Virus record (IMG/VR): IMGVR_UViG_3300033141_002656
Location: 1 to 53,845 of that record
Reading direction: 5' to 3' (one strand)
Length of the DNA stretch: 53,845 nt
DNA from: a virus
Taxonomy: Duplodnaviria > Caudoviricetes
Shown in pieces: positions 1-53,845 of this stretch; positions within the stretch are counted from its first letter, which is position 1, and each line of letters opens with the position of its first letter. The notes beneath the pieces are model-generated. The model had not been told where the DNA came from. It did no database searches and saw nothing but the letters and a program-made list of their open reading frames with translations. Made by a program: the position numbers and the translations under genes.

Positions 1-114
1 CGGTCGATCTTGTTGGGCTGCCACACCACAATCACATGCACATCATTAGCCCTTGCCAGGTCAATCAGTTCAGCATAGGCATTGAGCTTTTCACCATGGT
101 TGTCCCGGGTGATG
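1..114. repeat. Terminal direct repeat, copy 1 (circular assembly overlap)
   Basis: 1-114 is identical to 53732-53845 and lies inside the helicase reading frame, which continues across the junction. Confidence 0.97.
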
Positions 115-2546
115 AAATCCAGGTTGTCCAGGATGAGCAACTTGCAGCCAGATGCAATCATGCCCTGGTACTCGGTGACACAATCCCGCCAACCCACCTT
201 GGTTCCCTCAAGTTTGGAAATCACCAGGTTGTCCAACACCACCTGGTATTGCTCCGGGTCTGCCAGGCCCTTGATGATGTCTTTGAGTTTGCGTTTGAGA
301 CTGTCGCGTGTTCCCTCAAGACTGATCAGCCCAGTCATGTTCCGGTTCAGTGCAGCAAACACTGCCACCTGATTGACCAAGGTAGTATTGTGCGTAACAG
401 TGAAATCACCCAACAAGAAACGGCCATCACCATCAATGGTGAATCCATAGTATTTCCCAAAGCCAAGAGATTTGATTTCGAACCCCACGCTGGTAGCATT
501 TTTGATCTGTTTTCTTACCATTGCTTGTTTTCTCAACACTCTAGTTGGTATCTTGTCAACATCACCAAATATATAAATTCTCCAATACTTACCTGAAAAG
601 CCATAGCTTTTGATAGTTGATGTTCTCCGCTTGCATGTAACCATCAATCCCAGACTACGACATAAAAACAATATGTCATCTTTTAAGTGATCATATACAG
701 TAACAATTTCAAAGCCGTTGTAAGTTAAATATCCATCAGTGTCTAACAAGCCAGCAAGCAATTCATATCTATTGCTCACTGATGATTTCAGGTAGCTATC
801 TGGTATAAATTTTTGACCATCTTTAATGCATGTATTTAAAACATCTGTGAATTTATTTGATACCTTGCTGTTTCTGTCGGGTTTGACCACAGACAACAAC
901 GAACACTTGTCACCATTGTCATTCACTTTGCAAACTAATTCATATTTGTTAACAGCAGACTTTACGTACTCATGTATCTCTTTGTCTGGGTTTGAAATCC
1001 TAGGAACAGCTTTTCCATTACACGTATGACCATCACCTATCCAAAGCCCAATCAGATATGGGTCAATAGGCAATTCCCTTGACACAAAATCAACGCCAAC
1101 CTTAAATAACTTGTGTGTGTTTTTGAACCAATTGCTTTTTTTAATATATTCATTCAGTGGAATGTCAATTACATCCCCGGAATTACAATTTCTAAGCGTA
1201 AGAACATGAACATCATTGCACACCCATGGATCACCCTTTGTAGGAATGATTTTAAAAAGCTCACCATATCCACTATTGGTTCTTTGAACTGTCCTTGGCC
1301 TTGAGTCAGGTCCCATCAATTCATCACCTGGACAGATATTCTGCACGGGTACAATTGTTCCATCAAACTTTAGAACCGGAGTATTCTTGCCAAGACACTT
1401 GCCCATCCCGGACGGGGCCAGTATTCCGGTGGTCTCCCCACCCCTCCACCCACCATCCAGCAGATTGTTCAATGTTTCCCAGGGAGTTTCAGCCACCAAT
1501 GATGTTGTATCCCCATCCATGTTCTCATCCAGGCTCATCTCAAGGTACCGTTTGCTGTTTCCATTTTGCACACCAAACATGGACACAATGGTGGTAACCC
1601 CCACTGCTGTCCGCTCAACCTCAGCTGGTGTCAGCCTTGGATTTTCCATCAGCCAGTCATTGAGGTCCTTGCATGGCAGCTGCAACCTGGCAACCCGGTC
1701 AGGTCCCAGCTGTGCAAAGAACCGTTCAACACATGCCTTGCCTGGCTCATCCATATCCATGGCCAGCCAGATCTCAAACCCATCGGGGATGTATTGCAGC
1801 ATTGAACCCACACTCACATGAGATGCCCCGTTAGGGAGGCTAAACACGTTCCTCAGGCCAAGTTCCCAGGCAGCCATTGCATCCCACTGTCCCTCAAAGA
1901 TGATGGCTCTCTGTGGCACTGAGGCACTCGTATCAAGCAAGTGGTTACCGATCAACAAACCGGTGGGTCCATTCTTGATATCAAACCAGTCTCTGGCTTT
2001 GGCCTGCTCAATATCTAGGCAGACCCTGACCCGGGCATTGACCATTCTCCATTGGCTCTCAACCCAGCCATAGATCGGCCATCTCAGTGCCCGAGGTCCT
2101 TTGGTACTCACCCGCCATGCATCCAAGGTAGCATCATAGATCCCACGGCTGTGACAGTATTTTCTCAATTCAGGGTAATGCCCACCGGTCACCGGTCTCC
2201 GTGGACGGTCTGGGATCATGAATGGCTTGCACTGGTCAAGGGTCAGATCAAAGTTCTGCCCATCGGCATACCGGTCACACTCGGGTAGTGGGGCATTGAA
2301 TGAGCGGGTGAGTGTGTACCAGTTGCCCACAGCCCCACACCGGAAACAGCGCCAGAATCCAGTGACCTCATTGATCTGACAGGCTGGGTTGTGTTCCTTG
2401 CTGTGGTTGCATTTAGGGCATGGTCTGAACCGGATCTCATCACCGGTCTTTTGGTTGTGTGACCGCTTGGCCCAGGTTGCGTGTGTCGAGAGGAACGCTG
2501 ATATTTCACCTGTCCGTGGCGCCCTGTATTCACGTCTAGGTCTCAC
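1..2546 (-). CDS. Bifunctional primase-helicase (T7 gp4/Twinkle-like), 5' part, intein-containing; continues across the junction to 53467
   Basis: Hand translation from GTG 2546 (overlaps the upstream TGA): Zn finger CPKC...CFRC, TOPRIM IIFEGQWD and DMD, Walker A APSGMGK/TT split by an intein. The frame joins ORF 53467-53772; about 936 aa precursor. Absent from the ORF track. Confidence 0.92.
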   Translation of the reverse strand, partial: MRPRREYRAPRTGEISAFLSTHATWAKRSHNQKTGDEIRFRPCPKCNHSKEHNPACQINEVTGFWRCFRCGAVGNWYTLTRSFNAPLPECDRYADGQNFDLTLDQCKPFMIPDRPRRPVTGGHYPELRKYCHSRGIYDATLDAWRVSTKGPRALRWPIYGWVESQWRMVNARVRVCLDIEQAKARDWFDIKNGPTGLLIGNHLLDTSASVPQRAIIFEGQWDAMAAWELGLRNVFSLPNGASHVSVGSMLQYIPDGFEIWLAMDMDEPGKACVERFFAQLGPDRVARLQLPCKDLNDWLMENPRLTPAEVERTAVGVTTIVSMFGVQNGNSKRYLEMSLDENMDGDTTSLVAETPWETLNNLLDGGWRGGETTGILAPSGMGKCLGKNTPVLKFDGTIVPVQNICPGDELMGPDSRPRTVQRTNSGYGELFKIIPTKGDPWVCNDVHVLTLRNCNSGDVIDIPLNEYIKKSNWFKNTHKLFKVGVDFVSRELPIDPYLIGLWIGDGHTCNGKAVPRISNPDKEIHEYVKSAVNKYELVCKVNDNGDKCSLLSVVKPDRNSKVSNKFTDVLNTCIKDGQKFIPDSYLKSSVSNRYELLAGLLDTDGYLTYNGFEIVTVYDHLKDDILFLCRSLGLMVTCKRRTSTIKSYGFSGKYWRIYIFGDVDKIPTRVLRKQAMVRKQIKNATSVGFEIKSLGFGKYYGFTIDGDGRFLLGDFTVTHNTTLVNQVAVFAALNRNMTGLISLEGTRDSLKRKLKDIIKGLADPEQYQVVLDNLVISKLEGTKVGWRDCVTEYQGMIASGCKLLILDNLDFITRDNHGEKLNAYAELIDLARANDVHVIVVWQPNKID
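387..1397 (-). mobile_element. Intein with LAGLIDADG homing endonuclease (337 aa) in helicase Walker A
   Basis: Starts CLGKNTPV after GMGK, ends YYGFTIDGDGRFLLGDFTVTHN before T(+1); internal PYLIGLWIGDG and LLAGLLDTDG; visibly more AT-rich than the flanks. Confidence 0.95.
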
Positions 2547-3634
2547 TTGGGGTTCACCTCATCGATGCTAACTGATTGTTTTCCAAAGTCATAGCCCAGC
2601 TTGTCATACACCGTTTCCCCATCGCGGGGGCCGATCTCAAGAATGGCGGGATAGTCCGAAAAGAATTCTTTGAGGTTGCCACCGATCTCATCCCAACGCA
2701 AGGTGGCATAGGTCTTGAATATGGGATCCTTGAGGATGGCATTGAAATGCTTTGCAAAGTGAGATGGCTTTTTGTCACACCCGACAAACTGCCGGTGTGG
2801 TGAGTCCGGGATGTATTCCCGCTTACCGGTTTTCTCATTCACTGCCGGGACCCCACCACAATAGACATACCAAGCAAGCCCAGTCACCAGCCCACCATAC
2901 TGCTGGAACGTCTTTGTCAGTTCAGTCCGTTCCCGCCGGGCAGCTGGACTCAGATCAGACCCAACCCAGTTAGGCTGTTCCTGTCCATAGCCCAGCATGG
3001 ACTGACCCCGGACCCACATGAGGGCAGCAATCTCAACAAACTCATTTGACCTGTCACGCCAGTATATCAGATCAGCGTTCTTGTTGGCCTTTTCAACATC
3101 AATACTGGCAACCATTTCATTGAGTTTGGCCATGGCATCATCCTGAGTCTCGGTAGGGATAGGTTCCTCAACCCCATACTTGCAATCAGTCTCAAAGCCC
3201 TGGATGATTTCCGAGGCATCAACCCGCCTGAGGCCCAGGCCAATGAAATGCTTGATAGCTGCATTCCGGAGTGAGGGCCGGACCCCATGACCCAGGACCG
3301 TGACCAGCTTGGGGTTGATGGTGATCTGCATGGGTAACCGCTTGAGAGTCCCATCATTACGCCATGGAGTCACCACCTTGATGAGCCCATACTGGGCAAG
3401 CAGATGATCCCTTGATCTAATTTTCCTGGCTGTGTCCCCCACAGCATTAGCCCAGGCCCCACGGCCCAGATGAACCACACCCTGGTCATCGGTGTCTTGT
3501 TGCATCAGAACCCACAGCATGATCATCACCGTGGGATCAAACAAACGGTTCTCAGCATCGGTCCCCATTTTTCTCAGGGTCTTGTTCATCTGCAGGCAGA
3601 ACTTGTGAATCAGTTCCAGCTTGGGTGGTGTCAT
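2543..3634 (-). CDS. Putative replication initiator/origin-binding protein (363 aa)
   Basis: Lies between the putative origin and the primase-helicase and is coupled to the latter; AAGGA RBS; possible N-terminal winged helix. Function inferred from position. Confidence 0.5.
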   Translation of the reverse strand: MTPPKLELIHKFCLQMNKTLRKMGTDAENRLFDPTVMIMLWVLMQQDTDDQGVVHLGRGAWANAVGDTARKIRSRDHLLAQYGLIKVVTPWRNDGTLKRLPMQITINPKLVTVLGHGVRPSLRNAAIKHFIGLGLRRVDASEIIQGFETDCKYGVEEPIPTETQDDAMAKLNEMVASIDVEKANKNADLIYWRDRSNEFVEIAALMWVRGQSMLGYGQEQPNWVGSDLSPAARRERTELTKTFQQYGGLVTGLAWYVYCGGVPAVNEKTGKREYIPDSPHRQFVGCDKKPSHFAKHFNAILKDPIFKTYATLRWDEIGGNLKEFFSDYPAILEIGPRDGETVYDKLGYDFGKQSVSIDEVNPK

Positions 3635-3654
3635 AGTCAGTTCCTTTTGAATGG

Positions 3655-3875
3655 GTAATGGTGAATAGGTAGTCAGTGAATAGGTAACTAGTTAGTAGTA
3701 TGTATTTAGTTATTATATAACTTGACATAATGTCACGTTTGAGGGGGGTGTGGATAAGTCCCAGTTTGACATAATGGCAAACTGCAGTTTGACATAATGT
3801 CCCGTTAATGGGATTTCGGGGGGTAGTTATCCACAGGCTGAGCATCATTCTATGATCTGATTGCTGTGGGTAAGC
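3655..3875. promoter_or_regulatory. Putative replication origin: AT-rich tract, TTGACATAATG repeats and DnaA boxes
   Basis: Perfect DnaA boxes TGTGGATAA 3749-3757 and TTATCCACA 3827-3835, one-mismatch box 3865-3873; TTGACATAATG at 3722, 3766, 3789; AT-rich 3685-3720. Confidence 0.7.
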
Positions 3876-4018
3876 TGGGGATGAACTGTGAATTGGGGGT
3901 TGATTTTTGACGCGGGTTTGGTACAACTGAAACGTCCTTGACCCCACCTCTGGTGGGTTCTCTTTTGGACTCATCAGGTGCGAACTGATGGGGTCCGGTG
4001 ACAGGATGCTGAAACGAC

Positions 4019-4048
4019 AAAATCCCGGCAATGATAGGCCGGGATTTT
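4019..4048. terminator. Bidirectional intrinsic terminator
   Basis: AAAATCCCGGC-N8-GCCGGGATTTT. Confidence 0.75.
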
Positions 4049-4076
4049 ATTTTGGGCAAGCAGAAAAGATCAGTGA

Positions 4077-4319
4077 CTATTCAACGCCATACCGTGACTT
4101 GTACTTGTGCTGATTGTGTTTGCTGCAGAACCTGGGGATACCAGGCATCAGAGGCCACCAGCATTGAGCCTTGTCCTTACAGTTCTTGATGATGCAGGTA
4201 TGGCGATCACAGAATTCACCACCATTGACCACGGGATCATTGCAAAAATCATCCTTTGCTCTGACGTGTCTGGCCTTGCAACAACCGGTTCCATGCCATG
4301 TGAAATTGCTTGGTTTTAT
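4077..4319 (-). CDS. Cys/His-rich small protein (80 aa) with ATA at the expected start; possible pseudogene
   Basis: Open frame KPSNFTWHGTGCCKARH...FCDRHTCIIKNCKDKAQC...FCSKH; GGAG 6 nt before ATA, which overlaps the upstream TAA. Not in the ORF track. Confidence 0.55.
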   Translation of the reverse strand: MKPSNFTWHGTGCCKARHVRAKDDFCNDPVVNGGEFCDRHTCIIKNCKDKAQCWWPLMPGIPRFCSKHNQHKYKSRYGVE

Positions 4320-4552
4320 GTTGATCTCCCAATTGTGCTTTTTGAAATTTTTGCAAGCAGGCTGCCAACAACTCCAATTGTGCCTTCTGTTACATCCACA
4401 ATTTCACCCCGGCCATTGATGTAATCAATTAATTTTGCCTGTAAATTTTCGTAATAAATAGTGCTATCATGATTCCTTCTTTGCATGCGGAACAGAGCAT
4501 TCAGTATTCGGTGTGCCTGTTTTTTTCTTTTTTTTATTCGCCTCTTCTCCAT
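4316..4552 (-). CDS. Hypothetical basic protein
   Basis: 78-aa ORF in a chain of overlapping genes. Confidence 0.55.
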   Translation of the reverse strand: MEKRRIKKRKKQAHRILNALFRMQRRNHDSTIYYENLQAKLIDYINGRGEIVDVTEGTIGVVGSLLAKISKSTIGRST

Positions 4553-4845
4553 TGATTGTTCCTTCTGTCATAGCGCCAATCCCCACTATCCCACTTGTCA
4601 GGAAATACCCGTTCAATTTTCCAGATCATTCTCAATCGCCACATTTTCAGACGGTCCATGCTGCGACAGCTTTTTGAAATGTTCTTTACTGTGTACGGCA
4701 ACTGCCAGTAATAGTCAGTGTTATACAACCACCTTTTTTTATATTCTTTTTCTAAGAGATAGCGGAAATACTCATTCCTTGGATTTTTAAAAAATCGCCC
4801 TCTCGAAGGCATATCTGATGTCCCCCATTTTTCAACACCAAACAA
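4534..4845 (-). CDS. Hypothetical protein
   Basis: 103-aa W/R/K-rich ORF overlapping both neighbours; start uncertain. Confidence 0.55.
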   Translation of the reverse strand: MFGVEKWGTSDMPSRGRFFKNPRNEYFRYLLEKEYKKRWLYNTDYYWQLPYTVKNISKSCRSMDRLKMWRLRMIWKIERVFPDKWDSGDWRYDRRNNQWRRGE

Positions 4846-5179
4846 TACCGCCTAATTGTTCCCACTTGGCTTGCCAGGACAATCCCTCTTGCAGGTACCT
4901 TTCCTCTTGTCGCAAACGCCAATCCTTATACTGTTCTCTTGTCATCGGTCGAGGCACAATTCTGTCGGCCATGATATATGGCATTCCATTCTCGACAAGA
5001 GATTCAATCCAGCAGTTTCTGTCTAACAAAGTGAAAATGTCAGAATCACAATGATCCCCATTCATCCTGGCAAGAACAAGAAACTCTGCCGCACATCCAA
5101 GACCATGTTTTTTAAATAATTTAACACATTGCCTTGTGGTAATGGCTATATCAATGAACATAGCATTTTCAATTTCCAT
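4832..5179 (-). CDS. Hypothetical protein
   Basis: 115-aa ORF with GGGGTG RBS. Confidence 0.65.
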   Translation of the reverse strand: MEIENAMFIDIAITTRQCVKLFKKHGLGCAAEFLVLARMNGDHCDSDIFTLLDRNCWIESLVENGMPYIMADRIVPRPMTREQYKDWRLRQEERYLQEGLSWQAKWEQLGGIVWC

Positions 5180-5238
5180 ACAGTCACCCCCATATTGATT
5201 GACGTTTCTCTAGGCCCCCATCCGTGGGAGCAATGGGG

Positions 5239-5529
5239 TTACCGCTTGTCAACCCATTGATAGGCATCTCTGATGTGATCACGATAGACGCGTACCCATT
5301 GGCAGGAATGCAGCCCAAGACTATCCATCACGGATGTTCCATGGGTTCTATACGCCTCTCTCAGATAGTGCATGAAATCCATTTTCATCAGGTATGGCTT
5401 GATAGCATCGCCATCACCGTACATCTGGGCAGCTACGCGTATCAGAGCCAGATAGGTGGGCTTGGTTTCAATCCGGATCTTGAGCATTCTTTCACATGCC
5501 CAATGATACCCACGTTTCCTCTTAGCCAT
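5239..5529 (-). CDS. Hypothetical protein
   Basis: MAKRKRG start after GGGGGA RBS. Confidence 0.65.
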   Translation of the reverse strand: MAKRKRGYHWACERMLKIRIETKPTYLALIRVAAQMYGDGDAIKPYLMKMDFMHYLREAYRTHGTSVMDSLGLHSCQWVRVYRDHIRDAYQWVDKR

Positions 5530-5747
5530 CTGTCCCCCATGTAATTGATTTTGTTGAAATCCCAAACTTAGTTTGGACAGGCTGACCTAACACATAGCCT
5601 TTTCAACCTCAACGGTTTTCTCATACTGCAACTTGAATGCCCGGGAATAGGTCAATGATTCCAGCAGTGAAACCTCAACATTGTTTGTTCACTTGACAGA
5701 TTGTCAGACAACCTGGGGGCAAGGTACCGGGGGCTTTTGCCCCAGAC

Positions 5748-5778
5748 AAAAAAAGCCGGACAGTATACACTGCCCGGC
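5748..5778 (-). terminator. Intrinsic terminator
   Basis: Minus strand GCCGGGCAGT-GTAT-ACTGTCCGGC followed by T7. Confidence 0.8.
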
Positions 5779-5825
5779 CATCACCGAATAGGGAACGTTT
5801 CTCCGGAGAAACTCCCTTTTTTGGA

Positions 5826-6038
5826 TCAGTCCACCATGTTGTTCTCAATCCACCTGGCTGCATCCTTGTAACAACATGGGACAAAGACCATTGACGTTGA
5901 CAGGCTTTGCCCCCCAGTCTTGTCAGGAAATCCTGACACAATGGATTTCAACACCAGCCCACCAGGGACATGCCTGACATAGGTGGGCCAAACTGATTCA
6001 TCCTTTTCAACTTTCACCCAGTCAGATTCTCCATTCAT
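5826..6038 (-). CDS. Hypothetical protein
   Basis: MNGESDW start after GAGGGG RBS; ...VPGGLVL...SMVFVP. Confidence 0.65.
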   Translation of the reverse strand: MNGESDWVKVEKDESVWPTYVRHVPGGLVLKSIVSGFPDKTGGQSLSTSMVFVPCCYKDAARWIENNMVD

Positions 6039-6048
6039 TTTCAACCCC

Positions 6049-7923
6049 TCAAAAAGAATCATCCAACACCTTGACAATCCCAGGATACTCTGGCCGGCTG
6101 GTGATCCATTCCTGTTGCAGCAACCATTCCAGGTAGTGGGTGGGAACGTCCTCAATCTGTCTGCCCTTGTACTTGCCAAAGGTCATGATCCCCTTTTCAG
6201 CCTGGGCATTCAGCCGGGCCCGGTGATAATTGATCAGTTCACTGGCACGGAACCGGGTCAGGGTCATGTCATCTGGCACCCGGATGTTGGCCCGTTTCAG
6301 GTAATTCATCTGGGCCTCACTGACCGGCCTGCCCCATTCACTGGTCTTGAGAAACGGGATGTGGGTGGGGAACTTTTCGGTGATCCAGTCCTCAGCCGAG
6401 CCCACCACACTCCGGAGTTCAACACCTCTCATGATCGGTGTCCTGGTGGTGCCCATCCGGTATTCGGCCACGTAGTCACCAAGGCTATTCTGGCTGATGA
6501 CCACCGTGGCATTGTTGATGACAATCCGGTATTCCTTGTTGAGGTCAAGCCAGTTGAACTCACATTGGCTGAGGTAGGTTGAATCCGGGACAAAGGATTC
6601 ATCGGCTGTCTTTTCAAGTAACCGCTCAACGTCCCACCTCATGGTGCACTGCCAGAGCATTGACTGGATATGCCAGGTTTGCCCCCTCATCTTTTCCTGG
6701 AACCACACCTGGTCCTCTCTCAGGCAATTGCCATCGGCGTTCCATCGGTGGGGCAGCTGGAATGACTGGCTGATGGGGACCCGGTCCTCATCACCGATGT
6801 CAGCAAAGTCCAGGACATAGGCAAACTCTTTTCCCTCAAGGAACCTCAGCACCCTGCCCAACATCTGGTCTGCCAACAGGGCTGACTTGGTTGGCCGGGG
6901 GAACAATCCAAGATTGATTTCCTCTACATCATAGCCCTCGATCAACACTCCACACGAAATAAGTACAGTGGGCTCTTTTGCGTACCTCAGGGCATCATCA
7001 GCCGCTCGGCGTTCTGGTATGGGGGTAGTCCCATCGATGGCATAGGCTTGCCATCCGGCAGCCTCAAAGACATCTCTGAGTTCATGGGAGTGAGCAACCG
7101 ACAGAGAGAAACAAACACCCCTTGCAACAAAGCCCTGGTCTTTGAGCAACCCGGCTGTCTCGGTGGCAGCTGCCACCACCAACTGATTCCGGTCATCCAC
7201 GTTGATGGCTTCCTCAAGGTCTTTTTCAACGTAGTCACCACGCTTGGTTCTCACGTTCTTGAGGCTGGCTTTGGTGGTGATCAGAAACTGCTTGGGCCGG
7301 GCCAGCCACCCACTGTCCAACATTTCACCACGGTCAATCTTGAACCCCACCTCTGGGAAAACCTCGGACAGACTCTGGCCATCACCTCTCATGGGAGTGG
7401 CCGTCACACCAATCAACCTGTCTGGCTCAAGATCATCAATCAGCTGGCGGTAACTTGGGGCCATGGCATGGTGAGCCTCATCAATGAACACCATGATTTT
7501 TCTGCCAGTTTCCCGCCATGAATCAATGCAACGTTCCAGCCTTTTCCCCTTCATGGACTGGATGCTGCAACTGATCACATCGGCTGTGGGGTCTGCCCGT
7601 TCCTTGGCAATCTCACACTGGACGTTCAGGTGTGGCGCAACTTTGAGACACTTGTCCGCGTTCTGAGCCACCAGTGCCTCACGGTGAGCCACAATGACTG
7701 TGAGCCAGTTGTCCTTGGCTAACCGCTCGGCAATGACACCCATGATTATGCTTTTGCCGGCAGCTGTCGGAGCTATCCCAAGGTGGGATCTGCAACTCTG
7801 GTTTGCTCTGATAGCCTGGCTCAATTGTATCAATGCCTGTTCCTGGAACGGCCTCAGAGTTATATCCATGGTAACCGCCCTTTGATATAATTGGCGTGAC
7901 GTGTATTCAGCTTGTGTTCTCAT
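6049..7923 (-). CDS. SF2 DEAH-box helicase with a small C-terminal FGKYKG (DUF3820-like) domain
   Basis: LRPFQ, APTAAGKS, DEAHH, TATP, EGYD, QMLGRVLR; C-terminal MTFGKYKGRQIEDVPTHYLEWL. Start may be MDITLRP. Confidence 0.92.
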   Translation of the reverse strand: MRTQAEYTSRQLYQRAVTMDITLRPFQEQALIQLSQAIRANQSCRSHLGIAPTAAGKSIIMGVIAERLAKDNWLTVIVAHREALVAQNADKCLKVAPHLNVQCEIAKERADPTADVISCSIQSMKGKRLERCIDSWRETGRKIMVFIDEAHHAMAPSYRQLIDDLEPDRLIGVTATPMRGDGQSLSEVFPEVGFKIDRGEMLDSGWLARPKQFLITTKASLKNVRTKRGDYVEKDLEEAINVDDRNQLVVAAATETAGLLKDQGFVARGVCFSLSVAHSHELRDVFEAAGWQAYAIDGTTPIPERRAADDALRYAKEPTVLISCGVLIEGYDVEEINLGLFPRPTKSALLADQMLGRVLRFLEGKEFAYVLDFADIGDEDRVPISQSFQLPHRWNADGNCLREDQVWFQEKMRGQTWHIQSMLWQCTMRWDVERLLEKTADESFVPDSTYLSQCEFNWLDLNKEYRIVINNATVVISQNSLGDYVAEYRMGTTRTPIMRGVELRSVVGSAEDWITEKFPTHIPFLKTSEWGRPVSEAQMNYLKRANIRVPDDMTLTRFRASELINYHRARLNAQAEKGIMTFGKYKGRQIEDVPTHYLEWLLQQEWITSRPEYPGIVKVLDDSF

Positions 7924-7973
7924 CTTCAGAGAACAGGGGATGGGCCCAATGGCGGACCCATCCCCGCTTACCC

Positions 7974-8579
7974 CTAGAATGGAATATCATCAAGGCTCAC
8001 TCCCTGTGAGCCCGGCTGTCCAGCCTGGGCCGGTGGTTGCTGCCCAGGTGTTGGGGGTTGTGCTGCTGGTGGACTGGCTGCAGGTGGGGTCTCAATTGTG
8101 GGGGCTGGCTGGTCCGGGACATTGTCCCTGGGCGCATTGAGAAACACTTGCTGATACTCAGGCCGCCTGGGATTGGACCGGCAGACAACCCAGCATCTCT
8201 TGCCAATCAACTGACCCATCATGCCCAGGATTGAGTCTGCCCCCTGGGACCAGCTGGCTGGCTGGTTCAGGCCCAGATCAACAAACATTCTCTTGGTTCT
8301 GGCAATACTGTTCACCATCATGTCACGTTTCTGGGCATCACTCTGGGCCTCATAGTATTCCTGCTCAGTAAATGACCACAGGGTATACCTGGCTGTTCCG
8401 GATGCAGTCTTAACGGCAAACTCCCAGCGGGTCTTGTTCACGTTCTCATCCGGATTCTTTTTGATAATACCGGTGATCATCCCGTTGTACTCACCATTGG
8501 GATGGGGAGTGAATTGGGGGGCCTCAGCTGGCGCCGTGTCTCTTGCTAACTGGTTGATTCCATCAACAAACTCTGTCAT
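7974..8579 (-). CDS. Single-stranded DNA-binding protein (DUF669-like)
   Basis: PNGEY start of an OB fold, Pro/Gln/Ala linker and acidic DDIPF C-terminus. Confidence 0.8.
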   Translation of the reverse strand: MTEFVDGINQLARDTAPAEAPQFTPHPNGEYNGMITGIIKKNPDENVNKTRWEFAVKTASGTARYTLWSFTEQEYYEAQSDAQKRDMMVNSIARTKRMFVDLGLNQPASWSQGADSILGMMGQLIGKRCWVVCRSNPRRPEYQQVFLNAPRDNVPDQPAPTIETPPAASPPAAQPPTPGQQPPAQAGQPGSQGVSLDDIPF

Positions 8580-8593
8580 ATGCTACCCTTTCA

Positions 8594-8815
8594 TTAGAAT
8601 GATGTCTTGACCTGCATGACTTGCTGACTGGACAACTCACCCTTTTTGCCCTGGAAAAATGCCAGTACATTCCCGGGATTCTCTTTGATCATGGCATCCA
8701 TGTCCCGCTTGTATCGGAACGTATGGATGATTTTCTGGTGAGTGACCAGGTGAAAATACCCACGCTTGGGATCTTTTTTTGGTTGTTCGGTTGTGGCTTG
8801 CTCATTGTTCTCCAT
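8594..8815 (-). CDS. Hypothetical protein
   Basis: 73-aa ORF with GGAG RBS. Confidence 0.7.
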   Translation of the reverse strand: MENNEQATTEQPKKDPKRGYFHLVTHQKIIHTFRYKRDMDAMIKENPGNVLAFFQGKKGELSSQQVMQVKTSF

Positions 8816-8844
8816 GTGTTTTCTCCCATCCCTAATTGGTTAGA

Positions 8845-9663
8845 TCAGCCCCAACGGCTGACTATCGATAAGCCCATTTCCTTGGCCTTGTCCTCATACC
8901 TCTTGGCCACCTCAGCCCAGTTGGCCGGCATGGGGCCCAGCTGAGTTAGTATGTCTGTGCGATCTTTGCAACCCACATCTGCCGTCTGCCGGAACGTAAT
9001 GAGGAACTCATCCTCAGGCCCCTTTGTCATGAACCCCATTGAGTTCACAATTCCGTCCAGATACTGGGCAGCCTTGGATCCGGCAAAGGTTGGGATCCAC
9101 CGGTCAACCTCAACCTTGATCCCATCAGCCTGGGTGATAGCCACAGCCTGGGTTCTGGTGTGACTGATGAACCGGACATTGGTGAGTCTCATCAGGGCCC
9201 CCAGCCATTCTCTCCATTCCCGGGTAACCTCTGACCAGGTCTTGCCAAAGTCATTCTCTGGGGGATAGGCAAGTCCCTTCCGCTTGCACACAGCATCCCG
9301 GGCCATGTTGTTGAGATTGTCAATGATATCAATGACCACCCCCTTATAGTCATACTTGCCGGCCTTGATATCATCGGCCACCTCTTTGATACCCTCTTTG
9401 AATCCGGACCTGATCTTGCCCTTGTCATCCATTTGGAACGGAACCCCCTCCCAGGCAACAATGTCAATGACTGTGGACTTGGTGAACTCTTGGCCGGGTT
9501 CGGTTGAAAAGAACAGGGCCTTGGGGTCCCCACTGCAGAACCTGGTTTTCCCCGCACCGGGAGGTCCAAACACCAGCAAAGTCAACTCATCAAACGGGGG
9601 GACAGGAAACTTTTCTGATCTCTTGGGAATTGGCATGTACCACCTCATCAATTGGTTCAACAA
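8845..9663 (-). CDS. AAA-family NTPase (AAA_24/Sak4-like recombination protein)
   Basis: Walker A GPPGAGKT, TEPG, VVIDII, FISH, CKDR; between nuclease and SSB genes. Start may be MPIPKR. Confidence 0.85.
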   Translation of the reverse strand: MLNQLMRWYMPIPKRSEKFPVPPFDELTLLVFGPPGAGKTRFCSGDPKALFFSTEPGQEFTKSTVIDIVAWEGVPFQMDDKGKIRSGFKEGIKEVADDIKAGKYDYKGVVIDIIDNLNNMARDAVCKRKGLAYPPENDFGKTWSEVTREWREWLGALMRLTNVRFISHTRTQAVAITQADGIKVEVDRWIPTFAGSKAAQYLDGIVNSMGFMTKGPEDEFLITFRQTADVGCKDRTDILTQLGPMPANWAEVAKRYEDKAKEMGLSIVSRWG

Positions 9664-9672
9664 AAAATAGAA

Positions 9673-10575
9673 CTACCATATTTCACTTTTAAATCGTCCG
9701 CCGTCAAGGGGTTCTTTGTCATTACTCTGATACCTCTGGCCCAGGGCATCTGACCCAGTTGCACACAGAGCCAGGAATGGACACTCACCATATGGCCCAG
9801 CACAATTGGCAGTGTTCCTGGGCCAGTTCTCAAAGCTATGGATCTTGAACGCACTTTGGATAGCTATGTTGAGGTTGTATTTTTCAGACCGGTACCGGTC
9901 AATCTCTTGGGGGCTGTATGAGATCACACATTCACGATATAAGTCATCCATCTCATTGATATACTTTGTCATCATCCTTTCAGCAAACTGTGAGACTGTT
10001 TCTTTTTTGGTGACTCGGCTGGTAGTCTTTTTGGTTTCCCGATAGACAAAGCCACCGAAATGCATCCCGCTATCCACTGCCATGCAGGCATAGCTGAGCA
10101 ACTGGTCATCCACTCTGAGGACCCATTCCAGGTTCTCAGCAAACCGGCCACGGGTCTTGTCCTCAACAACCCACACATGGCCATCATCCTCAAACACGGC
10201 ATCAAAGTAAGCCACCTCATCCTGGTTCTCAACCTTGACTTCAGGGGCCCAGACACGCTTCCTGTCCGCTCCGAACCGGTGGGTATACCCATTGAGGTAG
10301 GCATTGAGCTTGGCTGTCTCGGCGTCAATTACGGCGTCCTCAAAGCCATTGGCTTGCAAACCGTCAAGCAAACATGCCTGACCCTGCCGGACGGCATCAG
10401 GAATATTCCCAACCTTCCGCCATTGTTCAAGGCCCATGTGAAATGCCCGGCCCATGAACAGGGCAGGACTCTTGATGGTCTTGGGCTCAACCCCGGCCAC
10501 ATACCTGAAAAAGACCTTACGCGGACAGGACTTGTACAGTGATCTCATCGATGTTGATAGTGCTGGAAGTTTCAT
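9673..10575 (-). CDS. PD-(D/E)XK exonuclease (Cas4/AddB-like)
   Basis: SCPRK, GRAFH, FDAV...VVEDKT, QLLSY, C-terminal C...CPF..LC; start placed at MKLPAL after AAAGGA. Confidence 0.88.
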   Translation of the reverse strand: MKLPALSTSMRSLYKSCPRKVFFRYVAGVEPKTIKSPALFMGRAFHMGLEQWRKVGNIPDAVRQGQACLLDGLQANGFEDAVIDAETAKLNAYLNGYTHRFGADRKRVWAPEVKVENQDEVAYFDAVFEDDGHVWVVEDKTRGRFAENLEWVLRVDDQLLSYACMAVDSGMHFGGFVYRETKKTTSRVTKKETVSQFAERMMTKYINEMDDLYRECVISYSPQEIDRYRSEKYNLNIAIQSAFKIHSFENWPRNTANCAGPYGECPFLALCATGSDALGQRYQSNDKEPLDGGRFKSEIW

Positions 10576-10589
10576 TGGGCATCCTTTTT

Positions 10590-10655
10590 CTGAGGGGATA
10601 GACAAAAACCATTGTGCAATTATCACACACTTGGTAAAAAGGTAAAACAAAAAGG
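10590..10655. promoter_or_regulatory. Divergent promoter region
   Basis: Minus strand TTTACC...TGTGATAAT (extended -10); plus strand TAGACA-N16-TATCAC; lies between divergent genes. Confidence 0.45.
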
Positions 10656-10662
10656 ACAGCCC

Positions 10663-11193
10663 ATGAGAATTATTGGTATTGATTCTGGCAAGAATGGCGC
10701 GGCTGTGGGACTGGATACGGTCTCTGGCCATGGGACAACCTATCGTCTGAAGTATGACAAGACAGGAATCCTGATGGGCAGGGATCTGTTTGATTGGCTC
10801 AAAGCCCAGGATCCTCAGACAGTCCTGGTTGAGGCTGTCCGTGGCAGAGGTGGGCCAGACAGTCCCTGGGGAGCCACCCACAATTTCAGGTTCGGATGGT
10901 TCTATGGTCAGCTGATCCAGGTTCTTGACCTATGTCTGTTCCCATACCGCCGGGTTGAGCCCAAGGTCTGGCAACGGATGATCCATGAGGGGATTGGTGG
11001 TAAGCTCAAACCAAAGGACCGATCAATCATAGCGTACCGCCAGCTGTTCCCACATGACCCGTTGCCCAGGCATCCAAAGGCAAAAGGCCCACATGATGGG
11101 ACACTGGATGCTTTGCTCATTGCTCATTACGGGGTGGTTAGGTTGGCAGGCAATGAGGTTAAAAAATGGACATTCCCAGGGGGAAAATCATGA
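10663..11193 (+). CDS. RuvC-like Holliday junction resolvase
   Basis: MRIIGIDSG, VLVE, FRFG, VEPKVWQ, HDGTLDALLIA; AAGGA RBS. Confidence 0.9.
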   Translation: MRIIGIDSGKNGAAVGLDTVSGHGTTYRLKYDKTGILMGRDLFDWLKAQDPQTVLVEAVRGRGGPDSPWGATHNFRFGWFYGQLIQVLDLCLFPYRRVEPKVWQRMIHEGIGGKLKPKDRSIIAYRQLFPHDPLPRHPKAKGPHDGTLDALLIAHYGVVRLAGNEVKKWTFPGGKS

Positions 11194-11399
11194 GCTTTGA
11201 GGAACTGCCCATTGAACGTGTGGTGTTCCTGGTGATTGCTGGGACAATCCTGATTGGTATTTTCATCACTATAATGGTCTGGAAACGTGGCAGAAAAGAG
11301 ATTGGTTTGAAAGGATCCCAGTTAAAAACCTACCTAATGGGCTCAATCTTTGAACCAAATGGGCCGACAGAAAAAAAGGAACGGATACGGATAGGCTGA
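11190..11399 (+). CDS. Small single-pass membrane protein
   Basis: ATGA-coupled to the resolvase; hydrophobic VVFLVIAGTILIGIFITIMVW followed by basic residues. Confidence 0.65.
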   Translation: MSFEELPIERVVFLVIAGTILIGIFITIMVWKRGRKEIGLKGSQLKTYLMGSIFEPNGPTEKKERIRIG

Positions 11400-11454
11400 T
11401 GCCCGTTTGATGAACCGTATCCCGTCCCAAAAGGCAGGTACCTCAATTGTACCA

Positions 11455-11805
11455 CTACCTCTGAGACAGGACATACCCGACAATCCCGCCTAATGCAAAG
11501 CTCACCCCGATCCCGGCAACAACCCAGACGGGATCGGTATACCAGCTGTGATCAGGCTTTTCAGTCATCTCTGTCACATAGTTGTTGAGCAGGCCAAGCT
11601 CATGGACACACATCTCACTGAGCATGATTTCTTTGGCAATCCGGTCAACTGCCGGCGGTAAGAAACACAGGCAAGGTGGCATGGTTGGCAAACACTCGGA
11701 TGGTGATAGTGTTCGGAATGCATCGGCTGGTAGGATGGCCGGGTCAGCGCTGACCAGACTTGCCAAGAAAATCATCAATGATATTGCGGCTGCTTTTGCC
11801 CTCAT
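11455..11805 (-). CDS. Exported Cys-containing protein with C-terminal TM (spanin-like position)
   Basis: Signal peptide ...LASLVSA|D, four Cys, C-terminal TM WVVAGIGVSFALGGIVGYVL. Confidence 0.6.
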   Translation of the reverse strand: MRAKAAAISLMIFLASLVSADPAILPADAFRTLSPSECLPTMPPCLCFLPPAVDRIAKEIMLSEMCVHELGLLNNYVTEMTEKPDHSWYTDPVWVVAGIGVSFALGGIVGYVLSQR

Positions 11806-11995
11806 TGGCTGCTCTCACTTTGGCTTTTTCCTCACTGATTGTAACCCGTAGTTTGGCAGTTTCTAGCTGTTTTTCAAGTCCTGCTTTTTGACTTTTCAGC
11901 CTGCCATTCTCGGCAATGAGGTAAGCCGGTATCAACATCTCAATCAGACGCAATACCTGCAGGACAACTTGCAGCCATAGTATCTTAGATTTCAT
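11744..11995 (-). CDS. i-spanin-like membrane/coiled-coil protein
   Basis: Hydrophobic N-terminus then coiled coil; TAATG-coupled; lysis cluster. Confidence 0.55.
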   Translation of the reverse strand: MKSKILWLQVVLQVLRLIEMLIPAYLIAENGRLKSQKAGLEKQLETAKLRVTISEEKAKVRAANEGKSSRNIIDDFLGKSGQR

Positions 11996-12351
11996 TACTG
12001 ATTTTTCTTTTTCACCTTGGGGACACCACCACCGAACCAACCCAGGATGGATGCAGCCCAGTCAGCCAGGCCGGCAAACCACTTGGCCCATTCATCATCC
12101 TTTTTCCCCACGGTCTTTTCAGAGATGAATGTCAGCAGATCGGCAACAGCCCTCAGGATCACAGACAGTGCCATGAATATTGCAATGACCCAGCCATTGA
12201 TATCCGGGAACTGACCCAGGAACTTGGCCGTAATACTGACATACCAGGGGGCGTCATCAGGCGGCAGAACCACAGCCGGCTGTCCCAGAGCAATGGCCGT
12301 CCCCTGCAAGAACACTGTGATGGCAATCAGAAACCAGAATGCAGTTCTCAT
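11995..12351 (-). CDS. Holin-like membrane protein
   Basis: Follows the endolysin; signal-like N-terminus, internal TM, KTVGKKDDEW, basic C-terminus. Confidence 0.6.
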   Translation of the reverse strand: MRTAFWFLIAITVFLQGTAIALGQPAVVLPPDDAPWYVSITAKFLGQFPDINGWVIAIFMALSVILRAVADLLTFISEKTVGKKDDEWAKWFAGLADWAASILGWFGGGVPKVKKKNQ

Positions 12352-12812
12352 TTTGAACCCCCATGTTGATCTAAATAAGCCCAGACACCCAGTACCCCAA
12401 GCTCTGAGCGGACCTCTCTCAACTCGGACAAAGGAACCTCAGTCATGAACTGATAGTGTGGGTACTCGGGAAACGTCTTGCTGTCACCCAACCATTCTAA
12501 CCCAACCTGTTTGAAAATGGGACCGGCCCTCTGGTATAAATCCAGTGGGGCCCAGGTCCATTTGCCATCCCGATACACCACCATGTCACCAGCCAGACCA
12601 TACTGATGCCATGAATGAAATGGACGGGCCCTGGTAACTATCCTGCCTGGGGCAGTCCGGCCCTGGGAATACAGCTTTGCTTGCCTGATAGGTGAGCGGT
12701 AACCCTCAAATAAATAAATAGGAATCCCAGCCTGATGACACAACTCTTGACCCCTGATGAGGACTACCCTGAAAGGGTGGTATAAAAGGTTGTAAGAATT
12801 GTTTCTGTTCAT
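12348..12812 (-). CDS. Endolysin, peptidase M15 (L-Ala-D-Glu peptidase-like)
   Basis: EGYRS..RQ..LY.QGRT.PG.IVT.A, SWHQYGLAGD, EYPHYQ. Confidence 0.92.
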   Translation of the reverse strand: MNRNNSYNLLYHPFRVVLIRGQELCHQAGIPIYLFEGYRSPIRQAKLYSQGRTAPGRIVTRARPFHSWHQYGLAGDMVVYRDGKWTWAPLDLYQRAGPIFKQVGLEWLGDSKTFPEYPHYQFMTEVPLSELREVRSELGVLGVWAYLDQHGGSK

Positions 12813-12863
12813 CGGCCGGGACTCCCGGACATGGGTCTTCAGGAACAGTGTCCCGTCACCATC

Positions 12864-13199
12864 CTATCGGTCATCCGGGCCATCACTTAAGCGTTTGGGT
12901 AAGCCATTGACCCTCTCAACGGTTTTCCAAAGGGTGGTAAGGCTCTGTTCTATGGTGCCTATTGACTTGTAATTCTGATCAAGTGAAACCTGGATCTGAT
13001 CCAGTCTGCCGGCAAGGTTTGAGTTCTTTTCTTTGTCAACTGCAATGTCAACTCTGAGGTCAGAGATCCGTTCTGCTTGAGCTGTCAGCTTGGCATCGGT
13101 CTGGCGGACCCAGTGGGACAGCCAGAACTTGGCACCCATGAACCCAGCCGCCCCACTGAGGGCAGTCAGGCCCATGTTGATCAACTGACTAGTGTCCAT
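12864..13199 (-). CDS. TM plus coiled-coil protein (holin/XhlA-like)
   Basis: N-terminal TM and heptad region; directly upstream of the endolysin. Confidence 0.55.
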   Translation of the reverse strand: MDTSQLINMGLTALSGAAGFMGAKFWLSHWVRQTDAKLTAQAERISDLRVDIAVDKEKNSNLAGRLDQIQVSLDQNYKSIGTIEQSLTTLWKTVERVNGLPKRLSDGPDDR

Positions 13200-14079
13200 A
13201 CTGAACAAATTCCAACAGATGAGAGGCTGCAAAGATCCATTCACCAAGATCGGCATTGATGTCATGTGGTCTCATATATTGACACATGTCCTGAGAAACC
13301 CTGTCACGGGCCCGGAGAATGTCCACAGCGGCCTGAAGTTCTCCGGAGTACATTCCCCATGCCAGAGCATAGAACGGGCACTGAGGCTCACGTTCATGGT
13401 GTTCCTGCAGTCTCTGGTACATAGTCTGGGATATTCCCAACAAACCGGCAGCCGGGACAGCATCTGCATCCCCGATCCCTTTGCTGATCTCACCTCTCAG
13501 GAATATTCCCAGTACCTGCAGGTGGGCCTGATAGTCTGTGAGCCCAGGTGAATAGGTGTTGGGCCAGAGCCTATTGGCTGAATTCTCACCACCCAGGGAA
13601 TAGATGGCCTGATACAGGATCCCTACCATGGCCGGGGTGTACACGGACCTTCCATCTGTGGACTCACCCATTACCCAATTGTGGGCTTTGCCATACCTGG
13701 CATGCCTCTCAAGGATATCCAGCCGGCCCTTGAACCAGCCGTAAGTAATAAGACCCATACCCATGTCCCTTGACCATTCATTGGGCAGGCAGTGATCATC
13801 CGGGTATCTGAGGAACTTGCCATTGTCCCCATCCTCAGCTGCCTCAATATCCACCCCCCTAACCCCAGGGGATGAGGCATACTTGGCTGTGTACATCATG
13901 GCATCACACCCATCCACCAGCCAGCCATGATCTGGGTTCCTGGCAAGCTCAGCTGTGTGCATGAGTTCAGATAGCTTAGCCTCAAGTTCATCCAATCCAG
14001 CCAGTTCCCCTGGGTCTTTGGTTTCCTTTTTTGAACAGCCCAGGAACATGGCAACGGCAATGATCAGAATCAGTCTCAT
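13189..14079 (-). CDS. Lipoprotein of unknown function (296 aa)
   Basis: Lipobox MRLILIIAVAMFLG|C; GCD and SRDM motifs. Confidence 0.8.
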   Translation of the reverse strand: MRLILIIAVAMFLGCSKKETKDPGELAGLDELEAKLSELMHTAELARNPDHGWLVDGCDAMMYTAKYASSPGVRGVDIEAAEDGDNGKFLRYPDDHCLPNEWSRDMGMGLITYGWFKGRLDILERHARYGKAHNWVMGESTDGRSVYTPAMVGILYQAIYSLGGENSANRLWPNTYSPGLTDYQAHLQVLGIFLRGEISKGIGDADAVPAAGLLGISQTMYQRLQEHHEREPQCPFYALAWGMYSGELQAAVDILRARDRVSQDMCQYMRPHDINADLGEWIFAASHLLEFVQYGH

Positions 14080-14738
14080 GGTTTCACCTCATCAGGATGG
14101 TTGGTATAGATGATGTCCCCGAGTTTGATCACTGCATCCGGATCAAACACCCGCCGGCCCCATATCGGTTTGCTGAGGATATTGATTGAGTCGATGGCCT
14201 CACGGCAAACAATATACACCAGTTCACTGCAGTATATCTTTGGCCCGTTGTTCAGAGTTTGGGCATAGTCATACTTGATTCCTAGCTGATTGTTCATGAT
14301 GTAAGCAATCCGTTTCTGGGCCCTTTCATAGCCATCCTGAGGCAAGGCAATCTCAACCAGGGTAAAATAGTCCACCCGCTTGAGAACGTCCAACAGAGGC
14401 TCAATGACAAGGCCATTGCCCTGCATGTGCATGGCTTTGGTATTCCGGTCCTGGTCTGGCAGGATCCAGCCGGAATGGGAATACTTGCCCCGGCCACCTG
14501 TTACCCACCGTATCAATTTTGATGCCAGGCTCTGATGGTCAGAACAGCTGAACCCATAGACAGCCCGGCGGTTCCTTGCTACCTGGGAAACCCCAATGAC
14601 ATCAATGATTTTGAAATAGTCCGCCATGGGGAACTCGGGGTAACCCCAGACACGGAACGTGAAATGAGCAATGATGTTACCGGCTACCCAGCGCCATGCC
14701 TTGGTTGTCATGAACCAGGAAACAAACCGCTTGAACAT
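14076..14738 (-). CDS. Permuted papain-like NlpC/P60 enzyme (YaeF/YiiX family)
   Basis: YSHSG ... YDY ... KIYCSELV (His before Cys). Confidence 0.85.
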   Translation of the reverse strand: MFKRFVSWFMTTKAWRWVAGNIIAHFTFRVWGYPEFPMADYFKIIDVIGVSQVARNRRAVYGFSCSDHQSLASKLIRWVTGGRGKYSHSGWILPDQDRNTKAMHMQGNGLVIEPLLDVLKRVDYFTLVEIALPQDGYERAQKRIAYIMNNQLGIKYDYAQTLNNGPKIYCSELVYIVCREAIDSINILSKPIWGRRVFDPDAVIKLGDIIYTNHPDEVKP

Positions 14739-14751
14739 GGTGTCCCCCTGT

Positions 14752-14871
14752 TCATTTTTTGTACGGGCAATCAGGGTATGTACAGTCTTTGGGCTTACAC
14801 TGCTTGGGTGTCTTTTTGCACTTGGGGCAGATCAAGTCCTCAACCTTTGTTCCCTTGGGTGGCAGTTTCAT
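14752..14871 (-). CDS. 39-aa Cys/Lys-rich miniprotein
   Basis: GGGGAG RBS; MKLPPKGTKVEDLICPKCKKTPKQCKPKDCTYPDCPYKK; fills the gap between genes. Confidence 0.7.
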   Translation of the reverse strand: MKLPPKGTKVEDLICPKCKKTPKQCKPKDCTYPDCPYKK

Positions 14872-14880
14872 GTTCTCCCC

Positions 14881-16077
14881 TTACGTGGTTTTTGTCCGAT
14901 ACATCATGAGGCTGGCTACCATTTTCCAGTCATGATCATCACCAATGGTCTGGCCCCTGAGCCTCATGAGCATGTTGTGGCCCATCCTGGAACTGTCATC
15001 TGTCATACAATCCTTACGGCCAGTACCCATGAGCAAACGCTCATACATGAAATTGAAAAGGACAACCTCAAGTGCAAACATGTTGAACTCTCCGGTACCA
15101 CCGGCATTGGGAGCAATGTTCTCGAATTGTTTGGTTGATGTGTTCCAGTCAGCATCCCAGTACCCGGCTGGCGTCTGGCCAAACTCATTAGGTGTGTTCT
15201 GCACCAAGACCCGGTCATTGTCTGCCACCGTGATGGCCCCATCCCCTGCAGCCGGGACGATAAGATATCCACCATACAGGTTGTAATTGGTGTTGGATCC
15301 TGCTGAGTATGCTGTGGTCTTGGGGACAATGCTGAACGTGGTGGCCATCACATCATCAGCCCCATCCTGGGACCACATGAGATCACCTTGCCTGATGTAA
15401 CTGATGTTGTTGATGGTGTTGAATGACAGCCTCAGATAGTGGACCTTGTCCCCGGTCACTGTCCCGGTGGCTGACTTTTCATCCTCATCATCACCAGTAT
15501 TGGGATAGCTGAAATGGGTGGCATCAATCTTGGTTACCACCACATCAGACTCATCATAGTCATCATCGGAACAATTCACGTCTATGATTGCCCCAGTCTC
15601 AAGCCCATGGGCAGCTGAGGTCTCAATGGTGGATACGTTTGAGGACCGTGCCACGTTGCTGATGTTCTTGGTTGACGCCACGTGCTCAAGTTCAATCCGG
15701 TTGCCACCACCACCCACAGCATGTGGATCATCTGGATCATCATCCCGCCCGGCAAAATAGGTGAACGTCCCTAAGTACCGTGGCGTGGTGTGGACAACGT
15801 CTCTTCCATCCGTATCACTAGGACATTCGCCACGGTTCTTGAGCCATTCAATCTGATCACTGAATGATGAAAAATATTCAGTGCCATTCCCAACTATCAG
15901 ATCACCATCAACTATCGCTGTGAGGACATCATCATTACTACCCCACTCAAGTCTCATGGGGTCAGGAATGATGTATTCCTCATTATTATCAAGCACTTTT
16001 ATGATAGACAGCTGAGATCCACTAACATTTTTGACTTGGCATAGATTCCAACTCATTCCTGTATCCTTGATATCCAA
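14881..16077 (-). CDS. Putative virion/tail-associated protein
   Basis: Acidic and beta-rich, with an inserted TSAAHGL..G...V.V...FSY module; start uncertain. Confidence 0.6.
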   Translation of the reverse strand: MDIKDTGMSWNLCQVKNVSGSQLSIIKVLDNNEEYIIPDPMRLEWGSNDDVLTAIVDGDLIVGNGTEYFSSFSDQIEWLKNRGECPSDTDGRDVVHTTPRYLGTFTYFAGRDDDPDDPHAVGGGGNRIELEHVASTKNISNVARSSNVSTIETSAAHGLETGAIIDVNCSDDDYDESDVVVTKIDATHFSYPNTGDDEDEKSATGTVTGDKVHYLRLSFNTINNISYIRQGDLMWSQDGADDVMATTFSIVPKTTAYSAGSNTNYNLYGGYLIVPAAGDGAITVADNDRVLVQNTPNEFGQTPAGYWDADWNTSTKQFENIAPNAGGTGEFNMFALEVVLFNFMYERLLMGTGRKDCMTDDSSRMGHNMLMRLRGQTIGDDHDWKMVASLMMYRTKTT

Positions 16078-16589
16078 AGGGTCATGGCCATATCACTGGG
16101 ATTAGTGCCCTGATCCTTGTGTAAAATACGGATCCAATCACCTGCCTCAAAGAACAGATCAACCTCAAGCTCATAGCCGTAATTATTTGGGGTATCTCTG
16201 AGTTGATATGTCCAGATAAGATTGCCGGCAGCTGTACCGTTCTTGTAAAATTCAAAATCAGAATCAATACTTGGGTCACTGTTTGCCCAGGTTAATTCAT
16301 TCAGCTTTGTCTTGACCGGGAAAACAATTTTAGCATCAGGGGTCAATGAGCTGTATGTCAACCAGTCATTATTTCCAAGAGTACCATTGTGGACAAGCAC
16401 AATCCCCGCCCGAGGGAAACCCTCAGCATTTTGCTTGGCCTCAACAATGGCATCATGGACATTGTCCGAAGTGAAATCATCATCAGAAAAAGGAACACCG
16501 TTGGCCTCTGGACTATGATGCCAGTCCCAGGGCTGGGCCTGGGCAGGTAGTGTAAAAATCAAACATAGCAATAGTTTTTTAAACATCAT
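16053..16589 (-). CDS. Signal-peptide-bearing fibre-like protein
   Basis: MFKKLLLCLIFTLPAQA|Q; fibre-type SDNVHDAIVE helix; beta-sandwich C-terminus. Confidence 0.7.
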   Translation of the reverse strand: MMFKKLLLCLIFTLPAQAQPWDWHHSPEANGVPFSDDDFTSDNVHDAIVEAKQNAEGFPRAGIVLVHNGTLGNNDWLTYSSLTPDAKIVFPVKTKLNELTWANSDPSIDSDFEFYKNGTAAGNLIWTYQLRDTPNNYGYELEVDLFFEAGDWIRILHKDQGTNPSDMAMTLWISRIQE

Positions 16590-16954
16590 TTCAGTTCCTG
16601 TACAATGATCTCATTGCCAGCTGATCCGGCTATCACATACACGGCCACATCTCCGATAGGGATCACGGCTATCTGCCTCTTGAACACCGGGATGCCCCTA
16701 GTTGATCCGGTAACCGTCACCCCGGTTGGACCGTAATAGACAGTGTTTGAACTGTCATTGTACAGCAGGACACGCTGTCTGTCAGGGTCCCTGGCGCCAC
16801 CCACCTTGAGTTCAACCTGAGTCACTCCCACGGTGATCACAGTGGATGAATACCCACGGTCATTCACATCAGCCCGGTCTGCATTGTAAGATATCTGCCC
16901 CAGGGATCCCTGGGCAAACAGAGCCAGGACCACCAGCAACATTAGCTTTTTCAT
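16586..16954 (-). CDS. Signal-peptide-bearing small beta-sandwich protein
   Basis: MKKLMLLVVLALFAQGSLG|Q; paralogous to the C-terminal domain of 17234-18109. Confidence 0.75.
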   Translation of the reverse strand: MKKLMLLVVLALFAQGSLGQISYNADRADVNDRGYSSTVITVGVTQVELKVGGARDPDRQRVLLYNDSSNTVYYGPTGVTVTGSTRGIPVFKRQIAVIPIGDVAVYVIAGSAGNEIIVQELK

Positions 16955-17217
16955 TTTTTGGCCTTATCTCTTGTGGGTTTGCGTTTGGGCTTGGGTGGTG
17001 GTGGGGTGACAGGTGGGGCCGGTGGCTCGGCCCCTTTTTCCTTTTCCTCTTTGAGGGCTGACCCAATCCTCTGTTCCAGTTGGTCAACCCAGGCCAGAAC
17101 CTGGGCAGCTGCCATGACTTCTAACCCCCCCTTGTAAGTGACAACTGCCTTGTTGATCAAGGCGCACAATTGCTCAGCCCTACGGGCATCACTTGCTGTC
17201 ACCTGAATCAGAGCCAT
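16951..17217 (-). CDS. Small helical protein with Pro/Lys tail (possible fibre chaperone)
   Basis: GGGGG RBS; 88 aa; function inferred from position. Confidence 0.6.
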   Translation of the reverse strand: MALIQVTASDARRAEQLCALINKAVVTYKGGLEVMAAAQVLAWVDQLEQRIGSALKEEKEKGAEPPAPPVTPPPPKPKRKPTRDKAKK

Positions 17218-17233
17218 GGCAACCCCCTAATGG

Positions 17234-18109
17234 TTAGGCCAGTTCCATGAACATCACGGATTGGCCGGCTTGTTCCCCGATGGCATACACCGGGATATTC
17301 TCCCCAAACTCAATGGTATCTGAACCACCCCTTGGGATCAACAGGCCAGCCGTGGCCCCTGAGGTTGTGACCGTGGACTTGCCAACCCAGATGTCCTTGG
17401 CTGACTGATTCTGGATCCTGATATACCGCCGGCCACCCAGGGCCCCACCGGAATCCAGCTGGACAGCCGTGGTCCCAACGGTAACCACTGCATGGTCCAA
17501 GGAAATATTGGGACTGCTGTTGATCCACTGCCGGCGGTACAGATCACTGATACCATCGGCCCGATCATCGGCAGCCGAGAGGGCAGTGAGGGCTGCATCT
17601 GTTGCCCGGAAACCGATCTTGACCGGATCCCCTGCATCAGCTGCATCATCAGCCACGTTGCCCTGAACGTCAACTGTTGCAGTGAATCCAGTGACATCCA
17701 CCTCAAGGCCATTGGCCGATCGGGTCAGCCGGTCCCAGGCAGAGCCGTCCCAGCCCATGAGATAGCTGTTGGTATCCAGGGCATGGACATTGGCCGGATC
17801 CACATTGTCAGAATCCGGGTTGTCTGCCGTGGGCCTCTGGTTCTGGTCAGTCTCATCCGGGCTGGCACCACGGTCATGAACAATGAGGCCAACGGAATCC
17901 GGGGTGGGATTGGTTGACACATCATAGTCACCATCAAGGTCACACTCAGCCGTGATGTCATTGCCCACATTGACATCAAGAGCAAGAACCCCACCACCCA
18001 GATCCGTTGAGGTCAGAGCATGGGATCCAGTTCTCAGATATGCAGCAACACTGTCACCCTTTGCGGGTGTGGTTGAGTCATATACTAAACGTCCTTTTCC
18101 AATAGGCAT
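17234..18109 (-). CDS. Putative virion fibre/decoration protein
   Basis: Asp-rich stalk with WDGSAWDR; C-terminal beta-sandwich. Confidence 0.65.
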   Translation of the reverse strand: MPIGKGRLVYDSTTPAKGDSVAAYLRTGSHALTSTDLGGGVLALDVNVGNDITAECDLDGDYDVSTNPTPDSVGLIVHDRGASPDETDQNQRPTADNPDSDNVDPANVHALDTNSYLMGWDGSAWDRLTRSANGLEVDVTGFTATVDVQGNVADDAADAGDPVKIGFRATDAALTALSAADDRADGISDLYRRQWINSSPNISLDHAVVTVGTTAVQLDSGGALGGRRYIRIQNQSAKDIWVGKSTVTTSGATAGLLIPRGGSDTIEFGENIPVYAIGEQAGQSVMFMELA

Positions 18110-18187
18110 GGTATCCCCCTTGGTGTTGAAAACAGAACAAACCCATGGAGGGACATCGGACAGAGATGATTGGGCTTTAGGAATTGA

Positions 18188-18571
18188 TTATGACCAGGTG
18201 ACTATCCGTGCAGTATCGTTTGGCTTATCGGACTGAAAGTTCAATGTGATGGACGCCGCTGGGTCAATGAATGAGATATGGTGATCTGCCCCTCGGGGTA
18301 TTTCAATGTCCTTTGTGCCCGTTGCCGTCCCCCAGTTCAGCAACATGTTGCCATGCTCTTTTAACTGGATCAGATACCGCTTGGTTCCGGCAGGCAGGAC
18401 ATAGGTGTAATTGTTGTTAGCCGTTGGCATTGAGACCTCATCGACACTGGCAGCTGTCACAAGCAAATCAGAAAAGTCAATGTCAGCCGTGAAATTGCCG
18501 GCAACATTCAGGGGATCAGCATCGGGACACTGCTTGATGGCCGTGACTGGCAGATGGATCACATTACCCAT
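18188..18571 (-). CDS. Small beta-sandwich protein (putative virion)
   Basis: Pattern similar to neighbours (RYLIQ...IPRG). Confidence 0.6.
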   Translation of the reverse strand: MGNVIHLPVTAIKQCPDADPLNVAGNFTADIDFSDLLVTAASVDEVSMPTANNNYTYVLPAGTKRYLIQLKEHGNMLLNWGTATGTKDIEIPRGADHHISFIDPAASITLNFQSDKPNDTARIVTWS

Positions 18572-18579
18572 TGCCTACC

Positions 18580-18963
18580 CTACCCCCCTTTTTTGCCCAG
18601 GGCGATGATGGTGAGAGTCCCCTGGGTGTTGCTGCCCTTGAGATATTTGACCAGACTGTACCGGTATCCCAGATATCCTAGGTTGAACATCTGGGTTTTC
18701 TCATTGCCAGTACTGCCATCCTCATCCATAACATGGGCCCCACAGTCCAGCTTGGCAAACGTGGCTGCATCCGGCCAGTTGCTTGCATACACCACAAGCT
18801 CACCATTAGTTTAATCATTACCAGACCACACAGCCTGGATGGACCCCACTACCATTTCCTTCCAGTCAATGATTTCCGTGGTGAAATCAGAACCCATCTC
18901 AGCCCCAGCCAGTGGGGTGATGTATGTACGGTGTACGTTCTGGGCTCTTTTGGGTACGGTCAT
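18580..18963 (-). pseudogene. Small beta-sandwich protein interrupted by in-frame TAA (18811-18813)
   Basis: MTVPKRA...SIQAVWSGND*TNGELVVYASN...YRYSLVKY...GTLTI; both halves are in one frame and fill the gap. Confidence 0.75.
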
Positions 18964-18970
18964 GGGTCAC

Positions 18971-19954
18971 CTAGTCTATGGTCCAAGTGAGTGTGATTTC
19001 CTGATCTAAACCAACATTGGTTGTTGAATCTGGGATAGATCCAGCATTGACAGTGTTGAACATTTCAATGGTTCCTGCGCTGGTGACCTTGAACCTGCGG
19101 GTGTCTTCAGTGTTATTGACCGTACCTACATCGATCATGTCTTTGGTTGACGGAGGCCGGAAGTCGGTAGGGGCAGCGTTAACCCAGGTTAGCTTCCCAG
19201 CTCCACTCTTTGTCCCTAGCACGGTGCTAGTGTTTGTGGCGAATACCACGTTACCAATACGATGGAATTCCCAGTTGACCGTGGGAGAACCAGAAAGGCC
19301 AGTAGTCGCAACGGCATTATTTTCTTCGCTGTGGTAAAAGTTCAAGGTTGCGTTTCCAGTCCCAAGGACGATCCCGGTAGTGAATGTTTTTGTCCCACCG
19401 ATACTTTCAGCCCCGGTATCATTGACCTTGGCGTCAAGCTGGCCTTGGATATCTGCAGACACACCATCAAGATGCTGGAACTCAGTATTGCTAACAGTGC
19501 CATCGGCAAAATTGGCAGCATCAAGATTGGTTCCTAACTTAATGTTGGTAACCGCCCCAGTGTCAATCTCAGATGATTGTACAGCATTGGGGGCAATCTC
19601 TGAGCTATCCACTGAATTGGCAGCAAGATCATCAGCCGTGATGCTGTTGTCTGTAATTACCCCGCCTGCCCCACCAGACACTGCCCCGGCTGTCTCAATC
19701 TTGTTGTCCTTGAGCGTAACACCGTCAACGGTAACGCCGGCCGCTGCCGTTAGTTCGTCAACCGTGTCGACCTGCAACTTGCCGTCATGCGTAACCTTGG
19801 CACTCGTCGTATCGGCCGACCCCCCTGTCGGGTAGGTTTTAAAAACAATGCCAAACCCCTCGTAAATACTTTTTACCTCGCTGTCGCGCCCAGTCTGGGC
19901 AAGGGCGTATGCAGCAACAGCAATGCAAGCTATAATAATAAAATATTTTTTCAT
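18971..19954 (-). CDS. Signal-peptide-bearing tail-fibre-like protein
   Basis: MKKYFIIIACIAVAAYALA|Q; ITADDLAANSVDSSEI repeats, VSNTEFQHLDGVSADIQGQLDAK, IGGTKTF, RIGNVV head domain. Confidence 0.8.
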   Translation of the reverse strand: MKKYFIIIACIAVAAYALAQTGRDSEVKSIYEGFGIVFKTYPTGGSADTTSAKVTHDGKLQVDTVDELTAAAGVTVDGVTLKDNKIETAGAVSGGAGGVITDNSITADDLAANSVDSSEIAPNAVQSSEIDTGAVTNIKLGTNLDAANFADGTVSNTEFQHLDGVSADIQGQLDAKVNDTGAESIGGTKTFTTGIVLGTGNATLNFYHSEENNAVATTGLSGSPTVNWEFHRIGNVVFATNTSTVLGTKSGAGKLTWVNAAPTDFRPPSTKDMIDVGTVNNTEDTRRFKVTSAGTIEMFNTVNAGSIPDSTTNVGLDQEITLTWTID

Positions 19955-19968
19955 TATATCCCCCAAAA

Positions 19969-20979
19969 TTAGTACAATCTATGGCACCCACCCCGCCCAA
20001 TTCTGGTGAACCCTGATGTGTTTTTTAAGCATATTTCCTCATCAGTCCCCACTGATGCACACGTTGAAATCTCAAGACCACCAGCACTCAGTATTACGGC
20101 ACAACTGGCATGATCGGTACCGTCGCCAGCAACACCACACATTGAGCACGCAGCTGAACCTAGCTGAGATGTATTTGCCGCTGACTGAGCACAACACAAA
20201 TAGTGGGCATAACTGGCAAGGGTAGTATCATCTAATATTATAGCCTCACTGCCGTTGGCTATTGACCCTGTTGAAATCAAAATAGATCTAACAACAAAAT
20301 TACCAACAGAAATATTGCCGCTGTCTATTACACTGTTTTCAAAATGGACACCCTCTATTGTGACGCCATTGTTCAGTAAGCGCTCAACAATAGAATTTGT
20401 CTTTGTTGTGTTTGCCCTTACCTCACCACCACTATCTGTGGTGAAATGACCACCCCCAGTGATGTTAACACCAGCTGCTGATGTCACCTGAATCCCTCGG
20501 GTGAAATCTGGGGCAGCTGTATCATTCTCATTCACAATAGTATCAAATTGTCCGATGTCCCCCATTACCTGGTCACTGGCATCCACATCACCAGTCACTG
20601 CCACAGTACCAGTTGCACCCAGGCCATCGGGAAAACTGGGGGCCCCAGCCCCACCAGAGTTTGAGTAATTGTCAGCCCTAAACTCATCACCGGCTGACAA
20701 TGACACATGGTCAGACCGGACAGACATGGTGAGCCCATCACCATGGCTCATGAATATTGCGCCGGTCCCGGTACCGCTATTAACATAGACATGTTTCCCA
20801 GACCCATTGGCCGTGATAGTCACATTGTCATCATAAGTAATGTTTTTGATGGTCATAGTGGTTAGGTCAAGGGCCTGCATGATGGTTTCCCACCTGGATG
20901 AATCCGAGGTCTGAGCTAGGGCAAAATACCCACCCACCAAAGCCGATACAATTACAAAAGCTAATAAATTCTTAAGCAT
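19969..20979 (-). CDS. Signal-peptide-bearing tail-fibre-like protein with Cys-rich tip
   Basis: MLKNLLAFVIVSALVGGYFALA|Q; GAPSFPDG/AAPDFTRG and GVTIEGV repeats; eight Cys near the C-terminus. Confidence 0.75.
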   Translation of the reverse strand: MLKNLLAFVIVSALVGGYFALAQTSDSSRWETIMQALDLTTMTIKNITYDDNVTITANGSGKHVYVNSGTGTGAIFMSHGDGLTMSVRSDHVSLSAGDEFRADNYSNSGGAGAPSFPDGLGATGTVAVTGDVDASDQVMGDIGQFDTIVNENDTAAPDFTRGIQVTSAAGVNITGGGHFTTDSGGEVRANTTKTNSIVERLLNNGVTIEGVHFENSVIDSGNISVGNFVVRSILISTGSIANGSEAIILDDTTLASYAHYLCCAQSAANTSQLGSAACSMCGVAGDGTDHASCAVILSAGGLEISTCASVGTDEEICLKNTSGFTRIGRGGCHRLY

Positions 20980-22732
20980 AGATTCTGGTTCTCCATCCTT
21001 GTGCAGCATTGATGTAAGTGAATGTCACACCCCTCATTGTACCATCACATGTGAAATTGCTGGCAGCCCCGTTGATGTTCTTGGCGTTCCGGTCAATGGT
21101 CAGGTTGTTGGATCCCCAGGATCCCGTGGCATCGATGAACTCAACCTCATCCCCCTGCACCGGATTGGGCGGCAGGGTGTGAGTCAGGATGCCTGCATTG
21201 GTATCACTGAGGACCTTGTCCCAGATCTTGGCTGTGTATGCCGTGGCTATCAAATCAGTTGACTGTGAGCGGTTCGGATCGACAGCCAGAGCCATTGCCC
21301 CGATGGCCAGATAGATCCGTATGGGGTTGGCAGATGATGGGCTCAGGCTTGAGATATCGCCTCTCAGTTGCCGGGCTGGTGCCGGGCCTATCTTGATATA
21401 GTCGCCAACGTTGTGGATCGGGACCCAGTCCACACCATCATACCGCTGAATGATCATGGTCAGCGGGACATCAGCCAGGTTGGTGTCAATCGGGCTGGCC
21501 GGCAGGTTGGGATCACTGGTGAATGTTCGGTCAAAATACTCAACCGGAATGATGCTGGGTGTGATCCCAGTGTTGAGCAACTTGACCGTCACAGTATCCG
21601 TGAGGTTCAAGGAACTGAAATCATAGGTGAGAACATCCCTGGTCTTTTGGGTAACAAACTGAGACCCATCCAGCTGGTATTCATTGGCGCCATCATCATA
21701 GAACGCCACCCACTGCTGATCCTTGACCGGGATGTTCTTGTTGTGGGTGATGGTTCCCGTGGCCCCACCGAACCCGGTCACCGTGTCTGTCTCGGTGTAT
21801 GCCACCGGACTCACTGCCACCGGGGCATTGTCCTGGCGTTTCTGTGGGGTAGTCCCAAAGACCGTGGTAGACCAGGCTGCAGTTGCCCGGCGGACAAAGC
21901 CCAGGTACATGTACCGTGCCAGGTTGGTTGCATCCGGGGCCGTGGTCAACAGAACCAAGTTGGCCTCTTGGATCCCATACAGGTCTCTGTCTGCATCGGT
22001 GGTGATGGGGTAATTCAGGGTATTATCATCTATGTACAGGTAATAGGTGGTGTCATTGGTGGGGGATGATTCCAGGTTGTCCAAGTCAATATCAAGGTCC
22101 CCAAAAAAGTCTGTCTCTGCCGTACCGGACCCATCATAGGTTGCCAGCTGGCGGTTCCGGTTGTCTATCATATGACCACCCTTGATGGTGGTCTCACCCG
22201 TGGCTGCCACATCCTGGATCTTGAATGATGAGTCACCACTGGCACCGGGAACCCAGCCAGTCCCAGGCTCATAGACCAGGGCCTGCCCATCCTCTGGGGG
22301 TGTGGATAGATTCACATCAATGTGATCATCCAGGAACGTGGGAGCACACACCACAACCAGGGCAATGTCCTGGGCTGAGCCGGTGTTGTTGGTTACCCGG
22401 ACCTGGGTGGTGGTTGAGCCAGGGGTCGCCACAATGGTGAAATCATCCAGATCTGGGGTCCCACCAGTGACAATCCTGGTGAGTTCCCCAGTGCCTGTGT
22501 TCCGATTGAACAGGATCACCCTGAGATCAGAAAAGGCGATTTTGAAATTGTGGTCAAAATCCACAGAGGCAGAATCAGCCAGGGCATCCTCAGTGAAAAA
22601 CCGTGAGTTGTCATCATCACTAAGCTTTGTCCAGGCCGTCCTGACCTTGGTGTGTAAGTTGGTACCCCCATCATGATTGAAATCAGGATGTTCCAACTCA
22701 GAACGGCCAACGGTGGTGGTGGTCTCAGCCAT
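20972..22732 (-). CDS. Tail fibre/spike protein
   Basis: DVNLSTPPEDGQALVY..WVP and C-terminal TLP.NP..GD.V.FID..GSW..NNLTI.RN..NI.G domain; no signal peptide. Confidence 0.75.
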   Translation of the reverse strand: MAETTTTVGRSELEHPDFNHDGGTNLHTKVRTAWTKLSDDDNSRFFTEDALADSASVDFDHNFKIAFSDLRVILFNRNTGTGELTRIVTGGTPDLDDFTIVATPGSTTTQVRVTNNTGSAQDIALVVVCAPTFLDDHIDVNLSTPPEDGQALVYEPGTGWVPGASGDSSFKIQDVAATGETTIKGGHMIDNRNRQLATYDGSGTAETDFFGDLDIDLDNLESSPTNDTTYYLYIDDNTLNYPITTDADRDLYGIQEANLVLLTTAPDATNLARYMYLGFVRRATAAWSTTVFGTTPQKRQDNAPVAVSPVAYTETDTVTGFGGATGTITHNKNIPVKDQQWVAFYDDGANEYQLDGSQFVTQKTRDVLTYDFSSLNLTDTVTVKLLNTGITPSIIPVEYFDRTFTSDPNLPASPIDTNLADVPLTMIIQRYDGVDWVPIHNVGDYIKIGPAPARQLRGDISSLSPSSANPIRIYLAIGAMALAVDPNRSQSTDLIATAYTAKIWDKVLSDTNAGILTHTLPPNPVQGDEVEFIDATGSWGSNNLTIDRNAKNINGAASNFTCDGTMRGVTFTYINAAQGWRTRIYA

Positions 22733-23208
22733 TACCCTGCCCCCAGTCTGTGTTCAAAATTGGCAAACCGTTTCTCATACTCATCCATCAACTCGGTCTT
22801 GGTTTGCCCGTCCTTGTATACGGTAACCTTGTACCCGTTGGCTAACAGGAACTGCAGGCCAATCACCTTGCCCGGGGATTTATAAGACCCCTTGGGAAAT
22901 ATCGGCAAGGGGGCAGCTGCCCTCCACCTTGCCATGGCATACATATGCCCATCACATTCAAACAGAGGTTTGATCCCATACCCATCATGATGGGCCTCTC
23001 CCTCAATGACAGCCCGAGCCAGACCGGTCTTGTTGACCACTGCAGCCATGTCATCAAGTCGGTCACCTGCCCCATCCCAGATCCCATACCTGACCTTGCC
23101 GTCAAGAAAATCAAACCGCCACCTCAGCCGATACCAGGGCAGGACCCCGTATATCTTAGGCAGCATCTGCTTTTTCTGTTCGGCTGTCAGAAACACAACA
23201 AACCCCAA
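22732..23208 (-). CDS. Hypothetical protein (tail region)
   Basis: 158-aa ORF, TAATG-coupled to the next gene. Confidence 0.65.
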   Translation of the reverse strand: MGFVVFLTAEQKKQMLPKIYGVLPWYRLRWRFDFLDGKVRYGIWDGAGDRLDDMAAVVNKTGLARAVIEGEAHHDGYGIKPLFECDGHMYAMARWRAAAPLPIFPKGSYKSPGKVIGLQFLLANGYKVTVYKDGQTKTELMDEYEKRFANFEHRLGAG

Positions 23209-23213
23209 TGATA

Positions 23214-23888
23214 TCAGGCGGTGAAGCTATAGGCCAACACCCAGTCCCACTGAATGATCCCACCGTCTGGGGCAGAATCCTCAAGATAGAACCTCATGCC
23301 AATATGCATGTGATCGCCCAGGACGGTATCCCCGATTTTGCCAATCTTACCTGTCTCGGGGGTGGTTGCATCCACCTCTGAGCCAGCATTGTCATAGACC
23401 ATGGCATCAACGTGCAGATCAAAGGCACTGGCCAGGTCAATACCGTCTGTGTTGTTGTTGCCATAGATATTAACCTGGGCTCTGGACGGCAGGAACGCTG
23501 AGGCCCCAAGGCCAGCCAAGTCAATCCCACCATGGTCAATCCTGAGACCCGAGGCATTGCCGTCCGAGTTATTGGCCGTTGCCTCATTGTCAGCATTGCC
23601 CTTGGCAATCAAGGTGGCATAGTCATTGGCAGCTGAATCAGCACCACCATATGACTGGCTGTACACGGCGATGTGGGTCTTGCATTCCGTGATCTCATCA
23701 ACCGTTGCATCATGCCATGCATACAGATCCTGCCAGCCGGTATTGGCTGCCTGGGATATGATGGGGCAGTACTGAGAGTTGATGCACTGACCGAGATCAA
23801 GGCCCGTCCCACCCCCAGCAAGACTGTCTGCAACAGCCCCAAGGGCATCTGTCTTAAGTCCTTTTGATACTGTCACGTCAACAGCCAT
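23214..23888 (-). CDS. Putative tail-tip structural protein
   Basis: MAVDVTVS start after GGGG; Asp/Gly/Ala-rich. Confidence 0.65.
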   Translation of the reverse strand: MAVDVTVSKGLKTDALGAVADSLAGGGTGLDLGQCINSQYCPIISQAANTGWQDLYAWHDATVDEITECKTHIAVYSQSYGGADSAANDYATLIAKGNADNEATANNSDGNASGLRIDHGGIDLAGLGASAFLPSRAQVNIYGNNNTDGIDLASAFDLHVDAMVYDNAGSEVDATTPETGKIGKIGDTVLGDHMHIGMRFYLEDSAPDGGIIQWDWVLAYSFTA

Positions 23889-23898
23889 GATGAACCCC

Positions 23899-25650
23899 TT
23901 ACGTTTCCTGTGTGATGGTGGCTGTACTACCACCTGTTATACCTGAAAACCCCGGACTATATCCAGGAAAAGGCACCATCTGAAATGACCAGATCCTCAT
24001 GGGGATCCCCAAACCATCTGGGTTGTATCCAATATCACGGATCATCCCGGGCACCGTAGTTCCCGTGAAATCAACAGACCCAATGTTGGTTCCGATCACA
24101 ATGAAATCCCCGATGTCTTTGAGCATGGCCCGGCTGGTTGCCAGGACCTCAATGAACTCAGCATAGGCTGAGGCCAGCTTGATCATCTCTTTGAGTTCTG
24201 TGGTCACGTCGGATTCAATGTACAAGTTGGGAAACACTGGTATTTTGCTGATCTCTTTGCCGGCTGCAGTGATGGCCGTTTGGTTACGGAACCATGGGGT
24301 TGACAGTCGGTTCTCATTGATCGGTGGGCTGAATGCATAGTCAGCTTTGGCCCGGTTCCAGTTGTTCCTCTCATCGATCTGGGGCCTGAATGAATCCCGG
24401 CCAATGTCCCAGTTCCTCAGTGTGAACGTGGGGCTGGCAACAAACTCATCAAAGTGCAGGCTGTTGAGCTTGAACAGATTGTCCCGTGAGACAAAATTCT
24501 CAAGTCTGACCTGTTCCAACAGAGACAGGGCATATGCCAAAGTTTCCTTTGGTTCCTGCACCCAGACCCGGGATTTCCGATTGGCCACAGCTGACTCAAT
24601 CGGGGTGGACTTGGCGGCAAACGTGGCCCAGTTAGCATCAAAGTCCCCATTGACCAGTCCACCGAACCGCTTGAGCAGGTCTTTGGCCTGCAGGACCACA
24701 TTGTCCTCACTCCCACCCAGATCAATGCCTACACACTCACAATAGAATTCATCCCCAGTCTCATAGATCCATGGCTGGGTACCGCCGGCACCATCATCCA
24801 CCATCAGGTTCTTTTGGGTAATATCAATCACGGCATTGCCGGACCCACCCACAATACTGATGTCCCCAGATGAGAACGTATAATAGGCATCCCCACGGTA
24901 TAGCGTGATTGAATCTGTGGATAGGCTCTTGAGGTCCACAGAGGCTATCACGCAACGTAAAGCGGTATCCCCTACGTTTGGGTCTGGGGGATCCAAAGAT
25001 GCATTCACGAGAGGATCCAGGCCATTCACGGGGTAGCATGGAACCTCTGGTGCCTCGGGTCTCAGTTCCGTGGTCCAGTCACCATAGATCACCGGGGCAC
25101 CCAGGCCAACAAACTCATCCTCAAGATCCGGCCAGTCATCCTTGATGAGGGAATCGGTAGGGAACTTGGTGTTGACCTTGTCAAACCTGGACCTGGCAAT
25201 GAGGGTGAATGTCTTGGTTGAACGCTCAACCCCGGCCTCGGGTGTGACAAAGCCCTTGAATATGGTCTCATAGGTTGAGGCTATCTCAGCCAGGCCGATC
25301 TTGATCTCAATGGGCAAACCCAGCCAGGGGTCAAAGTCTGCCCCAGCCGGCAGATAGTTGGAATAGAACCCGTCTGTGTTGTTAACCTGGATCTCAACAG
25401 TTGAGAACTGCAACTGTCCGCTGAGCCATTCCCCAACGGTTTTCCGGATCGGGGGGAACGTCACCCGATTGGCATAGAATCTGGTACCAACAAACTTGGG
25501 CCGGTCTGACAGGTACAGGGTGGATCCATCAGGGGCCTCAATCTCAGCGATCATCTCAAACTTCTGCACCAGGTTGTCCTGGGAATTGTCCAGAACATCC
25601 TGGGTGAGTGATGTGGCTGACTCATATGGCCGTCTATTTGATGAACTCAC
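23899..25650 (-). CDS. Tail tip/baseplate hub protein
   Basis: Second gene after the tape measure; NNTDG, APVIYGD and DIGDFI patterns. Confidence 0.7.
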   Translation of the reverse strand: MSSSNRRPYESATSLTQDVLDNSQDNLVQKFEMIAEIEAPDGSTLYLSDRPKFVGTRFYANRVTFPPIRKTVGEWLSGQLQFSTVEIQVNNTDGFYSNYLPAGADFDPWLGLPIEIKIGLAEIASTYETIFKGFVTPEAGVERSTKTFTLIARSRFDKVNTKFPTDSLIKDDWPDLEDEFVGLGAPVIYGDWTTELRPEAPEVPCYPVNGLDPLVNASLDPPDPNVGDTALRCVIASVDLKSLSTDSITLYRGDAYYTFSSGDISIVGGSGNAVIDITQKNLMVDDGAGGTQPWIYETGDEFYCECVGIDLGGSEDNVVLQAKDLLKRFGGLVNGDFDANWATFAAKSTPIESAVANRKSRVWVQEPKETLAYALSLLEQVRLENFVSRDNLFKLNSLHFDEFVASPTFTLRNWDIGRDSFRPQIDERNNWNRAKADYAFSPPINENRLSTPWFRNQTAITAAGKEISKIPVFPNLYIESDVTTELKEMIKLASAYAEFIEVLATSRAMLKDIGDFIVIGTNIGSVDFTGTTVPGMIRDIGYNPDGLGIPMRIWSFQMVPFPGYSPGFSGITGGSTATITQET

Positions 25651-26894
25651 TTTGATTCATCCCAATTCAGTTCAAGTGTTACATGCCAGTTGTCATCCTC
25701 AACCGAGTCACTGTTATGTGATTCCTCAGGCAAATCCACAAGTTTGCTGAACACTGCCAGGGCTGATGGTCTGGTGGGCCTCGGAATGATCAAGCACTTA
25801 AGGTCTGTCTTGGCACTGAGCATATAGTTCTCAAGGATCCGGTAGTTGGTTCCAAACCGGTTGAGTTCAGACCACCTGAGGCCCAGGATCTTGCGGGTTG
25901 CCCGGTCATTAGACACCGAGGTGAAACCCTCGGTTTCAAGGGTATCTTTGAAATGCCTACGGCCAAAGGTTGCCGGGTTGTCAAACTCAGCTGTTGGGCT
26001 CAGGATATTGGCCAGTCCGAACACAATGCACCCAATATACAGGTGATTGTCAGCATTTGCAGAATCCTCAATGATCAGTCTGCGGTATCGGTATGCACTG
26101 CTGGCCGGTGTGGGTTTGATCCAATACATATTGTCAAGCTCAGTGGTCAGAACCACCGATTCATCCACCGATGTCCATGAGGCTGAATTGCTGGCCTGGA
26201 ATGTTACCCTGGCACCCTTGGTGAAATTGTGTCCCAGGATTGCCAGAGTATCAACAAATGCATTGGTGATCCCGGTGTCACACCGGATTTCCCAGATAGC
26301 TGTCACACCATTTGCTGTCTGGGCCCTGTGTTCAATCAGGTCATTGTTCAGATTGCTGAGGTCACCAAGATCATCAGCGGCCATGGATTGCATTGATGTC
26401 CAGTTGTTCCCGCCCAGGGCTGGGGTTCCCCGGCTGATGAAATCACACAGGATCCTCAGCTGTGTAACATTGTACAGGACCCCATTGACCTGACAACTGA
26501 CAGCAATGGCTCTGGCCATATTGGCCTGCATACCAATGGCCTCATCATCCTTGATCACCATCTCAACTTGCATGCCGATGAACTCATCATCGGTGGCATC
26601 AACAATTTTCATCTCTGCCTGGGAACCGGTTGCCTTGTCCTTGGCAATGATCATGCTGGCTTGGGATCCCACAACATCAGTCCCAGCCGCCACCATCCCA
26701 GCCTGCATACCAATGAACTCATCATCTGTTGAGTCCACAATTTTCATCTCAGTCTGAACACCGATTTCCTCAGACCCATCAGTGATCATATCCACCTGCA
26801 TCCCGATGGCATTCTCTGCCCTACCTGCCAGGTATCCATAGGTGGTGTGGGCCAGGTAACCCTCAGATAGATATCCGTAATAAGTAATAGCCAT
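25647..26894 (-). CDS. Distal-tail-like protein with carbohydrate-binding-like domain and N-terminal repeats
   Basis: Directly after the tape measure; seven (I/V/T)GxQxxM repeats; AILGHNF...YRYRRLII.D. Confidence 0.65.
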   Translation of the reverse strand: MAITYYGYLSEGYLAHTTYGYLAGRAENAIGMQVDMITDGSEEIGVQTEMKIVDSTDDEFIGMQAGMVAAGTDVVGSQASMIIAKDKATGSQAEMKIVDATDDEFIGMQVEMVIKDDEAIGMQANMARAIAVSCQVNGVLYNVTQLRILCDFISRGTPALGGNNWTSMQSMAADDLGDLSNLNNDLIEHRAQTANGVTAIWEIRCDTGITNAFVDTLAILGHNFTKGARVTFQASNSASWTSVDESVVLTTELDNMYWIKPTPASSAYRYRRLIIEDSANADNHLYIGCIVFGLANILSPTAEFDNPATFGRRHFKDTLETEGFTSVSNDRATRKILGLRWSELNRFGTNYRILENYMLSAKTDLKCLIIPRPTRPSALAVFSKLVDLPEESHNSDSVEDDNWHVTLELNWDESK

Positions 26895-29800
26895 TAGACT
26901 GGGGTCCTCAAGCCGCGAGTTGATATCACTGACCGGCCCTCAAGGGATCGGCGTTTCAGATGCTTGTCAATCATCGGGATCAGCCTGGTTCTGACACCAG
27001 CCTCATCCATGCTGGTGGTCATGTTGATGGTCAGGTTGTACGTGTCCCCACCACCCATCCGGACATCAGCCCCATCATTGACGGCCTGCAGAGCCGGCAA
27101 GTTGGGCTGTACCCGGGACCGTTGGACAACAAACTCACCAGCCTCAGCACCAATGGGCACCACCCCACCACCAGCATATGCTGGGATCAAGCCGCCATCA
27201 TGGAACCGATTTGCCTCAAAGATCCTCATCATCAGTTCATTCATGACAAATTTACGGATCTTTTTCATGGCTGCCACAATATCCAGACCCTTGACGGTAT
27301 CAATGGCCTTTTGGGCCTCCTCTCCAATCTGCTCAACTGAGATGTTCTGAACATCAGCAATTGCCCCACCAACATCACCAGACACAACCTTACCAAGCGT
27401 ACCCCCCAAGCCAAACTTGGGGAGCTTGTTTCTGGAATCAATCAACCATTGGACAATCTTGCCAAGGACCGGATGCATGGTCACAGATCTTGGAATGAAT
27501 GCCTCACCAGGGGACACCATGGCAATGATTCTGTCATTGACCTCACTGTCTCCCTTGACTGCCGGCCTGCCAGGAATCACACCACCCTCAGCAAACTTGA
27601 GGAACGGAACATCAACATTGAGGGTTTTTTCAATGGTACCCTTGCCCCAGGCTGAATCAGGAACCTTGAATATCTTGTTGAAAAGAGTATCAATATTGAG
27701 ATCCTTGAATGCCCTAGTGACTATCCTACCAACACCCTCAAAGCCTTTTTTGATCGGGTTCCATATCATGTCACCCATCTTGGTGAACTGACTGAAATCA
27801 ATGGCGTCTGAAAATCCCTGCCATATTTTCTTGCCAATGTCCTTGATGGGACTGAGGATGTTGTCATCAATCCACTGCCAGGTGGATTTCAGCGTATTCC
27901 ATACCCCCTCAACAGAATCCATGAACCACTGGAATATTCCCTTGAGGACCTCCCACGTGGCCCCCAGGGCATCAACCACACCCATGAGGATCTGCTCTGC
28001 CACCTGAAACAAGGCTGTGGCAGCGTCAAGGAATGGGTTGAGGATGTTGTCCTTGATCCAGGTCCAGGCTGCTGTGAGCATATCCAGGAACGGCTGGATG
28101 ATGGTGTTCCAGATATGCAGCCATACCTCACGGAGCTTGGCCCAGGCTTTGGCAAACAGATCCGGGATCCGGTTGGTACTGGATGCAATGGCATTCCGGA
28201 TCCGGTCGGCAATGTCCATCCCACGGGCCGCAGCCTCAGCGTCCAGGACCTCAAACATCTGGGATGCTGACCGGCTGACCCGGTCACCCAGGTTCTGCAA
28301 TGCCTTTTCTGCATCACTGAAATCAAGCTCAGGCAGATCAAAGATGTCAGCCATGCCCAGGGCATTGGCAATGCTGTTGGCAATTTCCATAGCTCCCTGT
28401 TTGACACCCTCAAGGATGGCCGGCGGCAGTTCAGTCCACATGACTTTCATGAGTTCAAAAGCCAGCTTGGGGGCCTCAATGATTGCCCAGCGCATAAAGG
28501 CAATGGCTATCTTACTCTGGCGTGAGACCAGCCCCCGGACCAGGGCCGTGGCCAATTCCGGGATCCGAGCAATCAAGGCTGACATGGCCTTGGGGATACC
28601 CTCGGTTAGCAAATTAGAAAATGCCTGAGGTAACTTGATGAGCAAGCCCACAATGATGTCATTGAGCTTGTCACCTATGCCATCAATGATATTCGGAATG
28701 AATTCAGCAACAAAGCGTATCAATTCCTTGACTAGGTTTCTCATCACCTCAGTCAATCGCTTGGGCAGATCGGTCACTGATGATATCAGATCAGCTGCCT
28801 TTTGAATCAGATTGGGGATGGCATCAACCAGGGCCTGGGCAGCGTCAAGAACGGCATTGGCTGCAGTCACCGGGGCAAGGGCCACACTGGCCATAGCACC
28901 AGCCAGGGATGCTGCCCCAGCCAGTGGGGCAACGGCCTCAGCCATGCCAGCAGACGCTGCCTGAATATGCTGGGCAACACCAGACCCAAGGGTATCGCCG
29001 ATCTTTTGAATCTCATCCGGATCCACCAGGGCAGGCCGTCTGATAGCCCCAATCTGTTGTTCTGCTTGCTTTTGCAACAGGATGTCCTGTTGCCTGAGTT
29101 GTTCGGCCACCTCTTTGGTGAGTTTCTTTTCTGCCTTGAGCTTGTCGGCCATGAGCCTCAGTCGTGTCCTGTCATGATCAAGCTGCAACTGAATCTGTTG
29201 GATCTGGGACTTGCCAAACTTGTCAGCCTCAAGTTGCATTTGGGCTGTCTGGGCCCTCATCTGCTCAAGTAGTTGCAGGGCCTCTTTGTCTGTCTTGATC
29301 GGGGCCCCACCAGCTGCCTGGGCTGCAGCCTGACCGGCAACCTTGCCGGTTTTCTTGGCCTGGGCCTCTGCCTTTTTCATGCCGTCTGTGAGACCCGCAA
29401 CAAACTTGCCAATCTGGCCGGCAAAGCCAAAGTCAATGCCCTCGGCAGACTTTTCAAGTTGCTTGTCAATGACAGCTATCTCAGATTCAACCTGTTCAAA
29501 AGCCTTGAGGTTTTCAAGGTTCTTTTTCCGTTGTCTGTCAAGGGCCTCGTCAGATGCCAAGCCCATTGAGTTCAAGCCCTCAATGATACCCTCAACACCC
29601 ACACCAATTGCCAGAATCACACCACGGATAGTCCGCTCAACCCGCTTGGCCCACGCCACCAAGGCATCACCCACCATATCGCCAAGCTCATCAAGCCGGT
29701 CAAAATTCCTGATGAGGATATCAATGGCAGCTGCCACAGCCACCACTGACACACCAATAGCAACCACCTTGGCAGCCAGGATAGCTGCAGGGACAACAGC

Positions 29801-31117
29801 TGCCCCCAGCCATGTGGCCAATGCCTGGAACCCACCAACAATGATACCCAGATTGGTAACAATCATCGGGGCTACCATGATGGTTAGGGCCGTCGATATG
29901 ATGCCCACGGAGATGGCAATCTGATCCCAGTCCACAGCATCAAAGGCATCCCCCAGAGCCTTGACCAGCCTGCCTGCCTTTTCCAGGGCCACATTGAGCC
30001 CTTGGATGGCTGGCAACAGAACCACCAGGATCTGTTGACCGATTCGGGTCAATGCTGCCTGGGCCTGACCGGCTGCCTTGCTCAATTGAAAATCAGCTGT
30101 CTGGGCGATTTTCTGAAATGCCTCATCAGTGACTGACCCAGCCTTGTCAGCTGCAGCTGCCATGTCATCCATGGTGGCAATGAATGTCTTGTTGATGGAC
30201 TCAGAGGTGAATGCCGTGATGGCCGGCAGGGCCTCGACTGATCCAAACAGTTCCTTGATGGCCGTGGCTGAACTGCCACCCTCTCTGGTGATGGCCTTGA
30301 GAGTCCCGACAAAGCCCAGCTGTTGGACGGCAGCCTCAGCTGATTCAAAGCCCAGCCTGTTATACACGTCCTTGAGGGCCTCTGTGGGCTGTGTCAGGGC
30401 AACCATTGCCGCCCGGACAGCAGTGGTTGCCACCTGGGTATTCCGTGAGACTGTGGCCACGTTTGACACCGTGGCTACCAGTTCCTCAAGGTCCACACCC
30501 AGCACTGCAGCTGTACCAGCTGCCTGACCGATCTGGGCCGAGAGTTCCCCAATGGTGGTCTGGCCACGTTTCATGCCGATGAACAGGATGTCTGAGATAC
30601 GGGCTGAATCATCAGCGCTCATGCTGTACACCTGCATGAGCTTTGTCAGACCACCGATTGCCGTGGTGAGATTGGTGACACCACCAATGGCCAGTTTCTG
30701 GGCAGATTGTAAGAGGGTCATGGCATTGCTGGAATCAACGGCACCAGAGGACAGGGCCTGATAGAATGCCTTGGCTTTGTCTGCCTGATCCCCGCCAAAT
30801 TGGGCTTGCAGGTCAAGGACCTGTTCCGTGAACTGTTCCTGGGCCCCAGCTGCATCACTGACTAGGGTGGTAACCTCAGCCACCTCTTTTTGCAGCCTGA
30901 TGGCTGAGCCCACCGTGGCATCAATACCCTGGTTGAACTTGTTGATGACCCTGCCGGCCAGTTCCCAGGTCTGGTTCAGTGTGACCACGGTGGCCTGGAC
31001 TTTGCTGAATCCCTGGACAAGAGACTTGCCGCGTTTCTCAAGGCGCTTGAGGGCCTGTTCAGCGCGGTCCTCAACCCCAATGGGGATGACATGTTCATCT
31101 GATGTTGTGACTGCCAT
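26894..31117 (-). CDS. Tape measure protein
   Basis: 1407 aa, Ala-rich helical; TP901-like GQTTIGELS core, periodic Trp repeats, FAEGG and FHDGG motifs. Confidence 0.95.
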   Translation of the reverse strand: MAVTTSDEHVIPIGVEDRAEQALKRLEKRGKSLVQGFSKVQATVVTLNQTWELAGRVINKFNQGIDATVGSAIRLQKEVAEVTTLVSDAAGAQEQFTEQVLDLQAQFGGDQADKAKAFYQALSSGAVDSSNAMTLLQSAQKLAIGGVTNLTTAIGGLTKLMQVYSMSADDSARISDILFIGMKRGQTTIGELSAQIGQAAGTAAVLGVDLEELVATVSNVATVSRNTQVATTAVRAAMVALTQPTEALKDVYNRLGFESAEAAVQQLGFVGTLKAITREGGSSATAIKELFGSVEALPAITAFTSESINKTFIATMDDMAAAADKAGSVTDEAFQKIAQTADFQLSKAAGQAQAALTRIGQQILVVLLPAIQGLNVALEKAGRLVKALGDAFDAVDWDQIAISVGIISTALTIMVAPMIVTNLGIIVGGFQALATWLGAAVVPAAILAAKVVAIGVSVVAVAAAIDILIRNFDRLDELGDMVGDALVAWAKRVERTIRGVILAIGVGVEGIIEGLNSMGLASDEALDRQRKKNLENLKAFEQVESEIAVIDKQLEKSAEGIDFGFAGQIGKFVAGLTDGMKKAEAQAKKTGKVAGQAAAQAAGGAPIKTDKEALQLLEQMRAQTAQMQLEADKFGKSQIQQIQLQLDHDRTRLRLMADKLKAEKKLTKEVAEQLRQQDILLQKQAEQQIGAIRRPALVDPDEIQKIGDTLGSGVAQHIQAASAGMAEAVAPLAGAASLAGAMASVALAPVTAANAVLDAAQALVDAIPNLIQKAADLISSVTDLPKRLTEVMRNLVKELIRFVAEFIPNIIDGIGDKLNDIIVGLLIKLPQAFSNLLTEGIPKAMSALIARIPELATALVRGLVSRQSKIAIAFMRWAIIEAPKLAFELMKVMWTELPPAILEGVKQGAMEIANSIANALGMADIFDLPELDFSDAEKALQNLGDRVSRSASQMFEVLDAEAAARGMDIADRIRNAIASSTNRIPDLFAKAWAKLREVWLHIWNTIIQPFLDMLTAAWTWIKDNILNPFLDAATALFQVAEQILMGVVDALGATWEVLKGIFQWFMDSVEGVWNTLKSTWQWIDDNILSPIKDIGKKIWQGFSDAIDFSQFTKMGDMIWNPIKKGFEGVGRIVTRAFKDLNIDTLFNKIFKVPDSAWGKGTIEKTLNVDVPFLKFAEGGVIPGRPAVKGDSEVNDRIIAMVSPGEAFIPRSVTMHPVLGKIVQWLIDSRNKLPKFGLGGTLGKVVSGDVGGAIADVQNISVEQIGEEAQKAIDTVKGLDIVAAMKKIRKFVMNELMMRIFEANRFHDGGLIPAYAGGGVVPIGAEAGEFVVQRSRVQPNLPALQAVNDGADVRMGGGDTYNLTINMTTSMDEAGVRTRLIPMIDKHLKRRSLEGRSVISTRGLRTPV

Positions 31118-31560
31118 TACCTACCCTTACCCTTTTTGCCACCAAAGAGAGCCGAGAACATCTTGCCAAATTGTTTCAGAATCTCGGGTGAGAACTCACC
31201 CACGTCCCGCCACACACGGGCATATTGCCGTTCCTGCCACCTCTCGACAAAAACGGGATACACCTCTGTGAACAACTCGGGCTGGTCATCAAGACCACCG
31301 GGCCCAGGCAGGTGGCCGGTGATCTGCGATACACGGCATTGGTTGAATAGGTTGGTAATGGTGGGGTTCCAGGTAGCCTTACCAGGACAGAACCTGAACT
31401 TGACACCCTGGTCATCAACCCTGTGATACTTGCCGGGCGGTAGGTTGTCATGACCAGGTTCCTGGCACCTACGCTGTATCTTTGTTGATTCCCGGCACTT
31501 ATCACAGCTGAATCTCTTACGGTCTTTTGCACTGGCCCATGACAGGTCAACCAGTGCCAT
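31117..31560 (-). CDS. Tail assembly chaperone, frameshift extension (gpT-like)
   Basis: In the -1 frame after the slippery site; GHLPGPGGLDDQP motif; precedes the tape measure. Confidence 0.8.
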   Translation of the reverse strand: MALVDLSWASAKDRKRFSCDKCRESTKIQRRCQEPGHDNLPPGKYHRVDDQGVKFRFCPGKATWNPTITNLFNQCRVSQITGHLPGPGGLDDQPELFTEVYPVFVERWQERQYARVWRDVGEFSPEILKQFGKMFSALFGGKKGKGR

Positions 31561-31562
31561 GA

Positions 31563-32060
31563 TCAGTTTTTTGAGTTTGCAACCTCATCTTTGTCAGGTT
31601 CTATGAGGTTATTGTACACCTGCAGGATTTCCTGGGCAATGCCCAGCCTCTCAAGGAATGTCATTGTGTCATCATGGACATACCCCCTACCGTCCTTACG
31701 GAACGTGATAGTGTCCTTGACGTTTGGGGGATTCTGGATGTCCTTGATGGCATACTTGGCCACCATGTAAGCCCACCGGCCCATGCTGATCTTTGGGCTA
31801 TTGTCGTCCACATCAAAGCCCTTGAGCATAGCATCCTTGATATTGGCCTGTTCTTTTCCGGTGAACTCAAAGTTGCAGACAAAGACTGTGGGCTGCATCT
31901 CAGGTTTGAACTTGAGCAAGCTCTCATGCTTTTGGGGATCTTGCTGATAGCGCTCCCACTTTTCTTTGAACTCAGGATCATCCTTATCAAGGGCACCATC
32001 CCTCACAGAGATTACCCGGATTGAATTGAGTTTCCGGATCTGATTGACGGTAATAGCCAT
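31563..32060 (-). CDS. Tail assembly chaperone (gpG-like)
   Basis: Between tail tube and tape measure; ends TCA AAA AAC TGA. Confidence 0.8.
   Translation of the reverse strand: MAITVNQIRKLNSIRVISVRDGALDKDDPEFKEKWERYQQDPQKHESLLKFKPEMQPTVFVCNFEFTGKEQANIKDAMLKGFDVDDNSPKISMGRWAYMVAKYAIKDIQNPPNVKDTITFRKDGRGYVHDDTMTFLERLGIAQEILQVYNNLIEPDKDEVANSKN
31566..31572 (-). other. -1 programmed frameshift site A-AAA-AAC
   Basis: The -1 frame reads K-L-I-M-A-L-V-D into 31117-31560. Confidence 0.85.
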
Positions 32061-32105
32061 GTGTCTCACTCCCTTTTGATTGGTTCTGTTTCAGTGATAT
32101 CAAAG

Positions 32106-32137
32106 AAAACCCCCCTTGACCAGAGGCCAAGGGGGGG
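32106..32137 (-). terminator. Intrinsic terminator after tail tube gene
   Basis: CCCCCCTTGG-CCTCTGG-TCAAGGGGGG followed by TTTT. Confidence 0.75.
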
Positions 32138-32178
32138 CGTCCCCTCACACGCGACTCTCCCCATTAGGGCAAAAGGCG

Positions 32179-33783
32179 TTACAACCATTCAACACTGATC
32201 GGATCCCGGGCACCCGGGGCCGATTGATAAAAGTTACCTTCCATTGAGATGCTGGTAGTTCCTGACTCGGGCACGTCAATGGGTGGTATGGATGGGATCC
32301 ACTTTGGTGCAGTGATCTTGAGATATCGGCCAGTTGCCGAGTCACCCAAGATGATTTCCGGAGCAAATCCAGAAAACTCGCGGGCCTGGACCAGATCACC
32401 CAGGTTCTCATTGGACAGGTCAAACTCAACCGTAAGTGTCCCCGTTGCCCGGTTGCCGGCAACAAAGCCCACGTTGGCATCCCGCCCAAACCGGTTGTCA
32501 AGGTCCACATGATCATTGGCAAAAGCCAAAGTGATCTGGGTGGTATCGATGACAGAACCGGAACTGTTGAACTTGAATGAACCCTCAAGGTCAGTGTACG
32601 GATTGTCCCTGCCAGTTTGCTGGATGGCCCCAGGATGCCAGAACACCAGGAACCCATCATCCTCAGCATCCACCGTGGTTGACAAGACAACTTCATCAGT
32701 CGCCACACTGATGCTGTCAATGGTCAGAGACCCATCAGCACCAGCTGTGATGGTCCTGCCATCGGCGCCCACAATCATCACCGGGGGCTGACCATAGAAC
32801 CGTTTAGCATGGTCAGTGTTCAGGGTGACTGTTGCTGATCCCGATACCAACCCATCAATCTGGCCGATGCCAGCCATATTTGCCTTGGCTGCCTTGCCGG
32901 TGAACTTCATGGTGGCCTCGGACTCACCCGGCAGAGTCAGAGTGAAATCACGGCAATAGGCCCCAGTGTAATACTCGGCAAAGATGGTTGAGACCCGGAC
33001 CATGGAGAACGTGAAATTGGGCAAACCCTGGGTGTACTTGATACTCTGGCTGGCCGTGACGGTCTCGGTGCCAAAGATGGATTCAAGTAACAACATCAGG
33101 GCAGCATCGATGGATGCCCCTGCAGAACCGGACATATTCACCAGGGTGTCAATGTCAAACTCGGCAACCTTTTTGCGTTTCAGGACGCCAGTATGGAACC
33201 GGCCAGTTCTGTGTGGATTGGATTCAACCGGTTGCTCAAATGTGGGCCCGCCAGTTGTGTACAGCAGAAAATCCTGGTCATCGGTTCCGGCAGTCTCGGT
33301 CCCACCGTTTGCCGTGCCCAACTTGAGATCATCTGCCACGTTGTCAGCTGTGGCATCAGTGATCACCACAGATGATGTTGTTCCGGTGAATTGAGAATAG
33401 ACCTCATAGTGGTCATCCCCACCATCAAAATCAACCCAGACACGTCCATCTTGCGCGGCTGCAGCCAAAGCTGTATTGATCTGTGTCTCAAGCTCCGTTG
33501 CAATTGCTGCACCGGTTGTCAAGCCGGCCAGCGTTAAGGTCACATCAACAACGGTCCCACCATCAACAGCCACCTTGAGGGAATCATCCGTTCCCGCTGA
33601 GATGTCTGTTGAGGCTGCAGTATCCCCAACAGAGGAACCCTGGGTTCCAATCCTGGGGGCAATGAATGTCCGTTGTGTTGCTTCCTTACGCACAAAGACA
33701 GACCCATCCAGACCTACGTTGAAACCCTCTTTGTCTCCTTCAAAGACCTGCAGGAAATCAACCTTTGATCTGTACTTGGCCAT
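32179..33783 (-). CDS. Major tail tube protein with inserted ~120-aa domain
   Basis: Between tail terminator and chaperones; followed by a terminator; insertion at about residues 48-168. Confidence 0.85.
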   Translation of the reverse strand: MAKYRSKVDFLQVFEGDKEGFNVGLDGSVFVRKEATQRTFIAPRIGTQGSSVGDTAASTDISAGTDDSLKVAVDGGTVVDVTLTLAGLTTGAAIATELETQINTALAAAAQDGRVWVDFDGGDDHYEVYSQFTGTTSSVVITDATADNVADDLKLGTANGGTETAGTDDQDFLLYTTGGPTFEQPVESNPHRTGRFHTGVLKRKKVAEFDIDTLVNMSGSAGASIDAALMLLLESIFGTETVTASQSIKYTQGLPNFTFSMVRVSTIFAEYYTGAYCRDFTLTLPGESEATMKFTGKAAKANMAGIGQIDGLVSGSATVTLNTDHAKRFYGQPPVMIVGADGRTITAGADGSLTIDSISVATDEVVLSTTVDAEDDGFLVFWHPGAIQQTGRDNPYTDLEGSFKFNSSGSVIDTTQITLAFANDHVDLDNRFGRDANVGFVAGNRATGTLTVEFDLSNENLGDLVQAREFSGFAPEIILGDSATGRYLKITAPKWIPSIPPIDVPESGTTSISMEGNFYQSAPGARDPISVEWL

Positions 33784-33854
33784 CTATATATCCCCTCTTG
33801 TTAAGTTCATGAAAAGCCCTGTTTGCAATCCTCAGGGGGTATTCTAACTCCCTG

Positions 33855-34601
33855 TCACTGTCGCCATTGAATAACAACGTATCCGGTATCCTCAACCGAG
33901 GCTACCACATTGGTATCCTTGAGGGTCTTGGGACTGCAGTTGCTGCAAGCATGACAATCACCAGCTGCCAGCCTGATCCCATCACTGGACGGGTCAGCGT
34001 TCTTGGACACTGCCAGGTACCCGCCATTGGCCGCACTGCCTGAGACCTCGGTCCCACCATTGGCGGTACCGATCTTTAGGTCATCAGCCACGTTATTGGC
34101 TGCACCATCGGCAATGGCCACAGTTGAGGATGTCCCTGTAAGTCTCGAATAGATCTCGTAATGATCATCCGAGTCATCAAAGATGACAGAGACCGCACCA
34201 CCCTCAGCGGCAATCGCGGCATTGATGCCTGTTTCCATTGCTGCAGCAATCAGGGCCCCTGTATTGAGACTGGCCACAGTCAGAGTGACATCAACCTGGG
34301 TACCCCCATCAACCGTGACTTTGAATGTGGTATCCGTGCCACCAGAGATGTCCGTTGATGCAGATGCTGCACCAATTGAGGAACCCTGGGTTGCAGAAAC
34401 AGCATCCATGCAGATGGCCCAGCTGAGCAGATTTCCGCCCACCGAGGCTGCAGCAATGGCATCCTGGGCAGTGAGTCCGGCGGACCCACGAGCATACTCA
34501 ATCCGGCCAGTTCTTGTGTTCGCAAAGAAAACCTGAGCAGTTGCCAGTGATGCAAACAACATCCCGGCTGTTAACAAAAGAATTCCAACAACTCTGTTCA
34601 T
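33855..34601 (-). CDS. Signal-peptide-bearing protein carrying a copy of the tail-tube insertion domain
   Basis: MNRVVGILLLTAGMLFASLATA|Q; QGSSIG...NVADDLKIGTANGGTE aligns with the tube protein. Confidence 0.85.
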   Translation of the reverse strand: MNRVVGILLLTAGMLFASLATAQVFFANTRTGRIEYARGSAGLTAQDAIAAASVGGNLLSWAICMDAVSATQGSSIGAASASTDISGGTDTTFKVTVDGGTQVDVTLTVASLNTGALIAAAMETGINAAIAAEGGAVSVIFDDSDDHYEIYSRLTGTSSTVAIADGAANNVADDLKIGTANGGTEVSGSAANGGYLAVSKNADPSSDGIRLAAGDCHACSNCSPKTLKDTNVVASVEDTGYVVIQWRQ

Positions 34602-34614
34602 GATGAACCCCCTG

Positions 34615-35082
34615 TCAAATGTTGAACAATCGTGCAGTGTAATTCACTGCAAAAGCACACTCATAGATACGGTTACCATCGATCATATGTAAGTCAGGGA
34701 CAATAGGTAATGGATCTACCTGATAGATGGATGGATGGATGGACCGAAAACCGTCATTACGTTCAGCTGTGGGACTGTCAGCAAAGATTGCCTTGTATAC
34801 CTGCCCACAGAACTGATGCATCACCGAGTCTGCAACATCGACATGAATCAATTGTAGCGCGATTTCCCAGGAACCGTAAAGCCTTTGATGTTGCATTCTT
34901 GGGTCATCCGGGCCGTCAAGAACCAGGATAGCCGGGACCTCAGTCTCATCAAGGCTGAGGCCCATAGGGATCTTGCCGTCTGAGAATATCTGCCTAACGG
35001 TCATGGCATACCCATTGGCCGTTGTGATGGTGGCCAAACGGGCAGCAATGCCGGAAATGATTGCACTACGTATGTCAGACAT
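34615..35082 (-). CDS. Tail terminator/completion protein
   Basis: IRSAI...LATITTANGY...VPAI motif and position. Confidence 0.75.
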   Translation of the reverse strand: MSDIRSAIISGIAARLATITTANGYAMTVRQIFSDGKIPMGLSLDETEVPAILVLDGPDDPRMQHQRLYGSWEIALQLIHVDVADSVMHQFCGQVYKAIFADSPTAERNDGFRSIHPSIYQVDPLPIVPDLHMIDGNRIYECAFAVNYTARLFNI

Positions 35083-35744
35083 CAGGACCCTCTCATCAAT
35101 GCGTTCAGGTGTTTGTTCATCACCTTACGGTATTGCTTGATAGCAAACTCTGCAGCCGGTACAAGGTAAGGTCTCTTTGGGATCTTAACTTGTTTCCTGA
35201 GGAAAAACAAAGGAATCCACCTGGCTATCCGGATCCTGGGCTTGCCCCTTTTCCGTGCCCCCTGAGCATACTTGCTTGGGCCCTTGTACCAGGCAGTCAG
35301 CCCACCACTGTTGTCCTCGAAGATCTGGAACTCATCTGGCCGTTTGCGTTTGTTCTCAATGAACTCCCTTGGTGTCATGCGTCTGAACTTGGCTGGGACC
35401 TTTTGATACTGCTTGAGCCAGAGCCATCGAGCCTGGACCGGTTTGACCACCCCACCCAGTTCATGAATCCGGCCATATGGAATTCGGCGAGTTCCCAGCC
35501 AGATCATCAGCAACTTGGTTCCTGTTACCTTTTCCCGGCGGGTGAACACGGAATTCATCAGCTGGCCGGTTTGCCGTCTGCCCGGGACCCGATGCCCAAA
35601 TTCCTCACGGACATTCTGGACAGCCTGCAGTTTGGCAATCTCACCCAATTCAATCATGGCCAGGTTGTGGGCTTTGATGCGCCTGTCCCTGATCTTGCCA
35701 ATGGTCTTGACCAGATGGTCTATGGGTTTCTTTTTCTTAACCAT
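35082..35744 (-). CDS. Tail completion/virion morphogenesis protein (HK97 gp10-like)
   Basis: TGQLMNS, PYGRIHELGG, IPKRPYLVPA. Confidence 0.8.
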   Translation of the reverse strand: MVKKKKPIDHLVKTIGKIRDRRIKAHNLAMIELGEIAKLQAVQNVREEFGHRVPGRRQTGQLMNSVFTRREKVTGTKLLMIWLGTRRIPYGRIHELGGVVKPVQARWLWLKQYQKVPAKFRRMTPREFIENKRKRPDEFQIFEDNSGGLTAWYKGPSKYAQGARKRGKPRIRIARWIPLFFLRKQVKIPKRPYLVPAAEFAIKQYRKVMNKHLNALMRGS

Positions 35745-35877
35745 CTCTTGCAGGCCCCCAGAGCCAGCAGTCCAGGCAGGTCCAGAAATGAAACCCCTGG
35801 GCATAGTGTTGCTTGATATTTGAACACCGGCAACGTGGACACATCACCGGGAACTGATAGGCCCTACCGGCAATCAA
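35737..35877 (-). CDS. Small Zn-ribbon protein
   Basis: CPRC...CLDC; TTGA-coupled start. Confidence 0.5.
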   Translation of the reverse strand: MIAGRAYQFPVMCPRCRCSNIKQHYAQGFHFWTCLDCWLWGPARDG

Positions 35878-36074
35878 TCGTCTGACATAGCCATGATTGC
35901 CTTTTGCTGGGCTGCCCTCTTGGCCTGGGCTTTTTCGATCGTCTTGCAATAGGGACACCTGACCTCAGTGATTCTGCCAGTGAACTTGTTGATGAGGGTA
36001 ATATACCCGTCAATGCATGAGCGATCATGCTCATACTTATCACGGGTATATTGGTTGAGTGTTTCCTGTTTCAC
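35874..36074 (-). CDS. Hypothetical protein with CxxC
   Basis: GTGA-coupled; CIDG...CPYC. Confidence 0.55.
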   Translation of the reverse strand: MKQETLNQYTRDKYEHDRSCIDGYITLINKFTGRITEVRCPYCKTIEKAQAKRAAQQKAIMAMSDD

Positions 36075-36703
36075 CGGTTGCGTACCGCCATTGGTTGGAC
36101 CGGGATCTCAAAGGCCCGGTAATGGGACAGCATGGCAACCACCTCTTTAGGTAACCCAGTCTTGGAATCCCAGGCAGCCTGATCCCCGCCACCAGATGCA
36201 GTGAACCGCTCGGACTCATCCTTTTTGGACCGGCCGCCCAGGCCAATGGACTTGCGGCCACGGCGTCTGAACGTGGCCTCAACACCAAGTAGGATGGCCA
36301 TCTTGACATCATCAGGTAGGGAGGCATATCCCCAGGTATAGTCCACCCGGATACGGCCCCTGCCATAGGGGGAATAGGTGGCTGACTGCAGGACAACACC
36401 CTCTGGGTTCACCGTGTACTCACTGGAATCAATCACAGACCCACCTGACCCATCAGCGTCCACATAGAACACCAGTTGTTGCACAGATATCAGCGGGTAG
36501 TTCTTGGGGGTAACCGTATCTGCCTTGTCCCCGTCCAGGATCTCATTGGTGACCACGGTTGGTTCAAACTGAGCCTCTGTGTAATTCTTGACAGCCTGCT
36601 CAACCGAGTTCTGAATCATGGACAGGATGGTGTCATAGGTGGTGTCACCAGGATCAATACCCAGCCAGGGCTTGATGTCAGTGTTGAGATCAACCAGAGA
36701 CAT
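36071..36703 (-). CDS. Head-tail adaptor (gp6/gp15-like)
   Basis: IKPWLGI..D..L, YPLISV, VDYTWGY..LPDDVK.A, LP.EV..ML..YR. Confidence 0.85.
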   Translation of the reverse strand: MSLVDLNTDIKPWLGIDPGDTTYDTILSMIQNSVEQAVKNYTEAQFEPTVVTNEILDGDKADTVTPKNYPLISVQQLVFYVDADGSGGSVIDSSEYTVNPEGVVLQSATYSPYGRGRIRVDYTWGYASLPDDVKMAILLGVEATFRRRGRKSIGLGGRSKKDESERFTASGGGDQAAWDSKTGLPKEVVAMLSHYRAFEIPVQPMAVRNR

Positions 36704-36706
36704 GGA

Positions 36707-37117
36707 TTACCTCTTTTTGGTTCGGGCCTTTTTCTTGCCGCGTTTGGAACCCATGGACTTGTCCGCCGGGGCCTCATCCATTTCTTTGGACTCTGGCTCA
36801 GGCTCTGGATCAGGGGCAGGCTCTGGATCAGTGGCAGGCTCGGGTTCAGGGTTGGGTGCCGATTCCGGGGCAGCTGCAATAGCTGCACCATCAGACTTGC
36901 CTCTGAGGACCTCATACCAGCCCCCTGACAGACGTTCCTTTTCCAGGTCTCTTACCTCAACCAGGAACGGTTTATATTGAACCTTGAGTCTCTGGACCAC
37001 CTCAGCTGCAACAATGATCTGGTTCCCGTTGTCCAGAAACAGACCAGCCTCAGCAATACTGAGGTTGGTGCCTTTGAGATTGGCCACCTCAAGCAGTACA
37101 CACTTTTTCATGTTCAT
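36707..37117 (-). CDS. Hypothetical protein with PE-rich linker
   Basis: Downstream of the capsid gene; GGGAG RBS. Confidence 0.7.
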   Translation of the reverse strand: MNMKKCVLLEVANLKGTNLSIAEAGLFLDNGNQIIVAAEVVQRLKVQYKPFLVEVRDLEKERLSGGWYEVLRGKSDGAAIAAAPESAPNPEPEPATDPEPAPDPEPEPESKEMDEAPADKSMGSKRGKKKARTKKR

Positions 37118-37128
37118 GACTCCCTGTT

Positions 37129-37160
37129 AAAAACCCCCGTCCCGTGGACGGGAACGGGGG
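37129..37160 (-). terminator. Intrinsic terminator after capsid gene
   Basis: CCCCCGTTCCCGT-CC-ACGGGACGGGGG followed by TTTTT. Confidence 0.75.
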
Positions 37161-37226
37161 CTATTGGTTTGGAGAAAACAAGCCGGAAACCGTCCAATCC
37201 TTAGACAGACAACAGCCTGTCAGGAT

Positions 37227-38618
37227 TTAGACAGCAGTCTCAATGTTGATGCCCATGACCACGGAACGCTCATTGGCCGACTGGGGAAACCCAGCAAAGG
37301 CATGGCGTTTTTTGGCGGACATCAGCATCTGGTCACTGCTGGGCAGACTCGGGGCAGCCCAGACCCGTGTGGCTTGGCGGACCCAGTTCTGGAACCGGGA
37401 CTTTTGGACCAGCAACAGACAAGTGCTGGTTCCTGCAGCCGGATTGTCAGCCAGACCATCAACGCCCAAATCCTCACGGATATGCTGAGTCTCAACACCG
37501 TTAACGCCAAAAACCGGGGGAACCTGGCCTGTTACGTTGGAGGCAAGACCACCAAATGCAAACGCCGTGAACAGTTCCGGGATACCGCCAGTGACCAGAT
37601 CATGAGCAACACTGGTTCCCATGATCCACTTGAGGTCAGCCTTTTCACTGGACTGTTTTCGCATGAGCTTGAGCAAGCTGGCAAACAACAATTTGCTGGC
37701 TGAATCACCACCGTGATTGTACACAATGGACCCCGCGCCAACCACAGCATCATTGGCAAATGCCAGTTTCCTGAGACCCTTGTATGCCTTGCTGAACAGC
37801 TTGGCAGATCCGGCCTCGGTGTCATCATCCTGGTGGGGAGAACTGTCATCACCGTTGATGATGACCTTTTCCTCACTGCGGACAATACCCATCTGGCATT
37901 CTTTTCTCAGCTTGTCGATCAGAGGTGGGGCCGAGTCATCCAACAGGTCCTGAGTGATGATGGTGTGAACCACGTTGTTCTTGGCCTCAACAGTGTAAGA
38001 ACTGCTGGTGTTGGCCTGACCCGTGAACGTGGCATCATCGGTCTCAAGCTGACCCTCAAGCAGGCCGAGGGCGCCAGGAACCCGGACAAAGGCAGCACCC
38101 ATGGGCAACGTGTCAAACACGTCAACCAACAGGTGGGGAATCTCATATTCCTCAAAATAGAACCGGGCCTGCACCGTGGTGTCCGCCCAGTCACTGAAGT
38201 CCGTGATGTTGAATGCCTTGAGCATGGGCTCAAGGAAATTCTTATAACATGATGTGGACTTCATCTGAGCCACCGTGGGCATCAGGGTCCGGTATTTGAT
38301 CTGGGCTTGGATCTCGCAGTTGCTGATGGCCTTTTTCAGACCCAGCAGTCTCAGCCTGGTCTCATCAGGCAACATGCCGGTTGAGTCTTTGCGGCCAAAG
38401 TTCAGCGGGTGGCTGTAACTTTTCTCATTGGTTTCATCGATCCGATGGCCGACAACATCCCCGATAGTCTTGCAACCAAGATGCTTGCAAAGTTCAAAGT
38501 CCTTTGCATAGATGGGCTTGCCACCTTGAGCCGGTGCTTGCTTGTTCTGCAGACAATCATAGATCTTGTCAATGTTTCCCTTTGCCGGATCGGCAGGTGT
38601 TCCTTGTGCAGTTGTCAT
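37227..38618 (-). CDS. Major capsid protein (HK97 fold, N-terminal extension)
   Basis: Follows the protease; ITQDLLDDS, EEKVIINGD, PPVFGV. Confidence 0.88.
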   Translation of the reverse strand: MTTAQGTPADPAKGNIDKIYDCLQNKQAPAQGGKPIYAKDFELCKHLGCKTIGDVVGHRIDETNEKSYSHPLNFGRKDSTGMLPDETRLRLLGLKKAISNCEIQAQIKYRTLMPTVAQMKSTSCYKNFLEPMLKAFNITDFSDWADTTVQARFYFEEYEIPHLLVDVFDTLPMGAAFVRVPGALGLLEGQLETDDATFTGQANTSSSYTVEAKNNVVHTIITQDLLDDSAPPLIDKLRKECQMGIVRSEEKVIINGDDSSPHQDDDTEAGSAKLFSKAYKGLRKLAFANDAVVGAGSIVYNHGGDSASKLLFASLLKLMRKQSSEKADLKWIMGTSVAHDLVTGGIPELFTAFAFGGLASNVTGQVPPVFGVNGVETQHIREDLGVDGLADNPAAGTSTCLLLVQKSRFQNWVRQATRVWAAPSLPSSDQMLMSAKKRHAFAGFPQSANERSVVMGINIETAV

Positions 38619-38685
38619 GTCTGAACCCTCACATGAATGTTTATAAAATTACCGTATGGAATACCGGTAGGCCCTGCCCACCCGG

Positions 38686-40032
38686 TTACTCGGCCTTGTT
38701 TGCCTCAGCCATCTTGAGCATGGCCTCAGACAGCTTGGTGATGTTCTCACCCTGAGCCTTGACGGTCTCAGAGATTTCCTTGACCTGATCAGCCAGGGAC
38801 TTGTCACCGTCCTTGTCCTTGTCATCATCCTCTTTGGGCTTGTCGCCACCCTTTTCCTCAAGTTTTTTCATGAGGTTGTTGGTGGCCTCAAGGGTTTTCT
38901 CCATGGTGCCGTTCATGGACTGACACAAAGTCATGAGGTTGTTGATGGCTTCTAAGATCTTTTCTTCCATTTCACTGTCTCCCTCATCATCTTTGAGCTT
39001 GCCTATTACGGCCTTGATGCCATCATCAAGCTCAATGGTTCTAAATGAATCCTCAATAAATTCATCCGGATCACGTTGCCTGATCCGGTATGAGTCCTCA
39101 GTCTCGTCAACTCCATCTGACTTGAAATCATGTTCCTCTGCCCAGTCAATGGCCTGTTGCTTAGTGAACTTCTCTTTGTCGAATATCAGCGTCTGAACGG
39201 TGGTTGACTGTTGCTTGAGGTGGGCTATCTTTTGGCCTGGGTCCATTCCGTTTAACGCTTTGTCATCAATCTCAATGGTCTTGATTTCATTGTTACATGA
39301 TCCATGAGACTTGTGCAAACTGTTTGCATATTGCCTCATCTCAAACGTGGCATCGGGGTTGCAGGGAATGGCTACCACGGACAGTTCTAACAGTTCCCAT
39401 TCCAGGACCACGGCCGGTTCCATGAGCTTGCCAGATTCCTCATCATAGACCGGGGCCTTGATCTTTTTGGGAATGAACCCAATGGATACAGTCTTGAGGA
39501 TCCCTTGGGAGATCAGGGACCGGACATCCTTTTGGGCATCGGTCAACAGCCCAGCCTTGGGGTCCCCAACCCATGCCTCAAAGTGGACACCATTTTCCTC
39601 GGCCCAGATTTTCTCAACCACACCCACGCCAGCGTTTGTCCAGTACATATGGTCAGCCAGCAGGATCTTGTTCTTGACAAAGTTCTTGATGTCCATGCCG
39701 GCGGGTTCCATTCTCTCATCCCACCGGTCCACCACGTTGGCATTGGCCACACCCTTGATCAGCATCTTGGCGTCCGGGTCAAACCCTTTGGTACCAGGCT
39801 CATTACCATTGCCGTCCCGGATACTCTTGATGGTTCCCTGGGCTACCCGGTATTCCGGATTGTCAATGTACGGGTTTCTCATCTGCCCACGGGACTGGGC
39901 CGGGAACCGCTTGAGCCCACCATACTCAACCCGCTGACCAGTTGCAGGATCCACCCCATTCTCTGCCCCTCTCTGCTTGATATACCGTTGCACGTTTTTG
40001 GGTTCACCCACAATCACCAGTGCCATGGCCAA
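38686..40032 (-). CDS. HK97-type prohead protease with C-terminal scaffold-like region
   Basis: VDRWDE, LADH, VSIGF, ELLELSVVAIPCNPDA; acidic domain and coiled coil follow. Confidence 0.92.
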   Translation of the reverse strand: MAMALVIVGEPKNVQRYIKQRGAENGVDPATGQRVEYGGLKRFPAQSRGQMRNPYIDNPEYRVAQGTIKSIRDGNGNEPGTKGFDPDAKMLIKGVANANVVDRWDERMEPAGMDIKNFVKNKILLADHMYWTNAGVGVVEKIWAEENGVHFEAWVGDPKAGLLTDAQKDVRSLISQGILKTVSIGFIPKKIKAPVYDEESGKLMEPAVVLEWELLELSVVAIPCNPDATFEMRQYANSLHKSHGSCNNEIKTIEIDDKALNGMDPGQKIAHLKQQSTTVQTLIFDKEKFTKQQAIDWAEEHDFKSDGVDETEDSYRIRQRDPDEFIEDSFRTIELDDGIKAVIGKLKDDEGDSEMEEKILEAINNLMTLCQSMNGTMEKTLEATNNLMKKLEEKGGDKPKEDDDKDKDGDKSLADQVKEISETVKAQGENITKLSEAMLKMAEANKAE

Positions 40033-40084
40033 ACTCCCAGTGTGGTTGTTCGATAGTTCTCTTGGATAGTATATAAAATTTTTG

Positions 40085-42448
40085 CTATTCGGTATCTAAA
40101 ATTGCTGGCGCGTTTGATGTGGCTGTCTCGGGGATCACCGTGACCATTGTACATCTGCAGTTGATCACATCCTTGGCACCGGCCTGGGGATCCCTGGGGT
40201 ACCGGAGCTTGGCCCCCGTTGTGGGGTTTTCCCACTCGTAACTGCTGGGCACTACCCCATTCTTGCCGGCATTCTCAAATGCTGCATGTTCCTCACGGGC
40301 ATCCGGATTGGCCCCAACATCACCCACATGGAACCATTGCTTGTTGACCTCGCTGAACACCTGGCCCAGGACCTCATGATTCCATTGTATCCCAGCCGAG
40401 ACTGCTGACAAGACCTCGGTCCTGGCAATTGTCTGGGCCTGACCAGAGTAGTTGTCATCATAGGTCCCACGGATAGTCCGGGCAATCTCATCCTCAGTCC
40501 TGCCATCAGCCAGGGACCGCTCAATGATATCCATGATGATCTCAGTCCTGGTCTGGTCAAACCCTTTGAACGTGGTCAGGTTCCTCTGTCTGAGGGTCTG
40601 GCGCTTACCGTCACGGTCCTTTTCCCTGAGGATCTCAATGGCCTCAAGGTCAACGGGATCAAACGTGAGGGCCTGTTTGCGGCCCACACGTGGCACTGAG
40701 AATGTCTTGGCATTGTGGGTCCCCAGGGTGAAACCACGTTCCTGGGAATCCATCAGGACTGGGTCAGCCTCACTCACATAGACCTTAACCCTCTCATCCT
40801 GGTGAACGTCCAGATATTTCCGAACATCCCTCTGGTTCCTCAGGGCATACTCAACCTGGGATAGAAACACCCCAAGGTATCTGTCTAATGCCTTGACATA
40901 TTTCCTCATTTGACGTTTCTCGGTACGGGATTGAGACTCGGTGGCCTGGGCCTTACGGGTCCCACCATCAAGCATCTGCTTGTCCGTGTCATCATCGGTT
41001 GGGTCATCCTCAGCCGGTGTGGGCTCTGCCAGGTCTGGGTCCTCAGGGCCCATGTCCCCGGGATCCGGATCTGTCATGGGCCCACCAAACGGATCGGCCA
41101 TGGCAGGCTTGATCTCTGCAACAAACATGTTCCCCCTGGGGTCAGTCTCTTTGAGAGGCTCATACCCCAGGATGTCTTGCCTGATCTCATTGATGACCAG
41201 GTACTTGTCCACCTGCTGGGCTGCCTCCCCCCGGCTGGTCAGGCTACCCTCAACGGCCTCAACCCCAGAGAGGTCTGGCTCAATCCGGTACCCTGGATAG
41301 ATCTGCCTGACCAGGTAAGATGAGTTCCAGCCATTGGCCCAGAACTTGGCAAGCGGGATGATGGTATTCTCATAGAACGTCCGATCCTGAACCTCAGAGG
41401 TTGACCGGTTCACGTCCTCAACAACGCCCACCTTGGTTGGGGGAATCCCGAGAACTGCCAGCAGTGTCCGGCGGTTCTCCCTGAGACCCTCAAGGTGTTC
41501 CATGTCCTTCATGGTCAGACCCGAATTGACCCACTTGGCCCCCTTGGGCAGGAACAGGGTACGCCACCAGTTGCGTTTGCCGGTGAACGCCTGCTCAAAG
41601 GTTCTCATGAGCCGGTCCATCCGGGCCTTTGAGATATCCTGTGTGGTCTCAATCACCCCAGCATTGGTGGCTCCCCTGAGATAGAATGCCATCTCAAACT
41701 CATTCTTGTGACGGTCAAGAAGGATGGGCCTCACAGCTGCAACAAACATTGACATCCCATAGAACGGATTGAACGGGTTGGGGAACTTGTGGTGTACCAC
41801 GTTCTTGTACTCAATCCGGTTGCTGGCTGATCCAGTTGCACACATGGCAGGGCCCTGGATCTCAATGTGGGATATAGGTCCCTCTTGTTCTCTCTTGAGG
41901 GCCCCCTCAGCCCCACAGGATCCCTCTCTCAGCTGAATGTTGACATACTCAACAGGCACGTGGATGGCTGAGCGATACTTCTCATCAAAGACCAGGAATG
42001 AGTTGCCGCCCAGGATCAGGTCCAGGAATGAAACCCACTTGAGACTGGTGTTGTCCTGAATCTCATTGCTGGCATTCAGCAGGTCACACAGAGGATGGTT
42101 CTCAACTATCTCATCTGTGGCCTCATCAATCACAATAAAGGGAATAGATGACAGAGTCCGAGCAATGAGGGTGGCCGTGGCATAGGTCCAGGGCTCACGG
42201 CTGTACATGGACTTGAGCCTGCCGGCATTGGAACCCAGGTTGAACTCAGTTCCGAAATGCCCACCCGTATCATTGAAATCCTCCATACCAACAAAATCAC
42301 TGAGGGTATAGGACTTTTTCAGAACATTCTGCATGGCAAGCTCAATAGCCCCTTGCAGGTTGTTCATTTGGCAGAGGTCTAACATCTGTTGGTTTTCTGT
42401 GTTTGTTTCACGTGAAACGGGTATTGACTTACGGCCCCATAGTCTCAT
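40085..42448 (-). CDS. Portal protein fused to Mu gpF-like head morphogenesis domain
   Basis: HK97-type portal (LGGNSF, YGMS, LGIPP, INEIR) then IARTE, KQW, R.EH, INCRC. Confidence 0.92.
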   Translation of the reverse strand: MRLWGRKSIPVSRETNTENQQMLDLCQMNNLQGAIELAMQNVLKKSYTLSDFVGMEDFNDTGGHFGTEFNLGSNAGRLKSMYSREPWTYATATLIARTLSSIPFIVIDEATDEIVENHPLCDLLNASNEIQDNTSLKWVSFLDLILGGNSFLVFDEKYRSAIHVPVEYVNIQLREGSCGAEGALKREQEGPISHIEIQGPAMCATGSASNRIEYKNVVHHKFPNPFNPFYGMSMFVAAVRPILLDRHKNEFEMAFYLRGATNAGVIETTQDISKARMDRLMRTFEQAFTGKRNWWRTLFLPKGAKWVNSGLTMKDMEHLEGLRENRRTLLAVLGIPPTKVGVVEDVNRSTSEVQDRTFYENTIIPLAKFWANGWNSSYLVRQIYPGYRIEPDLSGVEAVEGSLTSRGEAAQQVDKYLVINEIRQDILGYEPLKETDPRGNMFVAEIKPAMADPFGGPMTDPDPGDMGPEDPDLAEPTPAEDDPTDDDTDKQMLDGGTRKAQATESQSRTEKRQMRKYVKALDRYLGVFLSQVEYALRNQRDVRKYLDVHQDERVKVYVSEADPVLMDSQERGFTLGTHNAKTFSVPRVGRKQALTFDPVDLEAIEILREKDRDGKRQTLRQRNLTTFKGFDQTRTEIIMDIIERSLADGRTEDEIARTIRGTYDDNYSGQAQTIARTEVLSAVSAGIQWNHEVLGQVFSEVNKQWFHVGDVGANPDAREEHAAFENAGKNGVVPSSYEWENPTTGAKLRYPRDPQAGAKDVINCRCTMVTVIPETATSNAPAILDTE

Positions 42449-42451
42449 GAC

Positions 42452-43927
42452 TCAATCCTCAAGCTCAATGATTGGGTCCTCTTCATCTGTGTCATCACCA
42501 TCAAAGAACCCATCATCATCTGTTTCTGACTCCATGGCCTCAGCATACAAGGCCAAGTCATCCCCTTTGATCTTATCATCTAATGCTTGTTCTAACATCT
42601 TTTCGGCAGCCTCGGCCATTGCTGATTGCATGGCATTGCTGATGGCTAGCATCCCAGCCATGACCACATCATCATGCTCACCATCCGGGGCCGAGTATTG
42701 GAACAGACCTGACTTGGTACTGTTCACCTCAAATGAGGCAAACTCATGCTCAATCTGTTCGATCCGTGGGGCCGAGTGCCAGCCCTGCTCAATGGCTATG
42801 TTGGTACGGGTGACCATCTGGGACTTGATCTTGTTGTTGAATGTCACGGCCTCAATGGTGGCATCAATGTCAAGCTCAGCCAGCAGATCACCAAAGGCGT
42901 CGCCCACACCCGTGGCATCATACCAGACCAGATTGTCTGATATGGGCTCACCCTTGGCATCCCTGACAATCTGGAAATATCGTTTGATGTACTGGGCAAA
43001 CCGCTCAGCCTGCCTGGGATATGGGAGTTTCCGGAACCGGCAATATCCCACCAGCTGACCCAGGCCATTAACAGAATAGAACACCGTGTAATCTTTGCGT
43101 TTGGCAATGTCAACACCGTGGTACACGTCCATCTGTCTGGCCTTGGGATCCGGATGGATCCAGAACCTGGTGACTCCAGCTGGTACCTCAAGGGCCTCAT
43201 CCCAGATCTTGCTGAGATCCCCGAACACCTCAGACTCACTGAGGAAAAGAGCAAGGTAATACTGCTCAAAGAGATGCTTTGGTAACAGACGTTTGGCCTG
43301 CTCAACGGCCTTGTCTGAGACATAGGGTGAGTCAGCTGTCTGCAGGTGGCCCCAGCAAAAGAACGGATCCCCCTGCTTGGCTTTGCGGAATATATCGTAA
43401 TACCAGGTATATCCTCTGGGTGTACCAGTGACGATCACCAGGCCCTCTGTCTGGGTCAAGGTGGTGTACAGGGAATACCAGACTTGCTTGCTGATCTTGC
43501 CGGCCTCATCGATGACAGCCCGGTCAATGTTCTCACCCTCAACGGTGGTCTCAGCATCCCGGCCATGCAGGAACTGAATGAATGACCCGTTGGCAAACCG
43601 TATCTCAAGCCGGCCATCCACTGGTTCAATCCATTCACAATCAGGTAACATAGCCTTGATGTATCGGTAACCGATCCGGCACTTGAGATAGGTGGGCGCC
43701 AACCAGACACAGTATGAGCCTGGATTCACCAGGGCCTCTTTGAGCAACCAGGCAGCTGAGCCAAAGGACTTGCCAGCCTTGGTTCCAGCTGGGCAAACCA
43801 GAGCCTGGGCATTGGGGTAACGTTCATTCCAATCCCAGAACAGTCTCTGCTTGGGATACATCTCTGGGAACCGGACCACCACCTGGTCAGGCATGATGGG
43901 ATTTGCCAGGGCCAGACCCAGGGCCAT
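42452..43927 (-). CDS. terL: Terminase large subunit (start uncertain: 43894, 43927 or 43975)
   Basis: AGTKAGKS, VIDEA, TGTPRG, GVDIA, DATGVG, HDDVVMA. Confidence 0.93.
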   Translation of the reverse strand: MALGLALANPIMPDQVVVRFPEMYPKQRLFWDWNERYPNAQALVCPAGTKAGKSFGSAAWLLKEALVNPGSYCVWLAPTYLKCRIGYRYIKAMLPDCEWIEPVDGRLEIRFANGSFIQFLHGRDAETTVEGENIDRAVIDEAGKISKQVWYSLYTTLTQTEGLVIVTGTPRGYTWYYDIFRKAKQGDPFFCWGHLQTADSPYVSDKAVEQAKRLLPKHLFEQYYLALFLSESEVFGDLSKIWDEALEVPAGVTRFWIHPDPKARQMDVYHGVDIAKRKDYTVFYSVNGLGQLVGYCRFRKLPYPRQAERFAQYIKRYFQIVRDAKGEPISDNLVWYDATGVGDAFGDLLAELDIDATIEAVTFNNKIKSQMVTRTNIAIEQGWHSAPRIEQIEHEFASFEVNSTKSGLFQYSAPDGEHDDVVMAGMLAISNAMQSAMAEAAEKMLEQALDDKIKGDDLALYAEAMESETDDDGFFDGDDTDEEDPIIELED

Positions 43928-44011
43928 GGACCCTGCCCCGGGAACCCAGTTACATAGCCATATGGCTAAGATCATTAGGGCAATGAGGACAATGCTGGTA
44001 AGGCAGTTACA

Positions 44012-44049
44012 TAAAAGGACACCCCCCAACAAGGCGTCTTGATGGGGGG
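44012..44049 (-). terminator. Hairpin/terminator upstream of terL
   Basis: CCCCCCATCAAG-ACGC-CTTGTTGGGGGG, then TGTCCTTTT. Confidence 0.5.
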
Positions 44050-44060
44050 CAGGGTTCGGA

Positions 44061-44534
44061 CTACATCGGTAGTTGAGCGGTATCCGTGGTGGGCTCATCG
44101 GATCCATCCTCATCAGTCTCAGGCTCAGTCTCTTTGTCTACCACCTTGAAACCGGGGATGTTGGGGCCATCACCAAACAGGCCCCGTTGCTTGAGGCCGG
44201 CAACCTCATACTCAGTGAGTTCTCTTTCCTCATAGCGTTCATCATTGTACAGGTACCAGGTCCTTTTGCTTTTGAGATCAAAGACCTGCTCACAGTCCAC
44301 TTGGCGGACCTCACGGCCAGTGACATGGGCTCTGGACAGTTTCAGGACCTCAGACTTTTTCTCTTTGATCTTGGCACCCCAATCCTTTTTGACCTCACGG
44401 TAGTCATCCTCAAGGGCATCCAGTTCCTTGAACCGGACCGCACAATCAGAGGCCCGGTCAGCCAGTTCTGATTCAGTCAGCTGCACGTGCAGGGACTGGG
44501 TGACATTGACAGTATCCAGCTTGGGTTCAGTCAT
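44061..44534 (-). CDS. Hypothetical coiled-coil protein
   Basis: MTEPKL start after GAGG; helical hairpin and acidic tail. Confidence 0.75.
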   Translation of the reverse strand: MTEPKLDTVNVTQSLHVQLTESELADRASDCAVRFKELDALEDDYREVKKDWGAKIKEKKSEVLKLSRAHVTGREVRQVDCEQVFDLKSKRTWYLYNDERYEERELTEYEVAGLKQRGLFGDGPNIPGFKVVDKETEPETDEDGSDEPTTDTAQLPM

Positions 44535-44688
44535 CCTCTTGTTCCTCAATATGGGGGCACCAATCGGGTACCTCGTTAACATCATCAATCTCTTGCTCGG
44601 TCTCGCCACAGATGGGATATGCCCCATCTCTGTCAATGAGCGGACAGTCTCTGCATCTGCTGATCTTGATCACTGCCAGCCTCACCAT
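44527..44688 (-). CDS. Small Cys-rich protein
   Basis: CRDCP...C...PDWCP; GGGGG RBS. Confidence 0.65.
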   Translation of the reverse strand: MVRLAVIKISRCRDCPLIDRDGAYPICGETEQEIDDVNEVPDWCPHIEEQEDD

Positions 44689-44816
44689 TCCCCCTTTTCC
44701 TTGGCCACCTTGCACTTTTCGCAGACCCATTTGCCATCCACGTTCCATTTCCGGTTGGTGGGGTTGTCCTTACCCACCAGATTGCAACCACACTTTGCAC
44801 ACTTCTGCTCACCCAT
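44682..44816 (-). CDS. 44-aa Zn-finger protein
   Basis: GAGG RBS; CAKC...CEKC; not in the ORF track. Confidence 0.65.
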   Translation of the reverse strand: MGEQKCAKCGCNLVGKDNPTNRKWNVDGKWVCEKCKVAKEKGEW

Positions 44817-44824
44817 GTCTCACC

Positions 44825-45094
44825 TCAATGTTGTGTTGCCTCTTTGTTCTCATCCGATATCTGTTTGACCCGATCTGGCCTGATCACGCTCACCTCAAAC
44901 TGACTGTTGAGTATGAGCAGATCAACTCCCGGGTAATGGCCTTTTGACTTGGCAGTCTCGAACATCTGGATGAGATGCCTGACTGCCCCACGATCAATGT
45001 TCTCCCCTGGTCTGATCAGGATACAGTCCCCCGGTTTCACAATGACCGTGTCCATGTCCAGGATGATCTTACGGCTGGGGTCCATCAGGACCAT
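44825..45094 (-). CDS. Hypothetical protein
   Basis: 89-aa ORF in the gene chain. Confidence 0.65.
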   Translation of the reverse strand: MVLMDPSRKIILDMDTVIVKPGDCILIRPGENIDRGAVRHLIQMFETAKSKGHYPGVDLLILNSQFEVSVIRPDRVKQISDENKEATQH

Positions 45095-45116
45095 CTGTCA
45101 CACCGCTTTGCGTTCC

Positions 45117-45299
45117 TCAATTGTCTTTTGGTTGATTTCCAATCTCAATTACTCCTGTTGCCTGTTTGACAAGTTCCAGTGCCTGCTCTGCATTCAGCCC
45201 TGTGGCTATCATTTCCCAGTCAGGAATATGCCTTGCATCACAGGTAGTTTCCCCGATGTATTCCTTGACACGATACTGGCCATTGGTACCCTGTTCCAT
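45117..45299 (-). CDS. Hypothetical protein
   Basis: MEQGTNG start after AGGA. Confidence 0.6.
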   Translation of the reverse strand: MEQGTNGQYRVKEYIGETTCDARHIPDWEMIATGLNAEQALELVKQATGVIEIGNQPKDN

Positions 45300-45303
45300 T
45301 TTC

Positions 45304-45561
45304 CTACGCCATATCAGTTTGTTCATCACCCATCCCCATTGCCGTTCTCATAGTCCTTGCCACCCCACCCTTGGTGGAGGGCTTGGCCACTTCAGCCTGT
45401 ACGTTCATCTCAGCCCTGAGTAATTCGATCTGGTTCTTGAGCTCGTCCACCTAGGCCCAGGTCGAGAACTTGGCAACTACCCAGCCCAGGCAGAACCCAA
45501 AGGCAGTCCAGCCTATGGTAATCACAATCATCACCTTGACCCCAACCATTGCTTCATCCAT
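45304..45561 (-). pseudogene. TM plus coiled-coil protein interrupted by in-frame TAG (45451-45453)
   Basis: MDEAM...LGWVVAKFSTWA*VDELKNQIELLRAEM...; the read-through frame ends 4 nt before the next ATG. Confidence 0.65.
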
Positions 45562-45563
45562 GT

Positions 45564-46400
45564 TTACAACCCCATCAATCTTTTAAACGCTTCGGACACT
45601 TGCGCGGGAACAACCGCATTGCCCAAGGCTTTAATTCTGTCCACCCGGAATGGTAGCCCATCAACCACTCGACCCACGTCGGGTTCAACAGCCCACCAGC
45701 GCGAGTCGGCGTAGTCCGCGGCAATTCTTTTTTTGACTCTAATAAAGCGACGTGGCTCAATGGTTGACTGCATTGTGGTGTGCTGTATTTCCTCTTTGCC
45801 GATTTCCAATCCCTGGCGGTTGGGATTGGTAACATGACTTGCGCACTTAATTTCGGTTCGCCGCGGCTGTTCCATTTTCCTTTCTCTCTCTCTACCGCAT
45901 CGTCTGCTATTGGCGTTTGCCAATAAAAACCATCTTTCCCTCTTGTGCGGCGCTCCCACATCGTAAGCGGATAGCATACCCCACCGACAATCATACCGCA
46001 GCGAGGCCATCTCCCGTGCAACAATGTGCAGGTATTTGCGTATTCCAGGGACGTTTTCAAGGAATATGAATGTGGGTCTGATTTCTTCGGCCAAGCGCAT
46101 GATCTCGAAAAAAAGCCCGCTTCGCTCCGCTTCCAAGCCTTTTCGAGTGCCCGCACAGCTGAGATCCTGGCACGGGAATCCGCCGTAGACAATGTCGATT
46201 TGTCCTCGAAAATCTGAGATTGGAAATGTTCTGATATCGTCCCAGATAGGTGCAGTGGGTAATTGTCCATCTGCCATGCGAGAGAGAAGAACGGCACGAG
46301 CATATTCGTCGATTTCACAGTAGGCGACCGGTCGGGCCCACTGCCCCAGGGCAAGGGAGATTCCGCCGATTCCGCTAAATAGGTCCAGGCCATTTAACAT
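45564..46400 (-). CDS. C5 DNA cytosine methyltransferase, alpha-like subunit
   Basis: Motifs I DLFSGIGG, IV GGFPCQD, VI LENV, VIII HKRERWF, X LGNAV; no in-frame motif IX. Confidence 0.93.
   Translation of the reverse strand: MLNGLDLFSGIGGISLALGQWARPVAYCEIDEYARAVLLSRMADGQLPTAPIWDDIRTFPISDFRGQIDIVYGGFPCQDLSCAGTRKGLEAERSGLFFEIMRLAEEIRPTFIFLENVPGIRKYLHIVAREMASLRYDCRWGMLSAYDVGAPHKRERWFLLANANSRRCGRERERKMEQPRRTEIKCASHVTNPNRQGLEIGKEEIQHTTMQSTIEPRRFIRVKKRIAADYADSRWWAVEPDVGRVVDGLPFRVDRIKALGNAVVPAQVSEAFKRLMGL
45575..46393 (-). CDS. Nested alternative-frame methyltransferase beta-like subunit
   Basis: 272 open codons inside the MTase; ends with motif-IX-like LNPTWVEWLMGYHSGWT. Confidence 0.75.
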   Translation of the reverse strand: MAWTYLAESAESPLPWGSGPDRSPTVKSTNMLVPFFSLAWQMDNYPLHLSGTISEHFQSQIFEDKSTLSTADSRARISAVRALEKAWKRSEAGFFSRSCAWPKKSDPHSYSLKTSLEYANTCTLLHGRWPRCGMIVGGVCYPLTMWERRTRGKDGFYWQTPIADDAVEREKGKWNSRGEPKLSAQVMLPIPTARDWKSAKRKYSTPQCSQPLSHVALLESKKELPRTTPTRAGGLLNPTWVEWLMGYHSGWTELKPWAMRLFPRKCPKRLKD

Positions 46401-46402
46401 CC

Positions 46403-47065
46403 TTACGATACCTTTCTCGGCCTTGCCCTCTTGAACTTACCCCGTTCACTCATCTCTACCACAAACACCGGACACAGAGGCTTGTCACTCGGGTCAGTTG
46501 GTGCAGAGTCTCTCGGATCCGGCAACCCTACGTTCTCAGTGGACATACCCAGTGCCAGCCTCTGGATCCTCTGAATGGTGGCAGCTGTCTCAGCCAATGC
46601 CCTCAGGTCTTTTGGTTCCAGGTTGCTGACAATCTTGTGTCTCCGCTGACCGGTCTCTGGGTCAAGGACCTGTTCCCTTTTGAATCCGTAATTGAGCAAT
46701 GATTCAATGTGGATCCTGATCTTGTTGGCCACCCGGTAATCATCCTTGGACTGAGTACATCTCCAATTGTTAACCAGAGACCAGAGTCTATTAACCTGGT
46801 CATCCTTGGGCAGATCACCCTCAAGTTCCCTAACATTGTGCAATGCTTGTGGCAGGGCCTTATCCCACCCATTGGTGTTCCGCCTGACAATGGCCCGTCT
46901 GAGGTCAAACCCTTTGGACCTGAGGAACGTGGCCTTGTCCTTACCCGATTCAATCCACTCTTTGAACAGCCCATCCCAGTCCACCTTGCCCTGACGGCAG
47001 GCTGCATCAGCGTCCAATCTCTTTTGCATCTGTGGTGTCAGTTTGCTCATTTGGTATTTTGCCAA
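46403..47065 (-). CDS. Possible terminase small subunit
   Basis: N-terminal HTH-like region, helical core (IQRLALG), short beta and basic tail; upstream of terL. Confidence 0.5.
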   Translation of the reverse strand: MAKYQMSKLTPQMQKRLDADAACRQGKVDWDGLFKEWIESGKDKATFLRSKGFDLRRAIVRRNTNGWDKALPQALHNVRELEGDLPKDDQVNRLWSLVNNWRCTQSKDDYRVANKIRIHIESLLNYGFKREQVLDPETGQRRHKIVSNLEPKDLRALAETAATIQRIQRLALGMSTENVGLPDPRDSAPTDPSDKPLCPVFVVEMSERGKFKRARPRKVS

Positions 47066-47129
47066 AAAGTGCTGGCTGTAAGTACCTGGGATTAGGATAC
47101 CAAAAATGTATTAAGTTGAACAGAATATG

Positions 47130-47432
47130 TCAATTGGTTTTCAGCTTGCTGATGAGTCCGTGGTAATATGCCATCTGGTGTTTATCGGCATAGGATGGGG
47201 GGCTCAGACGCCATTCCCTTGGGGGAACCCTCTTGGTATCGAACCAGTTTGAAACTGTCTTGGCGAGGCTGCCAGGGCCTCTGAGGACGTGATTGGGGAT
47301 GAGTCTATGGGTACCACCGATGTCCTCATGCAGCTGGTTGTGGGTATCAAAGATGAGGGCAATCCAATCCTGCTCTGCTGATCCCTCAGAATACAGCGGT
47401 TTGACTATGTACCTGTATCCTTGCCCCACCAT
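47130..47432 (-). CDS. Hypothetical protein
   Basis: MVGQGY start after GGAGG. Confidence 0.65.
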   Translation of the reverse strand: MVGQGYRYIVKPLYSEGSAEQDWIALIFDTHNQLHEDIGGTHRLIPNHVLRGPGSLAKTVSNWFDTKRVPPREWRLSPPSYADKHQMAYYHGLISKLKTN

Positions 47433-47596
47433 GGATTGCCTCCTTGTTTCCCTAATGATATTATCATGGCAAAAAACAAAAAGCTCATTAGGAAATGCAA
47501 AAAGAACCATAGGGGATCAGCCTGTTTCTCAAACACAGCCCAGCTGAATGTCAGAACCAGGACGCTGTTGAATATGGACAGGGATAGCAAAATCAT
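47405..47596 (-). CDS. Small two-TM membrane protein
   Basis: ATGA-coupled; two hydrophobic segments. Confidence 0.6.
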   Translation of the reverse strand: MILLSLSIFNSVLVLTFSWAVFEKQADPLWFFLHFLMSFLFFAMIISLGKQGGNPWWGKDTGT

Positions 47597-47814
47597 TGGG
47601 TGTCAACCTGATTGATTTTTTCCAGGGCTATGCATCGTTTGCACCACAGTTTTCCTGGGCGGTTTCTTGTCGGACGACAATTGCACGGCTGCGCCTCCAA
47701 CGCCTCCACGGCAATCCTGAGCCGGTCGTAGAGCCATGGGATGTCTCGCTTATCGCAATATCCATGCTTTTCAAGGCGCTCAATGATCTCCGCGATCCGG
47801 TCGAGTGCTTTCAT
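47593..47814 (-). CDS. Hypothetical protein with C-x-C...CxxC
   Basis: ATGA-coupled at both ends. Confidence 0.65.
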   Translation of the reverse strand: MKALDRIAEIIERLEKHGYCDKRDIPWLYDRLRIAVEALEAQPCNCRPTRNRPGKLWCKRCIALEKINQVDTQ

Positions 47815-48029
47815 TTTTCATACCCCGCACATGGGTCTTTTGTTTTGAACTTAAGTTGGTCTTGATGTAAGCGACCAGTGGCTGCATCATGAATCAAAGT
47901 TACACATGAAGCACAAATAAACTGTTTTTCGCGTAACTGCACACACCAGACATTGCCTTTTTGTTTGCAAAGAATGCACTCTGCTCCGCTCCACCAATGA
48001 TCCTTTTCATGCTTTGGCTTCTCAAACAT
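47811..48029 (-). CDS. Small Zn-finger protein (ClpX-ZBD-like pattern)
   Basis: CILC...FICASCV; begins MFEKPKHE inside the 50-bp repeat. Confidence 0.65.
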   Translation of the reverse strand: MFEKPKHEKDHWWSGAECILCKQKGNVWCVQLREKQFICASCVTLIHDAATGRLHQDQLKFKTKDPCAGYEK

Positions 48030-48055
48030 CACTCCCACTTCCCCATCGCGTCCAG
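48006..48055. repeat. 50-bp perfect direct repeat, copy 1
   Basis: TTCATGCTTTGGCTTCTCAAACATCACTCCCACTTCCCCATCGCGTCCAG, identical to 49203-49252. Confidence 0.95.
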
Positions 48056-48150
48056 ACTAGTATTGATTTTCTTCAGGGCTTTGCAGCATCGATAAACGCA
48101 TGCGCCTCTTGATCTCAAACGCTCTGCGTGTCATCACCGCGAAGATCCGT

Positions 48151-48546
48151 TCACTCCTTCTTTTTGCCGAATTGCAGATACTTGCATATTTCAAGGATTG
48201 TCCTGCCAACATCAGCCGCCGCCGTCAGTTCCTCGGGAGAGGGCACCTTCGCAGAATCCAGCTTCTCAAGCCGATTCAGCAAGACATCTGCGGCCTGTCT
48301 TGATAAGCCGCGACAATCCATATCGCTGCGATTTGATTTCGTGGATGCTTCGCTGCAGGTCTTTGATGACGCATCGATAGCGCAAGGCTTTTTTATTTTT
48401 TTGTTTGACCCATCTGACGGTTCGATATTTAGCTTTGAATCCTTCCTCATCTTTGCGTAAATACGCCCGTATTCCCGCTTGTAAGCATCTGAACCTTTGC
48501 GATATCCTGCTTGGGCCAACTCCGAAGCAATGGGCAATTTCGTCAT
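48151..48546 (-). CDS. Overlapping-frame hypothetical protein
   Basis: 131-aa ORF overlapping the sigma C-terminus by about 280 bp. Confidence 0.35.
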   Translation of the reverse strand: MTKLPIASELAQAGYRKGSDAYKREYGRIYAKMRKDSKLNIEPSDGSNKKIKKPCAIDASSKTCSEASTKSNRSDMDCRGLSRQAADVLLNRLEKLDSAKVPSPEELTAAADVGRTILEICKYLQFGKKKE

Positions 48547-48901
48547 TTTGCAATCCCCATTTGTATTTAAGTATTGCTATCATCCGATCGTCTCTGTTCT
48601 TTATATTTTCAAAAATGTCCAGATCAGTTTCCATTTTGGGAATAGTCACTGCAATGCGTTCTATATTTTGTGGTTCGCAGTATTTCAGTTGAATTCGGTC
48701 CTCATAAGAGATTTTACGAGAATCTCCCTTCGTTTGCCGGAGCCAATCAATATAAAGCTGTGCGAACGAACCGCTCGCTCCTTTCAATTTTTGGATGATG
48801 AACCAAGAAGCAAAATCCTCTTGGTCCTGGTAGTTACATTGCGGCCAGATCGAGGCATATGCCTTCGCTTTCCGCCAAAGAACCATTGCATCAGATCTCA
48901 T
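48266..48901 (-). CDS. Sigma-70-family (FliA/ECF-like) factor
   Basis: Region-2-like QEDF...YIDWLR; region-4 HTH DRMIAILKY..GL..DEIA..FGVGPSRISQ. Confidence 0.75.
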   Translation of the reverse strand: MRSDAMVLWRKAKAYASIWPQCNYQDQEDFASWFIIQKLKGASGSFAQLYIDWLRQTKGDSRKISYEDRIQLKYCEPQNIERIAVTIPKMETDLDIFENIKNRDDRMIAILKYKWGLQNDEIAHCFGVGPSRISQRFRCLQAGIRAYLRKDEEGFKAKYRTVRWVKQKNKKALRYRCVIKDLQRSIHEIKSQRYGLSRLIKTGRRCLAESA

Positions 48902-49226
48902 TTTCGGCCGTCTCCCGTATCATCCTCAGTCTTTCGCGTCCATACGTTTCGGCCTCGTCATTTTCAACGAGATAATGCAGATACGATTGTCCAAAGCAGT
49001 AGCAGATAACATCAGCGACATCGCTACACTTACGGTAGGGAAAGTGGATCATCACGTCGAGAAAGGAATCTGATACCTGTGCTATTCGACGAAGACGATC
49101 GAGTTCATCTATATTCCATGCGTCAAGATCTGCCCGGACGTAAATTCCGGGAAATAAGTCATTAACCATTGATTTTCTCCAATGCCCCATCGGCCCATCC
49201 GATTCATGCTTTGGCTTCTCAAACAT
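48891..49226 (-). CDS. Hypothetical protein
   Basis: Begins MFEKPKHE inside the 50-bp repeat; TGATG-coupled. Confidence 0.65.
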   Translation of the reverse strand: MFEKPKHESDGPMGHWRKSMVNDLFPGIYVRADLDAWNIDELDRLRRIAQVSDSFLDVMIHFPYRKCSDVADVICYCFGQSYLHYLVENDEAETYGRERLRMIRETAENEI

Positions 49227-49252
49227 CACTCCCACTTCCCCATCGCGTCCAG
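49203..49252. repeat. 50-bp perfect direct repeat, copy 2
   Basis: Identical to 48006-48055. Confidence 0.95.
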
Positions 49253-50005
49253 CACACGCACACGCTTACATCTTACTTTTGTGATATCTCTCCCATAGAC
49301 AACAAAGTCTTCTGGCATAACTTCGCACTTTAAAACCTTCCCTTTGTTGTATAAAAGCGCTTGCTGTTTCGTCGGAGACAGGTGCAAACCTCCGCCGCAT
49401 TGACGATCTTGGTCATCGTCCCAATCAGGACATTCGACGAGTCCAGAATATTTAATTTTCCCCGTATAATAATCGGTCATGTCGTCTTTTACAGTTTTAT
49501 AAAGAATGACTCCGCCATTTGGCCCACGATCTGTGTAGATTCCAAGAAAATCATCTTTGCTATGGACGTGCTTTGTCGTTTTAATGGCAATAACATCAGC
49601 GTGAGAATCAAACTGTTTTTTTGCATCTTGAAAAACAACGATCGCTTTATTGTGGGCAACGATCTTCCCATTTGATGTAAATATTCGACAAAATGAATTT
49701 CCCCAGGCCACAACGCTGGAATTTTCCCAGGCCACAACGCTGGAATTTTCCCTGGCCACAACGCTGGAATTTTCCAAGGCCACAACGCTGGAATTTTCCC
49801 TGGCCACAACGCTGGAATTTTCCCTGGCCACAACGCTGGAATTTCCCAAGGCCACAACGCTGGAATTTTCCCTGGCCACAACGCTGGAATTTTCATACTT
49901 CTTTCTAAGAATTATATTTTTCGCAAAGATACGAAGCTCAGTAGATTCATCGCTTTCTTTATAACTGTCAATATCATTTTGAGATTTGATTTCTATAACT
50001 TTCAT
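49226..50005 (-). CDS. Octapeptide-repeat (beta-solenoid) protein with C-terminal CGGGLH domain
   Basis: Eight NSSVVA(R/L/W)(E/G) repeats; LYK.V...Y..G, CGGGLHL, KVRCK. Confidence 0.8.
   Translation of the reverse strand: MKVIEIKSQNDIDSYKESDESTELRIFAKNIILRKKYENSSVVARENSSVVALGNSSVVARENSSVVARENSSVVALENSSVVARENSSVVAWENSSVVAWGNSFCRIFTSNGKIVAHNKAIVVFQDAKKQFDSHADVIAIKTTKHVHSKDDFLGIYTDRGPNGGVILYKTVKDDMTDYYTGKIKYSGLVECPDWDDDQDRQCGGGLHLSPTKQQALLYNKGKVLKCEVMPEDFVVYGRDITKVRCKRVRVLDAMGKWE
49695..49894. repeat. Coding tandem repeat, 8 x 24 bp
   Basis: GGCCACAACGCTGGAATTT at 49706 and every 24 bp through 49874. Confidence 0.95.
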
Positions 50006-50312
50006 TTTACTTCCTCCATTTTTGCATCCAGGTCGGCGAGGGCTTTGCGTAACGATTCCATTTCATCATTTCCGCCAAATAAATTAACCATCCGCGCCGC
50101 CTCCACCACGCGCATCATGGCATCTTCGCGGGGGCGGTGGTTCCATTGCCTGTCTGCCATACACCATTCACCAGCGCCGTACTGAGGCCCGAATACGCCA
50201 CAATCCAAACATCTCGCAGCGTCAATATCTGAGTAGACACCGTCATGTGTATAGTTTTTATCAATTTTTTATTGCTACCACAAAACGGGCACGGCTTCAG
50301 CTTGTCAGTCAC
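50002..50312 (-). pseudogene. Lar-family restriction-alleviation-like protein, frameshifted at an A6 run (50265-50270)
   Basis: LKPCPFCGS in one frame; CLDCG..GP...A..QWNHR in the -1 frame. Confidence 0.7.
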
Positions 50313-50560
50313 AACTCACCCCCTCTTACACCATTCATCCTCAATCTGGATCTGCTGGTATCAAAGGCAGCATTGACCACCTCACGGGCCCGTCTGATAG
50401 CGTTCTCATAAGCAGGCAGATGCCTGACAGCCTCCACCCCTCTGAGGACACTGATCATCTGGGCAACAGCCCGTGAGGGTGGATGGATGGACATACCCTG
50501 CAGAGTCTCAGGAACCACCTCAACCTCAAAGATCATCTTGGTTGTCTTTTGCTCAGTCAT
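50309..50560 (-). CDS. Hypothetical protein
   Basis: Coupled at both ends. Confidence 0.65.
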   Translation of the reverse strand: MTEQKTTKMIFEVEVVPETLQGMSIHPPSRAVAQMISVLRGVEAVRHLPAYENAIRRAREVVNAAFDTSRSRLRMNGVRGGEL

Positions 50561-50757
50561 CTCTTACCCGTCCTATCAAAATCCTCTGGCAGCCCATGGG
50601 GATCCACCAGGCATTCAATCATGGCTCTGTGTGGATTGTGCCACTTACAGGTCAGACCCTGGACAGCAACCCAGCCCATGACCCCAGAGATCAGGAACCA
50701 GCCCACTGAGCCACAGAATATCCAGATGATCAACATGGCTCTGATGATGTCATCCAT
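50557..50757 (-). CDS. Small membrane protein
   Basis: Hydrophobic N-terminal half. Confidence 0.6.
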   Translation of the reverse strand: MDDIIRAMLIIWIFCGSVGWFLISGVMGWVAVQGLTCKWHNPHRAMIECLVDPHGLPEDFDRTGKR

Positions 50758-51037
50758 TGTCTCTTGCCTCCGGTAAGCGTTTCTGATTCAATTTCTGATC
50801 TAGGTTCCAGGCCAGCCACCACCGATAAGCTGTCCAAATCTTTAACTTGCCACGGATCCCCACCTTGAACTGAATGGCACTTTGGTATGGCTTGATATCA
50901 AACACTGTGTTGCTGATCCAGATGGATAGCCCACTGGGCTTGTGACTGAACGTGTACTGGCCTGCCTGCCATTCCGTGGGATTGTTATAAATACAATCAC
51001 ATATGGTCTGCCAGTCCTGAATTGGCTGCCTATCCAT
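50750..51037 (-). CDS. Hypothetical Trp-rich protein
   Basis: GGAG RBS; 95 aa. Confidence 0.7.
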   Translation of the reverse strand: MDRQPIQDWQTICDCIYNNPTEWQAGQYTFSHKPSGLSIWISNTVFDIKPYQSAIQFKVGIRGKLKIWTAYRWWLAWNLDQKLNQKRLPEARDNG

Positions 51038-51056
51038 TCAATACTCCGCTCAGTTG

Positions 51057-51284
51057 TTACTCAGCCCAGTCCATCATCTCTGACCGTTGCTGTTTGCGGA
51101 CTTTGCCAATGGCCTGGTTGATCAGCCAATACTTGGCCCGGGGGCTGACCTTGCTTGTTAACAAAGCCTCTTTGATGAACCATGGTAGCCGGTTGTAATT
51201 GCGTTTGTTCTGGCGATACTCTGATGGCGTCCAGTTGTTGATCCGTTTCTTGTTCTGCATGAATCTGGCTGCACGTCCGTTCAT
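51057..51284 (-). CDS. Hypothetical basic protein
   Basis: ATGA-coupled. Confidence 0.65.
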   Translation of the reverse strand: MNGRAARFMQNKKRINNWTPSEYRQNKRNYNRLPWFIKEALLTSKVSPRAKYWLINQAIGKVRKQQRSEMMDWAE

Positions 51285-51523
51285 CTCAATGCCCCTCTGA
51301 ATACCCGGTCAAGTCCATTCACAACCCAGCCCCACTGACCGTTGACCACAACCTTTTTGAACGGAACCTGGGCCTGCCGTTCAGTTGTGGTCAACGGATG
51401 ATCAAACAAAGGCACAATATAGAACTCGCCAGGGAATGATCTAGGATTGGGCAGCCTCTCAGCTGCCCTGATGATCGATCTGGTTAGATCACTTCTGGAT
51501 TTTGGTTGCTGGTGTCTTTCCAT
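51281..51523 (-). CDS. Hypothetical protein
   Basis: MERHQQ start after AAGGA. Confidence 0.55.
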   Translation of the reverse strand: MERHQQPKSRSDLTRSIIRAAERLPNPRSFPGEFYIVPLFDHPLTTTERQAQVPFKKVVVNGQWGWVVNGLDRVFRGALR

Positions 51524-51845
51524 TAGTGATTTCCTTACACTTTTCACACACCACAGGTTCATCCATGGGCCTGCCATGGATGCATCGTCTGGTTGTTTCC
51601 GAGGTCCCATGGTGCAGGTTCCATTCTGTTGCAGCATCAACCACGTGGACATGATACCCACTTGTCTGATCACAGTTGGGGTTGCTGCACTCATACCGAT
51701 ATGCAGCAACCTGCTTGGGATCCACCAGCAATCTCGGTGTCCATTCCATGTTGCTCTGTTTCCAACAGTGCTTACACGCATACAATCTCATTGGCAGTAT
51801 TGGCATCTCAACCCCATTCAACCAGGCACTTGGCCCGTCTGTCAT
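51489..51845 (-). CDS. Zn-binding Lar-like protein
   Basis: CKHC...CSNPNC...AATEWN, then CIHG...CEKC. Confidence 0.6.
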   Translation of the reverse strand: MTDGPSAWLNGVEMPILPMRLYACKHCWKQSNMEWTPRLLVDPKQVAAYRYECSNPNCDQTSGYHVHVVDAATEWNLHHGTSETTRRCIHGRPMDEPVVCEKCKEITNGKTPATKIQK

Positions 51846-52014
51846 GCTTGAGGATAGTCCAGATGAATCTGTCTACCTCTCCAATATTGTCAAAAGAGAA
51901 CCGCCACTTTTTCCGGTCCCCTAGGAACACGGTAATATATATACGTTTTTCTATAACTCACCCCCTCTAAATAGATGTCAATGAATTAGACACCTATCTA
52001 TCGGGGGATTCACG

Positions 52015-52392
52015 TCAACCTTGAGTCTCAGCTGCAACCACCTGTTTTCCCTCACGACAATACAGCATCATTTCCTCAAGGTGATTGATTGCAGCTGGTC
52101 CCCACCCATTGGATGCCAGATACTCAGCCTGGTATTTCATCACCAGTTCATAGGGGTTCATACCCAGGCTGGCAAAATAGGACCGCTCACCACGGAGATG
52201 CAACTTACCATGTTCTGCATTGGAGAGGGGGATGGTGCAGTAGTCGCTTGGTTTCTGGCCCATGCCAGCCTGCATCCCAGACCGGATGTGATGAGCCACC
52301 ACCGTACCCTCAGACCCGGTCACACAACAGGGGTGTGACCGGATCCACTGCAGGTACTGCCTATCCCTTGGTGTTACTTTTTTGAGCATCAA
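52015..52392 (-). CDS. DUF968/HNH-like nuclease
   Basis: YLQWIRSHPCCVTG, AHHIR, KPSD..TIPLS..EH..LH. Confidence 0.8.
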   Translation of the reverse strand: MMLKKVTPRDRQYLQWIRSHPCCVTGSEGTVVAHHIRSGMQAGMGQKPSDYCTIPLSNAEHGKLHLRGERSYFASLGMNPYELVMKYQAEYLASNGWGPAAINHLEEMMLYCREGKQVVAAETQG

Positions 52393-52607
52393 TTCAATCC
52401 CATCTTTTTCATCAGGTCAATGGCTGTCCGCCCAGGCCCAGTATCATCCTGGTTCTGGACTTGGGTCTGAATTGCAGTTGTCATGATCACAGTGAATGCC
52501 TGCAACACACACTGATCCCAGCTGGCAATAACATTACCAGCTGCATATGCATCCTTGAGGCCCTTGGCCATCTGAACAATTGAATCTGCCAGTGTGATCT
52601 CAGTCAT
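52389..52607 (-). CDS. Hypothetical protein
   Basis: MTEITL start after GGGGAG. Confidence 0.65.
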   Translation of the reverse strand: MTEITLADSIVQMAKGLKDAYAAGNVIASWDQCVLQAFTVIMTTAIQTQVQNQDDTGPGRTAIDLMKKMGLN

Positions 52608-52626
52608 AATCTCCCCAGCTGGTTGA

Positions 52627-52753
52627 CCCTTACCCGGCAACTATGTTGGCATGGAACGTAATGGTTAAAGAAACTCTGCCGGGTAAGGGGGAACCGAATT
52701 AACAATGACCCACGTGTATCAATCGTGTATCAATTCTGTTCAACGCTATCAAT
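52627..52753. promoter_or_regulatory. 13-bp inverted repeat plus tandem TATCAAT array
   Basis: CCCTTACCCGGCA 52627-52639 / TGCCGGGTAAGGG 52677-52689; CGTGTATCAAT twice at 52713-52734; TATCAAT at 52747. Confidence 0.55.
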
Positions 52754-52776
52754 AGGATTCTGGATTGTCTAATGAT

Positions 52777-52986
52777 TCAGCCGGCACGTTCAAAGGAATC
52801 CAGCCAGCTGATCAGGATGGACCGATGCAGTTCTGCAGTCTCGGCCAGACCCAGCCTCATGGCTGCAAGCTCAAGTCTGGTCTTGAGTTCCTCAGGGACT
52901 TTGAGACCGATGTACCTGGTGTCATCCCTGTCTTTGCCCAGCGGTTTTCTGCCTGGGCTTTTCTTTTCTGGTAACCTTTTTGGCAA
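52777..52986 (-). CDS. Ribbon-helix-helix-like DNA-binding protein
   Basis: PGRKP...YIGLKVPEELKTRLELAA...AELHRSIL. Confidence 0.7.
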   Translation of the reverse strand: MPKRLPEKKSPGRKPLGKDRDDTRYIGLKVPEELKTRLELAAMRLGLAETAELHRSILISWLDSFERAG

Positions 52987-53284
52987 TGGTCAGTTCCTTA
53001 CGGGCCAACTTAGTTAGGAAAACATACATGAGTTCATGCACTTTTCTGGCATCAACCTGCCGTACCTTTTGAAACCTCATGTGGTTCTTGGCCCACCACA
53101 GATCAAAATACCCTGGCTTGAGAGCATCGATCTCAGAGAGCCCACACTGGACAATGTCCATGGCTGGGGTCTTGTCGATCGCTGAGAACACCCGCTTGTA
53201 TTTCAGATCCTTTGATGCCCAGTTGGTGAACGACAACATGAGCCCACGTGCAATTGTCTCATGTGCAACAGCTTGCTGTACCAT
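52922..53284 (-). CDS. Hypothetical protein downstream of the structured RNA
   Basis: MVQQAV start after GAGGGGAG. Confidence 0.65.
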   Translation of the reverse strand: MVQQAVAHETIARGLMLSFTNWASKDLKYKRVFSAIDKTPAMDIVQCGLSEIDALKPGYFDLWWAKNHMRFQKVRQVDARKVHELMYVFLTKLARKELTIAKKVTRKEKPRQKTAGQRQG

Positions 53285-53301
53285 CTCACTCCCCTCATTG
53301 A

Positions 53302-53441
53302 GTACCGAGGTCCAGGATCCAAACCGTTCCTGGCACCGTTCAGGACCCCATTCATGAACAACCAGCCTGGGCCTCAGCCCAGGACCGGACACCGGCATGT
53401 GTGGTGCCGGTCTCCAACCCCCACACAGGGTTCCCCGATAC
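53302..53441 (-). ncRNA. Putative structured RNA or leader (closing stem, five hairpins, kissing loop)
   Basis: Folded by hand; G-U pairs favour the minus strand; loops UGUGUGG and CCACACA are complementary. Confidence 0.7.
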
Positions 53442-53448
53442 GTTCAAC

Positions 53449-53477
53449 AAAATAACTAATTGTCTGTTATTTGACAA
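53449..53477 (-). promoter_or_regulatory. Sigma-70-type promoter for the structured RNA
   Basis: TTGTCA-N17-TATTTT; predicted start about 53441-53443. Confidence 0.6.
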
Positions 53478-53731
53478 GAGACAACGGCAGGACCTGTCCT
53501 TCAGTGGTGCTCCGATTCATCACAACATCCCGTCCACACTCATCAAACCTACGCTTGTCTTTGAAATAGACGAACCAGACGTGACGGGCTATGTGATCCA
53601 CTCCCTTTTCCCTGGTCTTTTCAACCTCAAGCCGGATGAAATCCCCTTGCCTGTTGAGGTTCAGGTAATTGTCTGCATCCTGCAGGAACTGGCTGTATCC
53701 CTTTTGATTCCCAGAGTTCACCACTTTGTCC
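53467..53731 (-). CDS. Primase-helicase, 3' end (SF4 helicase C-terminus)
   Basis: HVIVVWQPNK...QKGYSQFLQDADNYLNLNR...LEVEKTR resembles DnaB-family H2-H4 motifs; in frame with 1-2546. Confidence 0.9.
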
Positions 53732-53845
53732 CGGTCGATCTTGTTGGGCTGCCACACCACAATCACATGCACATCATTAGCCCTTGCCAGGTCAATCAGT
53801 TCAGCATAGGCATTGAGCTTTTCACCATGGTTGTCCCGGGTGATG
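53732..53845. repeat. Terminal direct repeat, copy 2
   Basis: Identical to 1-114. Confidence 0.97.

Follow-up and report, generated by a model that had tools for sequence, protein, structure and literature searches.

Textbooks present the virions of tailed phages as assembled in the cytoplasm and do not foresee maturation outside it. We know of no tailed phage that adds Sec-exported parts to its virion, and our literature search found no description of leaders on tail fibres. T5 Llp, phi80/T1 Cor, and lambda Lom and Bor are exported accessory proteins whose genes adjoin those for receptor binding. Like the genes described here, these carry a Sec or lipoprotein signal, lie in or adjoining the fibre region and are expressed late, but they are small proteins that include no trimeric fibres and have no relationship to virion proteins. 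Searches of our sequence with Pfam, PHROG and NCBIfam gave no match to families of the Llp, Cor or Lom type.

In Bacteroidetes, Gln at position +1 of signal-peptidase-I substrates is known as the Q-rule (Bochtler et al., 2018, PMC5837995; PMC10653852). The published species mean is 71% Gln, and high Q-values are also given for Ignavibacterium, some Chlorobi-like organisms and cyanobacteria (PMC5837995). The rule has already been noted for phage genes of Porphyromonas gingivalis, where, as in our phage, leaders precede Gln and were read as use of host secretion (Matrishin et al., 2023, PMC10367356). The passages of that paper on these leaders concern five temperate-phage genes without assigned function, for which modification of the host surface was proposed; they do not report the fibre-like folds, family history and tail-module position found here.

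Sec-type leaders are also present in all four of gp101-104 of Cellulophaga phage phi19:1 (KC821607) and in gp085-087 of phi18:3 (KC821620), the latter being three of the 12 MS/MS-annotated proteins of that record. All seven are annotated as 'structural protein ... experimental MS/MS', and six have Gln at +1. This precedent stands at the level of GenBank record annotation, and the MS/MS label may stem from co-purifying envelope material. As in our phage, the genes are consecutive late genes adjoining membrane or lysis genes, and each encodes a Sec leader, in most cases followed by Gln, but the proteins share no sequence similarity with ours. The larger ones are named pectate lyase in RefSeq, and no paper on the leaders of the phi19:1 and phi18:3 proteins was found in our literature search. 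Not all Cellulophaga phages share this habit: the MS/MS-annotated structural proteins gp59-61 of phi18:1 (KC821619) are leaderless.

The DNA analyzed here (the window, 53,845 nt) is a complete siphovirus-like genome of 53.8 kb. A sequence-only reading had singled out five genes of its tail region as encoding fibre- or virion-like proteins with signal peptides. We found all five ORFs in place on the minus strand, each with an n-h-c leader and a small-x-small site followed by Gln, and gene order and profile matches confirmed that they are interleaved with signal-less structural genes. The features discussed below are as follows (↓, cleavage site).

11455..13265, minus strand: lysis region, comprising a 116-aa protein, a 118-aa holin-like protein, an M15 peptidase endolysin and a 133-aa membrane and coiled-coil protein
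13189..14079, minus strand: 296-aa lipoprotein (FLGC↓S), absent from the sequence-only reading
14881..18571, minus strand: module F127 - F291 - F88 - F122 - F178 - F398, with leaders on F122 and F178 only
16053..16589, minus strand: F178, 178-aa knob protein; leader MMFKKLLLCLIFTLPAQA, then QPWDW (AQA↓Q)
16586..16954, minus strand: F122, 122-aa jelly-roll protein; leader MKKLMLLVVLALFAQGSLG, then QISYN (SLG↓Q)
18971..19954, minus strand: 327-aa fibre-like protein; leader MKKYFIIIACIAVAAYALA, then QTGRD (ALA↓Q); the ORF extends to 19966
19969..20979, minus strand: 336-aa orphan protein; leader MLKNLLAFVIVSALVGGYFALA, then QTSDS (ALA↓Q); the ORF extends to 21009
20972..22732, minus strand: 586-aa leaderless fibre whose N-terminal anchor domain is conserved; the relative G002 has a leader-bearing homologue
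32179..33783, minus strand: 534-aa leaderless protein at the major-tail-protein position by gene order, source of a copied decoration domain
33855..34601, minus strand: 248-aa accessory protein; leader MNRVVGILLLTAGMLFASLATA, then QVFF (ATA↓Q)

Leaders were called by our own crude rule (n-region charge, a 9-residue hydrophobic window and a -3/-1 site), by eye and by conservation in relatives, and cleavage sites were assigned by eye according to the -3/-1 rule. Eight of the 57 accepted genes passed the rule, compared with six of 225 other-frame ORFs of at least 60 aa used as a chance control; Gln followed the last site in five of these eight genes and in none of the six off-frame ORFs. By rule and eye, the window's leaders have the tripartite anatomy of a basic n-region, a hydrophobic h-region and a polar c-region with small residues at -3 and -1. 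Gln is at +1 in all five named genes. The holin-like protein (11995-12351), also pointed out previously, has the site ...TAIALG↓QP as well as a second membrane helix; its ALG↓Q site lies outside the range of the rule and was read by eye, which brings Gln to six of the seven non-lipoprotein leaders of the window. These features are kept in orthologues while the leader sequence itself drifts, as in P0003 (NVYA↓Q), P0166 (LGQA↓Q) and a 270-aa protein of L001 (ALG↓Q).

The leaders would be spurious if the true starts lay downstream of the hydrophobic segments, but ribosome-binding motifs back the leader-including starts and there are no usable internal ones. G-rich Shine-Dalgarno-like motifs are located 5-12 nt upstream of the starts at 19954, 34601 and 12351, that of 18971-19954 being strong. 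No in-frame start 3′ of the hydrophobic segments is preceded by a motif of this kind, with one exception at codon 64 of 16053-16589; initiation there would remove part of the conserved body of the protein. The gene 18971-19954 has no start codon of any kind from codon 2 to codon 59.

Gln at +1 of the leaders is not new: it is the published Q-rule. The interpretation we followed up stands as to real leaders, fibre or β-sandwich mature parts and interleaving, but not as to the novelty of the Gln. The window's leaders have in common with Q-rule substrates the n-h-c organization, the small-x-small site and Gln at +1 (six of seven here, against the 71% species mean), but they belong to phage proteins. 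In G002, a complete 56-kb relative, leaders occur on the same proteins, and Gln was read by eye at +1 in none of seven. The +1 residue therefore tracks the genome, which fits selection by the peptidase and cyclase system of the host, and Gln or its lack after the leader could be a cheap host marker for uncultured phages.

Other host indicators gave little direction. Shine-Dalgarno-like motifs precede 31 of 56 window genes, and the Bacteroidota promoter consensus occurs at chance level (1 versus 0.71 expected; 18 versus 17.8). TerL has less than 30% identity to any counterpart among 50,697 GenBank phages and hence no cultured relative there. A portal scan of genome contigs gave no match, the anchor-domain scan of genomes gave a single one, on a phage-like contig in a Cyanobacteriota-labelled MAG, and matches in a protein atlas were to viral clusters only.

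The mature parts had been described as fibre-like or as small β-sandwiches, in agreement with the PHROG 892 match of 18971-19954, the TNF/C1q-like knob of the 178-aa protein and the jelly roll of the 122-aa protein. The 327-aa protein consists of tail-fibre repeats and a globular C-terminal part, and its match to the tail fibre family phrog_892 has an E-value of 1.3e-4. Its 1407 phmmer hits arise via the repeats; a homologue in L001 keeps the leader and Gln, and GenBank phages yielded a single weak match, in a Pelagibacter phage. Among the best 150 repeat-sharing relatives, about 25 are leader-bearing, often very long and cell-encoded in appearance. The neighbouring 336-aa protein has eight Cys in its mature part, most within the C-terminal 80 residues, and no homologue at near length among 5.8 billion proteins.

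The leader-bearing genes come after the anchor-domain fibre, at the distal-fibre position of the tail module, where the relatives L004, L005 and L007 have leaderless fibres of 557-678 aa. The anchor-domain fibre itself is leaderless in six relatives but leader-bearing in G002. The G002 protein (894 aa, L054:6575-9259), which has baseplate neighbours of 221 and 151 aa, starts MRVFRFVILATLLTFVFG, then HT; a strong GAGGAG is located 8 nt upstream, and no alternative start codon precedes the anchor domain.

The knob and jelly-roll genes belong to a module whose identical gene order recurs in many IMG/VR contigs. The proteins of this 'dark' module fall into no Pfam, PHROG or NCBIfam family, and those of relatives have no PHROG save one marginal tail-fibre match. 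The AlphaFold model of F178, built on 94 sequences (pLDDT 88.6), matched phage tail and spike knobs, 4-1BBL and C1q in Foldseek, together with collagen-repeat fibre knobs and minor tail proteins, and on this model mature F178 is a TNF/C1q-like knob of the trimer type. The same fold is found in the cyanophage A4 tail, the phi812 central spike and the fibres of Agrobacterium phage 7-7-1 (E 1e-4 to 1e-3), with TM-scores of only 0.3-0.5; known phage knobs end long fibres, whereas F178 is a stand-alone protein of 160 residues with a leader. For F178, no match was found in GenBank phages and no sequence relative in the PDB. F122 and the C-terminal domain of the 291-aa protein 17234-18109 are paralogous (33% identity, 1e-8, residues 208-290 of the latter). 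F122 is predicted to form a small 8-strand jelly roll (pLDDT 88.3), which resembles Bacillus Ena appendage subunits and cupins only weakly (TM about 0.4-0.5).

Among the 109 members of the F178 family, 11 have a leader and 98 have none. The leader is an N-terminal add-on, as the mean stretch before the conserved body grows from 13.7 to 31.3 residues, and the leader state needs five changes on the tree, at least three of them on well-supported branches. In the 31 genomes compared, the leader states of F178 and its upstream gene always agree (both in four, neither in 27); with relatedness controlled, only 2 to 4 independent pairs are left and the paired switch is not significant. A Cys pair occurs in four of 10 leader-bearing F178 members and in none of 91 leaderless ones (Fisher 5e-5). 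Both genes are single-copy, with no leaderless twin remaining to serve the particle. These results, which are new here, indicate that the knob and jelly-roll genes are a widespread module of uncultured phages that is normally leaderless, and that they acquired leaders jointly in four of the 31 genomes. Such paired gains amount to a natural experiment.

The 248-aa protein has a different history. Its small Cys-bearing core is interrupted by a copy, about 120 aa long, of the decoration domain of the 534-aa protein (64% identity to residues 47-167 of 32179-33783, 3e-42). The 534-aa gene sits between a tail-terminator-like gene and chaperone-like genes with the tape measure, and the decoration domain recurs in further phage proteins and in a Syntrophomonadaceae FlgL. 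All five members of the 248-aa family have the leader and an invariant CxxCxxC; the orthologue P0003, known as a protein only, retains the leader, the Gln and four Cys. Copy number is one in the window and three in L041, all of them leader-bearing paralogues, and neither L042 nor L043 has any. This patchy, accessory-type distribution among close relatives is seen for 33855-34601, but not for F122 and F178 with their widely conserved module. The 248-aa gene is thus an accessory family of variable copy number, always with predicted export, that captured its neighbour's decoration domain, which is also new here.

From leader anatomy, start sites, conserved leader features, folds, family history and the annotation-level precedent in cultured phages, we infer that the proteins are actually exported and cleaved, that pyroglutamate forms and that attachment is late. 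The best reading, to which we give about an even chance, is genuine Sec export of outer appendages that join the particles at lysis. The five proteins would cross the membrane by the host Sec translocon and be cleaved by signal peptidase I. As the exported proteins of such a host follow the Q-rule, the new N-terminal Gln would presumably be cyclised to pyroglutamate. They would act as outer host-recognition parts, namely fibres, a trimeric TNF/C1q-like knob with its jelly-roll partner and a decoration-type protein, folding in the periplasm while heads and tails form in the cytoplasm and meeting the particles only once the lysis cassette opens the envelope. Thus, part of the host-recognition gear probably matures outside the cytoplasm. 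Of the three fates proposed previously (maturation in the periplasm and joining at lysis, receptor-blocking decoys, or adhesins on the host), we lean towards the first, although the 248-aa family counts against it, as it behaves like an accessory insert.

Several searches bear on what the exported parts would do. No particle-docking domain was recognised in the five named proteins. Their mature parts have eight and four Cys in two cases and none in the other three, so that Cys enrichment, true of two of the five, was rejected as a general reason for export. The motif D-(S/T)-(A/I/L/V/M/T) is the O-glycosylation site of periplasmic O-glycoproteins of Bacteroidota. When used as a test motif, it was not enriched: the five mature proteins have 0.63 sites per 100 aa and 15 leaderless structural proteins 0.64.

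The main rival is that the proteins are exported accessories outside the virion. They would act in or on the envelope of the infected cell, or once they have been released, much as T5 Llp, Cor and lambda Lom do. Possible roles are receptor masking, a block to superinfection and the mopping up of debris that bears receptors and would otherwise cost progeny. The behaviour of the 248-aa family, always leader-bearing and variable in copy number, fits this proposal, and its capture of an exposed domain from the neighbouring tail protein is what a competitor or mimic would do. The 336-aa protein is an orphan, as fast-evolving accessory genes often are, and the location beside fibre genes is that of known exported accessory genes. 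However, F178 and F122 each occur once, have orthologues that are normally leaderless and lack a leaderless twin, G002 has a leader on the anchor-domain fibre itself, and at least five trimer-type fibre or knob proteins are many for exclusion. A scan of 55 ORFs revealed neither an integrase nor a repressor, which makes long-term exclusion in a lysogen unlikely; the phage looks virulent. The Cellulophaga look-alikes are also annotated as virion proteins. We consider this explanation possible but rather doubtful.

It is improbable that the proteins are adhesins which the infected cell or its vesicles display or shed, and which would alter attachment of the cell to surfaces or to its neighbours without serving the particle or exclusion. 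The leader-bearing, seemingly cell-encoded relatives of 18971-19954 and the decoration domain in a flagellar FlgL suggest such a role. Pfam and NCBIfam gave no match to a type IX secretion C-terminal sorting domain (Por_Secre_tail-type, E up to 0.01) and no surface-sorting signal of another kind in the leader-bearing proteins, so these would remain periplasmic. The virulent appearance of the phage and the history of the F178 and F122 families, which is tied to phage structural neighbourhoods, also argue against adhesins. Least probable, with very little chance in our estimate, are N-termini that stay uncleaved, as inner-membrane anchors holding fibres during assembly or as harmless extensions: uncharged stretches of 18-19 residues in two of the window's leaders and the ALG-Q stretch on a membrane helix of the holin-like protein fit this, but a canonical small-x-small site ends every leader, the +1 residues change as a set from Gln in the window to others in G002, the Cys pair is confined to leader-bearing F178 members and leader gains come in pairs.

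Export and late joining may extend beyond this phage. It is conceivable, if somewhat short of an even chance, that many tailed phages route their outermost recognition parts (anchor-domain fibres, TNF-like knobs with a jelly-roll partner and decoration proteins) via Sec and fit them at lysis. The switch from cytoplasm to periplasm would then have occurred repeatedly, in linked genes at once and in hosts with and without the Q-rule, as a general alternative assembly route and not a Bacteroidota oddity. If so, the final assembly step takes place outside the cell, and fibres and knobs matured in the periplasm can have disulfides and a blocked N-terminus, and may also be modified by the host. Leaders would have to be taken into account when such phages are engineered for host range, when their fibres are expressed recombinantly and when their structural proteins are predicted. 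The phages phi19:1 and phi18:3 provide cultured systems for a direct test of the idea.

Two further leader genes of the window had not been listed by the sequence-only reading. The 116-aa protein of the lysis region (11455-11805) has a leader ending LVSA↓D and a C-terminal membrane helix. The 296-aa lipoprotein 13189-14079 has a predicted fold resembling an (alpha/alpha)6-barrel, and its lipoprotein homologues are present in L003, L006, L017 and G002.

The 53,845-base contig carries 114 identical bases at both termini, and the genome is therefore complete and circularly closed. Nearly all of its genes lie on the minus strand. The following were identified with Pfam and PHROGs; as no sheath was found by these searches, the phage is siphovirus-like.

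42452-44113: large terminase
40085-42448, minus strand: portal and Mu-F-like head morphogenesis domain joined in a single 787-aa ORF
26894-31117: tape measure, 1407 aa
20972-22732, minus strand: 586-aa protein with tail-fibre PHROG matches
Head and neck genes: prohead protease, capsid, head-tail adaptor and Neck1-type protein
Lysis region: M15 peptidase, two-helix holin-like protein and membrane proteins

The 55 ORFs scanned yielded no integrase or repressor family, and the terminase of the nearest GenBank phage is <30% identical to that of the window.

The sequence-only reading described five minus-strand genes as starting with a Sec-type leader followed by Gln: 16053-16589 (F178, named after its length in aa), 16586-16954 (F122), 18971-19954, 19969-20979 and 33855-34601 (the 248-aa protein). 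The N-termini of all five agree with this description. The possibility that the true starts lie downstream of the leaders was not borne out: later in-frame starts are absent or lack a Shine-Dalgarno-like motif, except for codon 64 of 16053-16589, the use of which would truncate the conserved body. There is no in-frame start codon across codons 2-59 of 18971-19954, and the starts at 19954, 34601 and 12351, which include the leaders, each have a G-rich Shine-Dalgarno-like motif in front of them. By a crude in-house rule, with sites also read by eye, leaders were counted in 8 of the 57 accepted genes versus 6 of 225 off-frame ORFs, and Gln follows the last small-x-small site in 5/8 of these genes versus 0/6 of the ORFs. 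The holin-like protein, in which ALG precedes Gln beyond the range of the rule, was added by eye, so that Gln occupies +1 in 6/7 non-lipoprotein leaders. Two exported-type genes had escaped the initial description: 13189-14079, which encodes a lipoprotein, and 11455-11805, whose 116-aa product has a leader followed by Asp at +1.

Although Gln at +1 is present in all five genes, its novelty did not hold, since the already known Q-rule of Bacteroidetes accounts for it. Passages of Bochtler et al. (PMC5837995) report that a mean of 71% of signal-peptidase-I substrates in Bacteroidetes expose Gln, which is then cyclised to pyroglutamate, that 332 of 334 species lie above 48%, and that the proportion is likewise high in Ignavibacterium, in a few Chlorobi-like organisms and in some cyanobacteria. 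Phage genes obeying the rule, as in the window, are likewise on record, with five from Porphyromonas gingivalis phages in passages of Matrishin et al. (PMC10367356). Because the Q-rule is known, including in phage genes, Gln at +1 is a host signature and no new signal. The complete relative genome G002 (56,171 bases; 59%, 66% and 67% identical to the window in the tail-tip, 221-aa and major-tail-like proteins, respectively) bears leaders on homologues of the 122-, 178-, 116- and 248-aa proteins, and Gln is at +1 in none of its seven leaders, the sites being read by eye. G002 is a natural control that supports Gln as a host signature. The residue after the leader is also other than Gln in the loci L020 and L035; hence, with G002, the leader habit extends beyond Q-rule hosts.

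Assignment to Bacteroidota or any other host is unproven, because Shine-Dalgarno-like motifs precede 31/56 window genes and are often used by the relatives, the Bacteroidota promoter consensus occurs in the window at chance level only, the sole bacterial-genome match is a phage-like contig inside a MAG labelled Cyanobacteriota, and a portal scan of bacterial genomes returned no match. Such frequent motif use is unlike what is known of Bacteroidia and Flavobacteriia.

F178 and F122 belong to a conserved, unannotated module, F127-F291-F88-F122-F178-F398, frequently followed by a C92 peptidase. An IMG/VR scan yielded 33 loci, 31 of which were analysed (L039 and L040 were left out as partial matches); the module recurs in these loci, in phages of 30-51% G+C. 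The module proteins fall into no PHROG or Pfam family, and F178 has no match among 50,697 GenBank phages. This set of six small beta-rich proteins (window 14881-18571; loci L008-L038) is common in uncultured phages, and lies directly behind capsid or portal genes, not behind fibres, in L020 and L026. Upstream of F127 lies a short minus-strand ORF (18580-18795), listed at 71 aa, which by eye resembles the C-terminal end of a 127-aa gene in another locus (L017:504-887); the true window gene may extend beyond this ORF or have another start.

The high-confidence F178 model (pLDDT 88.6) is a TNF/C1q-like jelly-roll knob. Its PDB matches are C1q, 4-1BBL and the knobs of phage tails and spikes, and its matches among viral models are minor tail proteins and the knobs of collagen-repeat fibres, with modest TM-scores of 0.3-0.6. 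F122 was modelled as a small jelly roll (pLDDT 88.3) and has a paralogue in the C-terminal domain of the 291-aa protein, which is leaderless; in the PDB it weakly resembles cupins and Bacillus Ena appendage subunits, a similarity that offers no more than a lead. The top PDB match of this model (mc0e127edde4d) is the Bacillus endospore appendage subunit (Ena, disulfide-linked pili; E 3.5e-4, TM ~0.4), and the module holds three paralogous copies of the domain (F127, the F291 C-terminus and F122), raising the idea of a polymerising fibre.

The F178 family has 109 near-length members, counting F178, of which 11 bear a leader and 98 do not. When the 101 members with lengths of 140-190 aa were aligned, the leader stood as an N-terminal extension ahead of the same conserved body, lengthening the mean pre-body stretch from 13.7 to 31.3 residues, and a Cys pair is found in 4/10 leader-bearing versus 0/91 leaderless members (Fisher 5e-5). 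A tree computed after removal of the leader columns requires five changes of leader state, at least three of them on well-supported branches. Three of the 31 loci carry the F178 leader (L017, L020 and L035), and the gene immediately upstream, at the F122 position, is leader-bearing in each. When L038 was dropped for want of an upstream gene and the window was added (31 genomes, 25 distinct sequences), both genes had leaders in 4/31 and neither in 27/31; the four lie apart on the best tree, with four changes, two on well-supported branches. Paired gain is suggested but unproven, because the independent pairs are too few for a sign test.

Residues 71-189 of the 248-aa protein are 64% identical to residues 47-167 of the adjacent 534-aa protein at the major-tail position, and the copied domain also occurs in phage proteins that lack a leader. 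This decoration domain of ~110 aa (STDISGGTD...NVADDLKLG.ANGGTE; proteins P0012 and P0013) is common to phage tail proteins and the variable region of the flagellar protein FlgL in Syntrophomonadaceae. The orthologue P0003 (62% identical) retains a leader, with NVYA before Gln, and four Cys. In L041, which belongs to G002, this slot is filled by three paralogues in tandem, all with leaders and two without the inserted domain, and the slot is empty in L042 and L043. All five family members have a leader, and CxxCxxC is invariant. This is an accessory family, predicted to be always exported and variable in copy number, that has captured the exposed domain of its neighbour.

The product of 18971-19954 contains tail-fibre repeats (phrog_892) and has 1407 matches in a representative library. 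Among the best 150 of these, query included, 25 have leader-like N-termini by a hydrophobicity rule, in nine of which, again counting the query, Gln stands behind a small residue by eye; the remainder are mostly long leaderless fibres. In the relative L001, a 270-aa homologue directly follows the anchor-domain fibre and has a different leader, ending ALG before Gln. No homologue of 19969-20979 was found in a protein search, and its mature part contains eight Cys. The first ~120 residues of the 586-aa protein, the anchor domain, are 54-57% identical in the IMG/VR relatives L001 and L004-L006 and 50% in L007, also from IMG/VR, and the rest is variable, as would be expected of a particle-attachment domain. 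The G002 homologue (894 aa, 41% identical across the anchor domain) starts with 17 additional hydrophobic residues; a strong GAGGAG lies ahead of this extension, and there is no alternative start codon before the anchor domain. Should the anchor domain be what docks to the baseplate, a protein that has been exported must get to the particle.

In the Cellulophaga phage phi18:3 (KC821620), gp085, gp086 and gp087 have leaders ending YS, SA and NA before Gln and make up 3/12 proteins annotated 'structural protein, experimental MS/MS'. The same annotation is given to gp101-104 of phi19:1 (KC821607), all four with leaders and +1 Gln in three and Lys in one. Virion status in both phages comes solely from record annotations, and co-purifying envelope proteins are possible. 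The leader and first domain of gp086 (L050:34544-36898; first 118 residues) are 82-83% identical in phi10:1, phi19:1, phi19:3 and phi13:2, and look like a shared exported N-terminal module; such proteins, named pectate lyase in RefSeq, differ past the N-terminus and occur in phages of other genera and families. No leader-bearing MS/MS-annotated proteins of this sort were found in phi18:1, and the Cellulophaga leader proteins have no sequence similarity to those of the window.

Genuine export is highly probable, given the leader anatomy, the starts, conservation, a +1 residue that switches from genome to genome, the paired gains and the Cys pair. As to the fate of the proteins, late joining to particles is favoured, at about an even chance, by the Cellulophaga annotations, by the leader of the G002 anchor-domain fibre and by the fact that F122 and F178 are single-copy orthologues of phage proteins without leaders. 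It is possible, with distinctly lower probability, that they are exported helpers outside the virion, for instance decoys or proteins that mask receptors, a reading favoured by the accessory-like behaviour of the 248-aa family and by 19969-20979 being an orphan; late joining and a helper role may each apply, to different genes. Adhesin display is unlikely, as searches of the window proteins found no sorting signal of any kind, and uncleaved membrane anchors, the worst fit to the data, are the least probable.

Leaders on fibre-like phage proteins are present in public records, and our literature search found no paper describing them. The window adds that a module normally free of leaders has apparently acquired them repeatedly and in linked genes, both with Gln and without it, that the 248-aa family has captured a domain, and that the anchor-domain fibre of the close relative G002 bears a leader.

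The 848-aa Toprim-containing replication protein (3-2546, minus strand, running off the window end) has an intein with a Hint domain and a LAGLIDADG homing endonuclease. The ribosome-binding motif is frequently a G run (GGGGG, GGGGGT) instead of GGAGG, 5-12 nt upstream of many minus-strand starts (e.g., 19955-19975, 34602-34620 and 12352-12370), and GGGG is found upstream of 11/56 genes against a background of 6.7%. The 296-aa lipoprotein (13189-14079, minus strand), whose lipoprotein status is retained in L003, L006, L017 and G002, has a predicted (alpha/alpha)6-barrel-like fold near glycoside-hydrolase and terpenoid-cyclase-like models, and may be an exported polysaccharide-cleaving enzyme.

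Follow-up and report, generated by a model that had tools for sequence, protein, structure and literature searches.

A probable leader RNA with two mutually complementary hairpin loops in a small clade of uncultured tailed phages

Structure and role are known for only a few phage non-coding RNAs, and it is rarer still for a natural RNA to have two loops complementary to each other. The put RNA of phage HK022 is a structured, cis-acting RNA made just past a phage promoter; it consists of two stem-loops in about 70 nt and is not known to have a closing stem or loop-loop pairing. The C4 RNA of phage P1 and the CI RNA of P4 are embedded in leaders, have paired ends and pair through their loops with sites on their own operon transcript. 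RNase P processes these RNAs of about 70-80 nt, which target sites in the leader or overlapping the ribosome binding site (RBS). In the lysine riboswitch a five-way junction is closed by P1 and the first two arms kiss over 6 bp; the RNA has a conserved ligand core, a long kinked P2 arm that sterically permits the kiss, and an expression platform. The pRNA of phi29 is a separate transcript, found in small protein-primed phages and located on the connector of the motor. It is phage-encoded, about 120-170 nt long and branched from a three-way junction, with paired 5' and 3' ends and two mutually complementary loops. In the account given by PMC4201828, pRNA multimerises through the complementary loops of adjacent molecules over 2-5 bp that differ among phages, so that in pRNA the pairing is intermolecular, with loop letters that vary among related phages and a complementarity that is kept. 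ROOL and GOLLD are encoded by phages or prophages and form homo-oligomers through kissing loops, with function unknown, and a covarying loop pairing of ROOL that was once read as tertiary proved to be quaternary, as PMC12286853 describes it. Both run to several hundred nucleotides and dozens of helices, and often lie near tRNA islands rather than in leaders.

The window analysed here is a whole 53,845-nt stretch of DNA from an uncultured tailed phage (IMG/VR record IMGVR_UViG_3300033141_002656). On its minus strand, between a primase-helicase gene and the gene for a 120-aa protein, lies an element that we read as belonging to a new, rare family of structured RNAs in a small clade of uncultured tailed phages, with five members in the collections searched. 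The minus-strand sequence matches exactly that on which the original prediction of a branched RNA was based. The features of the locus are the following.

53467 to 53845, minus strand: 3' part of the primase-helicase gene, which runs on from 2546 through a 114-nt terminal repeat
53472 to 53477, minus strand: -35-like box TTGTCA from a consensus scan, within the final primase-helicase codons
53449 to 53454, minus strand: -10-like hexamer TATTTT from a consensus scan, 17 nt past the -35-like box, weak, its sequence not conserved in relatives
53442 to 53448, minus strand: GTTGAAC, a small palindrome (GTTnAAC) between the -10-like hexamer and P1
53302 to 53441, minus strand: structured RNA element of 140 nt, P1 and H1 to H5, folded with RNAfold
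53433 to 53441, minus strand: 5' strand of P1, GUAUCGGGG, pairing with 53310-53302
53416 to 53432, minus strand: H1, AACCC-UGUGUGG-GGGUU, with loop 1 at 53427-53421
53387 to 53415, minus strand: H2, GGA-G-ACCGGCA-CCACACA-UGCCGGU-G-UCC, with loop 2 at 53404-53398, complementary to loop 1
53364 to 53386, minus strand: H3, CCUGGGC-UGAG-GCCCAGG with a 2-bp extension, folded with RNAfold
53336 to 53361, minus strand: H4, UUGUUCA-(12-nt loop UGAAUGGGGUCC)-UGAACGG, folded with RNAfold
53312 to 53333, minus strand: H5, CCAGGA-ACGGUUUGGA-UCCUGG, whose loop bears the conserved GGUUUGG
53302 to 53310, minus strand: 3' strand of P1, CCUCGGUAC, partner of the 5' strand
53289 to 53296, minus strand: Shine-Dalgarno-like sequence GAGGGGAG of the 120-aa gene, unpaired in the minimum free energy (MFE) structure of the element plus 40 nt
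52922 to 53284, minus strand: 120-aa gene, of a family without known function, ATG at 53284, the first gene past the element

Folding of 53441-53296 with RNAfold reproduced the pairing of the two ends and the hairpins that had been proposed, as a 9-bp end-to-end stem (including two G-U pairs) around five hairpins. The MFE was -71.6 kcal/mol, compared with -57.5 +/- 4.0 kcal/mol for shuffled sequences (z -3.49, with none of 200 shuffles as good), and the 140-nt core alone folds to the same structure. Loop 1 (UGUGUGG) and loop 2 (CCACACA), originally described as exact complements, are indeed Watson-Crick complementary at 7/7 positions. This is the best match among the 10 possible loop pairs, the runner-up extending over 3 nt, and the duplex energy is -9.4 kcal/mol. 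The element is present as a single copy in the genome and has a G+C content of 0.63, against 0.51 in the rest of the window. H3 was flagged as terminator-like by a scan, with a poor T-run (CTGGTTGTTC). The alternative GGGGUCC/GGACCUC pairing, put forward as a possible switch, can be read in the window, but conservation of it was not found, as far as examined.

A G+C-rich structured element between the primase-helicase stop codon and a homologue of the 120-aa gene is also present in four other uncultured phages (L003, L004, L007 and L009), in which the helicase C-terminus is 53-64% identical to that of the window. Across the five members the element is 113-159 nt long and in every case richer in G+C than the rest of its sequence (0.63, 0.58, 0.61, 0.64 and 0.53 vs 0.51, 0.50, 0.45, 0.48 and 0.44, respectively). 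The element sequences do not align among the five, and a MAFFT alignment of them was unusable for structure. P1, H1, H2 and H5 are nevertheless kept in L003, L004 and L007; in these three and in the window H1 abuts P1 with no unpaired bases, and the last hairpin loop carries GGUU(U/G)GG on stems that differ. A partner for this conserved H5 loop was sought, and no consistent site was found. We defined the architecture by three features: a closing helix over the whole element, four or more hairpins, and first and second loops that are Watson-Crick complementary over at least 5 nt. Four of the five MFE structures show it, and when each of the five elements was dinucleotide-shuffled 1000 times, no shuffle combined all three features. 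The exception is L009, where the segments corresponding to loop 1 and loop 2 form a plain hairpin in the MFE structure.

Homologues beside primase-helicase genes had been named in the original prediction as the place to look for loop-loop covariation, and there the architecture is kept and the pairing of loop 1 with loop 2 is maintained with differing letters: UGUGUGG/CCACACA, UGUCAG/CUGACA, CGGAU/AUCCG, AUGGA/UCCAU and ACAAGA/UCUUGU in the five elements. The segments start at nt 15, 15, 15, 10 and 16 for loop 1 and at nt 38, 38, 33, 36 and 39 for loop 2. In each of the four elements tested this pair is the best of all loop pairs, with p values against random loops of 3e-5, 3.6e-4, 9e-3 and 5e-3 (Fisher 2e-9), and a broader segment test against dinucleotide shuffles, which takes in all five elements, gave a Fisher p of 0.003. 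The folding z-score, also proposed as a check, supports the element in the window and is weak in the relatives, at -0.74 to -2.16: L003 -2.16 (3 of 200 shuffles as good), L009 -1.54 (17), L007 -1.35 (20) and L004 -0.74 (45). In all five, folding favours the sense strand over the antisense strand by 6-15 kcal/mol, and the helices contain four G-U pairs in the window, three in L003 and four each in L004 and L007; together these observations fit an RNA, or one DNA strand only.

A covariance model built from the window sequence alone ranked L007 first of 11 (E 0.15), L003 third and L004 ninth, on the correct strand and with the correct ends, and a model built from L007 placed the window first (E 0.023) and L003 second (E 0.06) of 8. 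L009 was missed by both models, and L004 was found only at E 5-6. In an alignment of three sequences that a model fitted to the structure, and in which H2 of L003 is wrongly assigned, 98.3% of 118 cells are paired and 28 of the 46 pairs change on both sides. None of 500 shuffles reached these values, and sliding the partner by 1-3 columns left 29-51% paired. An alignment made by hand, in which the helix boundaries are our choice, has compensatory changes in 31/31 columns and canonical pairs in 134/134 cells, by construction. The alignment produced by the window model mixes true and false rows and misplaces H2 and H3.

Upstream of the element, the proposed promoter TTGTCA-N17-TATTTT was found at 53477-53449 on the minus strand. 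The scan returned this one site in the region, where 1.1 are expected by chance, so the site alone is not significant and its weight stems from conservation in the relatives. Here the two halves of the proposal part. The -35 box is TTGACA in L003, L004, L007 and L009 (TTGTCA in the window) and lies 29-33 nt before P1 in 5/5 elements, a spacing that is kept whether the box sits inside the helicase gene or up to ~250 nt beyond it. The -10 hexamer is not conserved; at equal spacing the relatives read AGATTG, TTTAAC, TAAACG and AAAAAG, and the hexamers of the five elements are poor and mutually unlike. In L003 and L009 the -10 position is immediately preceded on its 5' side by TGT. The predicted transcription start likely lies within 53442..53448 or at 53441. 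GTTGAAC may be an operator or a start-site motif, and its position is occupied in the relatives by TTAAAC(A/G)ATAC or TTTAACAATAC. Since TTRAACRWTAC has 4 matches in the window with 3.3 expected, it is not a repeated phage promoter. Allowing one mismatch, TGTTNAACA has 48 matches with 27.5 expected, a pattern too loose for interpretation. A tandem 11-nt repeat and a GTTGAAC motif lie ~700 nt downstream of the element.

On the downstream side the element was said to end just before the RBS of a 120-aa gene followed by a ribbon-helix-helix (RHH) gene. This holds: 17 nt separate the 3' end of P1 (53302) from ATG 53284, and the next ORF after the 120-aa gene is RHH-like (Pfam RHH_10, E 0.0084, below the curated cut-off). 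The Shine-Dalgarno sequence is unpaired in the MFE structures of the window, L003 and L004. The 120-aa protein had no match in Pfam, PHROGs, a PDB profile search or the Atlas. An ORF at 52922-53398, overlapping part of the element, does exist, and translation of the element as the N-terminus of this ORF had been named as one outcome that would refute the RNA. All five homologous proteins start at a methionine aligned with 53284, which argues against this, and no peptide or reading frame is conserved across the five elements. Downstream the element stands in cis to ~45 kb of genes on the same strand (small genes, methyltransferase, terminase, portal, capsid and tape measure), and the phage encodes an ordinary large terminase and portal.

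A search of the whole window with Rfam 15 (4227 models) gave no match at the gathering threshold, in line with the original prediction, which had recognised no family. In the region 53150-53600 only seven sub-threshold matches were obtained at E up to 10, the best scoring 20 bits against a gathering value of 38, to a human lncRNA model on the opposite strand. Rfam at E up to 0.1 gave no matches in L003, L004, L007 and L009, and ARAGORN no tRNA or tmRNA genes in these four or in the window. Against cultured-phage records there was no match to 52700-53845 by blastn or to the 120-aa protein and helicase C-terminus by tblastn. Two protein-alignment scans of bacterial and archaeal genomes likewise found no relative, and thus neither a prophage copy nor a clue to the host. 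Scanning viral contigs for TTGACA-N22-24-TTAAACRATAC returned 66 loci, about our chance estimate, of which a single one, L050 (the contig of L003), contains the element; run with default filters, the L007 model gave no match in these 66 loci and missed the known L050 copy too, so that result has little weight. PMC10690425, which lists candidate structured RNAs from IMG/VR, mentions in its main text no motif that follows a helicase gene. Over the following 1000 nt, extra full-length copies of loop 1 or loop 2 do not exceed expectation. A role as CsrA/RsmA sponge was considered and is not supported: GGA occurs 5, 8, 3, 4 and 5 times in the five elements, where shuffles average 3.1, 4.5, 2.6, 3.2 and 3.4, with nominal enrichment in L003 only (97 of 2000 shuffles as high).

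Of the described systems, the SRP Alu domain and the loop pairing of pRNA had been named as similar. For the SRP Alu domain the Rfam scan gave no match; for pRNA the likeness holds as a shared principle, not as membership. Like pRNA, the element is phage-encoded, branched and of comparable length, with paired ends and two complementary loops whose letters vary among related phages. These are likenesses of principle only; there is no model match and no three-way junction. The element instead has a five- or six-way junction, kisses of 5-7 bp rather than 2-5 bp, and the position of an mRNA leader. With ROOL and GOLLD it shares phage origin, but it is far from their several hundred nucleotides and is without an Rfam match.

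We consider it very likely that the element is a real structured RNA, and probable that it is a promoter-proximal leader of the operon of the 120-aa gene. More tentatively, and with slightly less than even confidence, we suggest that it acts in cis as a 5'-terminal leader domain. In this proposal transcription would begin at or near P1, giving a predicted 5' end there, from a host promoter of sigma-70 type (TTGACA, N17, weak -10) located where the primase-helicase gene ends. The first 113-159 nt of the transcript would fold into a closed domain, with P1 sealing the 5' end and four or five hairpins leaving the junction. Pairing of about nt 15-21 (H1 loop) with about nt 38-44 (H2 loop) would be maintained as the core structural lock, the last hairpin would present the G/U-rich loop GGUU(U/G)GG, and the Shine-Dalgarno sequence of the 120-aa gene, 6-20 nt past the domain, would remain free. 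The domain may then set the fate of the operon mRNA, conceivably by protecting the 5' end, by serving a protein or the ribosome as a docking platform, or both.

It is possible, though we think it on the unlikely side, that loop 1 and loop 2 pair reciprocally between copies to give a closed dimer or ring. The element would then be a self-associating and perhaps released RNA whose function resides in the assembly rather than in an mRNA leader; the assembly might serve, for instance, as scaffold or decoy for some factor of host or phage. H1 has only 5 bp and no linker to P1 in 4/4 elements, H1 and H2 are connected by 0-6 nt, and 0-5 loop bases are left over. From A-form geometry we infer that the rod formed by H1, a 5-7 bp kiss and H2, 16-23 bp long, could not be closed intramolecularly by such linkers, and in a symmetric dimer the two rods are equal in length by construction. 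Pairing between two copies is therefore a live option, because adjacent short arms strain a 5-7 bp intramolecular kiss. Both RNA ends are paired, as in stable RNAs, the linker past P1 is A/U-rich in 5/5 elements, and there are precedents in the pRNA multimers and the quaternary loop pairing of ROOL, as described in PMC4201828 and PMC12286853. However, the element has no terminator or known processing site at its 3' end and runs directly into the RBS. In L009 these segments can form a local hairpin, which shows that in this member at least the pairing can be intramolecular. The steric argument is also qualitative, and little energy is gained from the kiss in L004 and L007 (-4.6 to -5.7 kcal/mol). 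At slightly longer odds, two or more 140-nt leader domains might clasp by reciprocal kisses into an RNA-only dimer or ring displaying the GGUU(U/G)GG loops. Such a particle might arise as replication genes give way to those leading into packaging, and could by analogy be a miniature, independent counterpart of the pRNA and ROOL/GOLLD assemblies.

The remaining explanations fare worse. Processive antitermination in the manner of HK022 put, in which the nascent leader binds its own RNA polymerase so that it passes the operon terminators, would suit an RNA that is promoter-proximal, at a fixed promoter spacing and in cis to ~45 kb of genes on one strand. We think it improbable, as terminator-like sites (24 vs 18.4 +/- 4.2 by chance in 33900-53845, both strands) are not above chance and there is no evident resemblance to put RNAs in sequence. 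A leader-derived antisense regulator resembling P1 C4 or P4 CI, cut out and pairing by a loop with an operon site while loop 1 mimics or competes with that site, is if anything a little less probable. Its best support is where the downstream ORF has its top partner for loop 2: nt 138 for the window (-10.8 kcal/mol, rank 1) and nt 145 for L004 (-9.1, rank 1), with one at nt 134 for L003 (-4.9, rank 2), so that in 3/5 elements the sites fall within ~20 nt (nt 134-154); an RHH gene also follows, as in phage immunity operons. These three sites fall in different alignment columns and far from the RBS, a coincidence whose chance we roughly estimate at a few percent, and in L007 and L009 no such site is among the top three. 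In contrast to C4 and CI, the sole consistent complement of loop 2 is loop 1, and Rfam, which includes C4, gave no match. A functionless spacer, rich in G, whose fold stems from its composition and whose complementarity arose by chance also seems quite unlikely: for three of the four relatives, shuffled sequences come close to the native folding energy, and the family is tiny, but the loop pairing is kept with five different sequences at the same positions, which above all argues against it, together with the architecture and covariance-model tests. We hold a metabolite- or ion-sensing riboswitch to be very unlikely. The multi-way junction closed by P1, the kiss of the first two arms and the 5' UTR position do recall the L2-L3 kiss of the lysine riboswitch, but no conserved core or kinked arm is seen in the element, its junction strands span 0-7 nt and differ in both sequence and length among the four clear members, there is no expression platform (no terminator, and a Shine-Dalgarno sequence free in the MFE structure), no Rfam riboswitch matches, and the downstream genes are non-metabolic. 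We give least credence to an element that works as DNA, be it an origin of replication, a signal at which the neighbouring primase-helicase initiates on a single strand, or a site for packaging. The position directly past the primase-helicase gene and the tandem repeat and GTTGAAC motif further downstream would agree with it; the element is, however, G+C-rich rather than A+T-rich and has no iterons inside, its helix G-U pairs become A-C mismatches on the other strand, and the sense strand folds better throughout.

If the element acts in cis as a leader domain, it would be a new type of leader controlling entry to the middle or late genes in a phage clade seen only in metagenomes. Should it instead self-associate, no natural RNA-only quaternary assembly of the ROOL/GOLLD sort would be smaller, and RNA nanotechnology would gain a compact building block. 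At 113-159 nt it suits direct biophysics, with a loop-swap prediction built in and five natural versions that serve as ready compensatory mutants. Against this stands the great rarity of the family (5 elements in the collections searched). Four further relatives (L002, L010, L015 and L016) carry the same gene family with the element absent, so the element is dispensable for the operon as such. In L015, TTGACA-N15-TATAAG lies directly 5' of the gene of the 120-aa family, with no element between, and the gene therefore heads a transcription unit there too.

The minus-strand sequence of the element is exactly as the original prediction gave it, and RNAfold reproduced the proposed end-to-end pairing, with a 9-bp closing stem (P1) and five hairpins (H1 to H5). 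The fold has an energy of -71.6 kcal/mol, compared with -57.5 ± 4.0 kcal/mol for 200 dinucleotide shuffles (z -3.49), none of which was as good. As had been claimed, the loops of H1 and H2 (loop 1 and loop 2) are perfect 7-nt complements, and every other loop pair in the molecule reaches 3 nt at most. The element is present in a single copy in the genome and has a G+C content of 0.63, compared with 0.51 elsewhere in the window. No Rfam model matches it, locally even at an E-value of 10, in line with the earlier failure to recognise a family, and none matches the related loci described below. No tRNA-like gene was called in the window or at those loci.

The window comprises an entire IMG/VR virus record (53,845 nt), and its first 114 nt are identical to its last 114 nt (1-114 and 53732-53845, an exact terminal direct repeat), so the sequence closes on itself. 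Since the primase-helicase gene crosses the junction, the repeat probably arose as an overlap in the assembly of a genome that is circular or permuted. The long ORFs all lie on the minus strand, and from its gene content this is a siphovirus-like phage. In reading order the features are:

Minus strand, first in reading order: exonuclease, AAA-domain protein and helicase
2546 across the junction to 53467, minus strand: primase-helicase, with Toprim and zinc-ribbon matches
53302-53441, minus strand: the 140-nt element, after the primase-helicase and before the 120-aa gene
52922-53284, minus strand: the 120-aa gene, downstream of the element and followed by an RHH-like gene
Minus strand, after the RHH-like gene: small ORFs, including an HNH/DUF968 protein
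Minus strand, after the small ORFs: DNA methyltransferase
Minus strand, last in reading order: large terminase, portal, capsid-protease and tape-measure protein

The element has replication genes on one side and genes leading into packaging on the other. Pattern scans that took the helicase C-terminus and the 120-aa family as seeds revealed few relatives, all uncultured, and none was found in cultured-phage records or in one genome per prokaryote species. Four related loci (L003, L004, L007 and L009) show 53-64% identity to the window in the helicase C-terminus and carry 113-159 nt of G+C-rich sequence in the interval that separates the helicase stop from the 120-aa homologue. The L003 contig is also L008, L011, L018 and L050, and that of L004 is also L012 and L017. 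The remoter relatives are L002, L010, L013, L015 and L016; without the element, L002 has a 54-aa ORF at the site, L010 has its 120-aa-family gene almost directly after the helicase, and in L015 a good promoter, TTGACA-N15-TATAAG, immediately precedes the gene.

The five element sequences could not be aligned with MAFFT, yet their independently computed minimum free energy (MFE) structures resemble one another. Four of them (window, L003, L004 and L007) have a stem that joins the first and last bases; in these a 5-bp H1 abuts P1 with no unpaired nucleotide, H2 follows 0-6 nt after H1, and one to three further arms precede the last hairpin, H5. A closing helix spanning 90% or more of the length, four or more hairpins and 5 nt or more of loop 1/loop 2 complementarity, all set beforehand, occurred together in four of the five real elements and in none of 1000 dinucleotide shuffles of each, a comparison in which the closing-helix measure is favoured by our choice of element boundaries. 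The loop measure alone was reached by 1-6 of 1000 shuffles. The exception is L009, whose MFE structure pairs both complementary segments as an ordinary hairpin; its family-like fold costs 3.9 kcal/mol more.

Covariation between the loops, the proposed check on the prediction, is what the homologues display, as complementarity is kept with different letters. The pairs are UGUGUGG/CCACACA in the window, UGUCAG/CUGACA in L003, CGGAU/AUCCG in L004, AUGGA/UCCAU in L007 and ACAAGA/UCUUGU in L009, all Watson-Crick, and the segments start at nt 15, 15, 15, 10 and 16 and at nt 38, 38, 33, 36 and 39 from the start of P1. In each of the four clear members this is the best loop pair, with p values of 3e-5, 3.6e-4, 9e-3 and 5e-3 against random loops of the same composition (Fisher 2e-9). 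A hairpin-blind test of 18-nt against 21-nt segments with dinucleotide shuffles, covering all five, gave a Fisher p of 0.003. When P1, H1, H2, H5 and the loop-loop pairing were aligned by hand, both sides changed in 31/31 columns with at least three sequences and 134/134 cells were canonical, values that are descriptive only, the helices having been picked by us.

Covariance models built from single sequences offer a more objective line of evidence. A covariance model built from the window only gave 11 hits in 40.9 kb, with L007 first (E 0.15), L003 third and L004 ninth, all three with the right strand and ends. The model built from L007 only gave eight, with the window first (E 0.023), L003 second (E 0.06) and L004 fourth (E 4.7). 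L009 was missed by both. In a three-sequence alignment made by the L007 model, which is structure-fitted and mis-assigns H2 of L003, 98.3% of 118 cells were paired and both sides had changed in 28 of 46 pairs; none of 500 shuffles attained any of five measures, and sliding the 3' partner by 1-3 columns reduced pairing to 29-51%.

The sense strand folds better than the antisense in all five elements (-70.4 against -58.8 kcal/mol in the window, -61.6/-46.9 in L007, -44.9/-33.2 in L004, -42.7/-36.9 in L009 and -66.1/-58.1 in L003), and the three to four G-U pairs per member are consistent with this advantage. By folding energy alone the relatives' elements would not stand out (z -2.16, -1.54, -1.35 and -0.74), because shuffled versions of sequences so rich in G (32-38%) fold well too. 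Within the RNA itself, sequence is conserved only in the loop of the final hairpin, which reads ACGGUUUGGA, GAGGUUGGG, AUCGGUUGGGG and GGUUUGGA although each copy has a different stem; the counterpart in L009 is CGAGGUAAC. No consistent pairing partner for this loop was found. An analogue of the alternative-pairing switch also proposed for the window was seen in L007 only among the relatives. The 7-mer ACGGGGU occurs twice in that element (nt 96 and 113), in H4 and as the 5' strand of H5, so the 3' strand of H5 could pair with either copy.

The predicted TTGTCA-N17-TATTTT promoter was recovered by scan, although one such site is the chance expectation there, and its upstream box is kept in the relatives. 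TTGACA (TTGTCA in the window) lies 29-33 nt ahead of P1 in all five elements. In three of them (window, L003 and L004) it falls among the final codons of the helicase, and in the others ~110 nt (L007) or ~250 nt (L009) past the helicase stop, so the box keeps its place relative to the RNA rather than to the gene. As -10 boxes, the hexamers found 17 nt further on are poor (TATTTT, AGATTG, TTTAAC, TAAACG and AAAAAG), with TGT ahead of the hexamer in L003 and L009. P1 starts 6-10 nt after them, and from this spacing the transcript 5' end should fall at or within ~3 nt of P1. A small palindrome, GTTnAAC, lies between the -10 box and P1, in the relatives as part of TTAAAC(A/G)ATAC; it is not a recurrent motif of the genome and may bind a protein. 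In L007, the interval from the helicase stop to TTGACA includes a stretch (~2382-2425) that reads like a tRNA T-arm, 3' acceptor strand and CCA end; ARAGORN called no tRNA there, and it could be an attachment-site remnant or minihelix. The same interval in L009 (2364-2610) holds ~250 nt that look non-coding and are partly G+C-rich.

Translation of the region as the N-terminus of ORF 52922-53398, which the prediction had named as a reading against it, would run through the 3' half of the element. The homologues of the 120-aa protein in L002, L003, L004, L007 and L009 all start at a Met aligned with ATG 53284, and three-frame translations of the five elements have nothing in common, with different open frames in each; the element is therefore not translated in this way. 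The 3' end of P1 lies 17, 17, 14, 25 and 19 nt from the start codon across the five, and the linker is A/U-rich, followed by a G-rich Shine-Dalgarno sequence that is unpaired in the MFE structure of the element plus 40 nt (window, L003 and L004).

Taken together, the results make it very probable that the element is a genuine structured RNA, from a new and rare family marked by covarying loop-loop pairing, and chance is a very unlikely explanation. Its likeness to pRNA, ROOL/GOLLD, put, the lysine riboswitch or C4/CI is one of principle only; neither the family model and three-way junction of pRNA nor the family model and conserved junction core of the lysine riboswitch was found here. The text of a catalogue of more than 10,000 IMG/VR candidate structured RNAs names nothing alike, while its supplementary lists may number the motif (PMC10690425). 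Known from five metagenomic phages only, this is a clean, small and testable RNA of unusual self-complementary design. The observations fit a folded domain standing at the very 5' end of an operon transcript, and we tentatively favour, at a little under an even chance, a cis-acting leader. A 5' end sealed by P1 would be shielded from 5'-end-dependent decay, which would account for the constant distance from promoter to P1, and a protein or the ribosome would bind the exposed H5 loop.

The main rival, somewhat unlikely in our view, is that the loops pair between molecules in a reciprocal dimer. H1 is only 5 bp and stacked on P1, H2 is its immediate neighbour and the loops have almost no spare bases, so a 16-23 bp rod of H1, loop pairing and H2 could hardly close within one molecule, whereas a reciprocal dimer would close strain-free. 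pRNA likewise pairs loops between molecules (PMC4201828), and in ROOL a covarying loop pairing first read as tertiary proved quaternary (PMC12286853). Against this, the same segments can pair locally in L009 and no 3' end belonging to the RNA itself is evident. No terminator was found by scan directly after the element, and terminator-like sites in the next 20 kb downstream were not above chance; antitermination we regard as improbable. An antisense role like that of C4/CI is slightly more doubtful still, its sole support being a marginal match of loop 2 to nt 134-154 of the downstream ORF in three of five; the best complement in the 120-aa gene lies at 53147-53138 (minus strand, codons 46-49) in the window and at nt 134-154 in L003 and L004. 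A riboswitch is highly improbable, with unconserved junctions and no expression platform, and a site acting at the DNA level is the least probable reading.

Further downstream, the 120-aa gene shares ~65-95 nt with the RHH ORF, which is read in another frame (52922-52986 in the window, 3378-3472 in L003 and 3310-3380 in L004), so the basic tail that ends the 120-aa protein may mark a recoding site or be a by-product; in L002 the two genes abut (ATGA). In the intergenic stretch after the RHH gene (52713-52745), an 11-nt unit, CGTGTATCAAT (plus strand), is repeated exactly in tandem, and a third copy is degenerate. These copies adjoin a GTTGAAC motif resembling the one at the RNA start and may be an operator or iteron cluster. 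A 19-nt inverted repeat (52621-52639/52677-52695), whose arms lie 37 nt apart and are 89% complementary, extends over the start of an 83-aa gene at 52640; it could be a terminator or another structured leader.

The primase-helicase contains an inserted intein with a LAGLIDADG homing endonuclease (window 3-2546, minus strand, ORF residues ~384-681), matching Hom_end_hint (E 3e-11), Hom_end homing endonuclease (E 4.2e-9) and LAGLIDADG_3 in Pfam; the homologues in L002, L003 and L004 (588-598 aa) are without it. ORF 49226-50005, whose protein matches RIIB-annotated PHROGs in its C-terminal part, includes at least eight copies of a 24-nt tandem repeat (49671-49934) encoding ENSSVVAR-like octapeptide repeats. 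A 56-nt stretch at 49197-49252 is found again, 96% identical, at 48000-48055.
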